A stretch of DNA of 63,874 nt, filler included, from Malassezia furfur (GCA_052055015.1; 5 parts of 5 records of this genome joined end to end with filler, not necessarily neighbours in it); one strand, 5' to 3'; counted from the first letter of the whole stretch, positions 1 through 63,874 are shown. Notes: generated by a model from the sequence alone, not told the origin. Program-made: numbers and translations.

Positions 1-237
1 ACGCCAGGCGCGCCGGGCGCGCCGCCGTCGATCCGGCCTTCTGGCGCCCCAGGCGCGTCGCCGTCGATCCGGCCTTCTGGCGCGCCGGGCGCACCGTCGC
101 CTGTCCGGCCTTCTGGCGCGCCAAGCGCCTCGAGCGCTGCGCCCACGAGCGACAAGCCGGCCGCGGCCGACTCAGCGGCACCGTCGTCGGACGACGCGGG
201 CGACTCCAAGCTTCGCAAATGGTTTGGGTTCGGGTAA
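1..237 (+). CDS. 3' end of a Pro/Ala/Gly-rich protein (partial, begins upstream of window)
   Basis: Frame 1 is open to TAA at 235-237: TPGAPGAPPSIRPSGAPGASPSIRPSGAPGAPSPVRPSGAPS...KLRKWFGFG*. Confidence 0.6.
   Translation, partial: TPGAPGAPPSIRPSGAPGASPSIRPSGAPGAPSPVRPSGAPSASSAAPTSDKPAAADSAAPSSDDAGDSKLRKWFGFG
7..122 (+). repeat. 36-bp coding tandem repeat, ~3 copies (GAPGAxxSIRPS)
   Basis: ggcgcgccgggcgcgccgccgtcgatccggccttct-like unit recurs with period 36. Confidence 0.8.
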
Positions 238-307
238 CCGCCTCGCTATGTCATAGAAATGCTGCCCGCGTGTGCCGCCGGGGCACACACGGTTCCTAGG
301 CGCTCAT

Positions 308-1786
308 TTACGCACTGTCTTGATCCAAGGATCGCTGGCCGAGCCAGTACTGCACCATGCGGAACGACGCATCGGGCGCAAACGTCGGCACCATGTGCCC
401 GGCCTTGTGCACAATAAAGTAGGTCAGGTTGCGCTCCGACGTGTAGTACACGTCGTGGTCGCCCCCAGTGTCCAGCTTCCGCGTCGGCGCATGCTGGAAT
501 CCTTGCTGGCCGCCCCACGTCATGTTCTGCAGAGCGAGCGATGTGCCGTGGTACAGCACGACCATGTCGTACGTCCCGTGCTGCACCACCGTGCGCCGGC
601 TCTTCTCCACCACGCGCGCCAGCACGTCGGGGACGGGGTACTGGTCCTTGGCATTCTTCATCAGCTTGAACGGCTCCACCGTCGAGCACTGGATCCACGT
701 CCGGTTCTCGGGCGCATGGATGTACGTCTTGACGTGCGGCACATTGTTAAAGTAGTTGTCCGTATTGCTCTTTTCTGTGCTCATGTTCATGCCCAGCGCA
801 TCGGGATGGCACCGGTCGTTGAGGATGTAAAAGGGCGACACGCACGGGTTGTTCTCGCGTAGCATGCTCTCCACGTGTTTGTACGGCGAGAAGCTCGTGT
901 TGAGCTGCGCGGGGATCGGCAGCAAGCCCTGCGGGGGGTAGTGCAAATGGTCGCGCACATAGTGCCGCACACCATTCTGCTCGCCCATCTTTTCGAGCTC
1001 GGCCACCTGTGCATCGCTGAGGTTGAGCACCTTGGCGTGCATCAACGTCGTCTCAATGACACTGAGCTCTTTGGTCACCGCATTGGGCGCAAACAGGGGG
1101 TCATTGATGTTGACGCCTTGCAGCTGAATACCGAGTCGCTTGTTCTGCTCCTCGTGCCTGTACACTTCGTCGGCAAGGTACGGCACAAATTTCCCGCCAA
1201 AGCTCTCGCCACCGATCCACAGGCGCTTGCCTTGCACTTTGGGGAACGTCTCGTAAAAGTTGGTCAGGAACCCATAAAAGTCCTGAGCCACCTCGCGCAT
1301 CGACTGGTTCTTCGGCTCACCCAATGCAAATCCTGTGCCGGCCGGCTGGTCGAGCCACACCACATTCGCCAGCTTGGTCCAGGTCTGGTTCAACGGCTCC
1401 GCTTCAAAGGTCTCGTAGTCAAACTTCAACGGCCCGTTCTCACCCATCATGGAACTCAGCGAAGAACACCCGGGTCCTCCGTTCATCCAAAATAGGATAT
1501 CGTCTTCGCCCACACCCTCCGTCGCTGGGAACATCCAGAAATAGATGTGCCGCGACTCGCCCGAACGGTTGCTCACCGGAATGTTGCCGGCCCACGACGG
1601 CGGGATATCGAAGCTCGTATTCGGAAGCCGCATGCCCACCTCATATTGCGTATTTGAGCTAGAACCAAGCAAATCCCGCAGCTTGGTTACATTGTATGAT
1701 GCCGAAGCGGCTTGGCTCGCCCAAACCGACAACGGTAGGGCGATGAGGATGGCCGCCAAGGTCGACAGCGGCTTAGGTATCATCAT
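308..1786 (-). CDS. Secreted serine carboxypeptidase (peptidase S10), paralog 1
   Basis: Signal peptide, WMNGGPGCSS, DQPAGTGF, GESFGG nucleophile, GTYD Asp, AGHMVP His; first ATG at 1786; intronless. Confidence 0.93.
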   Translation of the reverse strand: MMIPKPLSTLAAILIALPLSVWASQAASASYNVTKLRDLLGSSSNTQYEVGMRLPNTSFDIPPSWAGNIPVSNRSGESRHIYFWMFPATEGVGEDDILFWMNGGPGCSSLSSMMGENGPLKFDYETFEAEPLNQTWTKLANVVWLDQPAGTGFALGEPKNQSMREVAQDFYGFLTNFYETFPKVQGKRLWIGGESFGGKFVPYLADEVYRHEEQNKRLGIQLQGVNINDPLFAPNAVTKELSVIETTLMHAKVLNLSDAQVAELEKMGEQNGVRHYVRDHLHYPPQGLLPIPAQLNTSFSPYKHVESMLRENNPCVSPFYILNDRCHPDALGMNMSTEKSNTDNYFNNVPHVKTYIHAPENRTWIQCSTVEPFKLMKNAKDQYPVPDVLARVVEKSRRTVVQHGTYDMVVLYHGTSLALQNMTWGGQQGFQHAPTRKLDTGGDHDVYYTSERNLTYFIVHKAGHMVPTFAPDASFRMVQYWLGQRSLDQDSA

Positions 1787-2416
1787 GATGGACGCATCCA
1801 AGGAGAAAAACAAGAATCAAACAGATCAAGGTCGACCTGTTTAAATAATGGACTCACGCGCAGGCAAGTTGGGCTCCAGGTATCGCATCCTTTGCCCTGT
1901 GTAGCCATGCCATGGCGATGCTTTTGCATGCACTCTGGCCCCGCACGGACCAGAGTTCGTTATGGTTTTTCGTAAGCTGGAAATCTGGGCCAATCACAGT
2001 TGGCAGCCTAATTTGATCGGCACACGATGGTCCACGTATCAATGCGCACGGACAGGGCCTGACGGAAAAAAAAGGTGCAGCATGCAGCTTGCACGCGCAC
2101 ATGCGGAGAGCAACACACTGGCTAATCTTGGTACGCGATGGGGTTGCATGCATTGCAAGCTATTAGAGATATAGCTTCGCGGAAACGGCCCTATGCAAAT
2201 GACGCATTTACGTGAGTTGAAATGAAAAAGCACGCTCAAAAGGCCTTCCTGTTTTGGTGCAGCCAGGCGCATGACCTAGCTTCAACCCCTAGTATGTGAT
2301 TCTTAGACCAAAAAAAATTACCTTTCATCATTCACAACGAGAACAGATGACTGAAACGCTGATTGACGTAGAAAAGTCTGTTGCTATGCTACGGACGGCG
2401 ATCCTTGCCGATGTAT

Positions 2417-3877
2417 TTAATCCTCGGTATGTCCCAGCCAATACTTGGCCATATGGAACGAAGCCTCTGGGGACGTTGTAGGGACCATATGACCTGCTTT
2501 GGGAACAACAAAGTAGGTCAGGTTTCGTTCCGAGACGTAGAACACGGTGACGCCGCCTTTCGAATGCAGTTTGTTGGAGGGCGGATTTGTGAATCCCTGC
2601 TGCCCATTCCATGTCATGTTCTGTAGTGCAAGAGCTGTCCCATGGTATAATACAACCATGTCGTACGTTCCATGTTGCACGACCGTATGCTTGCTTTTCT
2701 CCACTACCCGTGAAAGAACGTCGGGTACGGGGTATTGGTTACCAGCATATTTCATCACATGGAATGCTTCAGCAGTAGAACATTGCATCCATGTCTTGTT
2801 CAAAGGCGCATGAATATATTCTTTTACACCAGGCACATCGTTGAAGTAGTTGTGTGGGTTGCTCTCCTCCGTCGTCATATTCATACCAAGCGCATCAGGG
2901 CTGCAGCGCTTGTTGATAATGTAGAAGGGCGATGCACAGGGGTTATTCTCCTGAATGATGGCCTTCATATGATTGTAGGGCGAAAAGGTGAGGTTGAGCT
3001 CTTTAGGTATTTTTAGATGGCCTTTTGGCGGGTAGTGCAAATTGTCCCGTGTGAAATGTCGAACACCGTTCTGAATACCAATTTGCTCCAACTGTTGGAT
3101 TTGTGCATCAGAAAAGTTGAGCAGCTCGGCATGTTGAAGACCAAATTCAACAGCCGTAAGCTCCTTAGTGATAACATTGGGAGCAAAAAGTGGCTCATTG
3201 ATGTTGATGCCGTGTAAATCAATACGCAAAAGCTTGTTCTGTGCTTCATTTTGATAAATTTCGTCCGCCATAAATGGAATAAACTTTCCCGCAAAACTTT
3301 CTCCACCGATCCACAGGCGCTTTCCTTGCACCTTGGGGAACGTCCGGTAGAAATTCACCAGGAATCCATAAAAGTCTTGAGCCACCTCGCGCATGGATTG
3401 ATTTTTGGCCTCGCCTTCAGAAAAACCGACTCCCGACGGTTGATCAACCCATACCATGTTGGACAGTTTGGTCCAAGACTGGTCGACTGGTTCAGCTTCA
3501 AAGGTATCCGGGTTGAACCTGAGAGGTCCATTCTCACCCAACGTAGAGCTTAATGAGGAGCATCCAGGTCCTCCATTCATCCAAAACATGATATCGTCTT
3601 CGCCGCGGGTCTCGGTAGCGGGAAACATCCAAAAGTAAATGTGTCGCGACTCATCCGATCGGTTGCTTACAGGTAGATTGCCGGCCCATGACGGTGGAAT
3701 GTCAAAGCTGACGTTGGGAAGTCGCATCCCCACCTCGTACTTCACCGTAGAATCGGAACCAAGCAATCCTCTTAGCCTCGTGACATTGTAAGTTGCGCCT
3801 GATGTCTCCTTGCCGTCCAGTGCATAAACCGAAAAAAATGCTAGCCATGCTGCCAAGAGAAAACGTAGAAGTGTCAT
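2417..3877 (-). CDS. Secreted serine carboxypeptidase (peptidase S10), paralog 2
   Basis: Signal peptide, WMNGGPGCSS, GESFAG, GTYD, AGHMVP; collinear with and closely similar to paralog 1. Confidence 0.93.
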   Translation of the reverse strand: MTLLRFLLAAWLAFFSVYALDGKETSGATYNVTRLRGLLGSDSTVKYEVGMRLPNVSFDIPPSWAGNLPVSNRSDESRHIYFWMFPATETRGEDDIMFWMNGGPGCSSLSSTLGENGPLRFNPDTFEAEPVDQSWTKLSNMVWVDQPSGVGFSEGEAKNQSMREVAQDFYGFLVNFYRTFPKVQGKRLWIGGESFAGKFIPFMADEIYQNEAQNKLLRIDLHGININEPLFAPNVITKELTAVEFGLQHAELLNFSDAQIQQLEQIGIQNGVRHFTRDNLHYPPKGHLKIPKELNLTFSPYNHMKAIIQENNPCASPFYIINKRCSPDALGMNMTTEESNPHNYFNDVPGVKEYIHAPLNKTWMQCSTAEAFHVMKYAGNQYPVPDVLSRVVEKSKHTVVQHGTYDMVVLYHGTALALQNMTWNGQQGFTNPPSNKLHSKGGVTVFYVSERNLTYFVVPKAGHMVPTTSPEASFHMAKYWLGHTED

Positions 3878-4339
3878 TGCGGAATGGGATCCAGGGATGA
3901 CAGGAAACTATGTCCTTGATTTTTCCACTATTTAATAGCTATTTCCTGGCGGATGCAGGGCATTGCAGACTTGGACCTGACAATAGACTCTCTCGCCTTG
4001 CCACAGGTATGTCAGAATCCCCACAATACTTCATAAACAAACTCTGAGTTCTCCAGGGAGAAGATGAGCCAACCAGAATTAGCGTAGTGAGCAAATTGTA
4101 TTTGAATGTGGATGGGGTAGCCCGCAGTGCGGGAAAAACGCTGGCGGAGTTGAAACAACAAAAAAATTAGATTCGGCCAAACCGTTAGTCTGGGGTCACG
4201 ATCGATCGGTTTGGAGTCTTATTTCGCCCAACAGTTTAAGCCCCGCATGGACAAATCTTGTCTTACATGGTGCATAGACATGATCGGCCCAAATAAATCT
4301 TAAAAGGAGTACAACAATGTAACAACACGAGATAAAAAA

Positions 4340-5823
4340 CTACTGGTCAAAGTCGTCCTTGGTAATTTGACCAAGCAGGTACTGCTGCAGCTTGTAGGCC
4401 GTCTTGGGCTTGAACTGGGGAATCATGTGGCCAGAGCCATCAACCAGAACGAAGGTGAGACCACGCTCCTCGCCCATCACACCATGGGTCTTGCCATCAA
4501 ACTTGACAGGCGTGCTAGGCTTGTTGTTGAAGCCCATCGCACCATTCCACGTCATGTTTTGGATCGCCAGGGCCGAACCATTGGCAATAAGAACAAAGTC
4601 ATAGGTACCATGCTGGATCACAGTACGCTGGTTCTTCTCAATCACACCAGGGAGCACCGAGCGGTCAGGAGGAGTCGAGTAGTCTCCCTGGTACTTGGAC
4701 GCCTGGAACACGTTAGTGTCCGTGCACTCCACCCAAGCCGTAGACGTGTTGGCATGAATCGCCTCCTTCAGACCGGGCGTGTCATTAATGAAGTTCTTCT
4801 TGGACGCTTCCTGCGTGTTGAGCGGCATACCGAGCTGGTCCACCGTCAGAGAGCAGTCGGGCTTAATTTCGTAAATACTGAAGCACGGGTTGGTGCTGGC
4901 AAGCTCATAGATCGGCTCCCAGATAGAGTCCTCAGACAGGTTAAATTGCGAAGGGACGCTGATGTGACCCTTCGGCGGGTAGTTCAGGTTGTCCGCGACG
5001 TACGTCTCAACACCGAGCTTCTTCGCCTTCGCACGGACCTTCTCGACATCGCTGGCATTGACACCCATGACAGAATGGTACTTCTCGAAATATTCAAACG
5101 CAGGAGCCTCCTCACCCAGGAAATCCGAAGTGAAGGACGGGTCGTTGATCGCAATACCTTGCAGGTTAATGCCAGACGCATTGGTACCGTGGTTGTAAAT
5201 CTCGTGTGCGATGTAAGGAATGTACATCCCGGCGTAGCTCTCGCCAGTGATCCAAAGGCGCTTGCCCTGGAGTTCTTCGAATGTCGAGTAGAACTGCTGG
5301 AGGAAGCCGTAAAATTCGCGGGCCATGTCGTATTCGCCCCGGATGTCGGGAGTGCCCTCGGTGAAGCCAACGCCAACAGGGTTCTCAATGTACACGACGT
5401 AGGAGAGGTTGGTCCAAGAGTACGGGTTCTTCACAACCTTGTCCGTTTCGCCCATGGGAAGCTGAATCGGACCGTTCTCCTGGAAAAGACCCTCGAGCGA
5501 AGAGCAGCCGGGGCCACCGTTGAGCCAGATGACGACATCATCGTGACCAACGTCATTCTCAGGCTTCCACAACCAGAAGAAAAGCTTGCGGCTCTCGTCT
5601 TCGTTGCCGGAGATGGGGAGAGTACCTGCCCAAGAGTGGGGCAGCTTGAACGGCACGCCAGGTACGTCCTGCGAAACAAGAAACTCTGCACGGTTAGACA
5701 AACCAGGTACCAAGACATACCTTTCGCCTTTGCCGATGCAAAGGTTGCGTTGCTGGCACAGACCAGGCCCGAGAAAGAGGCCAAACTGGCCAGCAAGACA
5801 GCACCCAAATTGCTCACGCGCAT
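4340..5823 (-). CDS. Secreted serine carboxypeptidase (peptidase S10), paralog 3; 2 exons
   Basis: Exon 1 encodes a signal peptide (MRVSNLGAVLLASLA); 35-nt intron 5686-5720 (GTATGT..CTAAC..CAG); WLNGGPGCSS, GESYAG, SGHMIP. Confidence 0.92.
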
Positions 5824-5872
5824 ATTCGAGGGAATGTGGGTTAAGCGCCCGACATGGAAGGTGCCCCGCTTA

Positions 5873-5880
5873 TTTTTATA
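5873..5880 (-). promoter_or_regulatory. TATA box upstream of S10 paralog 3
   Basis: TATAAAAA on the minus strand 50 nt above the ATG; similar AT boxes at 1840-1847 and 3929-3937 lie at the same distance from paralogs 1 and 2. Confidence 0.55.
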
Positions 5881-6315
5881 ACGTTATTACTGACACATCA
5901 ACAGATAGCACGCGTGCGCTTGCCTATTCCGCTGGCCAGATATGGTTTCGGCCGAGAATGCTGAGTCTTCTGTCGAGGGAACATGTCCCATCTGGATGAT
6001 TGACAACTACCTCCGCCGCACTTTATCATACCCATGCTGACTAATCTACCGGAACCCTGAGCGGCCCAAATTGGTTGCTATGCACCGATGCAAACTGAGA
6101 TTTGCGACGTAATGTTGATAATTCTTGTGTAGTCTCAAACATGGATTGGCTAGATTTACCGTCAAGACCGATCACGGTATACGCGAGTTTATGGGACCGT
6201 TGCGGTAATTCCTAGGGGCAGAGAGCACATTGGGCACAGATGAATCGGATCTCTGTACGAACCTAGTCCTACAAAATACTCAGGTCAGAGTATTGTTGCT
6301 ACTCTATCCCGCATC

Positions 6316-7275
6316 ATGTTCGGGCCAGCCAGGTTTCTGACTATCTTGCTGCTTTGCGCCCAAGCGGCACTGGCTTCCATTGAGGTGCTCCAACCTGAAC
6401 AACACAAGGTTGCAGCCGAGACCAAGATCTTTGGAGCGGAGTCATCAACTGCACCTCCTCAAGATGTACCTGATACGCTGCACCACTACCAGCAGCTCGC
6501 TGTCATGGCACAGCAGGTTAACTGCAGGCACCCTCAGATTAATAAGACTTTTGGCGATGCGACGCTGCTGTTCAGCTGGGGCAACGATGACACTAACCAG
6601 CGCATGCACGTTTTCCACTCCAAGTCTATGGGTGTCACTTTTTCGTGGGCCGGCATGAATATTTCCAGCATCAACTCTGTTTTGAGCGCTGCTGACATCT
6701 TTTTCGAGGATGCAGACAAATCCTTGTACCCTTTTGCCGAGCCAGGGACGCAATTGTATTCCGGCTTCCAAGACGCGTACAAGCGCGTTGCCCCCATTGT
6801 GGAGAAGAAAGCCAAGGAGTACATGGAACGTTTCAATGATGACCGCGTTTCATTCACTGGCTTGTCCTTTGGCGCTGCGCTTGCCAGCCTGGCCTCTACG
6901 CATATGAGCCACGCGCTAACTAGAGGCAAAGTTCACAAAGCTGTTGTGTTTGGGCTTCCTCGCATCGGTAATCAAGCGTGGGCCAATACTGTGGACAAGG
7001 CGCTTAAGGGCACCTTTTACTATACTGTGAATGGCGCCGATCCTGTTTCTCGCCTGCCTCCGCGTGTGCTTGGATACCAGCAGCCTTCAGGTCAACTCTA
7101 TATCAAGCCAGCGAATTCGACTCAATGGAAGTTTTACCCTGGACAAGAAAATGTTTACGGATCGGATGCGGATGTGGGGCTCGACCTGCAAGACCACACT
7201 GGCATCTATTTCAGTGTGCCTGTTGGCGGTGTGTTCGGCCCATGCCCGGCTGAGATTCCGAGCGGTTTGAAGTAA
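6316..7275 (+). CDS. Secreted class 3 lipase, LIP1/SMG1-like mono/diacylglycerol lipase
   Basis: Signal peptide; G-x-S-x-G (GLSFG), FGLPRIGNQAWA, VNGADPV..LPP..LGYQQP, YPGQEN, DHTGIYF, C-terminal CPA, matching the SMG1-type layout. Confidence 0.88.
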   Translation: MFGPARFLTILLLCAQAALASIEVLQPEQHKVAAETKIFGAESSTAPPQDVPDTLHHYQQLAVMAQQVNCRHPQINKTFGDATLLFSWGNDDTNQRMHVFHSKSMGVTFSWAGMNISSINSVLSAADIFFEDADKSLYPFAEPGTQLYSGFQDAYKRVAPIVEKKAKEYMERFNDDRVSFTGLSFGAALASLASTHMSHALTRGKVHKAVVFGLPRIGNQAWANTVDKALKGTFYYTVNGADPVSRLPPRVLGYQQPSGQLYIKPANSTQWKFYPGQENVYGSDADVGLDLQDHTGIYFSVPVGGVFGPCPAEIPSGLK

Positions 7276-7698
7276 ATGATGTAAACATGTTACCAGAAAA
7301 TCCTATAATCTGAATCTAAATCTCATGGAGCCGGACATGCCAAGGAAACGGCATAATCGTTTCCCGCATCACGAATCTGATCCTTCGTCTTTGTAACTAT
7401 GATCACGAGCCATGCTATTGTTTTATTGGCTCAGTTGTTATTAATAGATGTGGGTCCGATCCGATTTTGGAGCAACACGGGCCACCTTTTTTTTTTTTGG
7501 TCCGGGCGCAAATCACAGTCAAGCGGCGCCGATCAGTGGCTCTTCACAGAAACAATTGCATTAGACAGTGGGGTAAATCAATACTGTATTGGGTATGCTA
7601 ATTTGAATAGGCTCGGTTTGCCGTATTTGGCTGGTTCCCTGTAGATCGTCGCGCTCCATAAATTTGGTGACGCCAGGTTGAAGACTTCCTCAATCAAC

Positions 7699-8652
7699 AT
7701 GCTGGGCTACTTGTCGGTCCTATTTGTGATTTCTCTGTACATCCAAGATGCTTTGGCATCTATTGACTTGCTCCAGCCTAAATCTAGGCAAATGCATCCC
7801 GAAACCAAAATTCCTGGCGCAATCTCATCGAATGCTCCCCCGCAGAATGTGCCGGATACGCTCGAGCATTATCAGCAGCTGGCATTCATGGCGCAACAAG
7901 TCAACTGCAAACCACCTCAATTCAACAAGACCTTTGGTGATGCAAAGCTGTTGTTCAGCTGGGGCAATGATGATACCAATCAACGCATGCACATTTTCCA
8001 CTCCAAGTCTATGGGTGTCACTTTCTCATGGGCCGGTATGAACCTCTCCAGCTTTAATTCTATTATCAGTGTTGCTGACTTTTCCTTGGAAAACGCCGAC
8101 AAGGCATTGTATCCGTTTGCTGAACCGGGCGCCAAAGTCTACTCCGGTTTCCAGGAGGCCTACAAACGTGTTGCGCCTCTCGTCGAAAAGAAGGCGCAAG
8201 AGTACATGACCAGATTCAATGACACCCGCTTTTCATTTACTGGGCTCTCGTTTGGCGCTGCATTGGCTAGCCTTGCTTCTACTCACATGAGCTATGCGCT
8301 CAGGCATGGCAAAATTCACAAAGCTGTTGTATTTGGTCTACCTCGTATTGGAAACCAGGCATGGGCCAACACCGTGGATAACGCGCTGAAAGGGACGTTC
8401 TATTACACAGTGAATGGTGCTGATCCTGCACCGCGGCTTCCTCCGCGTATCCTTGGTTACCAACAGCCCTCGGGACAATTGTACATTAAGCCTGCCAACT
8501 CCTCGCAATGGAAGTTTTACCCGAACCAGGAAAATATTCATGGCGCGGACAAAGATTGGGACTTCAACCTTCGCGACCACACCGGCATCTACTTTAATGT
8601 GCCTCTTGGTGGTTGGTTTGGTCCCTGCCCCACTAGAATCCCAAGCAACTGA
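7699..8652 (+). CDS. Secreted class 3 lipase, tandem paralog
   Basis: ATG at 7699, signal peptide, same motifs (GLSFG, NGADP, DHTGIYF); highly similar to 6316-7275. Confidence 0.88.
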   Translation: MLGYLSVLFVISLYIQDALASIDLLQPKSRQMHPETKIPGAISSNAPPQNVPDTLEHYQQLAFMAQQVNCKPPQFNKTFGDAKLLFSWGNDDTNQRMHIFHSKSMGVTFSWAGMNLSSFNSIISVADFSLENADKALYPFAEPGAKVYSGFQEAYKRVAPLVEKKAQEYMTRFNDTRFSFTGLSFGAALASLASTHMSYALRHGKIHKAVVFGLPRIGNQAWANTVDNALKGTFYYTVNGADPAPRLPPRILGYQQPSGQLYIKPANSSQWKFYPNQENIHGADKDWDFNLRDHTGIYFNVPLGGWFGPCPTRIPSN

Positions 8653-8703
8653 ATGTAAACCACTCTTGTACTCGTTTCCTCCGTGTTTCTTTCTCCATGT
8701 GCT

Positions 8704-9384
8704 CTAATTAGGTCGTAATTCAGCGAGTGTATGCTTCTGCTTCCCATCGGCGTTAAAATTGGCAGGATCCAGCCATTTCTCGAATGCCACACGGAGCTTT
8801 GGCCAATCCTCGTCAATGACGCTAAACCAGGCTGTATCACGATTGCACCCACGAATGATGTAGTGCTGTCGGAAAACCCCTTCGAAAGTAAATCCGTATC
8901 GAAGTGCTGCGCTCTTGGACTTCTCGTTTTGGTTGTTCGTTTTCCACTCCACACGACGGTAATGGAAATCGTCGAAACACATTTTCAGAATTAAGTAGAC
9001 GGACTCTGTGCCTGCACAGGTCCGCTGCATTTTTTGGCTGAATAGTAAATAGCCGATTTCTGCGACACGATGTTCCGGACGGATTGTCAAAACACCGTTC
9101 GTTCCGAGTATGGTCTGGTCTTCGTTGGATACAATCACGTAAATCTGTTCATCGTCCGAATCACGGAAACTTTTTAGCTGACTTTTCCATTCCTCTAGAG
9201 TGCAATAGGGACCGATCGGAAGATGCGACCACAAGTCGTTCTTGACTGGGTCCCCGACAGTTTCGTACAGGACTTCGTCATGCTTCTCCTCCAGGGGATA
9301 AAGTGTTATGTACCTCCCATGAATAGCCTCCAGACGCGGGAATGGGGATGGCGTTGCATCGACAGGAGTTCCTAGCTCTGACAT
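8704..9384 (-). CDS. GNAT N-acetyltransferase (RimJ/RimL-like), paralog 1
   Basis: AEIGY, YRRVEWK, N.KS..AALRYGFTFEGVFRQH, NRDTAWFS, WLDPANF..DGKQ; intronless. Confidence 0.9.
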   Translation of the reverse strand: MSELGTPVDATPSPFPRLEAIHGRYITLYPLEEKHDEVLYETVGDPVKNDLWSHLPIGPYCTLEEWKSQLKSFRDSDDEQIYVIVSNEDQTILGTNGVLTIRPEHRVAEIGYLLFSQKMQRTCAGTESVYLILKMCFDDFHYRRVEWKTNNQNEKSKSAALRYGFTFEGVFRQHYIIRGCNRDTAWFSVIDEDWPKLRVAFEKWLDPANFNADGKQKHTLAELRPN

Positions 9385-9957
9385 AATTGCGGTAAAAACT
9401 ATCCAGCATGTAGGTAGGTTTCCTTAAAAGAGCGTTGTTATCATTTTTAGAAACAAAAAAACGTAGTCCAGTTATACGAATCAAATGTTCAAACCTTACT
9501 GGATGATGCATTCGACCCCAGACAGCACATTAGGCAAGCAGCTCTCCTCCACTGTTCCCTAGCAACTTCGTATATGCAATTTATTTACTGCGTTCCTACA
9601 TTGTGTAGTTCCCTAGGTTTCGTCTATACGCCTCAGCGGGGGAAGATACCTGCAGCTATCGTGTTGTTGTGGTTTTCTGACTGTATGGTAAATTGGGCAT
9701 GGACCAACACAGCAGAATAGCGAGAAAAACCACATTCTATACCATTCTTACACTGCCCTTGCACTGCGGTATTTCCCCTTTATTGTCAAGTAATGGCCAC
9801 CGAAGATCACGACCAGGGTCACCATCTCAAGGTCATGTCTGGATCTGCTTCAACGTATAAAGTGATGACCAACTGGCTCCCCATCCCTTCGCGCTCTCGG
9901 CGAAGGAGACTGAACTCCGGTGCACTCTAGTTTCCATTCTTTCCTTTCCTATGTGCC

Positions 9958-10638
9958 CTAAATAGACCGCAAATCAGCCAGTGTCTGCTTCTGTTTCCCT
10001 TCTGCGTCAAAGTTGGAAGGATTGAGCCACTTTTCAAAAGCCGTACGAAGATTAGGCCAATCTTCGTCGATTATACTAAACCATGCCGTGTCACGATTGC
10101 GACCCCGAATAATATAATGTCGCCGAAATAGTCCTTCAAACGTAAACCCATACCGGAGTGCTGCGTTCTTGGACTTCTCGTTTAGATTGTTCGTCTTCCA
10201 TTCCACACGACGGTAATGGAAATCGTCGAGGCATGTTTTGAGTAGCAAGTATACAGACTCTGTGCCTGCACAGGTCTGTTGCATTTTCTGGCTAAAGAGC
10301 ACGTAACCAATCTCTGCAACGCGGTGTTCTGGACGAATTGCGATAATCCCGATCGAGCCGAGCACAGACTGGTCCTGGTTGGATACGATGACATAGATCT
10401 GCTGGTCGTTCGAGTCGCGGAACACTTTTTGTCGTTGTTTCCATTTCTCAAGCGAGGGATAAGGGCCTATCGGAATGTAGGTCCAGAGGTCGTTCTTGAC
10501 GGGATCCCCCACCGTTTCATACAAGATCTCGTCATGTTTCTCCTCCAGCGAATAAAGCGTGATGTAACGTCCGCGAATAGACTCGAGGCGAGGAAATGGC
10601 GACGGTGTCGCGTCAACAGGTGTCCCCACTTCCCGCAT
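9958..10638 (-). CDS. GNAT N-acetyltransferase (RimJ/RimL-like), paralog 2
   Basis: Same length (226 aa) and motifs as paralog 1. Confidence 0.9.
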   Translation of the reverse strand: MREVGTPVDATPSPFPRLESIRGRYITLYSLEEKHDEILYETVGDPVKNDLWTYIPIGPYPSLEKWKQRQKVFRDSNDQQIYVIVSNQDQSVLGSIGIIAIRPEHRVAEIGYVLFSQKMQQTCAGTESVYLLLKTCLDDFHYRRVEWKTNNLNEKSKNAALRYGFTFEGLFRRHYIIRGRNRDTAWFSIIDEDWPNLRTAFEKWLNPSNFDAEGKQKQTLADLRSI

Positions 10639-10898
10639 GATTGCAACAACGACACCCAGGGCTTTCGCTCGCTAGTTTAAACGCGCAGATCACCGCAATA
10701 TTTTAAAACGTGCATTCGAGTCATCCAAGCTAGAATACACAACTCTTATTGGTGGACCTATTCGGGGGCAGAAGAGTGCGTTTGTCGCCCATCCTCTTGA
10801 GCGTCCGTGCGACAAGCGAGCCGATAGGATGACTCAGCAATAAAGCCGCGGAGATTCGGCTCGGTCAGGCGCCCCAACAAGAACCGCGCTGTGGTTGG

Positions 10899-12536
10899 AT
10901 GCCTACGTCATTTCCGACTCGCCCACGGACTAACGTGTTCGAAATTTTGGGCAGCAAAATGAAATTGTTTGCAACTTTCCCAGTACATAAGCAGTTGTGC
11001 ACTGCGACAGGGTACTATCAATCCTCGGTGCCGCAAGGCACGGATGTGGCCAATACCGGTGGTGTTACATCGAGTGGCCCAACGCAAACGCTGGTCCAGC
11101 GAACCACGTCGCAGACGCAAAAAGAAAGCACCATGCCAGCAGCTTCATCCGACGCCAAGGCGAGTGCTGAGGCGAACAACGCCGGTGCCGACGGCGACGA
11201 CGACAACTCGGACTCAATCGAGAAGCAGTCCGGGATGCATGGCGACGGCCCGTTCCCCTTTGAACACAGTTTCTGGGACCCGCGGCTAAAAGAACTGCGC
11301 AAGGCGTACTTTATCCCAGTCGTTATGGTCACAGTGCTGATGATGATTGTGGTGTGGACGATGATGTCCATCTACTGGGGTTCGCTGTGGAGAGAGGTGC
11401 CGAATAGCCCCAATCTGCGTGTGATGGTGCTTAACTACGACTCGGGCCAGATTGGGCAGACGCTCGTACAGGCGTTCAACGAGAGCAACTCGAACGAGCT
11501 GCCGCACCCGACGTACGTGATTGTCGACCCTGCCGACTACCCCACGGAGCAGGCCGTGCAGGAGGCCATTGAGCCAAACGAGGAGTTCTGGGGTGCGGTG
11601 TCGATCATGCAGAATGCCACGAACGAGCTGGCGGCTGCGCGTGCGAGCGGGAACCAGTCGTGGGACCCGTCGGCGGTGGTGACCATCTCGTATGCGACTG
11701 CGCGTAACTATGCGGTGGTGCCGAGCATTGTGCTGAGCCCGACGCAGCGCGAGCTGTTTCGTGCGCTAGCGAGCCTCAACCCGCAGCTCACGGGCGAGTT
11801 TCTGCGTGGATCTGACGCGAACGCGATTTCGACGGCGGCGAATGCGCCCCAGACGCTCGCGAACCCGGTGAGTTTCCGGCTGTCGGAGCTGCGGCCGTGG
11901 GACCACTCGGTGGCAATTGCGCCGACGTTTGTCGGGTTGATCTATCTTGTGATTCTCACGTTCCAGATCACTATGGCGAGCTTTGCGGCGCGGCAGCCCA
12001 TCCAGAAATACTTGCATGTGCGCTCGATCATTGCGATGCGCATCGTGACGCCGATGGTGGCGTATATTCCCATTTCGTTGATGTACACGCTGCTGAATGT
12101 GCCCTTCAAGGTGCCGTACGGCCGCGTGTTCCCCTATGGTGGTGGTGTGATGGTGTGGTGGTGTGTGTCGTACTGCGGCATGCTGGTCATGGGCCTGGTG
12201 ATGGAGTCGGTGATCACCATCGTGGGTCCCAAATTTATTGGCATCTTTTTGGTGTTCTTCATTATTAGCAACGTGAGTGTCGCCGTGTTCCCGGTGGACC
12301 TCTCGCCCAGCTTCTACAAGTATGGGTACGCGATGCCCTTCTTCAATCTGCGTGCCATCTACCTCACCGTGCTGTTCAACGTCGGCAAGCACGTTCTCAT
12401 CCTCAAATACATCGGCATTCTATGGGCGTGGCTTGCGCTCATCTTTTTGACGTTCCCGTTGGTGATCTGGTGGGACCACCGTCGGCGTCATCACGACTAC
12501 AAGAAGAAAATCTACTTTAGCGAGGGTCCGATGTAG
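10899..12536 (+). CDS. SNG1-like (DUF3533) multi-pass membrane protein; true start uncertain (10899/10959/11133)
   Basis: N-terminal TM with SIYWGSLW, large luminal loop, C-terminal TM bundle with FFIISNVS..FP..LSPSFYKYGYAMPF. Confidence 0.75.
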   Translation: MPTSFPTRPRTNVFEILGSKMKLFATFPVHKQLCTATGYYQSSVPQGTDVANTGGVTSSGPTQTLVQRTTSQTQKESTMPAASSDAKASAEANNAGADGDDDNSDSIEKQSGMHGDGPFPFEHSFWDPRLKELRKAYFIPVVMVTVLMMIVVWTMMSIYWGSLWREVPNSPNLRVMVLNYDSGQIGQTLVQAFNESNSNELPHPTYVIVDPADYPTEQAVQEAIEPNEEFWGAVSIMQNATNELAAARASGNQSWDPSAVVTISYATARNYAVVPSIVLSPTQRELFRALASLNPQLTGEFLRGSDANAISTAANAPQTLANPVSFRLSELRPWDHSVAIAPTFVGLIYLVILTFQITMASFAARQPIQKYLHVRSIIAMRIVTPMVAYIPISLMYTLLNVPFKVPYGRVFPYGGGVMVWWCVSYCGMLVMGLVMESVITIVGPKFIGIFLVFFIISNVSVAVFPVDLSPSFYKYGYAMPFFNLRAIYLTVLFNVGKHVLILKYIGILWAWLALIFLTFPLVIWWDHRRRHHDYKKKIYFSEGPM

Positions 12537-12672
12537 ACGCTGTAGCATCCTCCCTGTCACGACACGGACTCGAACCCGACGCGTGGGCCAGGGCGCCGCC
12601 GCGTGAGCTTAGTCAGACACGCGTACGCGTCGCGCTCGCAGCCTGCTCCACGGTGCTGGGCGAGAGGCCGCG

Positions 12673-13780
12673 ATGCCGCTCCGACGCCTGGTCGTCGAAA
12701 ACTTTAAGAGCTACCGCGGCATCCAGGAGATCGGGCCGTTTGTCGCGTTCAGCGCAGTTAGTGCGTAGCGCATGCTGACCCAGTCGGCCCCAATGGCAGC
12801 GGCAAAAGCAACCTGATGGACGCCATTTCGTTCGTGCTCGGCGTCAAGACGGCGCAGCTGCGCTCGACGCAGCTCAAGGACCTCGTGTTCCGCGCGGCTG
12901 CGCTCGGCCCCAAGGGCGCGGGCGAGGGCGCGGCAGTCGACGACGAGGACGCGCCGGACCGCGCGTCGGTCACCGCCGTCATCGAGGACGCCAAGGGTGT
13001 CGAGCACCGCTTCCAGCGCACCATCACGCCCGCGGGCAGCTCCGAGTTCCGCTACAACGGGCGCGTAGTGAGCTACACGCTGTACAATCAGCGGCTCGAG
13101 CAGCTCAACATCCTCGTCAAGGCGCGCAACTTTCTCGTGTTCCAGGGCGACGTCGAGGCGATTGCCGCGCAGTGCTCCAAGGACCTGAGCGAGGTCGTGG
13201 ACGAGGTGAGTGGCTCGCGCGCGCTCGCATGTGAGTACGACGCGGCACGCACCGCGTACGACGCGAGCGTCGCGCACTCGTCCGCGCTCGTGACCAAGCG
13301 CAAGAACCTGCTCGCCGAAGTGCGCGCGTTCCGCCAGCAAAAGGAGGCCGCCGACCGCCTCGACGCGGTCAAGCTCGAACTGCACGCACACCTCGTGCAG
13401 CAGGTGCTGTGGCGTCTCTACCACATCCACGAGATCACCGAAATCCACACCGACTGGGTCGAGGCGCACGCCGCGCGCAACGAGCAGCTCCGCCGCCGGC
13501 ACGACGAGCGCGAGGCGCAGGTCGCCACGGCGCGCGCCGACGCGGGCCGTGTGCAGCAGGCGATCCTCGCGCAGGAGGCCGAGGAGAAGCGGCTGACGCG
13601 CGCGATCGACGCCGCGCGGCCCGAGCGCGAGAAGCTCGAAGAGCGCCTCGCCCACGCGCAGCACAAGCGCAAGCAGGCCGCGACGCTGTGTGCGCAGGCC
13701 GAGCGCGATCGCGACGCACACGACGCGACGCTCGCGCGCCTCGACGCGGACCGCGCGCTCGTCGAGCAGACCGCCGCCGA
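12673..13780 (+). CDS. SMC1: Cohesin subunit SMC1, 5' part (truncated at gap)
   Basis: MPLRRLVVENFKSYRG; a 23-nt intron at 12761-12783 restores the Walker A IGPNGSGKSNLMDAISFVLG; ARNFLVFQGDVE; coiled coil. Confidence 0.93.
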
Positions 13781-13880
13781 NNNNNNNNNNNNNNNNNNNN
13801 NNNNNNNNNNNNNNNNNNNNNNNNTTAATTAATTAANNNNNNNNNNNNNNNNNNNNNNNNNNNNNNNNNNNNNNNNNNNN
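13781..13880. other. Assembly gap/linker (N44-TTAATTAATTAA-N44)
   Basis: Fixed 100-nt spacer with an all-frame stop motif. Confidence 0.97.
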
Positions 13881-13965
13881 CGTGCGCGACGTCAAGGACC
13901 AGCTCACGGCCAAGGACGAGTCGGTGCTGCGCGCCCTGGAGCTCGCCGAGGGCCGCCGCCTGTAG
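13881..13965 (+). CDS. 3' end of an unidentified protein (partial)
   Basis: VRDVKDQLTAKDESVLRALELAEGRRL* with strong GC3 codon bias; does not resemble the SMC1 C-terminus. Confidence 0.45.
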
Positions 13966-14030
13966 TCTTTGTGCGAATAGACATGGTATGCACGCCTAGG
14001 CGGCATGCGCGCTTTCCTAGATACACTACG

Positions 14031-14762
14031 CTACGCCGACAGCAGCTTGGTCGACAGCCACGCGGTGGCGCCCAGCAGCGCGCCGACCTGCAGGAAGCGG
14101 TACGCGGGCGACATGCGCTCCGCGTCCTTTTCCTCCTGGCTCCACCGCCGCTCGCTCCACGCGCGGAAGCTGTCGGGGTTGCTGTACTGCGTGCTGCGCT
14201 GCGTGTACGCCGACTGCGCACGCGCCGCCTCGCGCCGCGTCTCGCGCTCGGCCATCTTGGCAAACAGGTTCGTCGCGTTCGGCGACGCGCGCGGCGGCGG
14301 CGACGGCCGCGCGTGCCGTCCCTCGCGCTGCGCCGTACGCTGCCGGTGCTCCCACGCATAGTTCGCGGTGGCGCGACGCCGCATGTTGTCCGACGCATCG
14401 TACATCGGCGCACCACCCGGCGGGGCAGGGCTGGCGCGGCGCCCGGCATAGCGCTGGTCGTACTCGCGCCGCGAACGGTCATTGCCGAGCGTCGCATACG
14501 CCTCGCTCACGCGCTGGAACATGCGCTTGCCCTCCTCGGACTTGCTTACGTCGGGGTGGTACTTCTTTGAGAGCTGGTAGAACTGGCTCTTGATCTGCGC
14601 CTTGGACGCCGTGTGCGGCAGACCCAGCACCTCGTACAGGTCGTCCATGCGCGCTACATGCGTCGCATGCAGCGCACGTGTCAGAGTCACGGTCACAGCC
14701 TCGCTGGGTCCCGACACGCGCCGCTGCGCCCACCGCAGCCCGGTGCTGCTCATCCGGCTCAT
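14031..14762 (-). CDS. DnaJ-domain protein, probably mitochondrial with C-terminal TM
   Basis: Arg/Ser-rich presequence-like N-terminus, DLYEVLG...KKYHPD J-domain, hydrophobic C-terminus. Confidence 0.85.
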   Translation of the reverse strand: MSRMSSTGLRWAQRRVSGPSEAVTVTLTRALHATHVARMDDLYEVLGLPHTASKAQIKSQFYQLSKKYHPDVSKSEEGKRMFQRVSEAYATLGNDRSRREYDQRYAGRRASPAPPGGAPMYDASDNMRRRATANYAWEHRQRTAQREGRHARPSPPPRASPNATNLFAKMAERETRREAARAQSAYTQRSTQYSNPDSFRAWSERRWSQEEKDAERMSPAYRFLQVGALLGATAWLSTKLLSA

Positions 14763-14841
14763 CGTCGGGGCCCACGAAGCGAGCCCAAGTGGAGGGGCGC
14801 GCCCGCAAAAGTTTTCCGGGGTGGGCCTTTTTTTTGTGACG

Positions 14842-16326
14842 ATGGTCGACGCACCGCGCGCGCCACGCATCCAGAAGCTCGTGCTCGATGCCGCCCCGCT
14901 CTTGACCCAGGCCAAGATCGCGGGGCTCGCAGAGAAGTACTTTATCCCACCCACCGTGCTTGCAGAGCTGCGCGACGTCCGCGCACGCGAATACCTCGAG
15001 CATCTGCACACCACCGGCCAGATCGACCTCGAGGTGCGCGAGCCGGGCGCCGAGGCGATGCGCAAGAGTACGTCACCCTCCTCACACCCAGTGATCGACT
15101 TTGCGAAGCAGACGGGTGACTACGCGGTGCTCTCAGCGCCCGACATGCACGTGCTCGCACTGACCTATGCGCTCGAATTCGAGACGCACGGAAACTGGCG
15201 CATCCGCGACACGGTCGGCGGCAAGGTACGTCCCATGCCATTCACACAGACGGGCCAGCAGCAGCACGAGGTGCGCAAGCTCGAAGAGAAGCACATGTCC
15301 GCCGACGCGCCACCCGCCCCGGCAGCATCCGCCCCGGCTCCGGCGCCCAAGGCACGCGACACTCCTGCGCCGCCGCCGCCCCGCATCGAGACACCCAACG
15401 ACGACGCTGACGACGACGGATTTGTTACCGTCGACGCACAACACGGGTTCCAGCCGAACGCACAGCCGCCGCCGCCCCGCGAGCCGACACACGTCCACGA
15501 CGACGAGCAGGAAGAAGACGACGAGGACGTCGGCGGCGAGTGGATCACGCCGAGTAACATCACGCAGCACAAGAACAAGGCGCTCGGTCTGGTCGTCGAA
15601 GAGTCGGAGGCCATCCCGGAAAAGCCGAGTGGCCGGCGCCGCCGCGGCAAGAAGAAGGGCAGCAGCGGTGGATCGCTGTCGGTCGCCTGCATGACGGGCG
15701 ACTTTGCCGTGCAGAACGTGCTGCTCCAGATGGGTCTGCGGCTCGTGAGCGTCGATGGCGCACGCATCGAGCGCGTCAAAAGCTGGGTGCTTCGCTGCCA
15801 CGCATGCTACAAGTACGTTGCCCGTGCACACTGACCCAGAATCTGCAAGGACCCCGAGCGCAAGTTCTGCCCGTCGTGCGGCAACGCGACGCTGATCCGC
15901 ACCTCGGTGAGTACCGGCACACCAGGTCACGGCGGCGACCAGGGTCTCCAGGTGCATCTGAAGCCCAACTTTGAATACCACAACCGCGGCACGATCTATT
16001 CGCTGCCGATGCCGCGCGCAGGCAGTGCGTCCGGCGGGCGGCCGAGCGGGAGCAGCCGCAATGCCAAGACGGGCGTGCCCATCCTACGAGAAGACCAGCC
16101 CGAATGGCAGCGCGGCGTCGCCAAAGACAAGCTGCGCAAGCAGAAGGAAGAACGTGCGCTGCAGCGCTCGTTGGACCACGGCCAGGATTCGCTCTCGGCG
16201 CGCTACGCGGACCCTGACTGGCTTCCAGACCTGCTCACGGGTAAGCACACGGCCACCGGCTCTGACCTGCCGGCGCTTGGCATCGGTCGCAAGAACCCGA
16301 ACGAACGCAGACGGCGGAGAAAGTAG
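14842..16326 (+). CDS. NOB1: 20S pre-rRNA D-site endonuclease Nob1
   Basis: PIN motifs VLDA, TGDYAVLSAPD, WITPSN, TGDFAVQNVLLQMGL; Zn ribbon CHAC..CPSCGN joined by a 27-nt intron 15813-15839; probable 24-nt introns 15068-15091 and 15226-15249. Confidence 0.93.
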
Positions 16327-16334
16327 GTTGATTT

Positions 16335-16638
16335 CTATACGCGCTCCGTGCTCCAGAAGCTATTCGTCGCAAATTCGGGCGGCGCTTCCGGATTGTGCTG
16401 GGTGAGCTGGCGTGCACACATACCGCTTGCCCGCGTGTGCTTCCCGTAATGCGGTAGTCCCGGCGCATCATCATGCGGTCCCAGTTGTCGAGGTTATGGC
16501 GCATAGGCTGTGTGAGCGCGCAAGACAAACCTTGCCATCGTTGGCCAGACGCGCGACCGCGCTGTACCCGGTACCAGTGACCGCGAACAGCACGGTAATG
16601 ATTCCCATCGGGATCACCGACAACAGGGGGACCGGCAT
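16335..16638 (-). CDS. NDUFA1: Complex I subunit NDUFA1 (MWFE/NIMM), 3 exons
   Basis: Splicing 16508-16530 (23 nt) and 16398-16423 (26 nt) gives MPVPLLSVIPMGIITVLFAVTGTG...DGKPMRHNLDNWDRMMMRRDYRITGSTRGQAHNPEAPPEFATNSFWSTERV*. Confidence 0.88.
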
Positions 16639-17118
16639 CGTGAACGAGATAGATGGAGCTGTCGGGCTGCGAAAATCGGTCACGTGATGGTTCGCGCCGC
16701 GGTGCTCCAGGTACGCCGGCCGCATACACGCGTGCTACATATGGGTCGCAACGACGCGCATCACGCACGCGGTCCACGCAAGTGTTGCGCGTGTGCCCAT
16801 GCATCGCATGGCACTTGGGTGCGGATCACTGCGCATGTGTTTCGTTCTACTTGACAAGGCGCACGCGCCACTTTTGTATACACAAACGCATGCAACGCGC
16901 GCCATAGACTGTCTAGATGCCCACAACCTGGGCTCCGTCAGCGCGCATCCCTCTTCCTTGGCTCTCTCCCAACTGCTTCCTCGCCGGAGCATGGCAGGCC
17001 TATGACCGAAAAACGCCGTACGCCTATGTGGAGTAGCTTCGATGACGTGGGGTCAGAACGAATTTCAGTTTTCGGGTGTGCCCGTGCAGGCCTAGCACAT
17101 CCGTAGTGATTCACCGCA

Positions 17119-18389
17119 ATGTCCGATACAAAGACTACAGTCCCCGACTTTGAGCATGTTGAAACGGCCATGTACAAGCAGGAGCCGCCAGCGCCCGGTG
17201 AGGATTTCCGCCTCGCGATTGTCGGTGCAGGCAACATCAACTTTGGCTCCGACGAGGGGCCGTGGAACCACTCGTTCCGCCTCGAGCAGTAAGTACCTCT
17301 ATGCTGACGATCAGCAAGCTCGGCCCGCGTCTCAAGGTCACGGCTTTGATCGACCCAGCCAAGGAGCGCGCGGAGGAAGTGCTCGAGACCAAGCGTAATT
17401 CGTTCGTGGTCAGTGCGTACAAGGACACGGTGATCTATGCCGATCTTGAGGACTACCTCAAAGCGATTACACCGGAGACCCAGCCGCATGCCATCTGGGT
17501 GGGCTCGCCGCCTGCATTCCGCGGCCGTCTGGAGAAGGGACGTAACCTCGAGGTCCTCGTGGCTGATAACCTGCCGAAGACGGCCATGTTCATCGAGAAG
17601 CCTGTCTCGACCGGCCCAGTCGAGGAGGCTGCTGAGGTTGCGCATGACATCAAAAAGCGCGGAAACCTCGTTTCAGTCGGCTACATGCTTCGCTATCTTA
17701 AGGTCGTGCAAAAGATGAAGCAGATCATCGACGAGAACAACCTGGTGGTGACGGCGGTCAACGGCCGCTACGTCATGGCTTACGAGTACCTCTCCAAGTC
17801 GTGGTGGTGGAACAAAAAGCAGAGTCTTGGTCCTGTGATCGAGCAGGCGACGCATTTCTGTGACTTGGCTCGTTACTTTGGCGGCGAAGTCGACCTGAGC
17901 ACTGTGTTCGCCCACTCGCTCGAGCACAACGAGCCGGCAGGGAAGCTACACAAGCTCAACGTCGACGAGGAAGCCATCCCTCCTGAGGACCGCATCCCGC
18001 GTGTGACCAGCGCGACCTGGAAGTACGAATCAGGCGCCGTCGGGTCCCTGATGCACTGTGTTGCGCTGCACGGTCAGGACTTCTTTACGCATCTCGACGT
18101 GTTCGCAGACGGATATTACCTCCGTCTCGTCGACCCTTACCATGCACCGACCCTCTATGTTCGGCGCCCTGGAGATGACCGCGAGGAGACGTACCGTTAC
18201 CCGGAAGATGACCCCTTCTTCTCGGAGGTGTCGAACTTGGTGGACTGCATTGAGCATGGCCCCGATGCATCGCCAATCCTGTCGACCTATGAAGACGCTG
18301 TGAAGACGTACGCGTTGACCTGGGCCATCCGCCTCGCCAGTGAGAAAAAGACCGACGAGCTGGCCAAGCTTGCGAAGATCAAGATTTAA
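17119..18389 (+). CDS. Gfo/Idh/MocA-family NAD(P)-binding oxidoreductase, paralog A (no presequence)
   Basis: IVGAGNINFGSDEGPWNHS, EKP motif, VGYMLRY, EQATHFCD; 26-nt intron 17289-17314. Confidence 0.88.
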
Positions 18390-18686
18390 GTCTGCCTCGC
18401 ATGGATTCTAGCGTGTGCAATTACAAAAAAAGGGGATTGCCCTTGCCTACTAGGCTGAAAGGGTGGGAATGAAATGGGTTGGATTGTGGATAGGCGTTAT
18501 GGGTGAACCCCGAGAGTCCATGGCATGGTTCATGGTAGGACAGTAGCTCTACTTATGCGAGGTTGGGGGTCGCGCATGCACCAACACTAACGTGCGCCGT
18601 GAGCACGAGACGGCTGCACAAAATGCGCCCAATTCCATCGATGTGGAGGTCCGTGACAGCCCGAAGTTGATCCAACCCTGGTCACC

Positions 18687-19165
18687 ATGTCTACCGCGAC
18701 GACGGTCGATATTGACCCTAACCTCCTTAAATCGCTCCGGGATTTCCGTCTATCCAAACGTTCTTCCAAAAATGCAGCACTAGTCGCCAAGATCGACAAG
18801 AAAAAGCTGCTTCTAGAAGAGGAAGAGCTGCTTGATCCGATTACCCCCGATGATCTGGCCGAGGAGCTTCCTGAGCATTCACCACGTTTTGTCGTGCTGA
18901 GCTACGAGCTACGCCATTCCGACGGTCGGATCTCTTATGTGCGTACAAGACCACTAACCCAATAGCCGCTGGTTCTCATCTAGTACGCGTGTGACATACT
19001 GACCTCAGCTGGGCACCCGTGTCCGCCAGCATGGAGCTGTCGACCCTGTACGCCTCGGCGTTGTCCAACTTCTCGACCCATGCGGACGTCGGCAAGGTCA
19101 TTGATATTCGTGATGGCCAGCTGTCGAATGCTGTGCTGGACGAGCGACTTGGCGCGCGCCGATAA
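18687..19165 (+). CDS. AIM7: Glia maturation factor / Aim7 (ADF-H domain)
   Basis: ELPEHSPRFVVLSY..DGRISYPLVLIYWAP..LYASA after splicing 18939-18965 (27 nt) and 18983-19008 (26 nt). Confidence 0.87.
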
Positions 19166-19170
19166 AACAA

Positions 19171-19425
19171 CTATTTTGCAAAGGTAGTCTCAGGGGGCAG
19201 GGTGTCTTTTGGGTGCTTGCTTTCAAAATGAGACGAGAGTACTTTGTAGGACTAGGTAAGAAACGGCGAGGTCGCACGCACAGGACTAGGGACTTTGCAC
19301 ACCGGGCAGACAAACTTCAGACCTTGCTCACGCGCCTTGCCTAGCTGGGACTTCCCGCCCTGCTGAGATGCGGCACGCTTTTGTGCGGCGGCCTGTGCTT
19401 GTGCCTTGGCATGCCCACGCACCAT
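19171..19425 (-). CDS. Small 4F5/C2H2 zinc-finger protein (ZNF706/At2g23090-like)
   Basis: MVRGHAKAQAQ..; CPVCK..HFESKHPK after a 30-nt intron 19252-19281. Confidence 0.82.
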
Positions 19426-19816
19426 GGTGGAATGCTCGAGTATAGCCACGTGACTGATAAGTCGTGCCAAGCAACGCGATGCAGAGTTATCCGATCACCA
19501 ATCTATCGCACGGACGGACGTAGGGTTTCTACGGCCAAACGACCCGTTATTCTGTCGAGACCTTAGCATTAGGGCATAGTACTAGGGCATGTCAAACCCC
19601 CCAAAGTTTCTACATGTAATTGATTTGCAGACTGCGTTAACTGATAGGCAAAATTCGCGCGGTATTGTTTGGATGGGGAGGTGATCGGGTGGAGTGGATT
19701 TGTGCCGCAATCGTTCCGAGGACTACATCGAAATAAAAATGTGCCGATGGGGATGCACAGGCGCTGTTTAAATAAACTATCCCGAGTTTGCTCACGACAC
19801 TCTGTACCTACCAACC

Positions 19817-21197
19817 ATGAGTCTTCTGGCCTCCAAGTCGCTGCGTGCTGGCCTCTCGCAGCCCCTCCGCCGTGCATGCCTCTCGACTATGGCCGCAAGG
19901 CCTAGCGTGGCACTCCGTGCACCGCCGAAGCGCTTTGCGGCCGCACGGTACTCGACGAAGCCCGACACTTCGGTCGACTTCGATCCGGAAGCGGTCACCG
20001 CGATGGACAAGCAGGAGCCTCCGGCGCCTGGTGAAGATTTCCGTGTGGCGATTGTCGGTGCCGGCAACATCAACTTCGGTTCCGATGAGGGTCCGTGGAA
20101 CCACTCGTTCCGTCTCGAGCAGTACGTGTGAACAACACTGACCGTGCAGCAAGCTGGGCCCTCGCCTGAAAGTCACCGCGCTCATTGATCCCAGTGAGGC
20201 GCGTGCTAGCAAGGTGCTCAAAACCAAGTGCGACTCGTTCGTGGTGAGCGCCTACAAGGACACGGTGATCTACCCGAACGCCGAGGCGTACATTGCGGCG
20301 CTCAAGCCCGAGGAGCGGCCGCACGCGATCTGGGTCGGCTCGCCGCCTGCGTTCCGTGGGCGTCTGGAAGCGGGCCACGATCTGGAAGAGGTGCTGGCCA
20401 AGGGCCTTCCCGGCGTCCCGCTGTTCGTCGAGAAGCCCGTGTCGACGGGCCCGGTGGACCAGGCGTTCTCGGTGGCCCACAAGCTCGAGCGGAGCAAGAC
20501 GCTCGTGTCGGTGGGCTACATGCTCCGCTACCTCAAGGTGGTGCAGAAGATGAAGCAGATCCTTGAGGAGAACAACCTGAACGTCATGGCCATCAACGCT
20601 CGCTACATCATGGCCTACGAGCACACGGCCAAGCTCGACTGGTGGGACAAGTCGCAGACGCTGGGTCCGATCGTTGAGCAGGCGACGCACTTTTGCGATC
20701 TGGCGCGCTACTTTGGTGGCGAGGCCGACCTAGGCACGGTCATGGCGCACTCGGTGGAGTACTTTGAGCCCGCGGGTAAGCTGAGCAAGATCCCGGTGGA
20801 CGAGTCGCGCGTCGCGCCTGAGAACCGCATTCCGCGTGTGACGTGTGCGACGTGGAAGTTTGACTCGGGTGCCGTTGGCTCGCTGACGCACGCTGTTGCG
20901 CTCCAGGGCCACAACTACTCGACCGAGCTTGATGTGTATGCGGATGGCCACATGCTCCGCCTGGTGGACCCGTACAACGCTCCGATCCTTTACTTCCGTC
21001 GTCCTGGTGACGACCACGAGGAGATTGTCCGCTACCAGAACGACGATCCCTTCTTCTCCGAGGTGTCCAACTTCATCGACTGCATCGAGAAGGGCCCCGG
21101 TGCCTCTCCGATCCTTTCGAGCTACGAGGACGCTGTCAAGACGTACGCGCTGACGTGGGCCATCCGTGAGGCCAGTGAGCGCAGCATCAAAAAGTAG
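19817..21197 (+). CDS. Gfo/Idh/MocA-family oxidoreductase, paralog B with mitochondrial presequence
   Basis: Arg/Ser/Leu-rich N-terminal extension; same motifs and same intron position as paralog A (28 nt, 20122-20149). Confidence 0.88.
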
Positions 21198-21273
21198 ACT
21201 GCTCTCGGTAGTGCTCCCCCAACGTTCGCGCACGTGACCGCATCCACCTTGTCCGTGGCGCGTTCGACGCACG

Positions 21274-22921
21274 ATGGAACAGCGAGCGAACCGGGCGCGG
21301 AATGCGGTGCTGGCTGGCCAAGCCGCTGAGCCACATGCAGGATGGGGCGGCGTATGGAATAGCGAGAATCTGCCGCCCCTCCCGTACGACGGGCGCGACG
21401 CCACAGCGCGTAGTGCGCGTGTCTCGGACGGGCGGTCGCCGCGTGCGCCGGCGCTCGACGACGACGGGTACACGGACGTGGCGCGTGCGCCGAAGCGGCC
21501 TGTGATGGACGAGCCTGGACCATCGAAGCGTGCGCGCGATGGCGAAGCGCCACGCGCGCTGGATGCGGTGCTCGACCGCCGAGACGCGTATGCCGACGCG
21601 GCGCTCGAAGACATCCGCGAGCTGCACCCCCAGTTTGTCGGCGATGCAGATGCGGACGAGGACCACCTTGGGCTGGACGACCAGCTGTCATTGTCACTGC
21701 CGCAGCGCTACGACGCCGACGCCCACACGGGCCTTGCTGAGGCCGCGGCGGTGGCCGCTACCATGCAGGCGGACACCGACACGTCCGAATCGGTGCCGCG
21801 GCGGCTGCAGCCGCGTGGCGAGCACGCGCAGCGCAAGGTGAAGCCTGGACAAGAAAAGACGCGAGCGGCGTTTGTCGCCGCACACGCTGGGCAGACGTAC
21901 GAGCAGATGGTGCTGGAGCGTGCCTACTCGAGCGACCGGCTGTTTTGGCTCAAAGAAGCGTACGGCCTTACGTGGCGGACCGGGCGGTGGAGCCAGGAGG
22001 AGGAGGATCTGGCGACGGCTGCGCTGGACAAGTTCTGCAAGCACTACAAGCTGTCGTCTGCGGCGCTGGATGAGCTCATTTGGCACCGCAAGCCGGAGCA
22101 GAAGCACATGCACGAGGAGCTGTGGAAACACATTGCGCTGTCGGTCGGCACGCGTCCCAACTATGCGGTGCGCATGCACATCAAGTCGATGCGCAAAAAC
22201 GTCGTACGTGGCGGCAACTGGACGCCGGCCGAAGTCGATGCGCTGGCCGCGGCCGTCGCCGAGCTGGGCCACCAGTGGGAGAAGATTGGCGAGCGGCTCG
22301 GGCGGTCCGGGAACGTGTGCAAGCACTACTGGCGCGAGCAGATGCAGGGCAGCCCCGCGGCGCACGCGCCGCAGGGCGCCTTCCGCCCCGAGGAGGAGGC
22401 GGCGCTGCGGCAGGCGGTGCTGGCGTGCTGCGAAAAGGTCGGGTGCGATCCAGACGGCCCGAATCTGCCTTGGACGCTGATCCATGAGCAGCTCGGCCCT
22501 TCGACGCGCCGGATCAGTGTGCTGTCGCGCAAGTGGCGCGGCATGCTCAGCGCGGAGCGGCGCAACTCGGAGGACCAAAACACGCGCTGGTATGCGCCGC
22601 ACGACGACCATGTGCTTTTGCGCCGTGTGCGGGCGCAGCGCAAGACCAACGTGGCGGACATCGACTTTGACAAGCTGGCGTCGGACGACTGGCAGTGGCC
22701 GACGTATGTGGTGAAGAAGCACTGGACGGGCATGCTGCGCAAGCGCGTCCCGCCGCAGTTTTCGGGCAACCTGGATGGTAGGTGTTGACAAGCTCACCAC
22801 AGCGCTGCTGGACCTGCTTGAGAGCCGTGTGCCGTCGCCGGACGAGTACAAGATGCTGGCATCTGGGCGGCGGCCGCCCAAGTCGTCCGAGGACGTCCCG
22901 TACGCCGGCGGCCCGCCATAG
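21274..22921 (+). CDS. Myb/SANT repeat DNA-binding protein (Reb1/Nsi1/TTF1-like)
   Basis: GRWSQEEE, GNWTPAEVDAL..GHQWEKIGERLGRS..C, PWTLI..RKW; 25-nt intron 22778-22802. Confidence 0.75.
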
Positions 22922-22977
22922 GCACGCGCTGTGCTGCGCTGGCAGCAGCCGCGTTCGTATCCCTGTATATGTATCTA

Positions 22978-24005
22978 CTAATAGCCCGCCGCGCCCGGCG
23001 CCGTGTCGCCCTCGCGCCGCAGCGAGAGGTAGAGCTCCTTCATGCGATTCAGGTTGCTCGAGCCCGGCTGGATCTTGGCGATGGTCTTCGACTGGCTGTT
23101 CTGCAGGTCCAGCAGCTTGGTGATCCGCGACCACGTCGTGCCTTCGGCCAGCTCCTGCTGCTTTTGCTCGCGGAAACGCGCCTCGGCCTCCCTGCGTGTG
23201 AGTGGATAGGTACGTACTTGTTCTTCCGGATGTTCTTCTCCTTCTCGGCATTGTAGTCCGCGTAGAACTGGTCGATCTCCTGCTCGGCCTTGGACGCCGC
23301 CTCGGCGCGCATGCGCTCCGCCTGGGCGTCGCGACGCGCAATCTCCTCGTCCTGCTTCGCGCGCCAGGCACGAAGCGCCTCGGTGTCCTCGTCGAGCGCG
23401 TCGTACGTGAAGGGCGTCTTTTTATCGCTCATGCCCATCGCATCGCTCTCCGGCTCGGGCGCACGCTCTGCCACGCTCGGTACCGGCACCACACCCGACT
23501 CGAGCTCGGCGGGCTCGGGGAACGACGCCTCGAAGCGCGCCTCGAGCCCAGACTCGCCGAGTGCCTCAGGCTCGCGCGCCACCTCGGTCTCGCTGAACTC
23601 GGCGAGCGAGTCGGTGCGGGACACACCGGTGCGCGAGTCGCTCTCGCCAAACTCGGCGAGCGAATCGACGCGCGTCACCGGCGGGCGCGTGTCCGGCTCG
23701 CCAAACTCGGCCAACGAGTCGGCACGGGTGAGTGCGGCGCCCGACGGCAGGCCGGTGGCCGGCAGAACGGGGTGTTCGGGCGCACCACTCAGCGCGTCCT
23801 CGAACTGGTTGTCGTCGTCGAGCGCGGGGAAGTCGTGCGCGGCCTGCTCAAAGTCGTGCTCCGGCGTTTCCTGTGCGGCACTACCGCCGAACAACGAGGC
23901 ATCGTTGCCCAGAAGCGACCCAGCGGCCTGCCGCTCGCGCTGCAAAAAGTCCGACGTGGGGTCCGCGGCGTCCGTCTCGCCCAGCTGCCCAAAGTCAAAC
24001 GCCAT
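22978..24005 (-). CDS. CLC1: Clathrin light chain
   Basis: [63 protein letters not shown] after a 26-nt intron 23192-23217. Confidence 0.9.
23591..23726 (-). repeat. 54-bp coding repeat x3 inside CLC1 (RxDSLAEFxE)
   Basis: Units at 23591, 23645 and 23699, period 54. Confidence 0.8.
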
Positions 24006-24093
24006 GATGGTCGTGAGCGAAGCCGCCCGCGCCGCCACGTGGCCCACCCGGCCGAGGGCGCGGCGGGGGACGACGCCGCCTTTTTGTTCTTCC

Positions 24094-24590
24094 ATGTCGC
24101 AGCGGGTGGGGAATGTAAGTTGGCACGGCACTCACGCAGACATCGCTCGCGTTCTCGCGCGTGTGGCACCACGTTGATGCTCGCGAGCGCGTGCTGGGGC
24201 GCCTCGCGCGCTCCATCGCGGTCACGCTCATGGGCAAGCACAAGCCCATCTACGACCCGGCCGTGGACGCAGGCGACTACGTCGTCGTCACCAACGCGTC
24301 GCACATTGCCGTCACGGGTCGCAAGGACGAGCAGAAGCTGTACCGCCACCACACCATGTTCCCCGGCGGTCTGAAGGAAATTCCGTACAAGACTATGCTC
24401 CAAAAGAAGCCCGAGGAAATCATCCGCCGCGCCGTGTCGGGCATGCTGCCCAAGAACAAGCTGCGCGAGCGCCGGCTGGAGCGTCTCAAGATCTTCTCGG
24501 ACAGTACGCACCCCTACGAAGAAAAGTAGGTGCAGCGCCCACTGACCCAGCTTCGTGAAGCGGTACGACCTGCCCAACCGCCAGCCGTAG
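24094..24590 (+). CDS. MRPL23: Mitochondrial ribosomal protein uL13m
   Basis: WHHVDA..LGRLA..LMGKHKPIYDP..GDYVVVTN..AVSGMLPKN; 25-nt introns 24115-24139 and 24526-24550. Confidence 0.92.
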
Positions 24591-24643
24591 ACATGCCACT
24601 CCGGCATCATACCCAGGCCCTTGCAATGCCATTTTTTGTCGTC

Positions 24644-25381
24644 CTATTCGTCGTCAAACCATGCATCCTCACGCATCCGCTCGTTGTCCTGATCGAGCGC
24701 GTACGCGTCAAAGCGCTCGTCGTAGTCACATGCGTACGACACCGGCAGCACACCGCGCACGAACCGCGCGATCGTCGCCTGCTGAAACTCGGCAAGGAGC
24801 GTCTCGTCGTGTTCCTCGTCCGGCGAGCCGGCGTCGATTGCGTCCAGGTACTTGCGGTGCAGCCCATTCAGTTGCGCATTTGCATTGGCGGCCGGCAAAT
24901 CCGAGGCGTGATACGTGTCCGCTGCGTCCGCTGTGGGTGCGGTGTGCGGCGCAGCCTCAGCAAGCGGTGTATTGGGTACCTGCGGTACCGCATCGTGGTC
25001 TTGCTCGGGCGCGCGCTGGTGTTCGCGTTCGCGCTCTGCATCATGCCGTAGCTCCGACTCCATGTCGAGGTCGAGCTCTTCGACCTCTTCCTCCTGCCCC
25101 GTTCCCACGGTCCGCCGCCACCGCACGGGTTCGAGCTCGCGCTGCATCGCGATCGAGAGCTCTTCGGGCTGCGTAGCCGCAAACCGGCGCCGGCGCTCGC
25201 GCACGATGGGGTGGGCGCCGCGCTGGGTGGGGCTCAGCAGCTCGCCGACGACGCGGCCAAGCGGTGCTGGCAGCTCAGCAAAATACGCCGTAAACACATG
25301 CTCCGCATTGTGGTCTGCATCGTCCGGATGCACGGCCGCGAGCCACGCCTCGACCTCGTGCCAGCCCCGGACTGGGGCCAT
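24644..25381 (-). CDS. CCDC97/DUF2052-like coiled-coil protein
   Basis: Acidic C-terminus RFVRG..Y..CDYDERFD..EDAWFDDE, typical of DUF2052. Confidence 0.55.
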   Translation of the reverse strand: MAPVRGWHEVEAWLAAVHPDDADHNAEHVFTAYFAELPAPLGRVVGELLSPTQRGAHPIVRERRRRFAATQPEELSIAMQRELEPVRWRRTVGTGQEEEVEELDLDMESELRHDAEREREHQRAPEQDHDAVPQVPNTPLAEAAPHTAPTADAADTYHASDLPAANANAQLNGLHRKYLDAIDAGSPDEEHDETLLAEFQQATIARFVRGVLPVSYACDYDERFDAYALDQDNERMREDAWFDDE

Positions 25382-25449
25382 GGTGGAGCACGTGCCTACT
25401 AGGCCGCCACATTTGAGTGCCACGCGCGGTGTTGGATTCGCGTCGCGCC

Positions 25450-27648
25450 ATGACCGAGGCGCGTGACCGACGGCGCGCCAAGCGGCGGCGCGCGGACACG
25501 CACGTCGACGATGCCGACGGCGAGGCGTACGCTTCGCCGCCGCCGCGTGAGCGCAGCGAGGAGCGTGCGGAAGGCGAGGCGGACGAAGAACCAGGCGCGG
25601 GGATGGATGTCGACGGCGTGGACGAGGGCGTCGGCGCGCCGTCCGCGGCGCCCACGCCGCCCGGCATGCGCACACGGAATGCGAACGGGTAGGTCGCGCG
25701 CGGCTCACACAGCTTTGTGCCTGGCGCGATTGTGCGTGTAGCGTGTGAAAACTTTGTGACGTACGACGCCGTGGAATTCTTCCCCGGCCCCTACTTGAAC
25801 ATGATCATCGGCCCCAACGGCACGGGCAAGAGCACGGTGGTGTGTGCGATTGCGCTCGGCCTCGGCTGGAAGCCGAGCGTGCTGGGCCGTGCCAAAGACG
25901 TGGCGAGCTACGTCAAGCTCGGGCACGAGCAAGGGTGGGTCGAGATCGAGCTGCAGGGCTTCCCCGGCACGCCGAACGTGACGGTGCGGCGCATCCTGTT
26001 TCGTGAATCCAACTCGAGCGACTGGCTGCTGAATGGACAAAACGCGAGCTCGCGCGAGGTCAATGCGGCCGTGTCGCCGTTCCACATCGAGGTCGGCAAC
26101 CTGTGTGCCTTTTTGCCGCAGGACCGCGTGGCCGACTTTGCGTGCATGAACGCGGCGCGCCTGCTGCAAGAGACGCAGCACGCCGCGGGCCATGCGCAGC
26201 TCAGCGAGTGGCATGCGGAGCTCATCACGCAGGGCCACGCGCTCGCCAAGGTGCGCACGCGTCTGGAGCGCGACGTCGAGGAGCACGACCACCTCGAGGC
26301 GCGCAACCAGGTGCTGGAGCGCGACGTGCGGCGCTATGAGGAGCGCGTGGAGCTCGAGAAGCGTGTGGCGCTTTTGCACGCGCGCATCCCCTATGCGCAG
26401 TACCGCGAGGCGAAGCAGCGCTACGACGCGGCGCGTGCGCAGCGCTCCGTCGCGAAGGAGGCGGTGCGGGACGCGGAGCGCGCACTGGCGCCGCTGCAGG
26501 AGGAGCGCGAGCGTGTCGAGCAGCGCATCGAAAAGCTGGACGTGCGCCTGGCGGAGCGGCGGCACGATGCCGACGCGGCACAGGGCGCGGTGAAGCGCAT
26601 CGCACAGGACCGTGAGCAGACCGAGCTGGAGATGGCGACGCTGCACGAGCAGGAGAAGCAGCTCGAGACCGCCGAGGCGCGGCGGCAGCAGCTCCTTGCC
26701 GAGCTGCGCGAGCGGATCGCCGAGCTGGCGCGCCGGGCCGAGCAGGCGCCGCCGCCCGCGTCCGCGGAGCTGGACCACGAGCTGCGGTCGGTCAAGGCCG
26801 AGATGCGCGGCGTGGGCGAGGAGATGCGCGATGGCGAGGCGCAGCTGGCCGAGGTCGCAAGCGAGGCGCGGCAGCAGGCGGCGCGGCGGCAGCATGCTGA
26901 GCAGCAGCTGGCGCAGCTCAACAACCTGCGGCACCAGCGCCTGCAGATCCTCGCGCACGCCGACCGCGACACGTACAACGCCGTGCAATGGCTCGCGAGC
27001 CACCGCGCCATCTTCCAGCACGAGGTGTACGACCCCGTGCTGGTGCTGCTGGATGTGAAGCAGCCGGCGGCTGCGCGCGCGATCGAGTCGTGCCTGAACT
27101 GGAACGTGCAGCGGACGTTTGTGTGCCAGAGCCGCGCAGACTACGACCTGCTCACGCACGAGCTGATCGACAAGCGCGGATGGCGCCTCAACGTCGTCGA
27201 GCTAGAGGGCGGCCGGCCGCTCGACGCCTATACCCCCCCGCTGCCGCCCGACGAGCTGCACAAGCTCGGGTTTGACGACTACGCGATCGACCTCGTGGAT
27301 GCGCCGCGCGACGTGCTGCGCTTCCTGTGCCAGACGGCGCACTTCCACCTGATCCCCATCGCCTCGCGCCGCCGCGCGGACCCCGAGCAGGTGGAGCGCA
27401 GCGGGCTGTTCCAGCGGTACATCATTGGGTCCACGCTGTTCACCACGCTCGTGTCCAAGTACGGCAAGCGCCTGCCCGTCACGCAGTCGCGCGACCTGAA
27501 GCCACTGCGCAACTTTGCGCACTCGGCGCAGAGCGAGGCGCGCGCCACCGCCGAGCACGAGCTGGCCGCGCTGGCCGAGGCCGCAGCACAGCTCGAGGAG
27601 CGCCGTGCGGCGCTGCAGCGCGCCGCCGACACGCACGCCGCGCGCTAC
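25450..27648 (+). CDS. SMC5: SMC5, 5' part (truncated at gap)
   Basis: GAIVRV..ENFVTY..PGPYLNMIIGPNGTGKST, NLCAFLPQDRV; 24-nt stop-containing intron 25689-25712. Confidence 0.93.
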
Positions 27649-27748
27649 NNNNNNNNNNNNNNNNNNNNNNNNNNNNNNNNNNNNNNNNNNNNTTAATTAA
27701 TTAANNNNNNNNNNNNNNNNNNNNNNNNNNNNNNNNNNNNNNNNNNNN
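27649..27748. other. Assembly gap/linker
   Basis: N44-TTAATTAATTAA-N44. Confidence 0.97.
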
Positions 27749-28945
27749 CGCCGTGTCGGGACGCTGGGGCACCGTCGCGACCTGGTGCGCGAGGCGCTCG
27801 GCGACGCGCCGGCGCTCAAAGAACCCGGCCGGTGCATCGTCCAGGCACACCTCGCGGCGCTCGAGTGCAAACAGCGTGAAGCACGCGACCCGCACGTCGG
27901 GCACCACCGACGTCATGGGGTTCTCGGCGATCCACACGTGCGAGATGTGCGGCAGCGTCGCGAGGCGGCCGACCTCGCCGGGCTCGACGACCGCATTGTG
28001 CCGCAGATCGACCTGCTCGAGCGTCGTGAGCCGCTCCAAGCCGCACAGACTCTCGAGCCGGTTCGACGCGAGGTTCAGCGAGCGCACCGCAGGCAGGCAG
28101 TCGTAGATGCCCAGCACACTATCGATCAGATTGTCCGATAGGTTGAGCGCACGCAGGTGCGGCAGCTCGGCGAGCGCGGGCGGCACGGAGTTCAGCAGGT
28201 TGTGCGACAAGTCGAGGTGCACCAGCGACGAAAACCGCGTGAGCGCCGACGCAGGCACAAACGTCAGCTCGTTGTGTGCCAACTGCAGCACACGTAGCGC
28301 ATGCCACGCGGCCGACGGCACGGCGCCGTGCGCGTCGCGCTCCACGAGGCCCAAAAATACCTCGGTGAGGTCCGCGACGTGCATGTGCGTGCACCGCAGC
28401 GTCTCCAGCTGCACACTCAGCCGGTCCCACCCCAACACGCGGCGCGGCTCCACATCCTGGAGGGAGAGGTCGCGTAGGCCCGTCAGCGCGCGCACGGGCA
28501 CGCCGTTCTCGCCCGGCATGTCTTCGTAGCCTTCGAGGTACTTTCTGGGCATCGCATACACATCCATGGCGGGTAGCCGGCTGCAGACACGGAACAGGTA
28601 GCGGTAGGCGTCGTCGGGGTCGCGCTGCTTCGCTGGCGCGCCACTCCACAGCGTCTGGACGGTATTCAGCGAGTCCTGCACGGAGAACAGGCTCTGCAGG
28701 TCGCTTGCAAGCGTGCGCGCATACGCGGGCGCCTGGGTGCCCGTCGGCACGAGCGGTGGGCCGACCACCTGGTCGAGGTCGCCGGCGTTGAGGCCGAGCG
28801 CCTCGCAGCGCAGCAGGAAATAGTAGAGGTGGTGCAGATCCGTGGCGAAGCGCGTGCCGCGCGGTGTCGCACGGTACAGCTGTGCCTCGTGCGCGCGCAC
28901 CCATCGCGCGAGGTCCGCGTAGTACGCGTCCACGGCGCCAGCCAT
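27749..28945 (-). CDS. Leucine-rich repeat protein (nischarin/STK11IP-like), 3' truncated at gap
   Basis: Repeated LxxLxLxxNxL (LDLSHNLL, LNLSDNLI, LNLASNRL, VDLRHNAV). Confidence 0.8.
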
Positions 28946-29056
28946 TGTTGCGCGCGCAGCCAACCCACGCGCCTCCACCCACGGAGCGAGGCCCGTGAGT
29001 CAGGGGGGGGTATTTGTGCAACAAAAATTGCCGGCCGACCGACTTCTCTGCATTGC

Positions 29057-30919
29057 ATGCTCCTCGGTGTCGGACGGCTTTCTCGACGAGTGCTGCTACC
29101 CACGACCCGACGAGCTCCTGTGTTGCCCGCGCGTTATTTCCAGAGACTTACGATGACTGAAGCACCCGCTGCCGCTGGGGATGCCCCCAACCTGCTGCCG
29201 GACCCCGTGACGGGGGAGATGGTCAGCAAGAGGTACGTCGCGAAGAAAGGGCCCTGACGCAGCGAACTCAAGCGCCGCCAGAAGCAGCGCCAGAAGGAAG
29301 CTGAAAAGGCCGAGAAGGCCAAGAACGCGCCGCAGGCGACCAAGAAGGCGGGTAACGACCTCGCCGCCGAGGACGCGCTCACGCCGAACCAGTACTACGA
29401 GATGCGCTCGCGCGCGATCCAGAAGCTGCGCGAGACGCGCAACCCGGACCCGTACCCGCACAAGTTTAATGTGACGATGAGTCTGACCGACTTCATCGCC
29501 AAGTACGCCGACAAGCTCGAGCCGGGCGCGCAGCTGCCCGACGAGGTGAGCCTCGCCGGCCGCCTGCACAACATGCGTGCCTCGGGCCAGAAGCTGCGCT
29601 TCTACGACCTGCACGGCGAGGGCGTCAAGGTGCAGATCATGGCGCAGCTGCAGGACCACACGGACGGTGACTTCCTTGCCGCGCACGACCTGCTGCGCCG
29701 CGGCGACGTCGTCGGCGTTACCGGTTTCCCGGCCAAGACCAAGAAGGGCGAGCTGTCGATCGTGCCGCGCTCGATCAAGCTGCTCTCGCCGAACCTCAAG
29801 ATGCTTCCCAAGGCCGCGGTGAACGAGCGCGGCGGGTTCACGGACCAGGAGCAGCGCTACCGCAAGCGATACCTCGACCTGATCATGAACCCCCACGTGC
29901 GCGACATCTTTGTGAAGCGCGCCAAGACGATCCAGTACGTGCGCCGCTTCCTGGACCAGCTCGGGTTCCTCGAGGTGGAGACGCCTATGATGAACCAGAT
30001 CGCGGGCGGTGCGAGCGCCAAGCCGTTCGTCACGCACCACAACGACCTGAAGCTCGACCTGTTCATGCGCATTGCGCCTGAGCTCTACCTCAAGGAGCTC
30101 GTCGTGGGCGGTCTCGACCGTGTCTACGAGATCGGCCGCGTGTTCCGCAACGAGTCGATCGACCAGACGCACAACCCAGAGTTCACTACGTGTGAATTCT
30201 ATATGGCGTACGCCGACATGTACGACCTGATGGACATCACCGAGAGCATGATCTCGGGTCTCGTCAAGGCGGTCACGGGCTCCTACAAGATCAAGTACCA
30301 CCCCGACGACAAGGAAGACCCGAACGGCCGCGAGTACGAGATCGACTTCACCACGCCGTGGAAGCGCTTCGACATGATCAAGGAGCTCGAGAAGCAGCTC
30401 AACGTCACCTTCCCTCCGGGCGACCAGCTGCACACCGAGGAGTCGCGCCAGTGGCTCTCGGACCTCTGTGAGAAGCACAACGTCGAGTGCAGTGCGCCGC
30501 GCACCGCGAACCGCCTGATCGACAAGCTCGTCGGCGAGTTCATCGAGTCGCAGTGCATCAACCCGTCGTTCATCGTTGGCCACCCGCAGATCATGTCGCC
30601 GCTCGCCAAGCGCCACCGCGAGATCCCGGGCCTGTGTGAGCGCTTCGAGGCATTCGTCGCGACCAAGGAGATTGCCAACGCCTACACCGAGTTGAACGAC
30701 CCGTGGATCCAGCGCGAAAACTTCGAGGAACAGAGCCGCCAGAAGGACGCGGGCGACGACGAGGCCCAGGGCGTGGACCACGTCTTCCTCGATGCGCTCG
30801 AGCACGGCCTGCCGCCCACGGGTGGCTGGGGTCTCGGCATCGACCGCCTCGTCATGTTCCTCACCGACTCTCACACGATCAAGGAGGTGCTGGCGTTCCC
30901 GGCGAACCGCCCCGAGTAG
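29057..30919 (+). CDS. KRS1: Lysyl-tRNA synthetase (class II); in-frame second ATG at 29153
   Basis: [50 protein letters not shown]; 30-nt intron 29233-29262. Confidence 0.96.
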
Positions 30920-30934
30920 ATGTGCTACATATAG

Positions 30935-32575
30935 CTAGGCAAGCTCCGCTGCCGCCCATGCCATGTACGTCTGCACCTGCGTCAAGTTCGCCAGCAGCGC
31001 CGACTGCGCCGCCGCCGCCTCGTCCGACAGGTCGGCGCGCTCCATGCGGTGATGCAGGTAGGTGCGCAGCGCACGGATCGCCGCAGCATCGGCCGTGCCG
31101 TAGATACCGTGCGGCGCCGGCTCCGAGGCAGCCTGGGGCGGCTCGGCTGCTGCGTCGCCGCCAGGCGCAACGGCCTCTGCACTGGCCTCGCCCTCGCCCT
31201 CGGCCTGCGGCGCCGGTGCTTCGCTGTTGGCTTCCCCGCTTGCATCGCCACGCTTCTCACCTTCACCTTCGCCCTCGCCCTCGCGCAGCTCGCCGCCAGG
31301 CGACCGGCCATACACGACTAGCACCTGCGACCAGTGCCCCGAGAAGTGAGGCGTCGCACCTGCCATGCTCACGTCCCATTCGCGGTGCGGCGGTACGATC
31401 GGGCACAGGTGCCAGTACTCGTTGCCATCCAAGTCACGGCCCAGTGCACCGCCCCGGGGCGTATGCCGCCGGAGCGCAAGGTACTGCTCGACCTGTGCGC
31501 CATGCACGGCGTGCTCATTGGCGACTTGGAGCGCCTTGCGCTGCGTGAGCCAAGCGACCTACCTCTTCCTGCCACGCGTCGTAGCGCGACGACACCATCG
31601 ACGGTGCGCGCTTCTGGAGCGCCTTCATTGCCGCCTCGCATTCGGACTGCACCTGTGCGACGTGCTCGCGCGTCTCCTTTTCGACGTTCGGCAGACCGTC
31701 CAGGAGCGGCTGCACAAGCCGGTGCAGGCCACTGGACGCAGGGGTGCCGCGCGGCGTCGACAGCAAATCGCACAGGCGCGCAAGGCATGCAATTTTCGCC
31801 TCAAGGTGCATCGGCTCGCCCGCCTCTTCCTCTTCCTCGGCCTCTTCTTCGTGCGTGACGCTGGGGCCCAGCACGCGCTCGGCACGCTGCCGAAGATCCT
31901 CGCTGCGTTTCTTCGCAGCGAGCTGCTCGGCGCGCCGCGAGCGCCGCGTGCCTTCCGACGGGGTATCCACATCCATCTCTTCGTCCTCCAGCGATGCTAC
32001 TGCATCAACGAGGCGCGTCATGCTTCGAGTGCGCCGCGTCGGCAGCGACTCTGGCTCGGGCGCACGTTTACTCGGCCGGCGCCAGAGCGGCAGGTCGACG
32101 TCCACCTCCTCGAGCACGCACGCAGGCACCATCGCATGCTCCAGCAGCGCGTGCGCCGCATTCCACGGCGCAGGCGCGTCGGCATCGTGCGCGTGCCGGC
32201 GCAGCGCACGGATGAGCCGGCCGAAACCGGCGGCTGGCTGCCCGCTGCCGAGCTCCGTGAGGCCTGCGAGGTGCACGGCGATGCGCTGCAGCAGCTGCTG
32301 CAAAAAGAAGCCATCCCAGCAGTGTATGGCATCGATGCGCTGCGCGGGCCAGCCGAGCGCGTCGACGTTTTCAAAGCGCACCAGCCATTCGTACAAATAG
32401 ACGCGTGCAAAGACGTTGGGCGCCGGCAACGCGTCCGCATAGATGCGCGCTAGCTTGGGAGCCTCAGGCGGTGGCCGGCGCGTGCGCACCTTGATTCGCC
32501 GGCGTGGGCGCTCGCTTGCGGCCGCAAACGACACTGCGTGTGAGCTTCTTCCGACATACACTGCGCCTGCCGCAT
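30935..32575 (-). CDS. Putative DDT/WHIM-WSD-type chromatin protein, 3 exons
   Basis: Introns 32534-32559 (26 nt) and 31541-31562 (22 nt) join three ORF pieces; LGRDLDGNEYW resembles the WSD motif and YEWLVRF the DDT core. Confidence 0.55.
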
Positions 32576-32767
32576 CGTGTGTGGAGGACCGTCATGGGCC
32601 GGCAGCGGCGCAAGACGCGTCGCGCGTCGGACGGCAACAGCGTGCCGCGCGAGGCGTCATCGTATGCGTATCCCCTCGCACGGCGCCCGCTCAACTTTGC
32701 AATCCACGCCTCGGGCATTGCACACCCCGACGCGCCGCATCTCCACTACGATGCGAGTGAGAAGCCC

Positions 32768-34457
32768 ATGCTCGGCGAATGCGTTGCGATCGACGCGTGG
32801 ATGGAGACGGTCGCACAGGGCCGCGGCGCGACCGTCTGTGTTGCAGGATGCGTCGGGCGGCTCAGTACACCGGCCGGTGTGCCTCCTACGTTTGGCGTAC
32901 GTGCTCCTTCTAACGCAGTGTGTGCTGGAAGCGCCGCGTGCCGACGACGTCGCGCACGTCCCCCTCGTCTTTGTCGGCCGGAATGCGGGCGCATTGCACG
33001 CGTTGCTCGTGTGCCATCGCGAAGAAGAGGTACCCGTGTTCCTTTCGGGCTTCGGCGCCGAGGCCCAGCGGTTCGGCACCACCGATGCACCGCGCGCGCG
33101 CGTCGTCTATGCCCAGGGCCGCATCGCGCTCAAGGCGTACATCGCGAGCGATGCAGACGCTGAGTCTGAGGTGCCGTTGCGCGATGCAGCGAGCTACACA
33201 GTGTGGTTCGAATGCAACAAGGATGCGCCTGTCACCCAGGTTATGCTGCCGACGCCGACCGACATAGGTTCACCCGGCTCTGACGCATGGCTGCGCACGC
33301 CCGACGTGCGGTCAGTGACGCCGGCACAGGCGCCCGCACTTGCTTTCACGCCACAGGTGCCCAGTGCGGCACCTGCCTCGATACCATCGGCGCCCGCCAG
33401 CCTGCCGCCGCCGGCGCCTGCGGCAGAGCGGACCTTGAATGGGCACTTGTATACCCCCATTGCTGCGCTACGCAAGGACATGATCGCCAATGTAATGGGC
33501 GTTGCTGTGAGTGATGCGAGCGTGCGCCTGCCCATGCAGCGACTCCGCGACGTGATGGTTAAAGTTGCGATCACCGACGGCAGCGGAGGTGACGATGCGA
33601 GTTCCACTCTTTCTTCCAACCTCTTTGCGCAGGACGAGCAGGCGTTGCCCGGCGCCGTAAGCGAGAAGGATGCCGTGCTGCTCCGAGGCGTGCAGGTCGG
33701 CCTCTTCAACGGGCGTACGCAGGGTGTGGGCAGTCGCAAAGTGCCGTTCCAATGGGCTGCGTGGAACGCTACGACACACACCTGGCGGTATGCCGCGAAC
33801 GCGAGCGCGAGCGACTTTGGCGATGCGGAGCGTACAGCCGCTCTGCAGCTTCTGGCCCACCTGGACAAGGCGCCGGTGCCGCAGCAGACGAGTACGCGCG
33901 CGCTGCAGACACTCGACAAGCTGCAGCCGCACACCTTTGTCGACACGGTCGTGGAGATCGTCAAGGTGTTCTCCCAGTCGAATCCGCCCGACCTGTACGT
34001 CACGGATTATACCCTACACAAGCACATTTACGACGGAAACAACAAGCACCTCTCGGTGCAGCCGCCGGGGGACAAGGGCGGCAGTGTGCTGCAAGTCGGT
34101 CTATGGGGCTCCCATGCGCCACTTGCCGTGCAGCTGCGCGCCGGCCAACTCGTGCGGCTAGACAACCTCCGTATCCGCGAGAACCAGCGCACGGGGCTGC
34201 TCACGGGCGCGTTGGGTTCCGACAAGCGCATCCAAATTGCACCCGTTGACGACGACCATGCCGCGGTGCGGGCGCTACGTGCACGCAAGGCGTCGTGGGA
34301 GCAGTCATCTAAGAAGCGATCCACACCCCCCGCAACTCCGACACCGGTACGGCGTCGCCCGGCACCCGAGCCGCTGCACCCCCCGCGCTTCGAGATGGAC
34401 GACGACGCCTTCCCCGCACTCGCCGACCTGTGGTCGCCGGATGGGCCACGTGGCTAG
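32768..34457 (+). CDS. POT1: Telomere ssDNA-binding protein Pot1-like (OB folds)
   Basis: YTPIAAL..NVMGV..VAITD..NLF..DAVLLRGV and FVDTVVEIVK..DLYVTDYT; 22-nt intron 32897-32918. Confidence 0.75.
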
Positions 34458-34552
34458 GGCGAACGCATGGACCACTTGACCCACGCGACTGCCCGTCCCA
34501 GTAGGCCGGTCTCAGTCGGACGTTACATGTTATTCGCGGGGATAACTCGTTC

Positions 34553-35617
34553 ATGTTCCACCTGCTCCGGGGCGCACAGTCGTATCGTCCCGTGCTGCGT
34601 TTTCCCAGTGCGCCTACATTCCGCTACTTCACCATGTCTGCTGCTAAAGAGAACCTTGCCACCAAGCCGTTTGCCGAGTCGGATGGCCGCTTTCGCCGTC
34701 AGAACGCCGCGTTCCGCGACGTGATCAAGCCGGGAAGCAAGTTCGAGCCCGAGGTCGGTCGCTACAAGCTGATCGTGTCGCTCGCCTGCCCGTGGGCGCA
34801 CCGTGTGCTTATCGTGCGCGCCCTCAAGCGCATGGATGAGGTCGAGAACCTGCTCCCTGTCACCATCGTCGACACCTTCCTCGGCGAGAAGGGCTGGTGC
34901 CTGGGCGACTCGGGCGTGGACCGTCCGCACGTCCCGGGCTCGGGCCCGAAAATCCCTGGGCATGAAAATGCGCGTCACCTGCGCGAGCTCTACCTCGTTG
35001 CAGACCCTGGATACAGCCTGCGCCCGACGGTGCCTGTTATTTGGGACACTAAGCACAACACCATCGTGAACAATGAATCGTCCGAGATCATTCGCTTCAT
35101 CGACTCCGCCTTCGACCAATTCCTGCCGAAGGAGGTGCAGGGCATTACCTACTACCCTGAGGAGCTCCGCTCGGAAATCGACGAGTTCAACGGCTGGGTC
35201 TACCCGAACATCAACAACGGTGTGTACAAGAGCGGCTTTGCAACCAACATGGAGGCCTACCTGGAGAACGTCAAGCCGCTCTTCGAAGCGCTCCAGCGCG
35301 CCGACCGCCACTTGGAGGGCAAGCAGTATGCGATCGGCGACCGCTTGACCGAGGCAGATATCCGTCTGTACACGACGATTGTGCGCTTCGACCCTGTGTA
35401 TTATGGCCACTTCAAGTGCAACCTGCACCAGATCCGTGATGGCACATTCCCGAACCTGCATCGCTGGCTGCGTCAACTGTACTGGAACAACCCGGCGTTC
35501 AAGAACACGACCGATTTCGAGTCGATCAAGAAGCACTATTACGGCAGCCATGTCTCGATCAACCCCACGAGTGTCGTGCCGATTGGCCCTGACCCGAACG
35601 TCGAACCGCTGGACTAA
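34553..35617 (+). CDS. ECM4: Glutathionyl-hydroquinone reductase / omega-like GST (Ecm4/Gto family)
   Basis: GRYKLIVSLACPWAHR, TVPVIWD..TIVNNESSEIIR, NNGVYKSGFA, HFKCN; second ATG at 34634. Confidence 0.9.
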   Translation: MFHLLRGAQSYRPVLRFPSAPTFRYFTMSAAKENLATKPFAESDGRFRRQNAAFRDVIKPGSKFEPEVGRYKLIVSLACPWAHRVLIVRALKRMDEVENLLPVTIVDTFLGEKGWCLGDSGVDRPHVPGSGPKIPGHENARHLRELYLVADPGYSLRPTVPVIWDTKHNTIVNNESSEIIRFIDSAFDQFLPKEVQGITYYPEELRSEIDEFNGWVYPNINNGVYKSGFATNMEAYLENVKPLFEALQRADRHLEGKQYAIGDRLTEADIRLYTTIVRFDPVYYGHFKCNLHQIRDGTFPNLHRWLRQLYWNNPAFKNTTDFESIKKHYYGSHVSINPTSVVPIGPDPNVEPLD

Positions 35618-36080
35618 CCTACATAGTATGTAAATTGCGCCAACATGGCAATCATAGACGAGCCTGAGTAAGCGCTGCACGTACTGGCTACAATCATCGG
35701 ACTCATTGATCCGGGCACCGCGGCGAGCGTGCCATAGTGGACAAATTCCGAGGTGAAGTGCACAAAGGCAATGATGAATGTGCCCAGGCACATGAGGTAT
35801 GCACTGTGTGAGCAGCGCCCGACCTACCTTCGGTCTTGGATGTTGTACGCGGCGTAAATACGGATCATCGCCGACGTCAGGTTCCATATCGCAAATAGAC
35901 GCGCCGACAGCGGGGTGACTTGTGCCTGGCCGGTCGACGAGGAATACACCTTGGTGCTAAACGAGGGCTTCGCGATGTTCTGTAGGCCATTCAGCGTGGC
36001 CACGGCGCCAACAATGAGGAGCCATTTGGGCAGCAGTCCGGCGGGCACTGGTCAGTGGGGTGTCACCTACGAAGATCCAT
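35614..36080 (-). CDS. ERG28: Ergosterol biosynthesis scaffold Erg28, 4 exons
   Basis: GLLPKWLL, VTPLSARLFAIWNLTSAMIRIYAAYNI, HFTSE, SPMIVAS; introns 36048-36070, 35804-35827, 35664-35684. Confidence 0.9.
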
Positions 36081-36125
36081 CGTAGTGGAGGGATTAGCCG
36101 AATCCGGTCGTTTTCACACTCAAAC

Positions 36126-36707
36126 ATGACCCCACAGGAATCGCCGGCAGTATTGCCGGCGCCGAACCGTGCGCCGCCCGACATGCGGCCATACCGCCTG
36201 AATGGGACACAGGACATGCTGGAGCTGTTCGACTTGATGCCCTTGTACGATCGAGCTGTTCGGCCCTACCTCCGGCCGGACCCGTCGGCGCCGCCGACTA
36301 CTACGCCTGGCTCCGAGCCCGGTTCTGCGCCCGCTCGACCGGATGCCGACACGAAACGAACAACGCTACCTAAGACTTTTGTACACTATGTGGAAGATCT
36401 CCCGGGCAAGGTTCGTCCACCTAAGCGCACCGGGGCCGCAAAGCACCAGCCCAAGGAACTCAGCCAACTCTTGATGAAGCCCGAATACACCTATACCCCG
36501 ATTGTCCCGTTCGATGCAGATACACTGCGGCATGCGTTTTCGGTTAAGCCCTCGTCTACACCCGCGCCCGGTATCGACGTGAGCATGCTCGAAGCCGATG
36601 AGCAAGAGTCGCCCATGCCAAAGAAGAAAAAGGCGGCGCCCACCAACGACCGGCCCGACCAGCGCAAGAAACGCGTCGTGTTGATCAGCAAGAAAAAAGC
36701 CCAGTAA
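36126..36707 (+). CDS. MED19: Mediator subunit Med19/Rox3
   Basis: LNGTQDMLELFDL..Y; LPKTFVHYVEDLPGK; basic C-terminal tail. Confidence 0.7.
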   Translation: MTPQESPAVLPAPNRAPPDMRPYRLNGTQDMLELFDLMPLYDRAVRPYLRPDPSAPPTTTPGSEPGSAPARPDADTKRTTLPKTFVHYVEDLPGKVRPPKRTGAAKHQPKELSQLLMKPEYTYTPIVPFDADTLRHAFSVKPSSTPAPGIDVSMLEADEQESPMPKKKKAAPTNDRPDQRKKRVVLISKKKAQ

Positions 36708-36723
36708 CGGCATTGTACCATAG

Positions 36724-37714
36724 CTACGAGAATACCTTGGAGCGACTCAGCTCGCTCTCCTCGCCCTTGTACCGATCTTTCTTGGCACGGAAACTCTGCG
36801 CCTGGAGCACGCGGTTGGTATACGCAGCACCCTTCTCCTGGCGTGTCGCACGGCGAATCGCCGCAGGTGTGATGTATTCAGGGTTGTCAAACAGCGTCGG
36901 TCCGCCAAAGCTGCCCTCAAAGATCCGGATCGGCGTCATGACCATACGCGGCCCGATCTCGACAAGTGTAGGCTCAACGGGCGCCCCCTTGGCTGCACGC
37001 TTGGGCTTCTCGGTGCTGCCCTCGGCCTCGGCAGCAGCCTCGGCCGCGGCCGTTGCGCCAGGGTCCTTTTCGATGATCTGGAAGTTGCGGAACCACACCT
37101 TGTTGTCCAGAATACTGAACGTCAACACATGGTCGACAAAAGGCTTGGCACGGCGCGCAGTGCGCGGTACGGCAAACATTTGCGTCAGAAGCTCCTTCAT
37201 GAGCTTCCAGTGCGGCTCCGCGTCGAAACCGGCGTCAAAGCTCAAAATGTGACGAGATCCCTTGAGACAGTTGCCAGTCATCTTCAGCTCGTCCATCGTG
37301 TGGATGTTTTGGATCTGAAGCTTCGCAGACGGGCCATTCGGTGTCTTGGAGAGCCACAGGTAGAGATCCTCGTGCCGCCGACACTCAAAGTACATACAGT
37401 TCTGTGTGAGCCATGGAAACGTACATTGCAGTTGTTCAGCTCGGCCAGCTCGTTTAGGATCGACAGATCCGACTTCGAATCGAGCTTGGAGTCTGGAGTG
37501 AGATGTGCGACATACCTTTCTTGGCATGGGGAAGCAGCGCTTCGAGGTCGTTCACGAGGTGACGCATCCGCGTCGTGACGCCGCGCGAGGGAAGCACAAG
37601 CACGCGCTGTTTATTCCGACGGATCTTTTGCGAATCATCTTCCGCGTCCTCTGCGCCGCGCTTCTTGTTCGAAGCCACGTCGCGCTTCAGCGCAGCACTG
37701 TACACTGTAGACAT
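36724..37714 (-). CDS. BRX1: Ribosome biogenesis protein Brx1
   Basis: NKQRVLVL.SRGVT.RMRHL, LNELAELNNCNN, NGPS, ELKMTGNCLKGSR, LVEIGPR, IFEGSFGG; 23-nt introns 37493-37515 and 37402-37424. Confidence 0.93.
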
Positions 37715-37992
37715 GGCAAGATGGGCTGCTGCATGCAGCCACTCCTCACTTTTTTCTAGCGCATCCCGCACGTGACAGGTTCCTGGGCGGGCCCCATGCG
37801 CGAGCTGCTCAGCAAGCAGGTGCGTGAGCAGGGCCCGACTAGGGCGTACGGCTAAGCACTATGTACGACTATAGAGGCCGTAGAGAACGTCTGACACGCA
37901 TACCTTGACTTTCGTCCATTTCTGGTGCTTGCGTAAAACAACGACTCTGGTTGGTCGTTCGTGGAGGTTACTCCAAGCGATATCCTGTAGGC

Positions 37993-38344
37993 ATGCCGGG
38001 TGGTGCGCGCAACTGGGCTCGCGCGTTTACGGGCTCTGCGGTGATTATTGGAATTGGTGTTGCGTTGCTGAAGTGTACGTGCGATCGAGACGGGCATGCT
38101 GACTCCAGATACGGTCCCCAATGAGAAGGAGATGTACGATGTGAGTTTGCGAACGCAACCCCCGGTACTGACGCATCCAGAACCTGCCACCGGATCTGAA
38201 GCGGCAAGTGGACGCCAAGCGGCGTGTGCAGACAGAAGCCGAGTTTATCAAGACAATGAAGGAGGAGCATGAAGAGGTACGCCAGCCGCGTACTGACCCC
38301 AGCTTGCCAAGCTACAGGATTCTGCCAAGCCCAAATGGGTGTGA
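37993..38344 (+). CDS. CBP4: Cytochrome bc1 assembly factor Cbp4-like, 4 exons
   Basis: Spliced MPGGARNWARAFTGSAVIIGIGVALLKYTVPNEKEMYDNLPPDLKR..DSAKPKWV*; introns 38075-38108, 38141-38180, 38277-38302. Confidence 0.75.
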
Positions 38345-38732
38345 TCAACGCGCCCATTGCAAGAAGAGGGTGGCTACGGGTGGCTCCCATTTGAGCACAA
38401 ACAGTCGCGTCTTCGTAGCGAGCATGATACCGGCCGCTGTCCTTTGCGCCATCTGTGGCACGTCCCCACGACTGCAACATGCGGCCTTACGGCTGCGCTG
38501 CAGCGTTCCTGCCTCGCACACACGCTGCTGCACTCAACTACGTAGACAGCCATCCATACCGATTCTAGTTATGGGCGGAATATATTTTTGGATTCACAAA
38601 GACGTACGTCTCTGGGGCATAAGGTTGGAGGTACAGAATGGGTAAGGATACAAGCGACCCACGCGTCCTGTACACGCTGGCCATCGGCTTGGTACCCCCA
38701 ACGTCCAAAGCAAGTGCGATACACGCACACGC

Positions 38733-39243
38733 TTAAGAACGGGGCTTCTCCTTCTTCTCCTTGAAGAGGGCAGCAAGACCGACACCGGAGACCTTCACGA
38801 CCTTGAAACGCACACCGGGAATGTCACCCTTGGCCTTGCCCTTGCGACCGAAACCGGAGATGAGCACCTCGTCGTTCTCTGTGGGTTAGCCTCCTGAACT
38901 GATAAGGCAGTACGTACCGTCCACAAAGTTGAGACAGCCGTCGAGCGGCACGAAGGCGGACACCTTCTTACCGTTCTTGATAAGCTGAACGCGGACACAC
39001 TTGCGGATGGCCGAGTTGGGCTGCTTGGCCTCGACACCGATCTTCTCAAGAACAATGCCCTTGGCGTGCGAGGCACCACCAGTCGGCGAGGTCTTGTAGA
39101 AGTTGCCGAGCGTGCGCTTCTTGAAGTGAGCGTCACTCTGTGGTGTTAGTAGACTGCCACAACAGTGTCATACATACCCAGCGGTTGTCCCGGCGGTCGC
39201 TAACCTGCTTGCGGGCTGTGTACAATCCCCTAGGCTTGCCCAT
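38733..39243 (-). CDS. RPS23: 40S ribosomal protein uS12 (S23)
   Basis: [60 protein letters not shown]; introns 39138-39177 and 38879-38917. Confidence 0.96.
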
Positions 39244-39305
39244 CTTGGTGTGCTTGAGTTGGAGAGCGTTGTCCTTGGCCACACCACTTTTTGCCCGCCG
39301 ACAAA

Positions 39306-39339
39306 CACGTGACATTACCAAAACTATATTCATCACGTG
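39306..39339. promoter_or_regulatory. Two CACGTGA E-boxes in the divergent RPS23/RPL27 promoter
   Basis: CACGTG at 39306-39311 and 39334-39339; the same motif recurs in many intergenic regions. Confidence 0.55.
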
Positions 39340-39412
39340 AGCCAAAGGGTGGGGGTCGGCACGTCCTAGGCAAACTTCCTTACCTACGCTTCGTCAAGGA
39401 CCTGGATACACC

Positions 39413-40068
39413 ATGCCGAAGATTTACAAGGTATGTACTTCGTGTGCGCCATACAGACACTAACACTCAACAGCCCGGGAAGGTTGCGTACGTACTCACC
39501 GTTGTGGAAAAAATGGGATGCTAACCTCGCGCAGGGTCGTCTTGCAGGGTCGGCACGCCGGCAAGAAGGTGTGTACAGAGTGACCTGGCGCTTGCGTGCA
39601 GCACCATGTGCGGTTTGTACCGTTGCATGGGCGCTACATTGCGTGCGCCAGCGCGATGCGTTAGGACAGTGGCTGACCGTTCAGGTTGTCGTCATCAAGC
39701 AGTTTGACGAGGGCAACAAGGAGCACGGCTTCCCCTACGTGATTGCGGCCGGCATTGAGCGCTACCCGCTCAAGGTCAACAAGCGTATGGGCGCCAAGAA
39801 GCTCGCTCGCCGCAGCAAGATCAAGCCTTTCGTGAAGGTGATCAACTACAACCACCTCTTCCCGACTCGCTACGCTCTTGAGCTCGAGGGTCTGAAGGGT
39901 GTGGCCACCAACGACACCTTCAAGGAGGTCTCGCAGCGCGAGGCCGCCAAGAAGGAGATCAAGAAGCTCTTCGAGGAGCGCTACCAGAGCGGCAAGAACC
40001 GGTGGTTCTTCACTCCCCTGCGCGTACGTAACGAGCGCAAGTGCGTTTTACTTACCCTACAGTTCTAA
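39413..40068 (+). CDS. RPL27: 60S ribosomal protein eL27, 5 exons
   Basis: MPKIYKPGKVAVVLQGRHAGKKVVVIK..GIERYP..NYNHLFPTRY..GKNRWFFTPLRF*; introns 39431-39473, 39488-39534, 39569-39684, 40024-40062. Confidence 0.95.
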
Positions 40069-40242
40069 ACATGTCGCGCTTCTCCGTCTGGATCTTCTCC
40101 GCGGCTGCGGGGCCGTGTACTTCTCTTTGTAGCTACAGTGGCTAGTCGGCACTGGGCCGCAGGACAAAAATAGCATGCCAACGACTGCGACCATTCTTGG
40201 TTCAAAGAAGATTTTGGGGCACGTGGCTTTCCGTTCCATACC

Positions 40243-41508
40243 ATGGCGGAGGTGTACCAGGCGACGTGCACTGCGCCGGTGAACATTGCCGTGATCAAGT
40301 ACTGGGGCAAGCGCGACACGCGTCTTATCCTCCCCACGAATGACAGCCTCAGTGTGACGCTGGACCAGGACCACCTGCGCACCGTCACGACGGCGCGTGC
40401 CGATTCTTCCTTCCAGGCCGGCGCGCGGCTCTGGCTGAACGGCGTCGAGGACGAGATCAAGGCGGGCGGCCGCCTGGATGCGTGCCTCGTCGAGCTGCGC
40501 CGGCTGCGTGCTGAGCGCGAGGCGGCGGACGCGTCGCTCCCCAAAATGTCGGAGTGGGGCCTGCACCTGTGCTCCGAAAACAACTTCCCCACGGCTGCCG
40601 GCCTGGCGTCGTCCGCGTCCGGTTTTGCCGCACTGGCGGTGACGGTCGCGACGCTGTACGGGCTGGACGACGTGCTTTCTCCCTCGCAGCTGTCTATGAT
40701 TGCGCGGCGCGGGAGTGGCTCGGCGTGCCGCTCCGTGTTTGGCGGCTTCGTCGCGTGGGAGTCCGGCACGAAGGACGACGGCAGCGACTCGCTCGCGGTG
40801 CCGGTCGCTGAGCGCGACCACTGGCCCGACCTGGACGTACTGATCTGTGTCGTGAACGACGGCAAGAAGGGCACGTCGTCGACGAGCGGCATGCAGCGCA
40901 CCGTCGAGACGTCGCCGCTGCTGCAGCACCGCATCAAGCATGTCGTGCCGGAGCGCATGGCCAAGATGCGCGATGCGATTGCGCAGCGTGACTTTGGCGC
41001 TTTCACCGCGTTGACGACCGCGGACTCGAACGACTTCCACGCGTGCTGCCTGGACACCGCTCCTCCGATCTTTTACATGAACGACACGTCGCGTGGCATC
41101 GTGCACCTGATCGAGGAGGCGAACCGCGCGCGTGCTGAGGAGGGCAAGGAGCCGCTCGCCGCGTACACGTTTGACGCGGGCCCCAATGCGGTGCTGTACG
41201 TGCGCAAGGGTGAGGATGCGAATACCGTGCTGCGCCTCGTGCGGCATTACTTCCCCGGTGCCGACTTTGAGGATACATTCAACCTGCTGGGCGGCGGCGC
41301 CGGTGCGTCGCACCGCGACGACACGGAGCCGCAGGCGCTGCCGACGCTCGCCGCTTCGTTCAACCAGGAGGTGATCCCCGTGCACCCCGTGGGCAGCGTG
41401 CGGCGGCTCATCCACACGCGCGTCGGCGACGGCCCGCGCGTGCTCGAGCGTGGCCTGGGCAAGGAGTCGTTGCTCAAGGAAGACGGAACGCCCGTGCGTC
41501 TGCAGCGT
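40243..41508 (+). CDS. MVD1: Diphosphomevalonate decarboxylase, copy 1 (ends at gap just before stop)
   Basis: APVNIAVIKYWGKRD, NNFPTAAGLASSASG, GSGSACRS, YTFDAGPNA. Confidence 0.95.
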
Positions 41509-41608
41509 NNNNNNNNNNNNNNNNNNNNNNNNNNNNNNNNNNNNNNNNNNNNTTAATTAATTAANNNNNNNNNNNNNNNNNNNNNNNNNNNNNNNNNNNN
41601 NNNNNNNN
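41509..41608. other. Assembly gap/linker
   Basis: N44-TTAATTAATTAA-N44. Confidence 0.97.
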
Positions 41609-42879
41609 TGTACCAGGCGACGTGCACTGCGCCGGTGAACATTGCCGTGATCAAGTACTGGGGTAAGCGCGACACGCGTCTCATTCTCCCTACGAATGAC
41701 AGTCTTAGTGTGACCCTAGACCAGGACCACCTGCGCACTGTCACCACGGCGCGCGCCGATCCTTCTTTCCAAGCTGGCGCGCGGCTCTGGCTCAACGGTG
41801 TCGAGGACGAGATCAAGGCGGGCGGCCGCCTGGATGCATGCCTCGTTGAGCTCCGTCGCCTGCGCGCCGAGCGCGAGGCGTCTGATGCGTCGCTTCCCAA
41901 AATGTCCGAGTGGGGCCTGCACCTGTGCTCCGAAAACAACTTCCCCACGGCCGCCGGCCTGGCGTCGTCCGCGTCGGGTTTCGCTGCACTGGCGGTGACG
42001 GTCGCGACGCTGTACGGTCTGGACGACGTGCTGTCCCCCTCGCAACTGTCGATGATTGCGCGGCGCGGGAGTGGTTCGGCGTGTCGCTCCGTGTTTGGCG
42101 GCTTCGTCGCGTGGGAGTCGGGCACGAAGGACGACGGCAGCGACTCGCTCGCGGTGCCGGTCGCCGAGCGTGACCACTGGCCCGACCTCGACGTGCTGAT
42201 TTGCGTGGTCAACGATGGCAAGAAGGGCACGTCGTCGACGAGCGGCATGCAGCGCACCGTCGAGACGTCGCCGCTGCTGCAGCATCGCATCAAGCATGTC
42301 GTGCCGGAGCGCATGGCCAAGATGCGCGAGGCCATTGCACAGCGTGACTTTGGCGCATTCACCGCGCTGACGACCGCCGACTCGAACGACTTCCATGCGT
42401 GCTGCCTGGATACGGCCCCGCCGATCTTTTACATGAACGACACTTCGCGTGGGATTGTGCACCTGATTGAGGAGGCGAATCGTGCGCGTGCCGAGGAGGG
42501 CAAGGAGCCGCTTGCGGCGTACACCTTTGACGCGGGTCCCAACGCGGTGCTGTACGTGCGCAAGGGCGAGGACGCGAATACCGTGCTGCGCCTTGTGCGG
42601 CACTACTTCCCCGGCGCCGACTTTGAGGACACGTTCAACCTGCTTGGCGGCGGCGCCGGTGCGTCGCACCGCAGCGATGCGGAGCCGCAGGCGCTGCCGA
42701 CGCTCCCCGCCTCCTTCAACCAGGAGGTGATCCCCGTGCACCCCGCGGGTAGCGTGCGGCGGCTCATCCACACCCGCGTCGGCGATGGCCCGCGCGTGCT
42801 CGAGCGCGGTCTGGGCAAAGAGTCGCTTCTCAAGGAGGATGGAACGCCTGTGCGTCTGCAGCGTGCCAAGCGTGCCTAA
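41609..42879 (+). CDS. MVD1: Diphosphomevalonate decarboxylase, copy 2 (first codons lost in gap)
   Basis: Same protein with 7 aa differences and many synonymous changes. Confidence 0.95.
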
Positions 42880-42888
42880 AACTCTAAT

Positions 42889-43715
42889 CTACATAGGGAG
42901 CAGCCGATACTGCACCAACACTGCGTCAGTCGTTTCCACGTACGTTTTTCGATCGCACTGCGCAGTGCGTCATTGTCGATGCCGCGTGTGCGGCGCACCC
43001 GCTCGCCCAGCTCTTCGTGTGTCGTGGGCGGTGCCGGTGCTGGCGCATCGGCGGCGTCGGGCGCACTGGCCCGCGGTGGCGGCAACGGCGGCTCGTACGT
43101 TTCGCGTTCTGTGCAGTTAACGAGGGGGTGCCGCGTCGCATACTGCACCCATGGCCCCCGCCAGATTTCGTGAAGCACGCCGCGAAGCGTCATGCCGGCG
43201 GTGCCAGGGATGGCGCTGGCGCTCGCAAAGTTGGCGAGCGCGCCCTTGGCGTTGCGCGTCGGTGGGGGGTCTGTTACCATGACAAACGTGTACATCGAGG
43301 GGGTCTGTAGGTGCGATAGGGTATACGTGGACGTGGAAAAGTTGTAGAACTGCTCGTGCTTCCCCCCCAGCTTGCGCACGAGGTTTCGGAGAGAGTACAC
43401 GAGGCCGTAGATGAGCTTGGCCTCCTGGTCAAATGGTAGCAGTCCCGAGTCGGTCGGATCCTGCGTCACGTTGCGGCTCACGCCCGGGAGCGCGTCGCCG
43501 GCGGGCCGCAGCGCCTGGGCGCCCGCCTCGGGTTTGGTGGGGTCCGGCTGTGCGCCTACGCGCTGGAGCGTCGCACCGAGCGACGACGTGAACGATGCGG
43601 GCCCCTGCTGGTACAGGTGCGACCAGTCCTGGTGGTAGATGGCATCGCAGTGCCGATCAAAGATCCACAACGAATACACCTGCGTGAGCGGTGCCCCACG
43701 TACCTTGAGCGCCAT
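42889..43715 (-). CDS. BET5: TRAPP small subunit Bet5 (TRAPPC1, sybindin family)
   Basis: VYSLWIFDRHC, EAKLIYGLVYSLRNLVRKL, TSTYTLSHLQTPS..FVMVTDP; introns 43680-43703 and 42921-42943. Confidence 0.85.
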
Positions 43716-43756
43716 GGTGCGGTGGAGCTACGCACGTGACTGCGTCTTCCGACACG

Positions 43757-45708
43757 ATGTTCGGTGCGCGAGTGGTCCGTGGGGCGCTGGTCCTCGCGGC
43801 GGCGGCCGCGCCCGCGTGGGCATGGTACCTGCCGGGAAGTGCGCCGCGCTCGTTTGGAAGTGGTGACTCCGTACCTGTGCAGGTGAATGCGTTGCAGCCC
43901 ATGTCGGGTGCGACGCCCGTGCATGGTCTGGTGAGCTACGACTACTATGACGAGCGCCTCGGCTTCTGCAAGCCGCCGAACGGCACGTATGCGCAGTCGG
44001 GCAGCTTGGGCAGTATCCTTTTTGGTGACCGCATCTACAACAGCCCGATCGAAGTGCGCATGCTCCGCAATGAGAGCTGTGTCACGCTGTGCAAGGAGAC
44101 CGTCTCGACCGAGCAGGCGGCATTTCTGAACGAACGCATCACGGAGCGCTATGGAATCAACTGGATGGTCGATGGGCTCCCAGTCGCCGATGCAGGACTC
44201 ACCGGTATCGACGGCAACGTGCGCGCCAACTCGGTGGGCTTTGCGCTCGGCAGCATCCTCGATGCCGAGCTGCACCGCTTGCCGACGCCCGCACTGTACA
44301 ACCATTACCGTCTGAACGTATCGTACCACACACGCGGCCCAAACGAGTACCGTGTGGTCGGCGTCAACGTGATTCCGATGTCGATGAATTCGCTGCCGAA
44401 CGGCCTGGGCGGTGCTGTGACGTGCGATGCAGCGCAGCCCATGTTTGTGTCGAGCGAGACGCCGACGCCGATTGCGTACACCTATGACGTCGTCTGGACG
44501 CCGAGCAGCACGCCGTGGGCCACGCGCTGGGATGCATACTTGCATGTCGTCGACCCGCGCATCCACTGGTACTCGCTGCTCAACTCGCTTGCGATCGTTG
44601 CGTTGCTGTGTGTGATGGTGGGCCTGATCATGGCACGCGCCGTGCGCCGCGATATTTACCGGTACAATGCGATCGACCTCACCGAAGATATCCAGGAGGA
44701 CTACGGCTGGAAGCTGGTGCATGGCGAGGTGTTCCGTGCGCCGACCTCGCCGATGTTGCTCAGTGTCATGGCCGGCACCGGTGCGCAGCTGCTGGCGATT
44801 GCGATCGTGACGCTCTTTTTCGCGCTGCTCGGCTTCTTGAGCCCGTCGAATCGCGGGTCCCTCGCGACGATCATGATTGTGACATGGACGCTGTTCGGCT
44901 TTGTGTCCGGATGGGTGAGCGCCAAGGTGTACGCGAGCTTTGATGGGGAGCGCTGGCGACGCAACATGCTGCTCACCGCGACGCTCTTCCCCGCGATCAT
45001 CTTTGGCGCAATGAACTTGCTCAATCTGCTGCTCGTGTACAACCACTCGGCGGGGGCGGTGCCGTTCGGCACGCTGCTGGCGCTCGTCGCGCTGTGGTTC
45101 CTGATCAACGCGCCGCTGTCGTGCGCCGGCTCCTACTTCGGCCTGCGCTCCGGCGCGTTTGCGCACCCCGTGCGCGTGAACCAAATCCCGCGGCAGATTC
45201 CGCCCACCGCATGGTACCTGCGCCCATGGCCGTCGGCGCTGCTGTCCGGCATTCTGCCGTTCGGTGCGGCGTGGCTCGAGCTGTTCTTTATCATCAACTC
45301 GCTGTTTGGCAATCGCGTGTACTATGCCTTTGGCTTCCTGACGATGACCTTTTTGGTCACGGCGGCGGTACGTGACGCATCCTACTGACCCAGACCACGG
45401 CGACCGTGAGCATCCTTGCGTGCTACTTCCATTTGTGCGCCGAAGACTACCGGTGGCAGTGGCGCGCGTTTATCACGGGTGGCTCGAGCGCCTTTTGGCT
45501 GTTTGCGTACGGGGTACGTGTGTGTATGCTGACCCAGCTTTTCTACTGCTACACGCGCCTCAACCTGCCCGACATTTCGAGTCAGCTGCTCTTCCTGGGC
45601 TACCTGCTCGTCCTTTCCCTGCTCGACTTTTTGCTGTTCGGCTTTGTCGGGTTCATGGCGTGCTACGTGTGCGTCCGGACGATTTATAGCCACATCCGCG
45701 TCGATTAG
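43757..45708 (+). CDS. Transmembrane 9 superfamily / endomembrane protein 70
   Basis: Signal peptide, WYLPG.AP, IHWYS..NS, GWKLVHGEVFR, VNQIPRQIP, EDYRWQWRAF, IYSHIRVD; introns 45368-45393 and 45514-45537. Confidence 0.93.
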
Positions 45709-45728
45709 CCACGTGACCCTTGACGTCG

Positions 45729-48305
45729 ATGGCGCCGAAGCTCGACGTGAACGACCCGCAGGTCGCGCGGCTGTTGGACCTGTTCGCGAAGATCTCGCTA
45801 ACTGGTCAGCGCGCGCAAGACACGGTCAAGAATGCCAAGTATGCGCGCTCGCTGGAGCAGGTGATTCATGCGTTGCGCCTCGTCGAGGCGCACCTCGACG
45901 CGAAGACGAGCTCGGCGGTGGTTGTCGCGGCGTCGAGTGGCGCGGACCTCGCGCCCGCCGCGCGCGAGTACGTGGTGAAGCGTGTGGTGAAGGGCGATCT
46001 GAAAACCACCGACCAGATCCAGACGGCGGTACAGTACGTCGCGACGCACGACCCGATCGACGACGCCGACTTTGATACCCAGTGCGGCGTCGGTGTGGTG
46101 GTGACGCCCGAGCAGTGCCGCGCGGCGGTCACCGCGTACATGGATGCGCATGCCGATGAGCTTGCGTCCGTCGGTGGCTGGCCCAAGATGTCGGCCGTGA
46201 TGGGCGCTGTGCGCAGCGATGCGTCGATGCGGTGGGCCAATGCCGTGGACATCAAGACGGCGGTGGAAGCGACGCTCACCGAGCGCTTTGGCCCACGCAG
46301 CGCCGCGCCCAAGAAGAAGGCGGAGCCGAAGGAGGCCAAGAAGCCCGCCAAGAAGGCGGATGCGGCGCCGACGCAGCCCGCGGGCCCCGACGCCATGTTC
46401 CAAGAGGGCTTCCTGGCGAGTCTGCACCAGCCGGGTGGAAATCCACAGGTGCACCCGTGGCTGCGCGAGGCGCACCTGAAGGCCACGAACGGCTCGGTGA
46501 TGACGCGTTTCCCGCCCGAGCCGAACGGCTTCTTGCACATTGGTCACTCCAAGGCGATCGCGGTCAACTTCGGTTACGCGCGCTACCATGGCGGGCTGTG
46601 CTACCTGCGCTTTGACGACACGAACCCCGAGGCAGAGGAGGAAAAGTACTTCACCTCGATCCTCGAGACGGTGCGATGGCTCGGTTTTGAGCCGTACCAG
46701 ATTACCTACTCCTCCGACTACTTTCAGCGGCTCTACGAGCTGGCCGTCGACCTGATCAAGCGCGGCTTGGCGTACGTGGACCACTCGACCCCTGAGGAGA
46801 TCCGTGCACAGCGCGGCGGCCCCGAAAAGGGCGCGCGCCACGCGAGCCGCTGGCGCGACCGGCCCGTGGAAGACAGCCTGGCGGACTTTGAGAAGATGAA
46901 GGCGGGCAAGTACAAGCCCGGCGAGGCGACGCTGCGCATGAAGCAGGACATCCTCGGGAGCGGCAACCCCCAGATGTGGGATCTGATTGCGTACCGTGTG
47001 CTGGATGCGCCACACCACCGCACGGGTACGACGTGGTGCATGTACCCCACGTACGACTTTACGCACTGCCTTGTCGACAGCTTCGAGAACATCTCGCACT
47101 CGCTGTGCACGACCGAGTTTATCCTGTCGCGCGAGTCGTACGAGTGGCTGTGCGATGCACTCGAGGTGTACAAGCCACGGCAGTACGAGTACGGCCGGCT
47201 GTCGATCGAGGGCACGGTGCTGTCAAAGCGCAAGATGCTCAAGCTGGTCAACGGCGGGTACGTCGACGGCTGGGACGACCCGCGCATGTACACGCTGATC
47301 GGCCTGCGCCGCCGCGGCGTGCCGCCCGGCGCGATCCTCTCGTTTGTGAGTGCGCTTGGCGTCACGACCAACAACTCGACGATCCAGACGAACCGCTTCG
47401 ACCAGAGCGTGCGCCAGTTCCTGGAGATGGACACGCCGCGCCTGATGATGGTCGTGCGCCCGCTCAAGATCACCATCGAGAACCTCGATGAGGACTTTGT
47501 GCTGGAGATTGAAAAGCCGTTGCATCCCAAGGTGCCTGCGATGGGCACCGCCAAGGTGCCGTTTACCCGCACGGTGTACATCGACGCTTCCGACTTCCGC
47601 ATGCAGGATGCGCCGGACTACTTCCGCCTTGCGCCGGGCAAGAGCGTGGGGCTGTACCAGGTGCCGCACCCGATCACCTGCACCGACGTGCGCACCGACG
47701 CCACGGGCGCCGTCAGCGAGCTTGTGTGCCGCTACGACGCCGAGGCCAAGCCCAAGACCTACATCCAGTGGGTCGCCGAGCACGCGCCGAGCCGCAGTCC
47801 GGTGCGTGTGGACGAGGTGCGCTTCTTCCACAACCTCTTCCTCTCCGAGAACCCCGCGGCGGAGGAAGACTTCCTGGCGACCATCAACCCCCACTCGCGC
47901 GAGGTGTTCCGCGGCGCGCTGCTCGAGCCGGCGTTCTACGACGTGGCGCGGCATGCGATCCAGCGCGCCAAGGACGAGACGGCGGCGCGGGAGCGCCAGG
48001 CCGCACACCAGGCGGAGCAGGCGCTTGGCAAGGAGCGTGCCGAGCAGGCCGCGCACGACACCGATGCGCTGCAGGCGGTCAAGACGTCGACGTTCGGCAA
48101 GGAGTGCATCCGCTTCCAGGCCATGCGCGTCGGCTACTTTGCCGTGGACCGCGACAGTCAGCTCGCCGTGTTCGGGGACGATGTTGCGCACGACTCGCTC
48201 GTGCTCAACCGCATCGTCTCGCTCAAGGAAGACGCAGGGAAGGCGGCCACCAGCGCCGCGCCGGCGACCGCGCCCAACGGCGCCAGCGCCGCGGCGACCG
48301 CGTAG
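45729..48305 (+). CDS. GLN4: Glutaminyl-tRNA synthetase
   Basis: TRFPPEPNGFLHIGHSKA, RFDDTNPE, YPTYDFTHC, VLSKRK, WDDPR; eukaryotic N-terminal domain. Confidence 0.96.
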   Translation: MAPKLDVNDPQVARLLDLFAKISLTGQRAQDTVKNAKYARSLEQVIHALRLVEAHLDAKTSSAVVVAASSGADLAPAAREYVVKRVVKGDLKTTDQIQTAVQYVATHDPIDDADFDTQCGVGVVVTPEQCRAAVTAYMDAHADELASVGGWPKMSAVMGAVRSDASMRWANAVDIKTAVEATLTERFGPRSAAPKKKAEPKEAKKPAKKADAAPTQPAGPDAMFQEGFLASLHQPGGNPQVHPWLREAHLKATNGSVMTRFPPEPNGFLHIGHSKAIAVNFGYARYHGGLCYLRFDDTNPEAEEEKYFTSILETVRWLGFEPYQITYSSDYFQRLYELAVDLIKRGLAYVDHSTPEEIRAQRGGPEKGARHASRWRDRPVEDSLADFEKMKAGKYKPGEATLRMKQDILGSGNPQMWDLIAYRVLDAPHHRTGTTWCMYPTYDFTHCLVDSFENISHSLCTTEFILSRESYEWLCDALEVYKPRQYEYGRLSIEGTVLSKRKMLKLVNGGYVDGWDDPRMYTLIGLRRRGVPPGAILSFVSALGVTTNNSTIQTNRFDQSVRQFLEMDTPRLMMVVRPLKITIENLDEDFVLEIEKPLHPKVPAMGTAKVPFTRTVYIDASDFRMQDAPDYFRLAPGKSVGLYQVPHPITCTDVRTDATGAVSELVCRYDAEAKPKTYIQWVAEHAPSRSPVRVDEVRFFHNLFLSENPAAEEDFLATINPHSREVFRGALLEPAFYDVARHAIQRAKDETAARERQAAHQAEQALGKERAEQAAHDTDALQAVKTSTFGKECIRFQAMRVGYFAVDRDSQLAVFGDDVAHDSLVLNRIVSLKEDAGKAATSAAPATAPNGASAAATA

Positions 48306-48424
48306 ATAGGCACGTGATAGGACGCCTCGGCGGCCCCCCATTTCCGAAGCACGCCGCGCTTTTCTTCCCCGCACCGCCGCTGCCGCCGACTGCGCGTGGC
48401 GAGTAGAGGAGAGCTGCGCACGGC

Positions 48425-50992
48425 ATGCCGCCGCCGTCGTTCTCGAGTTTGTCGGGCCTCGGCGCGCTCAATGTGTCGCGCGGCACGCTCGGTCTCGTGA
48501 AAGAGGCCGCTCAGGCCGTGCACGCAGCCATCGCCAAGGGCGCGCCGGGCGCGGCCGACGCGGCGCGCACCGCCGTGCACGCCCTCCTCGCCGACGCCTC
48601 ACTGGACATGCCGCCGAGTGACGATGACCTACTTGCGCACGCCGAGGTGCGCGCGCAGCTCGCGCCCAACGCCGTGCGCACCGCCGTCGCCGACAAGCTC
48701 CACGCTGACATGCTTGACGCCTTCGAACACACCACACAGAAGCCCGAGAGCGCCGTGTGGATGGCGGTCGTCGGCGTGCTCGAGATGCTGGCTCCGCTCC
48801 TCGACGTCGGCCTGTTCCGCCGCGACTGGTGGGGGCGTGTGCTGCTCCCCGCGCTCGAGAGCGCCGCGCTGTCCGACGCCCAGCACAAGCGCGTACGCAC
48901 ACTCCTCGTGTACGCGATGCTCGCGCAGCCTGTAGTGGCCGCGCACGAGGATACGCCGCCGGCCTCCGCTGCGCCGCCCGCCGCGCCGCCCACACCCACG
49001 TCCGCCGCTGCCGCCGCACCGCCCGCACCGCCCGCACCGCCGTCGCTGGTCGACACGGTGTTTGCGCTGTACATCGACTTGGCCGCGCACCAGCCCGAAC
49101 TTGCGCCGCTGCCCGCGGACGAGGCGACGGCACACGAGCCCGATGCGACGCCGGACGAGGTGCCGCGCACACATGCGCCGCCGCCGCACGCGGCGCTGCG
49201 CCACGAGCTCGAGATGGCCATTGCGCTGTACAGCGCCTACGACCCCACGGGCTTCTTTGCGGCGCTCGCTCGCACGCTGCGCGGCACGGCCACCGAGGGC
49301 CCAGTGCTGTATCTGCTCGCCAGCTTCCTGCACGCACAGTCGATGCACACCTATCGGATCACCCACACACCGCTGCTTGACCGCGTCGTTGATGTGCTGC
49401 AGAACACGCATTCGACGCGCGCCATGTCGCTCGGGATCAAGTGCGTCGTGATGGTCCTGCCGCATGTGCCACGGTACCTGGTCAACGGCGGCGCGGGCGG
49501 CGTGCCGGCGCTGTTTTCCGTGTACGCCCGCGCCGTGACCTGGCGGCGCGGCACCGCCGAGGATACCGTGACGGTGTGCGTATCGCTGTTCTTTACACTG
49601 CTCTACGGCCTGTTCCCCAACAACCTGCTCGCGTTTCTGCGCGCGCCGGCCGCGTACCTCGACGGGCGCGACGCGGGGGCGCTGGACGCCAACGCGGTGC
49701 GCACCGCGTCGCTCGCGCTCCTGCGCGGTCATGCGACACACCCGCTGCTCGTCGAGATGGATGCCTCCACCGAGCTAAGCAACACGAAACGCTGGGCACA
49801 GCAGGACGCGTCCGACCTGACCGCGTCGTGTATGTCGCTGTGCATCGGCGCGCGCGAGGAGATCGGCAGTGCGGATGCGCTGCTCGCGACGCACGTCCCG
49901 GCGAACGCGACGCTGCTGCAGGTCGAACACAAGTTTGAGCTGTACCTCAAGGAGCAGCTGCTCCTCCACATTGGGCGCCTGCACCGTGACCGGATCGCGG
50001 ACGCGGCCGCGGAGGCCGAGCACCAAAGTCTGTACCATACCCTTCGTACGCTGCGCACGCAGCTACAGGCCGCGCAGACGCGCGCCGAGCGCCAGCGCGC
50101 CGAAACGCAGGCCGCGAGCCAGCGCCACATCCAGTGGGAGCGCGAGCTGAACGCCAAGCTGAACACCTACCGCGAGGAGCGCCGCTCGTGGGCCACCGAG
50201 CGGCAGAGCCTGCTCAAGCAGCTCAGTGACGCCCACACCACCAACGCGTCGCAGGCCGCCGAGATCACCGCGATGGGCACGCGCCTGTTCGAGCTCGAGC
50301 AGGACTTGGCGCGCGCCCAGCCGCAGCTCGAGCGCATCGAGACGTACCGCGCCAACGTGCAAAAGCTGAGCAACTGCATGGCGGAGTGGGAAGAGGATCT
50401 GGACAAATACGAGCTACAGAGCCGCGAGATGGACAAGATGCTTTCGTGGTGGGAGGAGATGGAGCTCACCGTGGCCAACAGCGAGGCGAACGCCAATCGC
50501 TACCGCTCGCTGCTCGAGCAGCGCACCACGGAAAACACGCGGCTCACTGCCGAGCTCGCGTCGCTGCGCGCGGCGACCGCGCGCCAGGCCGAGCGCCTCG
50601 CGGCGAACCAGACCTGGCTGCTCGAGGCCGTCGTCGCCCCGGCCCACGACCGCGCCGAGCCGCAGCTCACGCGGCCGACACGCGCCGCGGCGCACGGCTC
50701 GGAAGAGGTACGTAAGGCACACGCACGCACAGCCAAGCTCGAGCGCCTTACCCTCGACCTGCGCGCCCGCATCGAGGAGCTCGAGAGCGAGGTGCGCGCG
50801 CACGCCCAGCACGAGGCGGCGTCCCACGAGGCGGAGACCGACTCGTTGCTGATTTCGCCGCAAACGCTACGGACACCGCGCGGCGGACCGGCCCGCGCCG
50901 GCGCCGTGCCGCCGCTCTCGCTCGACTCCCCCGCGGACGCCGGGGGGCAGGCGGCCGATGCGGCACGCGAGGACGAACGGGGAGATGCATAG
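48425..50992 (+). CDS. TSC1: Hamartin (TSC1)
   Basis: FFTLLYGLFPNNLLAFLRAP..HPLL; FELYLKEQLLLHIGRL; long C-terminal coiled coil. Confidence 0.8.
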   Translation: MPPPSFSSLSGLGALNVSRGTLGLVKEAAQAVHAAIAKGAPGAADAARTAVHALLADASLDMPPSDDDLLAHAEVRAQLAPNAVRTAVADKLHADMLDAFEHTTQKPESAVWMAVVGVLEMLAPLLDVGLFRRDWWGRVLLPALESAALSDAQHKRVRTLLVYAMLAQPVVAAHEDTPPASAAPPAAPPTPTSAAAAAPPAPPAPPSLVDTVFALYIDLAAHQPELAPLPADEATAHEPDATPDEVPRTHAPPPHAALRHELEMAIALYSAYDPTGFFAALARTLRGTATEGPVLYLLASFLHAQSMHTYRITHTPLLDRVVDVLQNTHSTRAMSLGIKCVVMVLPHVPRYLVNGGAGGVPALFSVYARAVTWRRGTAEDTVTVCVSLFFTLLYGLFPNNLLAFLRAPAAYLDGRDAGALDANAVRTASLALLRGHATHPLLVEMDASTELSNTKRWAQQDASDLTASCMSLCIGAREEIGSADALLATHVPANATLLQVEHKFELYLKEQLLLHIGRLHRDRIADAAAEAEHQSLYHTLRTLRTQLQAAQTRAERQRAETQAASQRHIQWERELNAKLNTYREERRSWATERQSLLKQLSDAHTTNASQAAEITAMGTRLFELEQDLARAQPQLERIETYRANVQKLSNCMAEWEEDLDKYELQSREMDKMLSWWEEMELTVANSEANANRYRSLLEQRTTENTRLTAELASLRAATARQAERLAANQTWLLEAVVAPAHDRAEPQLTRPTRAAAHGSEEVRKAHARTAKLERLTLDLRARIEELESEVRAHAQHEAASHEAETDSLLISPQTLRTPRGGPARAGAVPPLSLDSPADAGGQAADAAREDERGDA

Positions 50993-51062
50993 CCAAAACA
51001 CGGGCATTGCTGCTCGGAATAACAATATACGATGTACGACAGACCACACATGGCCACGCCGG

Positions 51063-51884
51063 TCAGGCGTCGCTCGGCGCCGGCGCGCCGAGCACGGCGC
51101 TCCACTTGGTCATCAGGGCGCCTGCCCGCTCGCGGAAGCGGAACTCGTCGTCACGCGGAATCTCGGGCAGCTGGTGAATACGCTTGATCACCTTGCCGAT
51201 CTTGGTGATTTTGAGCTGCTCGGGGGTAATGTCGTCGTAGGCCTCGACGATCTTCAGCGTCGCGTCCTGCGCGTCCATGTCCTCGGCACGGATCACGCCG
51301 TCCTTGGCGAGGAAGGCGCGCTGCAGCTTGTGGCGCCACTCGCGCACTTTTTTGGTCTGCGGATCGAGCTCTTCCTCGACCTCCTCCTTGGGCTCCTCCT
51401 TGGCCGCCGGCGGCTCGGGCGAGTCTTTCCGCTTCTTGCGCGCGGCGGCCGGCGCGGCGCGCTTGCGCTTCTTGGGCGCATCATCCTCTGCCTCCTCTGC
51501 ATCTTCGCTCGCACCTGCATCATCGTCATCGGCGGCGGCGAGCGCCGCGTCGTGCTCGCGCACGGCCGCGGTCTGCTGAGCATTCCACGCGTGTGGGTCG
51601 CGCGCGAGCTTGTACGCCTTTTGTAGGTCGCCCGACTTTTTGTGCGACGCGAGGAATGCGTCGATGTCGTCCGTGGACAGGTGCGTCAGGTCCCGCGGCG
51701 TCGCCCAGTGGTAGTCGGCCGCTGGGAAGAAGCGGATGGTGAAGAGCTGCGTCTGCTTGTTCGACGGTTTTTCCGCGCGCACGGCCGCAGGCACATCGGC
51801 ATCATCGACAATAATCCCCGGCCACGCAGGGAACCCGCGGATCTTGGCGAGCACCACGTCGCCCACCCGGTACTCGGACGCCAT
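51063..51884 (-). CDS. PWWP-domain chromatin protein with TFIIS/LEDGF-like C-terminal helical domain
   Basis: GDVVLAKIRGFPAWPG; WRHKLQRAFL..TKIGKVIKRI. Confidence 0.85.
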   Translation of the reverse strand: MASEYRVGDVVLAKIRGFPAWPGIIVDDADVPAAVRAEKPSNKQTQLFTIRFFPAADYHWATPRDLTHLSTDDIDAFLASHKKSGDLQKAYKLARDPHAWNAQQTAAVREHDAALAAADDDDAGASEDAEEAEDDAPKKRKRAAPAAARKKRKDSPEPPAAKEEPKEEVEEELDPQTKKVREWRHKLQRAFLAKDGVIRAEDMDAQDATLKIVEAYDDITPEQLKITKIGKVIKRIHQLPEIPRDDEFRFRERAGALMTKWSAVLGAPAPSDA

Positions 51885-52072
51885 GTCGACGGAAGAAGGA
51901 GGCTCGGCCGCGCACGATGCGCGGCGCACTGGGCGGGCGCGCGGTGCACGTCACGTGCGGGCGCACTGCAGCGGCGCGCGGGCGTCGCTCGTCGCTTGGT
52001 TCAGGGACGTTGTGGAGCAAGCAGCGGCGTTGTATGTCCCCCGCCGAATTCGAGTTGCGGCAGTAGGCTGCG

Positions 52073-52685
52073 ATGAGCAACAAGGTAGTGTCACTGACGT
52101 TTCGGCACATCATCGATGATGTGATCGCAAACGTCCGGCAGGACTTTGAGGACATGGGCATCGAAAAGGAGGTGCTCGAGGAGCTCCAGCGCAGCTGGGA
52201 GGCGAAGCTCGTCGCGACCCAGGTGACCGAGTTCGATGGCGCGAACGGCAGCGTGACTGGCGTGCGCCCGCCCGTGCAATACACGACGACGCCCGGGGTC
52301 GGGTCCTCGTCGGCCTCTTCCTCCGCACGCGCCACCGACGCGAAGTCGGCCAAGGCCGAGCCGAAGGAGGAGGCGGCGTCCGCGGACGGCAAGTCTGCTT
52401 CGGCCGGTGCCACGGCCGGCACCAAGCGGAAGCACGAGGACGATGAGGAGGAGGCGAGCAACGAGATCGGGTCGGACCTGGACGACTCCGAGGAGGAGGA
52501 CGCGGACGGCAACGAAGATATGATGCTGTGTCTCTACGACAAGGTGCAGCGTGTGAAAAACAAGTGGAAGTGTGTCCTGCGCGATGGCGTGGCGTCGATC
52601 GGCGGGCGCGACTACCTCTTCTCGAAGTGCAATGGGTGCGTAGGCGCCGTGCGCCCGGCTGACCCCCAGCGAGTTCGAGTGGTAG
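52073..52685 (+). CDS. TOA1: TFIIA large subunit
   Basis: MSNKVV..IIDDVI..WEAKL; IGSDLDDS; LCLYDKVQRVKNKWKC; a 34-nt intron 52636-52669 gives CNGEFEW*. Confidence 0.93.
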
Positions 52686-52753
52686 CACGTGCCTCCACGT
52701 GGTGGTACGGCCTGGGGCGGCGGGGGCGCTGCCCCCCGGGTTCGCTGCGGACG

Positions 52754-54432
52754 ATGACGGCCAAGGACGCGCGAACCGGCTGGGTACGGCAGGTAGTGAC
52801 GTACGACCATGGTGTGTGTGACAATCCAGAGCTTATCCTGTAGTGCGCACGCTTGCGCTTCTGTACGTCGTGCTGCACTTTTCGCGGCGCTGGGTGAGGA
52901 CGGTGCGGGCCGAGGGGGTGCGCGGCGTTGCGCACAACGCATACGTCAGCGTGGCGCGCGCCGTGATGCGTCTGCTGCTCAAGCTGCCCGCGAACCGCCG
53001 CCGTGTGGAGCGCGAGATGTCGTCGGCCGCGGGCCAGCTCGAGCAGAGCCTTGTGCTGCCGTCGACGGTGCCGACGATGCGCGTTCTGCCGGTGCACGGA
53101 CGCGACGACCGGTGGATTGACAAGCAGCTGGATGTGCTGCAGCACCTCGGAAAACACGGTGACGATTCTGAGCGGCACTGGCGCGATGGCCGGTGCTCGG
53201 GTGCCGTGTACCACGGCGGCGACGAGCTGAGCCGTGTGATCGTCGACGCGCTGCGCCGCTTTTTGCTGTCGAACCCGCTGCACCCTGAGGTGTTCCCCGG
53301 GGTGCGCAAAATGGAGGCCGAGGTGGTCGCGATGGTGCTCGACATGTACAACGCCCCGCCCGGTGCTGCGGGCACCACCACCTCGGGCGGCACGGAGTCG
53401 ATCCTGATGGCGTGCAAAACGGTGCGCGACTGGGCGCACGCCGAGCGCGGCATCACCGAGCCCGAGATGATCGTGCCGATGAGTGCGCACGTTGCCTTTG
53501 ACAAGGCGGGCAACTACTTTGGCATCAAGGTGCGCCGCGTGCCCGTGGACCGCGTCTCGCGCAAGGTGCGGATCGACGCGGTGCGCCGCGCGATCAACGG
53601 CAACACGGTGCTGCTGGTGGGCAGCGCGCCCAACTTCCCCGACGGGATGATTGACGACATTGTGGCATTGGGTGCGCTGGCCAAGCGGCACCGGATCAAG
53701 TGCCACGTCGACTGCTGCCTCGGCTCGTTCCTGGTGCCCTTCCTGGAGCGTGCTGGGTTCGTCAGCGAGCCATTCGACTTCCGCGTCGAGGGCGTCACGT
53801 CGATCTCGTGTGACACGCACAAGTACGGCTTCGCGCCGAAAGGCTCGTCGATCGTCATGTACGACAGCGAGGCGCTGCGCCGCTACCAGTACTACGTGAA
53901 CCCCGCGTGGGTGGGCGGTGTGTACGCCTCGCCGACGCTCGCCGGCTCGCGGCCCGGGGCGCTGATCGCCGCGACGTGGGCGGTGATGGTGGCCATGGGC
54001 CAGGACGGCTACACCGAGTCGTGCAAGCAGATCGTCGGTGCGGCCAAGGCGATCGAGCGCCGCATCCGCGACGAGATCCCCGAGCTGATCATTTTGGGCC
54101 ACCCGCTCGTGAGCACGTTTGCGATCGGCAGTGCGGGCACGATCAACGTGTACGACGTCGGCGACCAGATGAGCAAGCGCGGCTGGCATCTCAACGCGAT
54201 CGGCGGCGATGCACCGGCCGTGCACCTGGCATGCACGCGGCTCACCGTGCCGGTGGTCGACGAGTTTGTCGCGGACCTCAAGGAGGCCGTGGCCAACTCG
54301 CGCACCAAGCCGGCACAGCCGGGCACGATGGCCACCGTGTACGGGCTCGGGCAGAGCACCGCGGTCGGCCCGATGCTCATCGGCGACATGGCGACGCGCT
54401 TCGTCGACCTGCTCTACAAGCTCGCGCCCTAG
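52754..54432 (+). CDS. DPL1: Sphingosine-1-phosphate lyase
   Basis: SGAVYHGG, NPLHPEVFPGVRKMEAE, SGGTESI, SCDTHKYG (PLP Lys), GSRPGA; 32-nt intron 52812-52843. Confidence 0.93.
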
Positions 54433-54448
54433 GTTTCGTAAAAATACA

Positions 54449-55360
54449 TCATTGCACTGGGTCAGTTCCGCGCACGTACGATAGAGCACCTGGACGTCGC
54501 TGATCGCGAACGAAAGGCCACAGTGCGGGCACTTGCGCTGCCGCGTCTGGATGCGCGCATTGACGCACGCCTCGCAGAAGGTGTGCAGGCACTTGGTGAT
54601 GATCCGGTCGCGGTAGCGTTCCTTGCACGCCGAGCACTTGAGCAGGCTGTCGAGGTACGCGAGGTGCGTGCTTTCGTCGCCCGCGCCGCGCTTGCGCACA
54701 GCACCGCCCGCATCGCGGTCGGCGACGCGGCGCTTCAGGCGGCTCACCTCCTTGTCCAGGATCGCCGCGCGCTCCTCGGCGCGCATCCGCGCGCCACGCT
54801 CCTCGTTGAGCGTGGCAAGGTGCGCCGCGCCGCTCGTCTCGGCCGCTGCCTTGCCGCGCTCGAGCTCCGCAGCGCGCCGCTTGAACACGCTCCGGTCGCG
54901 CTCCGCCTCGGCGAGCTTGGTCGCGTGGGTCTGCACGGCGCGCCGCAAAGCGCTCGTCTCCTTCTCGGCCTGCATCAGCTGCTGCTGCAGGCCCTTTTCC
55001 GTGTCGGTGTAGCGCTCGATCACCTTGCCCTGGCGCTCGCTGCTGCGCGCGAGCGTGCGCAGCTCGGCCTCGATCGCGTCCTTGGCGCGCATCGCCGCAA
55101 AGTACTTGTTGTCCGCCTTGCTCTTCTCGGTGGTGAGGCGCACAATCTTGTCCTCAAGCTTGGCAAGGTTGACCAGCTTGGCGTTCGCCTGCTTGTCAAG
55201 TGCATCGTACGCGGCACTCAGGCGGTCCACCTCGTCGTACAGCGACGAGGTCGACGCGTTCGCCGCCTCAAGCTCGGCACGCACCTGCGTCAGCGCCTGC
55301 CGCAGCGCGTCGGGCGTCGCGTCCGGCGCATCCGCCGCCGCCGCCGCCGCACGCAGCGCC
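54449..55360 (-). CDS. BRE1: E3 ubiquitin ligase Bre1, 3' part (5' lost in gap)
   Basis: EKSKADNKYFAAMR; RING CSAC..KCLHTFCEAC..RQRKCPHC; 23-nt intron 54457-54479. Confidence 0.9.
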
Positions 55361-55460
55361 NNNNNNNNNNNNNNNNNNNNNNNNNNNNNNNNNNNNNNNN
55401 NNNNTTAATTAATTAANNNNNNNNNNNNNNNNNNNNNNNNNNNNNNNNNNNNNNNNNNNN
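55361..55460. other. Assembly gap/linker
   Basis: N44-TTAATTAATTAA-N44. Confidence 0.97.
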
Positions 55461-57679
55461 AGCTCAACGAGCAGGCCGACGCGCAAAAGAAGGACACCAC
55501 CACCGCGTGGCTCGACCCGATGGCGCCGCAGGCCGAGCGCACGTTTGCACAGGACGTGCGCGGGAACCTCATGGGCCGCCAGACGCAGGAGCAGGCCGCA
55601 TGGAAGCGGCACACCTTCAACAAGGCGACGACGTTTGGCAAGCGCACGAACCTGAGCATGCAGGAGCAGCGCGAGAGCCTACCGATCTTCAAGCTGCGCT
55701 CGGAGCTCGTGCAGGCGGTGCGCGACAACCAGGTGCTCGTGGTGGTCGGCGACACGGGCTCGGGCAAGACGACGCAGCTCACGCAGTACCTCGCCGAGGA
55801 AGGGTTTGCGGACCATGGCAAGAAGATTGGGTGCACGCAGCCGCGGCGAGTCGCGGCGATCAGCGTCGCGAAGCGCGTCGCCGAGGAGGTCGGGTGCCGC
55901 GTCGGCCAGGAGGTCGGCTACACGGTGCGCTTTGAGGACTACACGTCGCCGGCGACACGCATCAAGTACATGACTGACGGTATGCTGCAGCGCGAGTCGC
56001 TCGTCGACCGCGACGTGAGCCAGTACTCGGTGATCATGCTCGACGAGGCACACGAGCGCACGATTGCGACCGACGTCCTGTTTGGCCTGCTCAAAAAGGC
56101 GCTCGGTCGTCGCCCCGACCTGAAGTTGATCGTGACCTCGGCGACGCTGGACGCGGCCAAGTTTAGCGAGTACTTCTTCGGGTGCCCCATCTTCACGATC
56201 CCCGGGCGCACGTTCCCGGTGGAGATCCTGTATACCAAGGAGCCGGAGCCCGACTACCTGGACGCGTCGCTGATCACCGTGATGCAGATCCACCTCAGCG
56301 AGCCGCCGGGCGACATCCTCGTCTTCCTCACGGGCCAGGAAGAGATCGACACGAGCTGCGAGATCCTCTATGAGCGCATGCGCGCGCTGGGGCCCGGCGT
56401 GCCGGAGCTCATCATCCTCCCGGTGTACTCGGCGCTCCCCAGCGAGATGCAGTCGCGCATCTTCGAGCCTGCCCCGCCCGGCGCGCGCAAGGTGGTGCTG
56501 GCGACCAACATCGCCGAGACGTCCATCACGATCGACGGCGTGTACTACGTGGTGGACCCCGGCTTTGTGAAGCAGAACGCGTACGACGCACGCCTCGGCA
56601 TGGACAGCCTCGTGGTGACGCCCATCTCGCAGGCCCAGGCGCGGCAGCGCTCGGGCCGTGCGGGGCGCACCGGGCCGGGCAAGTGCTACCGCCTGTACAC
56701 CGAGGCGGCGTACCGCAACGAGATGCTGCCGAACCCGATTCCCGACATCCAGCGGCAGAACCTCGCCTCGACGATCCTCATGCTCAAGGCGATGGGCATC
56801 AACGATCTCCTGCATTTCGACTTTATGGACCCGCCGCCGGCGCAGACGATGCTCACGGCGCTCGAGGCGCTGTACGCGCTGAGCGCGCTCGACGACGAGG
56901 GGCTGTTGACACGCCTCGGGCGCAAGATGGCCGACTTCCCCATGGACCCGATGATGGCCAAGACGCTGATCACCAGCGTCGACCTGGGGTGCAGCGAGGA
57001 GGTGCTGAGCATCGTCGCGATGCTCAGCATCCAGAACGTCTTCTACCGGCCCAAGGACAAGCAGACGCAGGCCGACCAGAAGCGCGCCAAGTTCTTCCAG
57101 CCAGAGGGCGACCACCTCACGCTGCTCACCGTGTACAATGCGTGGGCCGCGAACCACTTCTCGATGCCGTGGTGCACGGAAAACTTCGTCCAGGGCCGTG
57201 CCCTGCGCCGCGCACAGGACGTGCGCAAGCAGCTCGTGGGCATCATGGACCGCTACCACCACGACATCCTATCGTGCGGCAAGGACTACAACCGCGTGCG
57301 CCGCGCCATCTGTGCGGGCTACTTCCGCAACGCCGCACGCAAGGACCCGCACGAGGGGTACAAGGCGCTTGCCGAGGCGGGCGGCAACATTTACCTGCAC
57401 CCGTCGAGCAGCCTGTTTAGTCGGCCCGCCGAGTACGTCGTGTACCACGAGGTGGTGATGACCTCGAAAGAGTACATGCGCGAGGTCACTGCCATCGAGC
57501 CCAAGTGGCTCGTCGAGGTCGCCCCACGCTTCTTCCGCACCGCCGACCCGACGAGCCTGTCGAAGCGCAAGCGCGACGAAAAGATCAAGCCGCTCTACTC
57601 GAAGCAGGCCACCGCCCAGGAGGAGTGGAAGGCGTCGCGCGCGCGTGCGCAGGCCAACTACTACAACGAGCGTTTCTAG
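55461..57679 (+). CDS. PRP22: DEAH-box splicing helicase Prp22 (5' truncated)
   Basis: [55 protein letters not shown]. Confidence 0.9.
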
Positions 57680-57803
57680 CTTACATAGACCACCACCGAG
57701 ACGATCTGGGCCGCACCGCTCTTTGCCACGCGGCGCGGCGCGGCGCGGCCGCCTCCACCTGCACGGCGCGGCCGGTGGAGGAACGCTTTGAGCTGCTGCG
57801 CTC

Positions 57804-58716
57804 ATGAGTGACGCCGAGCCGTTTGACGAGACCGAGGAGACGTTCGCCGAGGCCGGCGTCCCAGACGGTGAGCCCGAGTCGGGATCGCCGTCTTCGTCTG
57901 AGAAGTATGCATCCGAAGAGGAGGAAGAGGAGGAGGAGGACGAGCTGGTGGACGAGATGGAAGACGTCGAGCCGATCGAGACGAACCGCCGTTCCCGCCG
58001 GCCCCTACGCATCAAACTGTCGCGCTCCAAGCCGCCGTCCGAGTCCACACCGAACTCAACGCCCTCACGCCGCTCCGGTCGGCGCACCACACGCACAGCG
58101 CGCGCCAGGGCGAGCACGGGCATGTCGGATGCGTCCGACGAGGACGAGCTGGACGCGTCCGACGACTCGGACGAGCTCGCGTCTGAGTCAATGGACCAGC
58201 CCATGACTGCACGCCAGATTGCGCGCGCAAATCGCGAGCGCGGGATCCAGAACGAGGAGCTCGTCGAGCTGCCGATGGGTGCGTCGCACACACACTTACC
58301 CCCAGAGTCCACCAAGCGCCAGAAGCTGTCCGAGACCGAGCTTGCGCTGCGCCGCTCCGAGACGGCGCGCCGACGCCGCAACCAGAGCGAGAAGAAGCTC
58401 GAGGATGACAAGATTGAGGTACGCACGCGCCCCGCTCACCCAGACCATCAATCGTCTGCTTAAGAAACAGGCGGGCAAAGTGCGCGGCAAAGACCGCGGC
58501 GACGATACACCCGACACGCACGAGGCACGCGCGAGGCCTCGCGACAGCGGGCCGCTCCCCATGTTTCGGTACATCTCGCGCGCAGACGGCGCGCTCCTCG
58601 CCGTGCCGCCAGGGCCGCCGTTTGTGGACGACGCCGGGGCGGGCGAGGGGCTGTACGACCATGCGCTGCGCACCGCCTTTGGCCAGTCCATCGAGACATG
58701 GACGCGTGCCAAGTAG
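57804..58716 (+). CDS. IES2: INO80 complex subunit Ies2 (PAPA-1)
   Basis: MTARQ; ELALRRSETARRRRNQSEKKLEDDKIETINRLLKKQ after a 25-nt intron 58419-58443; probable 27-nt intron 58279-58305. Confidence 0.82.
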
Positions 58717-58732
58717 CTGTAGACTAGTCCTC

Positions 58733-59467
58733 CTATACACTTCCGCGCCCCAGCCCCGTCGGCAGCGCCTGCCACATTTTGCTGCCCGGGATCGGCATCA
58801 TTTCGTCGACGTAGTGCTCACAGATCATCCCCGAGTGCCGATCGAAACGGTAGCGGAACAACATCACAAAATCCTGTACTGAGCCCGAGACCCGCCCGCT
58901 CCCGCGGAAACGCAGGCGCATCATCAGCTCGTCGCGCGGCATCGGCTGCCCCGGCGGCGCATCGGCAGGCGCGACGGGGCTCACTGCGCACGGAAGCAGC
59001 GACAGCTGCTCAATCTGGATATGTGCATCGTAAAACAGCGCACGAAGTGACCACCGCAACCACTGTGCGCTCATCAAGTATACGCGGCGTCCTCGCAGCG
59101 AGAAGGCCGGCTTGAAGGGTGTGACGTTCGGCGCTGCGTTGGGCAGCGGCGGCAGTTGCGGGCCGAACCGGAAGTACATGCGCTTGTGGTAGATTTGCGC
59201 GGATCGTGCGTATGTCGTAAGTGCGTTCGAGCCCAGGTACGGCGACAGCGAGTCGTGCACCGCTTCGTCGTCGCGGTCGACCAAACCGCGCTCCATGAAT
59301 TGGGGCAGCGTCTCGCGCAGATGGCGGATCGCCGCACCGACGCGCACCTGGTACTCATGCTCCGGCACATTGTTCCAATTCAATACTGTCTGACTCGCAG
59401 AGAAGAGGCGCAGGGGCTCGCACGAGCGCGCCGCATGCACGCCACTGCGCACGAGCGACGCGCGCAT
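58733..59467 (-). CDS. Hypothetical protein, likely mitochondrial (DUF2358/C6orf136-like)
   Basis: Presequence-like N-terminus; LRETLPQF, LRGRRVY, FRYRFD..G.ICEH.VD. Confidence 0.5.
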   Translation of the reverse strand: MRASLVRSGVHAARSCEPLRLFSASQTVLNWNNVPEHEYQVRVGAAIRHLRETLPQFMERGLVDRDDEAVHDSLSPYLGSNALTTYARSAQIYHKRMYFRFGPQLPPLPNAAPNVTPFKPAFSLRGRRVYLMSAQWLRWSLRALFYDAHIQIEQLSLLPCAVSPVAPADAPPGQPMPRDELMMRLRFRGSGRVSGSVQDFVMLFRYRFDRHSGMICEHYVDEMMPIPGSKMWQALPTGLGRGSV

Positions 59468-59510
59468 CGTCGTCGCAAGTCCCGATCGACACCCCGATCT
59501 TCTTGTGACG

Positions 59511-61397
59511 ATGGCCACGGACCGGTACGCGGCGGAGCGCGCGGTGCTGGGCGACGACGCGCTCGAGCGCCTGCGGCAAGCACACATGCTCGTCGTGGGA
59601 GCCGGAGGTATTGGCAGCGAAGTGCTCAAGGATCTCGTATTGCTCGGTGTAGGGCACATTGAGATCGTACGTCCACCTCACTTACGCAGATCGACCTCGA
59701 CACAATCGACCTGTCCAACCTGAACCGGCAGTTCCTCTTCCAGAAGCAGCACATACAGAAGCCCAAGGCACAGGTGGCCAAGGCATCGGCGAGTGCGTTC
59801 AACCCAGACGTGAACATCGTGGCGCACCATGCCAACGTCCAGGGCAAGGAGTTTGACGTCGCTTTCTACCAGAGTTTTGATGTCGTCCTCAGCGCGCTAG
59901 ACAACCTTGCGACGCGCCGCTATGTGAACCGGATGTGCGTCGCTGCCGGTGTCCCACTCGTTGAGAGCGGCACCGCGGGCTTCCTGGGCCAGGTTCAGCC
60001 GATCCGCGCAGGACACACCGAGTGCTACGACTGCACGGCGCACCCGACGCCGACCACGTTCCCGGTGTGCACGATCCGCTCGACACCGTCGACGCCCATG
60101 CACTGCATTGTGTGGGCCAAAAACTGGCTGTTCCCGTACGTGTGTGCACTCACACAGGCAACTCTTTGGCGAGGACGACGAGACGGGCGACGCCGAACTC
60201 GACGAGGCCGCACGGTCCGGCGAGAATGCGCAAGAGCTCGAAAATCTGCGGCGTGAGGCGCATCAGATGCGCGCACTCCGCACCGAGCTTACTGACGCGC
60301 CGCACGAGGCCGCGTGCAAGATCTTTGCCAAGGTGTTTGATGTCGATATCCAGCGCCTCCTCAGCATGGACGACATGTGGGAGCAGCGCAGGCGGCCTAC
60401 GCCACTTACACTTGCAACTGCGCTCGAAGATACACATGCGCCCGAGCAGACCAATGTTCTCAAAGACCGCCAGACGCTGTCGCTCGCCGACACTGCGCAG
60501 CTGTTCCTCGATAGCACCGAGGCGCTCGCCAAGCGGGCCCAGTCGTCGTCGGCGCCGCTCGCGTTTGACAAGGACGACACGGATGCGCTGGCGTTTGTGA
60601 CTGCCGCGTCCAATCTGCGCGCGCATGTCTACCACATCCCGCGCAAGACGCAGTTTGAGACCAAGCAGATTGCCGGCAACATCATCCCGGCGATCGCGAC
60701 GACGAACGCCATCGTCTCGGGTCTCGCAGTAGTGCAGGCACTCCACATGCTTGCCGAACGGTGGGACGCGATGCGCATGGTGAGCATGGCGCGGCACCCG
60801 GCGCGCGCGTTTACTACCTTTCCTCCCGCGCCCCCCAACCCGGCGTGTGGTGTGTGCAACGACATGTATCTCGTGACCGATGTGCGGGTGGACGAGACGA
60901 CGCTGGGTGACGTGCTTGACGTTGTTCGCAAGCCCACATCGGAGGGTGGCCTTGCCTACGACGAGGATGCCGAGGTGTCGATCGCCGACGGTGCGCGCAT
61001 CCTGTACGACCCGGACCTCGAGGACAACCTGGGCAAGACGCTCGCGGAGCTACGCGTCAATGTCGGTACCGCGCTGTCAGTGGTTGACGAGGATGCCCAA
61101 AAAGCTACGGTGCAGCTCCTGCTGCACGACGGCGATGCCAAGGTCCCGCACGTCCGTTGGCCTGGCGGCCGCGCCGAGGAGGTCCGTGCGCGGCGCGCGG
61201 TGCCCAAACCCGCGTCGGATTCCGAGTCGGACGTGGAGGCCGTCGAGGCGCCGCTGCCGACAACCGCAGCGCCAGCACACGGCCGTAAGCGGCGGGCGTC
61301 CGATGCGGCCGTCGAGGTGCCGGCTAAGCGCAAAGTGTCCGACACCGGCGATGCACCGCAGGGCTCGTCAGAAGATGCAGCCATCGTTCTAGACTAA
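59511..61397 (+). CDS. UBA2: SUMO-activating enzyme subunit Uba2
   Basis: [55 protein letters not shown]; introns 59667-59689 (23 nt) and 60136-60157 (22 nt). Confidence 0.94.
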
Positions 61398-61405
61398 TTG
61401 ATCTA

Positions 61406-63841
61406 TTAGCGGTCCTTGAGCCAGCGTGCCTGCAGCCCTGCAAAGAGCGCCACGAGCCCCACAAACACAAAGCCGAGGAAGTAGTTGAAAGGCCACGGGT
61501 GCGCCGTGGGCCCACCCCGGATGCTCTTGGCCCACACCAGACCACCGACGATCGGGCCGATGCACCGTGCCGCGGAGCTCACCGTCTGGGCCAGGCCGTT
61601 GGCGAGCGGCACGAGGTGCGGCGGCGTCCAGGCGTTGAGGAGCACCATAATCGCTGTGAACGACACCACGTTCGCGAGCCAGCGCAGCGTTGCAAAGGCG
61701 ATCATGGCCAGCATCACGAGCACATCCGTGTTGGGCAGGAGGAAGGTGCGCAGGAAGGGGAAGAGCAGGTAGCACGGCAGGTAGAGCATCACGCCCAGCT
61801 GGAACATGGCGAGGTGCGACAGCGGCCCGTTGGGCGGGCCGAGATTAGGGTACAAGCGGAACTGGAAGTAGAGCTGGCACACCGCCATTGACGCAATCAG
61901 CACGGCGTAGTGTCCCGCATTGAGACCCAGACCGCCGGACGGCTCGGGCGTCACGAGGAACGCCAAAAACACCTGGTCAAACGTCGCCGCATGGAATGAC
62001 AAAATTCCGTAGTGCACCACAATCACCACGGGGATCAGCGCCCAGAGCGACGGGGGCACCGCCGGCAGCTCGGGCTCGGGCTCGGCCGGCGCCGTGTCCG
62101 GCTCACGGGCCTTGCTGCTGACGTGCGACGCCTGGCTCTGGGTGCGGTGCATCCGCTGGAAGTGCGCGGGCGGAAGGTAGCCGTGGTCGTTGCGGCCAGC
62201 CTCGCGCTCCGACCCATGGAACGACGTGCCAAACAAGGGCGGCGCCTCGCTGTACGGCGACGCGCGGCCGTCCTCTGCGACCGAGTCGGCGTCGTCGCGG
62301 TACTGGGGCCGGAGGGTCGAGTCGGCAGCCTCCTGCGCCTCCTCGCCATGGGTCGCCGCAGCGACCCAGAGGTCGGTCACCGAGAGCAGCGCGTCGTCGT
62401 TTGCCAGCACAAAGCGCTCAATCAGCGACATGTTGGATTCGCGGCGCAGCGACTCGGACAGCTCGACATCGTCCGCGACGCTCGGCGCGAAGAAGGACAT
62501 GGGACGCCCCGTGCCGACGCTCGGCGTGCGCCCAGAGCGGCGCAGCGAGGGCGCAAAGTAACTCGACGACGCGCGCCCCCGCGGGTCGTTCGAGACGCCG
62601 CGCAGCGATGGGCTTGCACCGTATACGGACCCGGTGTTGCTCGGGTTGCGTCCAAGCGCGCCGTGCGGTGCGGCGCGCCGGCCGCGTGCGGTGCTGTGCG
62701 GCAGCGAGTAGGCGCTCATTTCTTCGTTCTCCTCGTCGTCCTCGTTGGGCGTAGTAATCGATGGAGAGCGCCAGCCCTCATCCTCGAGCGCGCTGCGTGC
62801 CTCCTCGTCGTCGTCGTCGGGGAGCTGCACGACTTTCGGCCCTGTGTTTGGCTCCAAGAACAGCGAGAGGAGCGCACCGATGGCCGTGAACGACGCGGCG
62901 ACGATGCATGGCAGTGCGTACGGGTATCTGTGCAGGAACTCCGAGGAGCCGAACAGCCACGGGTACTTTTGCGCGGGGTGCTCGAGCAGGCCACCGAGGA
63001 TCGGCCCGATGATGCCTCCCATACCCCAACAGAAGCCCATCTGCGCGTACGCGCGGCTCTCGTTCGTTTCATCGGTGAGATCGCGCACGGCGCCCTTGGC
63101 GACGCCCACGGCACCGTTGAAGAAGCCCTGTGCGAGGCGGAAGAGCAGTGCGCTCGCGAGATTCGGCGAGAGACCAAACGCGGCAAGCGATACGGTGCTG
63201 CCGACGAGCGACACCTGGAGCACGAGCCGGCGGCCATGCTTCTCTGCGGCCGAGGCCCAGAGCAGCGAGGTGAGGAACTGGGCAAAGAAGAACACCGCCG
63301 CGAGGATTCCGGCCCAGAAACCCACCTGGCTCTCATCGCCCACGCGGAAGTCGTCGAGCATGAAGAAGAGGAAGGGGCCCGCCACTCCTGCCGAGCAGAA
63401 CTCGCCAAAGATCAGCAAGCACAGCACCGTGTACGGGAGCAGCGGGATCGGGGTTGACTCGGGTGTCGCGAGCATCGTCGGAACCGTGACGTGCGAGGCG
63501 TTGGTGTACCGCGCGGGATGCTCCCATCCTTCGGTCGCCTCGCGCAGGTGGCGCAGGTGTGGGTTCTCGAGCACGCTTGCGCGGTCTTGGCTGCCGTGCA
63601 GCCAGTTGCGGACCGTGCCGAGCGGATCGCGCGGCGTGCGCCGCTTGAACGACACCGACGCCGCCCGCTCGCGGCCTGGCGATTGCATCGGCACCTCGTC
63701 GGGAGATGCCGGCATAGACGAGCGGCTGGCAGAGCGCTCCATTAGGTGATGAGGCAGCGAAAACACGTTGGGAGATGCTGCTGGATCGTTGCCCTCGGCT
63801 GCGCCATGCGCGGGGGACGCCGCGTCCCGGCCGGCGGGCAT
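61406..63841 (-). CDS. MFS transporter (YCR023C/ZIFL-like) with large central cytoplasmic loop
   Basis: GFWAGIL..FFFAQFLTS.LW..KHGRR, FRLAQGFFNG, GPILGGLL, NGLAQTVSSAARCIGPIVGG. Confidence 0.88.
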   Translation of the reverse strand: MPAGRDAASPAHGAAEGNDPAASPNVFSLPHHLMERSASRSSMPASPDEVPMQSPGRERAASVSFKRRTPRDPLGTVRNWLHGSQDRASVLENPHLRHLREATEGWEHPARYTNASHVTVPTMLATPESTPIPLLPYTVLCLLIFGEFCSAGVAGPFLFFMLDDFRVGDESQVGFWAGILAAVFFFAQFLTSLLWASAAEKHGRRLVLQVSLVGSTVSLAAFGLSPNLASALLFRLAQGFFNGAVGVAKGAVRDLTDETNESRAYAQMGFCWGMGGIIGPILGGLLEHPAQKYPWLFGSSEFLHRYPYALPCIVAASFTAIGALLSLFLEPNTGPKVVQLPDDDDEEARSALEDEGWRSPSITTPNEDDEENEEMSAYSLPHSTARGRRAAPHGALGRNPSNTGSVYGASPSLRGVSNDPRGRASSSYFAPSLRRSGRTPSVGTGRPMSFFAPSVADDVELSESLRRESNMSLIERFVLANDDALLSVTDLWVAAATHGEEAQEAADSTLRPQYRDDADSVAEDGRASPYSEAPPLFGTSFHGSEREAGRNDHGYLPPAHFQRMHRTQSQASHVSSKAREPDTAPAEPEPELPAVPPSLWALIPVVIVVHYGILSFHAATFDQVFLAFLVTPEPSGGLGLNAGHYAVLIASMAVCQLYFQFRLYPNLGPPNGPLSHLAMFQLGVMLYLPCYLLFPFLRTFLLPNTDVLVMLAMIAFATLRWLANVVSFTAIMVLLNAWTPPHLVPLANGLAQTVSSAARCIGPIVGGLVWAKSIRGGPTAHPWPFNYFLGFVFVGLVALFAGLQARWLKDR

Positions 63842-63874
63842 GGGGGGCGAGGTTGGGTGGAGGGTGTGCGGTGC

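What the first reader, a model, noticed from the sequence alone, without database searches (positions are those of the whole stretch)
12761..60157. Pervasive ultra-short (21-28 nt) spliceosomal introns with a fused branch point/3' splice site
Of 46 introns I reconstructed, 33 are 21-28 nt. Examples are SMC1 12761-12783 (23), the DDT/WSD-like gene 31541-31562 (22), POT1 32897-32918 (22), UBA2 60136-60157 (22), both BRX1 introns (23) and BRE1 (23). Many are required to restore conserved motifs or the reading frame (SMC1 Walker A, UBA2 DLDTID, ERG28, NDUFA1). The architecture is GTRNGT + a few nt + CTNAC + 3-6 nt ending CAG, with no polypyrimidine tract and a lariat loop of only ~16-19 nt. That is below the footprint usually thought needed for U1 and U2 to co-occupy an intron. 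Malassezia introns are known to be short, but this mode approaches the ciliate/nucleomorph range and implies an adapted spliceosome (inference).
Basis: partly seen in the sequence, partly recalled or inferred. Interest (0 to 1): 0.72.

Follow-up and report, generated by a model that had tools for sequence, protein, structure and literature searches.

The report
Tiny 21-28 nt introns in Malassezia
The window comes from a Malassezia furfur-group skin yeast whose genes are interrupted by real introns of mostly 21-28 bases, among the shortest in any organism, but very short introns are already on record for this genus.

Summary
I rebuilt 44 GT-AG introns in 26 genes. The strict motif occurs 31 times against 1.96 +/- 1.33 in shuffles, and 30 of those 31 sites are introns in my models.

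31 of 44 junctions have support beyond frame and motif: Pfam profile continuity, gapless homolog alignments, one PDB alignment, and orthologous DNA from five related contigs.

The architecture is as described. The 5' site is GTRNGT, mostly GTACGT. The branch site is CTNAC, with its A at intron position 16-22 in the 21-28 nt introns. The intron most often ends 5 nt after that A, always at the first AG, with no pyrimidine tract.

The organism is in the M. furfur group. Published annotations already give a mean of 30 bp for M. sympodialis, 99% RNA-seq supported, and a median of 30 bp for M. restricta. The joined branch/3' site is known from Yarrowia. I could not test RNA evidence or the "adapted spliceosome" idea. 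Verdict: a new member of a known kind, of moderate interest.

The parts
5686..5720 (-). 35-nt intron, serine carboxypeptidase (Peptidase_S10) gene
   Evidence: Motif plus frame: joins a 34-codon first exon to the 447-codon exon. No independent check.
12761..12783 (+). 23-nt intron, SMC1-like gene
   Evidence: Exon 1 matches SMC_N profile positions 2-24 and exon 2 starts at position 31, so continuity is within 1 position. If retained, a stop follows after 2 codons.
15068..15091 (+). 24-nt in-frame intron, NOB1
   Evidence: The 8 residues it would encode fall in a gap in 15 of 15 homologs.
15226..15249 (+). 24-nt in-frame intron, NOB1 (branch motif TTCAC)
   Evidence: Clean 8-residue gap in 10 of 15 homologs; 4 are too diverged to judge; 1 (the M. 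brasiliensis record) keeps 8 residues there.
15813..15839 (+). 27-nt intron, NOB1 zinc ribbon
   Evidence: Zn_ribbon_NOB1 profile 1-15 in one exon and 17-72 in the next. Gapless in 13 of 15 homologs.
16508..16530 (-). 23-nt intron, NDUFA1/MWFE gene (5' site GTTTGT)
   Evidence: MWFE profile 5-33 in one exon and 35-55 from residue 2 of the next.
16398..16423 (-). 26-nt intron, NDUFA1/MWFE gene
   Evidence: Motif and frame only.
17289..17314 (+). 26-nt intron, GFO/IDH/MocA-type oxidoreductase 1
   Evidence: If retained, a stop follows after 1 codon; spliced, the frame stays open for 358 codons. Same position as in the paralog at 20122.
18939..18965 (+). 27-nt intron, ADF-H (Cofilin_ADF) small gene
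   Evidence: Motif and frame. Followed by a 17-nt exon.
18983..19008 (+). 26-nt intron after the 17-nt micro-exon (5' site GTACGC)
   Evidence: Motif and frame only.
19252..19281 (-). 30-nt intron, small zinc-finger protein gene
   Evidence: Motif and frame. Weak zf-met2 hit in the downstream exon.
20122..20149 (+). 28-nt intron, oxidoreductase 2
   Evidence: If retained, a stop follows after 3 codons. Weak GFO_IDH_MocA hits on both sides.
22778..22802 (+). 25-nt intron, Myb-domain gene
   Evidence: Motif and frame only.
23192..23217 (-). 26-nt intron, clathrin light chain
   Evidence: Clathrin_lg_ch profile ends at 160 in one exon and resumes at 163 on residue 2 of the next.
24115..24139 (+). 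25-nt intron, Ribosomal_L13 gene
   Evidence: Motif and frame.
24526..24550 (+). 25-nt intron, Ribosomal_L13 gene
   Evidence: Motif and frame.
25689..25712 (+). 24-nt intron, second SMC-type gene
   Evidence: If retained, a stop follows after 1 codon; spliced, the frame stays open for 646 codons.
29233..29262 (+). 30-nt intron, class II aminoacyl-tRNA synthetase (tRNA-synt_2)
   Evidence: Precisely absent from the orthologous DNA of 5 of 5 related contigs.
31541..31562 (-). 22-nt intron, unnamed 530-codon gene
   Evidence: If retained, a stop follows after 15 codons. L001 has a 22-nt GT..CTTAC..CAG intron at the same place; the other four loci are not alignable.
32534..32559 (-). 26-nt intron, same gene, after a 16-nt first coding exon
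   Evidence: Introns of 23 nt (L001) and 39 nt (L002) at the same place.
32897..32918 (+). 22-nt intron, POT1
   Evidence: tblastn of the spliced N-terminus gives one in-frame alignment across the junction in L001, L002, L003 and L004; the output was cut before any L005 row.
35664..35684 (-). 21-nt in-frame intron, ERG28 (the shortest found)
   Evidence: Clean 7-column gap in 18 of 21 homologs. The same site holds 23 nt in L001 and 30 nt in L002, and is absent in L003-L005.
35804..35827 (-). 24-nt intron, ERG28
   Evidence: Erg28 profile reaches 65 at residue 71 of 72 in one exon and resumes at 69 on residue 2 of the next. 23 nt in L001, absent in L002-L005.
36048..36070 (-). 23-nt intron after a 10-nt first coding exon, ERG28
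   Evidence: L003-L005 read straight through with the same first residues; this is my reading by eye of the rows.
37402..37424 (-). 23-nt intron, BRX1
   Evidence: Gapless in 17 of 18 homologs. 25 nt in L001, 64 nt in L002, precisely absent in L003-L005.
37493..37515 (-). 23-nt intron, BRX1
   Evidence: Gapless in 15 of 18 homologs. 24 nt in L001, 42 nt in L002, precisely absent in L003-L005.
38075..38108 (+). 34-nt intron, small unnamed gene
   Evidence: Orthologous introns of 26, 30, 27, 27 and 27 nt in L001-L005.
38141..38180 (+). 40-nt intron, same gene
   Evidence: Orthologous introns of 25, 42, 27, 27 and 27 nt in L001-L005.
38879..38917 (-). 39-nt intron, RPS23
   Evidence: Ribosom_S12_S23 profile ends at 62 in one exon and resumes at 64 in the next. 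Absent in 5 of 5 relatives.
39138..39177 (-). 40-nt intron, RPS23
   Evidence: Absent in 5 of 5 relatives, with the exons abutting.
39431..39473 (+). 43-nt intron, RPL27
   Evidence: Absent in the 4 of 4 relatives covered by the extraction.
39488..39534 (+). 47-nt intron, RPL27, after a 14-nt micro-exon
   Evidence: Orthologous introns of 41, 53, 73 and 73 nt.
39569..39684 (+). 116-nt intron, RPL27 (the longest found)
   Evidence: Orthologous introns of 60, 137, 98 and 98 nt.
40024..40062 (+). 39-nt intron before the last codon of RPL27
   Evidence: L002-L005 read the last codon and the stop directly.
42921..42943 (-). 23-nt intron, sybindin-family gene
   Evidence: Absent in L001 and L003-L005; 63 nt in L002.
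43680..43703 (-). 24-nt intron after a 12-nt first coding exon, sybindin-family gene
   Evidence: 24-nt intron in L001 at the same place. L003-L005 show a GTAGGT..CTCAC..CAG stretch there, read by eye.
45368..45393 (+). 26-nt intron, EMP70/TM9SF gene
   Evidence: EMP70 profile reaches 462 at residue 535 of 537 in one exon and resumes at 465 in the next. Absent in 5 of 5 relatives.
45514..45537 (+). 24-nt in-frame intron, EMP70/TM9SF gene
   Evidence: Absent in 5 of 5 relatives.
52636..52669 (+). 34-nt intron near the end of the TFIIA large-subunit gene
   Evidence: Motif and frame only.
54457..54479 (-). 23-nt intron two codons before the BRE1 stop
   Evidence: The last full codon before it aligns to residue 973 of the 975-residue human BRE1A chain. 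The spliced reading adds 2 residues and a stop; the retained reading runs on for hundreds of codons.
58279..58305 (+). 27-nt in-frame intron, PAPA-1 (Ies2-like) gene
   Evidence: Motif only; it is in frame and has no stop.
58419..58443 (+). 25-nt intron, PAPA-1 gene (5' site GTACGC)
   Evidence: PAPA-1 profile 1-27 in one exon and 28-82 in the next.
59667..59689 (+). 23-nt intron, UBA2
   Evidence: ThiF profile ends at 49 in one exon and resumes at 50 in the next. Gapless in 10 of 12 homologs.
60136..60157 (+). 22-nt intron, UBA2
   Evidence: Gapless in 11 of 12 homologs.

Best explanation
These are ordinary U2-type (GT-AG) spliceosomal introns of a Malassezia furfur-group yeast, shrunk to near the smallest workable size.

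Each one is little more than the three signals:
- a 5' splice site hexamer (GTRNGT, mostly GTACGT);
- a spacer of 6-12 nt (15 nt in the two 30-nt introns);
- a CTNAC branch site;
- 1-4 further bases before the closing AG, which is always the first AG after the branch A.

Inferred mechanism:
- The intron is recognised as one unit (intron definition).
- The 5' site pairs with U1 and then U6. The branch site is read by the branch-binding protein and U2.
- The 3' site is chosen by proximity to the branch point, without a pyrimidine tract, as in Yarrowia.
- The lariat loop is only 16-22 nt in the 21-28 nt class.

Shown here: the sequence signals, their excess over chance, and exon junctions that match homologous proteins and intron-less orthologous DNA.

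Not shown here: excision in RNA, the branch nucleotide actually used, and the factors involved.
For: - Motif excess: 31 sites against 1.96 +/- 1.33 in shuffles. 30 of the 31 lie in sense orientation inside gene models.
- 25 of the 26 spliced models gave in-frame, stop-free coding sequences. The 26th, BRE1, was set one base wrong there. I re-read it from the sequence and checked it against the PDB.
- Pfam profile positions run on across 8 junctions without a break, and within 1 position for SMC1.
- Homolog alignments are gapless at the junctions of UBA2 (10 of 12 and 11 of 12), NOB1, ERG28 and BRX1 (15 of 18 and 17 of 18).
- In five syntenic related contigs, each of the 21 introns of that block has at least one informative relative that agrees with the junction. 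The relative either lacks the intron precisely or carries an intron of another length at the same place, for example 21/23/30 nt and 23/25/64 nt. None contradicts a junction.
- In all, 31 of 44 junctions have support beyond frame and motif.
- Published RNA-seq-backed annotations of sister species report the same scale (PMC5389616; PMC9241646).
Against: - No RNA evidence was obtainable for this genome.
- 13 of 44 introns rest on motif and reading frame only.
- 7 of the 14 introns whose length is a multiple of three have no in-frame stop. Their retention would give an in-frame insertion, and sequence alone cannot exclude it as a minor isoform.
- Public protein records of M. furfur, M. caprae, M. 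brasiliensis and M. psittaci disagree with my junctions at UBA2, NOB1 and BRX1. Each disagreeing record stands alone against the other homologs.
- Branch points are inferred from the motif, not mapped.
Confidence: 0.93

Rival explanations
1. One reading: the introns are real, but they can only be spliced because the Malassezia spliceosome is specially adapted, for example through changed snRNAs or lost or altered 3'-site factors.
For: - Only 6-12 nt lie between the 5' site hexamer and the branch motif in introns of 21-28 nt, and the branch A is 4-8 nt from the intron end in these. Both are tight by the standards of budding yeast and human, which I recall rather than cite.
- The dominant 5' site GTACGT (20 of 44) departs at position +4 from the usual GTAAGT/GTATGT.
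- In Yarrowia the unusual 5' consensus is matched by its U1 RNAs (PMC2911113 passage).
Against: - Nothing here bears on the machinery: no genome is held and no snRNA was found in the window or the related loci.
- Lineages with equal or shorter introns are reported to keep canonical 3'-site factors and a functional spliceosome (PMC13644364 passage).
- All three cis signals are canonical in sequence.
Confidence: 0.3
2. The in-frame, stop-free segments (lengths that are multiples of three) are coding insertions, or are facultatively retained, rather than constitutive introns.
For: - 7 such segments exist.
- Some public records translate the orthologous segment, namely M. caprae UBA2, M. brasiliensis NOB1 and M. 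psittaci BRX1.
- Multiples of three are not depleted (14 of 44).
Against: - The segments carry full 5' site, branch and CAG signals.
- They fall in gaps of the homologs: 15 of 15 and 10 of 15 for NOB1, and 18 of 21 for ERG28.
- EMP70 45514-45537 is absent in 5 of 5 relatives. ERG28 35664-35684 is 21, 23 or 30 nt or absent among relatives, a pattern that a coding segment would not show.
- PAPA-1 58279-58305 has no such check.
Confidence: 0.08
3. Artefact: chance motifs, assembly frameshifts or decaying pseudogenes.
For: The window is a chain of short contigs from a fragmented assembly.
Against: - The motif is about 16-fold above the shuffles.
- The same junctions are seen in independent related contigs and in homologs from many fungi.
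- Every interruption has the same signals, which sequencing errors would not produce.
Confidence: 0.01

Closest known systems
Annotated introns of Malassezia sympodialis and M. restricta
   Same: Same genus and the same scale. The curated M. sympodialis set has 5350 introns with a mean of 30 bp, 99% RNA-seq supported (PMC5389616 Table 2). M. restricta has a mean of 37.2 and a median of 30.0 bp, annotated with minimum intron settings of 20 and 15 (PMC9241646; PMC6473144). A review says the genus has 'very short introns' (PMC7426719).
   Different: This window's median is 25.5 nt, with 32 of 44 introns at 21-28 nt, somewhat shorter than those published figures. In the passages I read, those papers give no splice-signal anatomy. 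I did not see Supplementary Figure S8 of PMC5389616 (intron sizes).
Yarrowia lipolytica combined branch point/3' splice site
   Same: No pyrimidine tract and a branch motif anchored next to the AG: CTAAC plus about one base before the 3' site motif (PMC2911113 passage), or 2 nt (AC) between the branch motif and AG (PMC2483917 passage). That puts the intron end 5 nt after the branch A, which is the commonest spacing here (23 of 44).
   Different: Yarrowia introns are long; its table row in PMC2483917 reads 204 and 268.75, apparently median and mean, though I did not see the column heads. Its branch motif is nearly always CTAAC, whereas here position 3 varies: G 16, C 15 (plus one TTCAC), A 7 and T 5.
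Giardia and Trichomonas fused ACTAACACACAG-type 3' ends
   Same: The branch point lies at a fixed short distance from the AG, with no pyrimidine tract (PMC2483917 passage).
   Different: The spacing there is 4 nt (ACAC), those genomes hold very few introns, and the introns are longer.
Tiny-intron lineages: ciliates (Paramecium about 25 nt, Stentor 15-16 nt), myxozoans (median 22 bp), dicyemids, microsporidia
   Same: The median intron is below 30 nt and the introns are GT-AG (PMC13644364 passages; abstracts of PMC5014332 and 10.1101/2021.08.05.455221 in the listings).
   Different: Those are protists or parasitic animals, and from recall many are AT-rich. This is a free-growing, GC-rich (62%) basidiomycete yeast with a sharply defined yeast-like branch motif. 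PMC13644364 does not mention Malassezia (0 occurrences).
Ustilago maydis, same subphylum
   Same: A CTGAC-type branch motif is the commonest there too (PMC2483917 table row).
   Different: Its row reads 95 and 126.88 for what appear to be median and mean length, and only 11.6% of introns carry the top hexamer. Intron shrinkage and signal sharpening are therefore features of Malassezia, not of the whole subphylum.

Membership tests
U2-type (major, GT-AG) spliceosomal introns | GT at the 5' end and AG at the 3' end | tested here: met
   44 of 44.
U2-type (major, GT-AG) spliceosomal introns | Extended 5' splice site consensus (GTRNGT class) | tested here: met
   41 of 44 are GTRNGT; 2 are GTACGC and 1 is GTTTGT.
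U2-type (major, GT-AG) spliceosomal introns | Branch motif of the CTRAY/CTNAY class with an adenosine upstream of the 3' site | tested here: met
   CTNAC in 43 of 44 and TTCAC in 1. The A lies 4-10 nt from the intron end. This is a motif match only; the branch was not mapped.
U2-type (major, GT-AG) spliceosomal introns | Removal gives the conserved protein | tested here: met
   31 of 44 junctions are supported by Pfam continuity, homolog alignments, PDB or orthologous DNA. The other 13 rest on frame and motif only.
U2-type (major, GT-AG) spliceosomal introns | Excision from RNA through a lariat | not testable with these tools
U12-type (minor) introns | 5' site of the [AG]TATCCTT type (consensus recalled) | tested here: not met
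   None of the 44 5' sites has it.
Ultra-short-intron genomes (typical intron below 30 nt) | Median or mode of intron length below 30 nt | tested here: met
   Median 25.5 nt, with 34 of 44 at most 30 nt. This covers one 64-kb window of five contigs only, not the genome.
Anchored branch point/3' splice site architecture (Yarrowia type) | Narrow, short branch-to-AG distance | tested here: met
   The intron ends 5 nt after the A in 23 of 44 and 4-8 nt after it in 41 of 44. The 3' site is the first AG after the A in 44 of 44.
Anchored branch point/3' splice site architecture (Yarrowia type) | No pyrimidine tract at the 3' end | tested here: met
   Only 1-7 nt lie between the CTNAC motif and the AG. 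Introns of at most 30 nt are 51% pyrimidine overall.
Genomes that purge stop-free introns whose length is a multiple of three (Paramecium/Yarrowia pattern) | [quoted passage not shown] | tested here: inconclusive
   14 of 44 are multiples of three, and 7 of those 14 are stop-free. No deficit is visible, but the sample is too small to decide.

The most novel reading that the evidence does not exclude
The M. furfur lineage splices at or near the physical minimum for a canonical spliceosome: a spacer as short as 6 nt between the 5' site hexamer and the branch motif, and a branch A as little as 4 nt from the 3' end.

This could go with co-evolved machinery. One candidate is a U1 5' end with a single base change that pairs perfectly with the palindromic GUACGU. 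Another is 3' site selection that needs no U2AF-type pyrimidine reading.

Shrinkage would also be lineage-specific and recent within the genus. In the syntenic block, the window and the 66%-GC relative L001 have 21-26 nt where the 53%-GC relative L002 has 30-64 nt and the 59-60%-GC relatives have lost the intron.

That would make a transformable yeast a bench model for the lower size limit of introns.
Probability: 0.3. Interest if true: 0.7.

Novelty: new member of a known kind. Interest (0 to 1): 0.45.

Why it matters
- Gene finding. Public protein records of this very species are wrong at these introns. One M. furfur UBA2 record lacks the whole 148-149-residue middle exon, and the M. furfur BRX1 record reads a 22-residue exon out of frame. 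That M. furfur annotation was made with Augustus trained on another species' proteome, and the methods passage shown mentions no RNA data (PMC9040865 passage). Any proteome-based work on M. furfur-group yeasts inherits such errors unless the minimum intron size is set to about 15-20 nt.
- Splicing biology. A recent paper listing lineages with introns below 30 bp does not mention Malassezia (PMC13644364). Yet this is a culturable yeast with Agrobacterium and CRISPR tools (title of 10.1101/638429) and very clean signals. It could be used to measure how short the 5' site-to-branch and branch-to-3' site spacers can be.
- Evolution. Precise intron losses and length changes between close relatives give a compact data set on intron turnover.

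Tried and rejected
- Whole genome: none is held. Genome-wide intron statistics, snRNA genes and the splicing-factor inventory could therefore not be done.
I did not try read laying.
- Longest-ORF walking with loose intron candidates over-spliced and fused neighbouring genes. I dropped it in favour of hand-curated models.
- A first codon model was contaminated by antisense ORFs. I replaced it with one trained on Pfam-supported ORFs.
- Candidates rejected as introns:
  - 42850-42896 (+), which lies beyond the MVD stop;
  - 52812-52843 (+), which would fuse TFIIA to the next gene;
  - 45518-45537 (20 nt), which gives a frame that destroys the EMP70 C-terminus;
  - 13224-13252 (-), antisense to SMC1.
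- Rfam scans of the window and of L001-L005 found no family at gathering score. So no snRNA was available for testing the U1 idea, and no snoRNA was found in the 116-nt RPL27 intron.
- The search of earlier findings returned nothing.
- Literature on Malassezia splice signals:
  - In one search, none of the 20 listed papers (of 25 hits) that use tiny-intron terms mentions Malassezia.
  - In one search, 12 papers hold Malassezia, introns and splice site. I read passages of three (PMC3560662, PMC5389616, PMC8476143) and none describes the branch/3' site arrangement.
  - Searches were swamped by papers unrelated to Malassezia.
  - I did not open the supplements of these papers; they may hold intron length histograms or logos.

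Full report
**What is at the stated coordinates.** The four sites I read first carry the described signals. SMC1 12761-12783 is a 23-nt GTGCGT...CTGAC-CCAG stretch. Removing it links a 29-codon first exon to the exon that begins with the Walker A loop. The sites 31541-31562 (minus strand), 32897-32918 and 60136-60157 are 22-nt stretches of the same build.

A pattern scan of both strands lists dozens more. The strict form, GT[AG]NGT, 5-20 nt, CTNAC, 1-6 nt, AG, at most 30 nt in total, has 31 distinct sites. One hundred dinucleotide-preserving shuffles gave 1.96 +/- 1.33, with a maximum of 8. 30 of the 31 are introns of my gene models. The one left over lies antisense to SMC1.

**Gene models.** Pfam on 115 long ORFs fixed which strand is coding in this 62%-GC sequence, where antisense ORFs are long. 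With hand-set exon coordinates, 25 of 26 genes gave in-frame, stop-free coding sequences that end in a stop codon or at a contig end. The BRE1 model was set one base wrong there. I re-read it from the sequence. NOB1 gained two more introns.

The final list has 44 introns:
- Lengths: 21 (1), 22 (3), 23 (8), 24 (6), 25 (4), 26 (6), 27 (3), 28 (1), 30 (2), 34 (2), 35, 39 (2), 40 (2), 43, 47 and 116.
- 32 of 44 are 21-28 nt and the median is 25.5.
- My list probably misses UTR introns and introns with weak signals.

**Independent checks of the junctions.**

- Pfam, exon by exon. Profile positions run on from one exon to the next at NOB1 15813, NDUFA1 16508, clathrin light chain 23192, ERG28 35804, RPS23 38879, EMP70 45368, PAPA-1 58419 and UBA2 59667. 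They run on within one position at SMC1. BRX1 and oxidoreductase 2 were only roughly continuous.
- Homolog alignments:
  - UBA2: gapless in 10 of 12 homologs at junction 1 and 11 of 12 at junction 2.
  - NOB1: the two in-frame 24-nt segments fall in gaps in 15 of 15 and 10 of 15 homologs. For the second, 4 homologs are too diverged to judge and 1 record keeps 8 residues. The 27-nt junction is gapless in 13 of 15.
  - ERG28: the 7 residues of the 21-nt segment fall in a clean gap in 18 of 21 homologs. I picked those 21 from the 150 listed.
  - BRX1: gapless in 15 of 18 and 17 of 18.
- BRE1 against solved structures. The last full codon before the intron aligns to residue 973 of the 975-residue human BRE1A chain. 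The spliced reading adds two residues and a stop. The retained reading runs on for hundreds of codons, antisense to the next gene.
- Orthologous DNA. A scan of metagenome contigs with a BRX1 alignment gave five long related contigs, L001-L005. Their BRX1 is 75-77% identical and their GC is 53-66%. They are syntenic with window 29-46 kb. For each of the 21 window introns in that block, at least one relative agrees with the junction and none contradicts it:
  - Precisely absent in 5 of 5: the tRNA synthetase intron, both RPS23 introns and both EMP70 introns.
  - Absent in L003-L005, but 24/42 and 25/64 nt in L001/L002: the two BRX1 introns.
  - The 21-nt ERG28 intron is 23 nt in L001, 30 nt in L002 and absent in L003-L005.
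  - Both introns of the small gene at 38 kb are present in all five relatives, at 25-42 nt.
  - The POT1 DNA alignment was uninformative. tblastn, however, gives one in-frame alignment across the junction in the four relatives shown.

  Exact loss, and length changes that are not multiples of three with the GT...CTNAC...AG signals kept, are what introns show and coding sequence does not.

In all, 31 of 44 junctions have support beyond frame and motif; 13 have only those.

**Anatomy.**
- 5' site: GTACGT 20, GTATGT 6, GTAGGT 6, GTGCGT 5, GTAAGT 2, GTACGC 2, and one each of GTTTGT, GTGAGT and GTGTGT.
- Branch motif: CTGAC 16, CTCAC 15, CTAAC 7, CTTAC 5, TTCAC 1.
- Distance from the branch A to the intron end: 4 (1), 5 (23), 6 (4), 7 (7), 8 (6), 9 (1), 10 (2).
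- The 3' site is the first AG after the A in 44 of 44, and the last triplet is CAG in 42 of 44.
- In introns of at most 30 nt the A sits at position 16-25 (median 19), and 6-15 nt (mode 9) separate the 5' hexamer from the branch pentamer.
- There is no room for a pyrimidine tract, and short introns are 51% pyrimidine.
- Lengths that are multiples of three are not depleted (14 of 44), and 7 of those have no in-frame stop.

**Organism and what is known.** The best named matches are M. furfur (UBA2 exon 95%, BRX1 exon 100%) and M. brasiliensis (NOB1 88%).

Already on record for the genus:
- The curated M. sympodialis annotation has 5350 introns with a mean of 30 bp, 5271 of them RNA-seq supported (PMC5389616, Table 2 in the passages).
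- M. restricta has a mean of 37.2 and a median of 30.0 bp (PMC9241646 Table 1). It was annotated with minimum intron sizes of 20 and 15 (PMC6473144).
- A review states that the genus has very short introns (PMC7426719).

Pervasive tiny introns in Malassezia are therefore on record, as annotation statistics.

The joined branch/3' site is on record for Yarrowia, Giardia and Trichomonas (PMC2483917 and PMC2911113 passages). The Yarrowia spacing equals the commonest one here.

What I did not find in print is a description of Malassezia splice signals, or Malassezia being counted among tiny-intron lineages (searches; I read passages of three of the 12 papers). PMC13644364, a 2026 paper on introns below 30 bp, has no occurrence of the name. 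I did not open supplements, including the intron size figure of PMC5389616.

**Mechanism.** The best-supported reading is canonical U2-type splicing by intron definition, with the 3' site taken as the first AG a few bases after the branch. The sequence signals and junctions are shown. RNA excision, the branch nucleotide and the factors involved are inferred.

Other tiny-intron lineages are reported to keep standard factors. One concrete lead: the dominant 5' site GTACGT is a palindrome, and one base change in the recalled U1 5' end would pair with it perfectly. Yarrowia sets a precedent for a 5' site consensus matched by its U1.

**Verdict.** Their shortness is already known for the genus, and the 3' architecture is a known kind not yet described for this genus in the papers I could search. 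Practical value lies in correcting M. furfur gene models and in a possible yeast model for minimal introns.

Noticed in passing
window 13781-13880, 27649-27748, 41509-41608, 55361-55460: Each N run is 44 N + TTAATTAATTAA + 44 N, a six-frame-stop linker. The window is therefore a chain of contigs of 13780, 13768, 13760, 13752 and at least 8414 nt, in descending size, and not one contiguous locus. SMC1, the second SMC-type gene, MVD, BRE1 and a DEAH helicase are cut at the linkers.
   Followed up: partly
window 40174-41508 and 41611-42876: The diphosphomevalonate decarboxylase gene appears on both sides of the third linker, 92% identical over 1254 nt. Synteny with L001-L005 runs on across the linker. 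This fits two diverged haplotypes of a hybrid M. furfur strain, whose parental lineages are about 10% apart (PMC9040865 passage). It does not look like a tandem duplication.
   Followed up: partly
proteins P0002, P0391, P0014, P0123, P0397: Public records mishandle these introns. One M. furfur UBA2 record jumps from the first 5' site to the second 3' site and loses the whole middle exon. The M. furfur BRX1 record reads the 22-residue exon out of frame. The M. caprae UBA2, M. brasiliensis NOB1 and M. psittaci BRX1 records keep an intron as extra residues.
   Followed up: yes
window 39474-39487 and 18966-18982; also 36071-36080, 43704-43715, 32560-32575: There are micro-exons of 14 nt (RPL27) and 17 nt (ADF-H gene) between two short introns, and first coding exons of 10, 12 and 16 nt.
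   Followed up: partly
window 38733-40068 (RPS23, RPL27): The two cytosolic ribosomal protein genes hold all six introns of 39-116 nt. The other 38 introns have a median of 25 nt and a maximum of 40 (one-sided Mann-Whitney p = 7e-5). Both RPS23 introns and one RPL27 intron are missing from all related contigs that cover them.
   Followed up: partly
L001-L005 against window 29000-46000: Intron length tracks lineage in the syntenic block. The 66%-GC contig L001 has 22-26 nt introns like the window. The 53%-GC contig L002 has 30-64 nt at the same sites. The 59-60%-GC contigs L003-L005 have lost many of them or hold 27 nt.
   Followed up: partly
window 17119-18389 and 19817-21197: Two paralogous oxidoreductase genes (GFO_IDH_MocA plus ox_reductase_C) lie 1.4 kb apart and share their intron position. 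Two serine carboxypeptidase genes lie at 308-1816 and 4340-5823.
   Followed up: no
window 55463-57676 (+): A DEAH-box helicase with HA2 and OB_NTP_bind domains, the family that includes the spliceosomal helicases, is cut at its 5' end by a linker. I did not determine which member it is.
   Followed up: no
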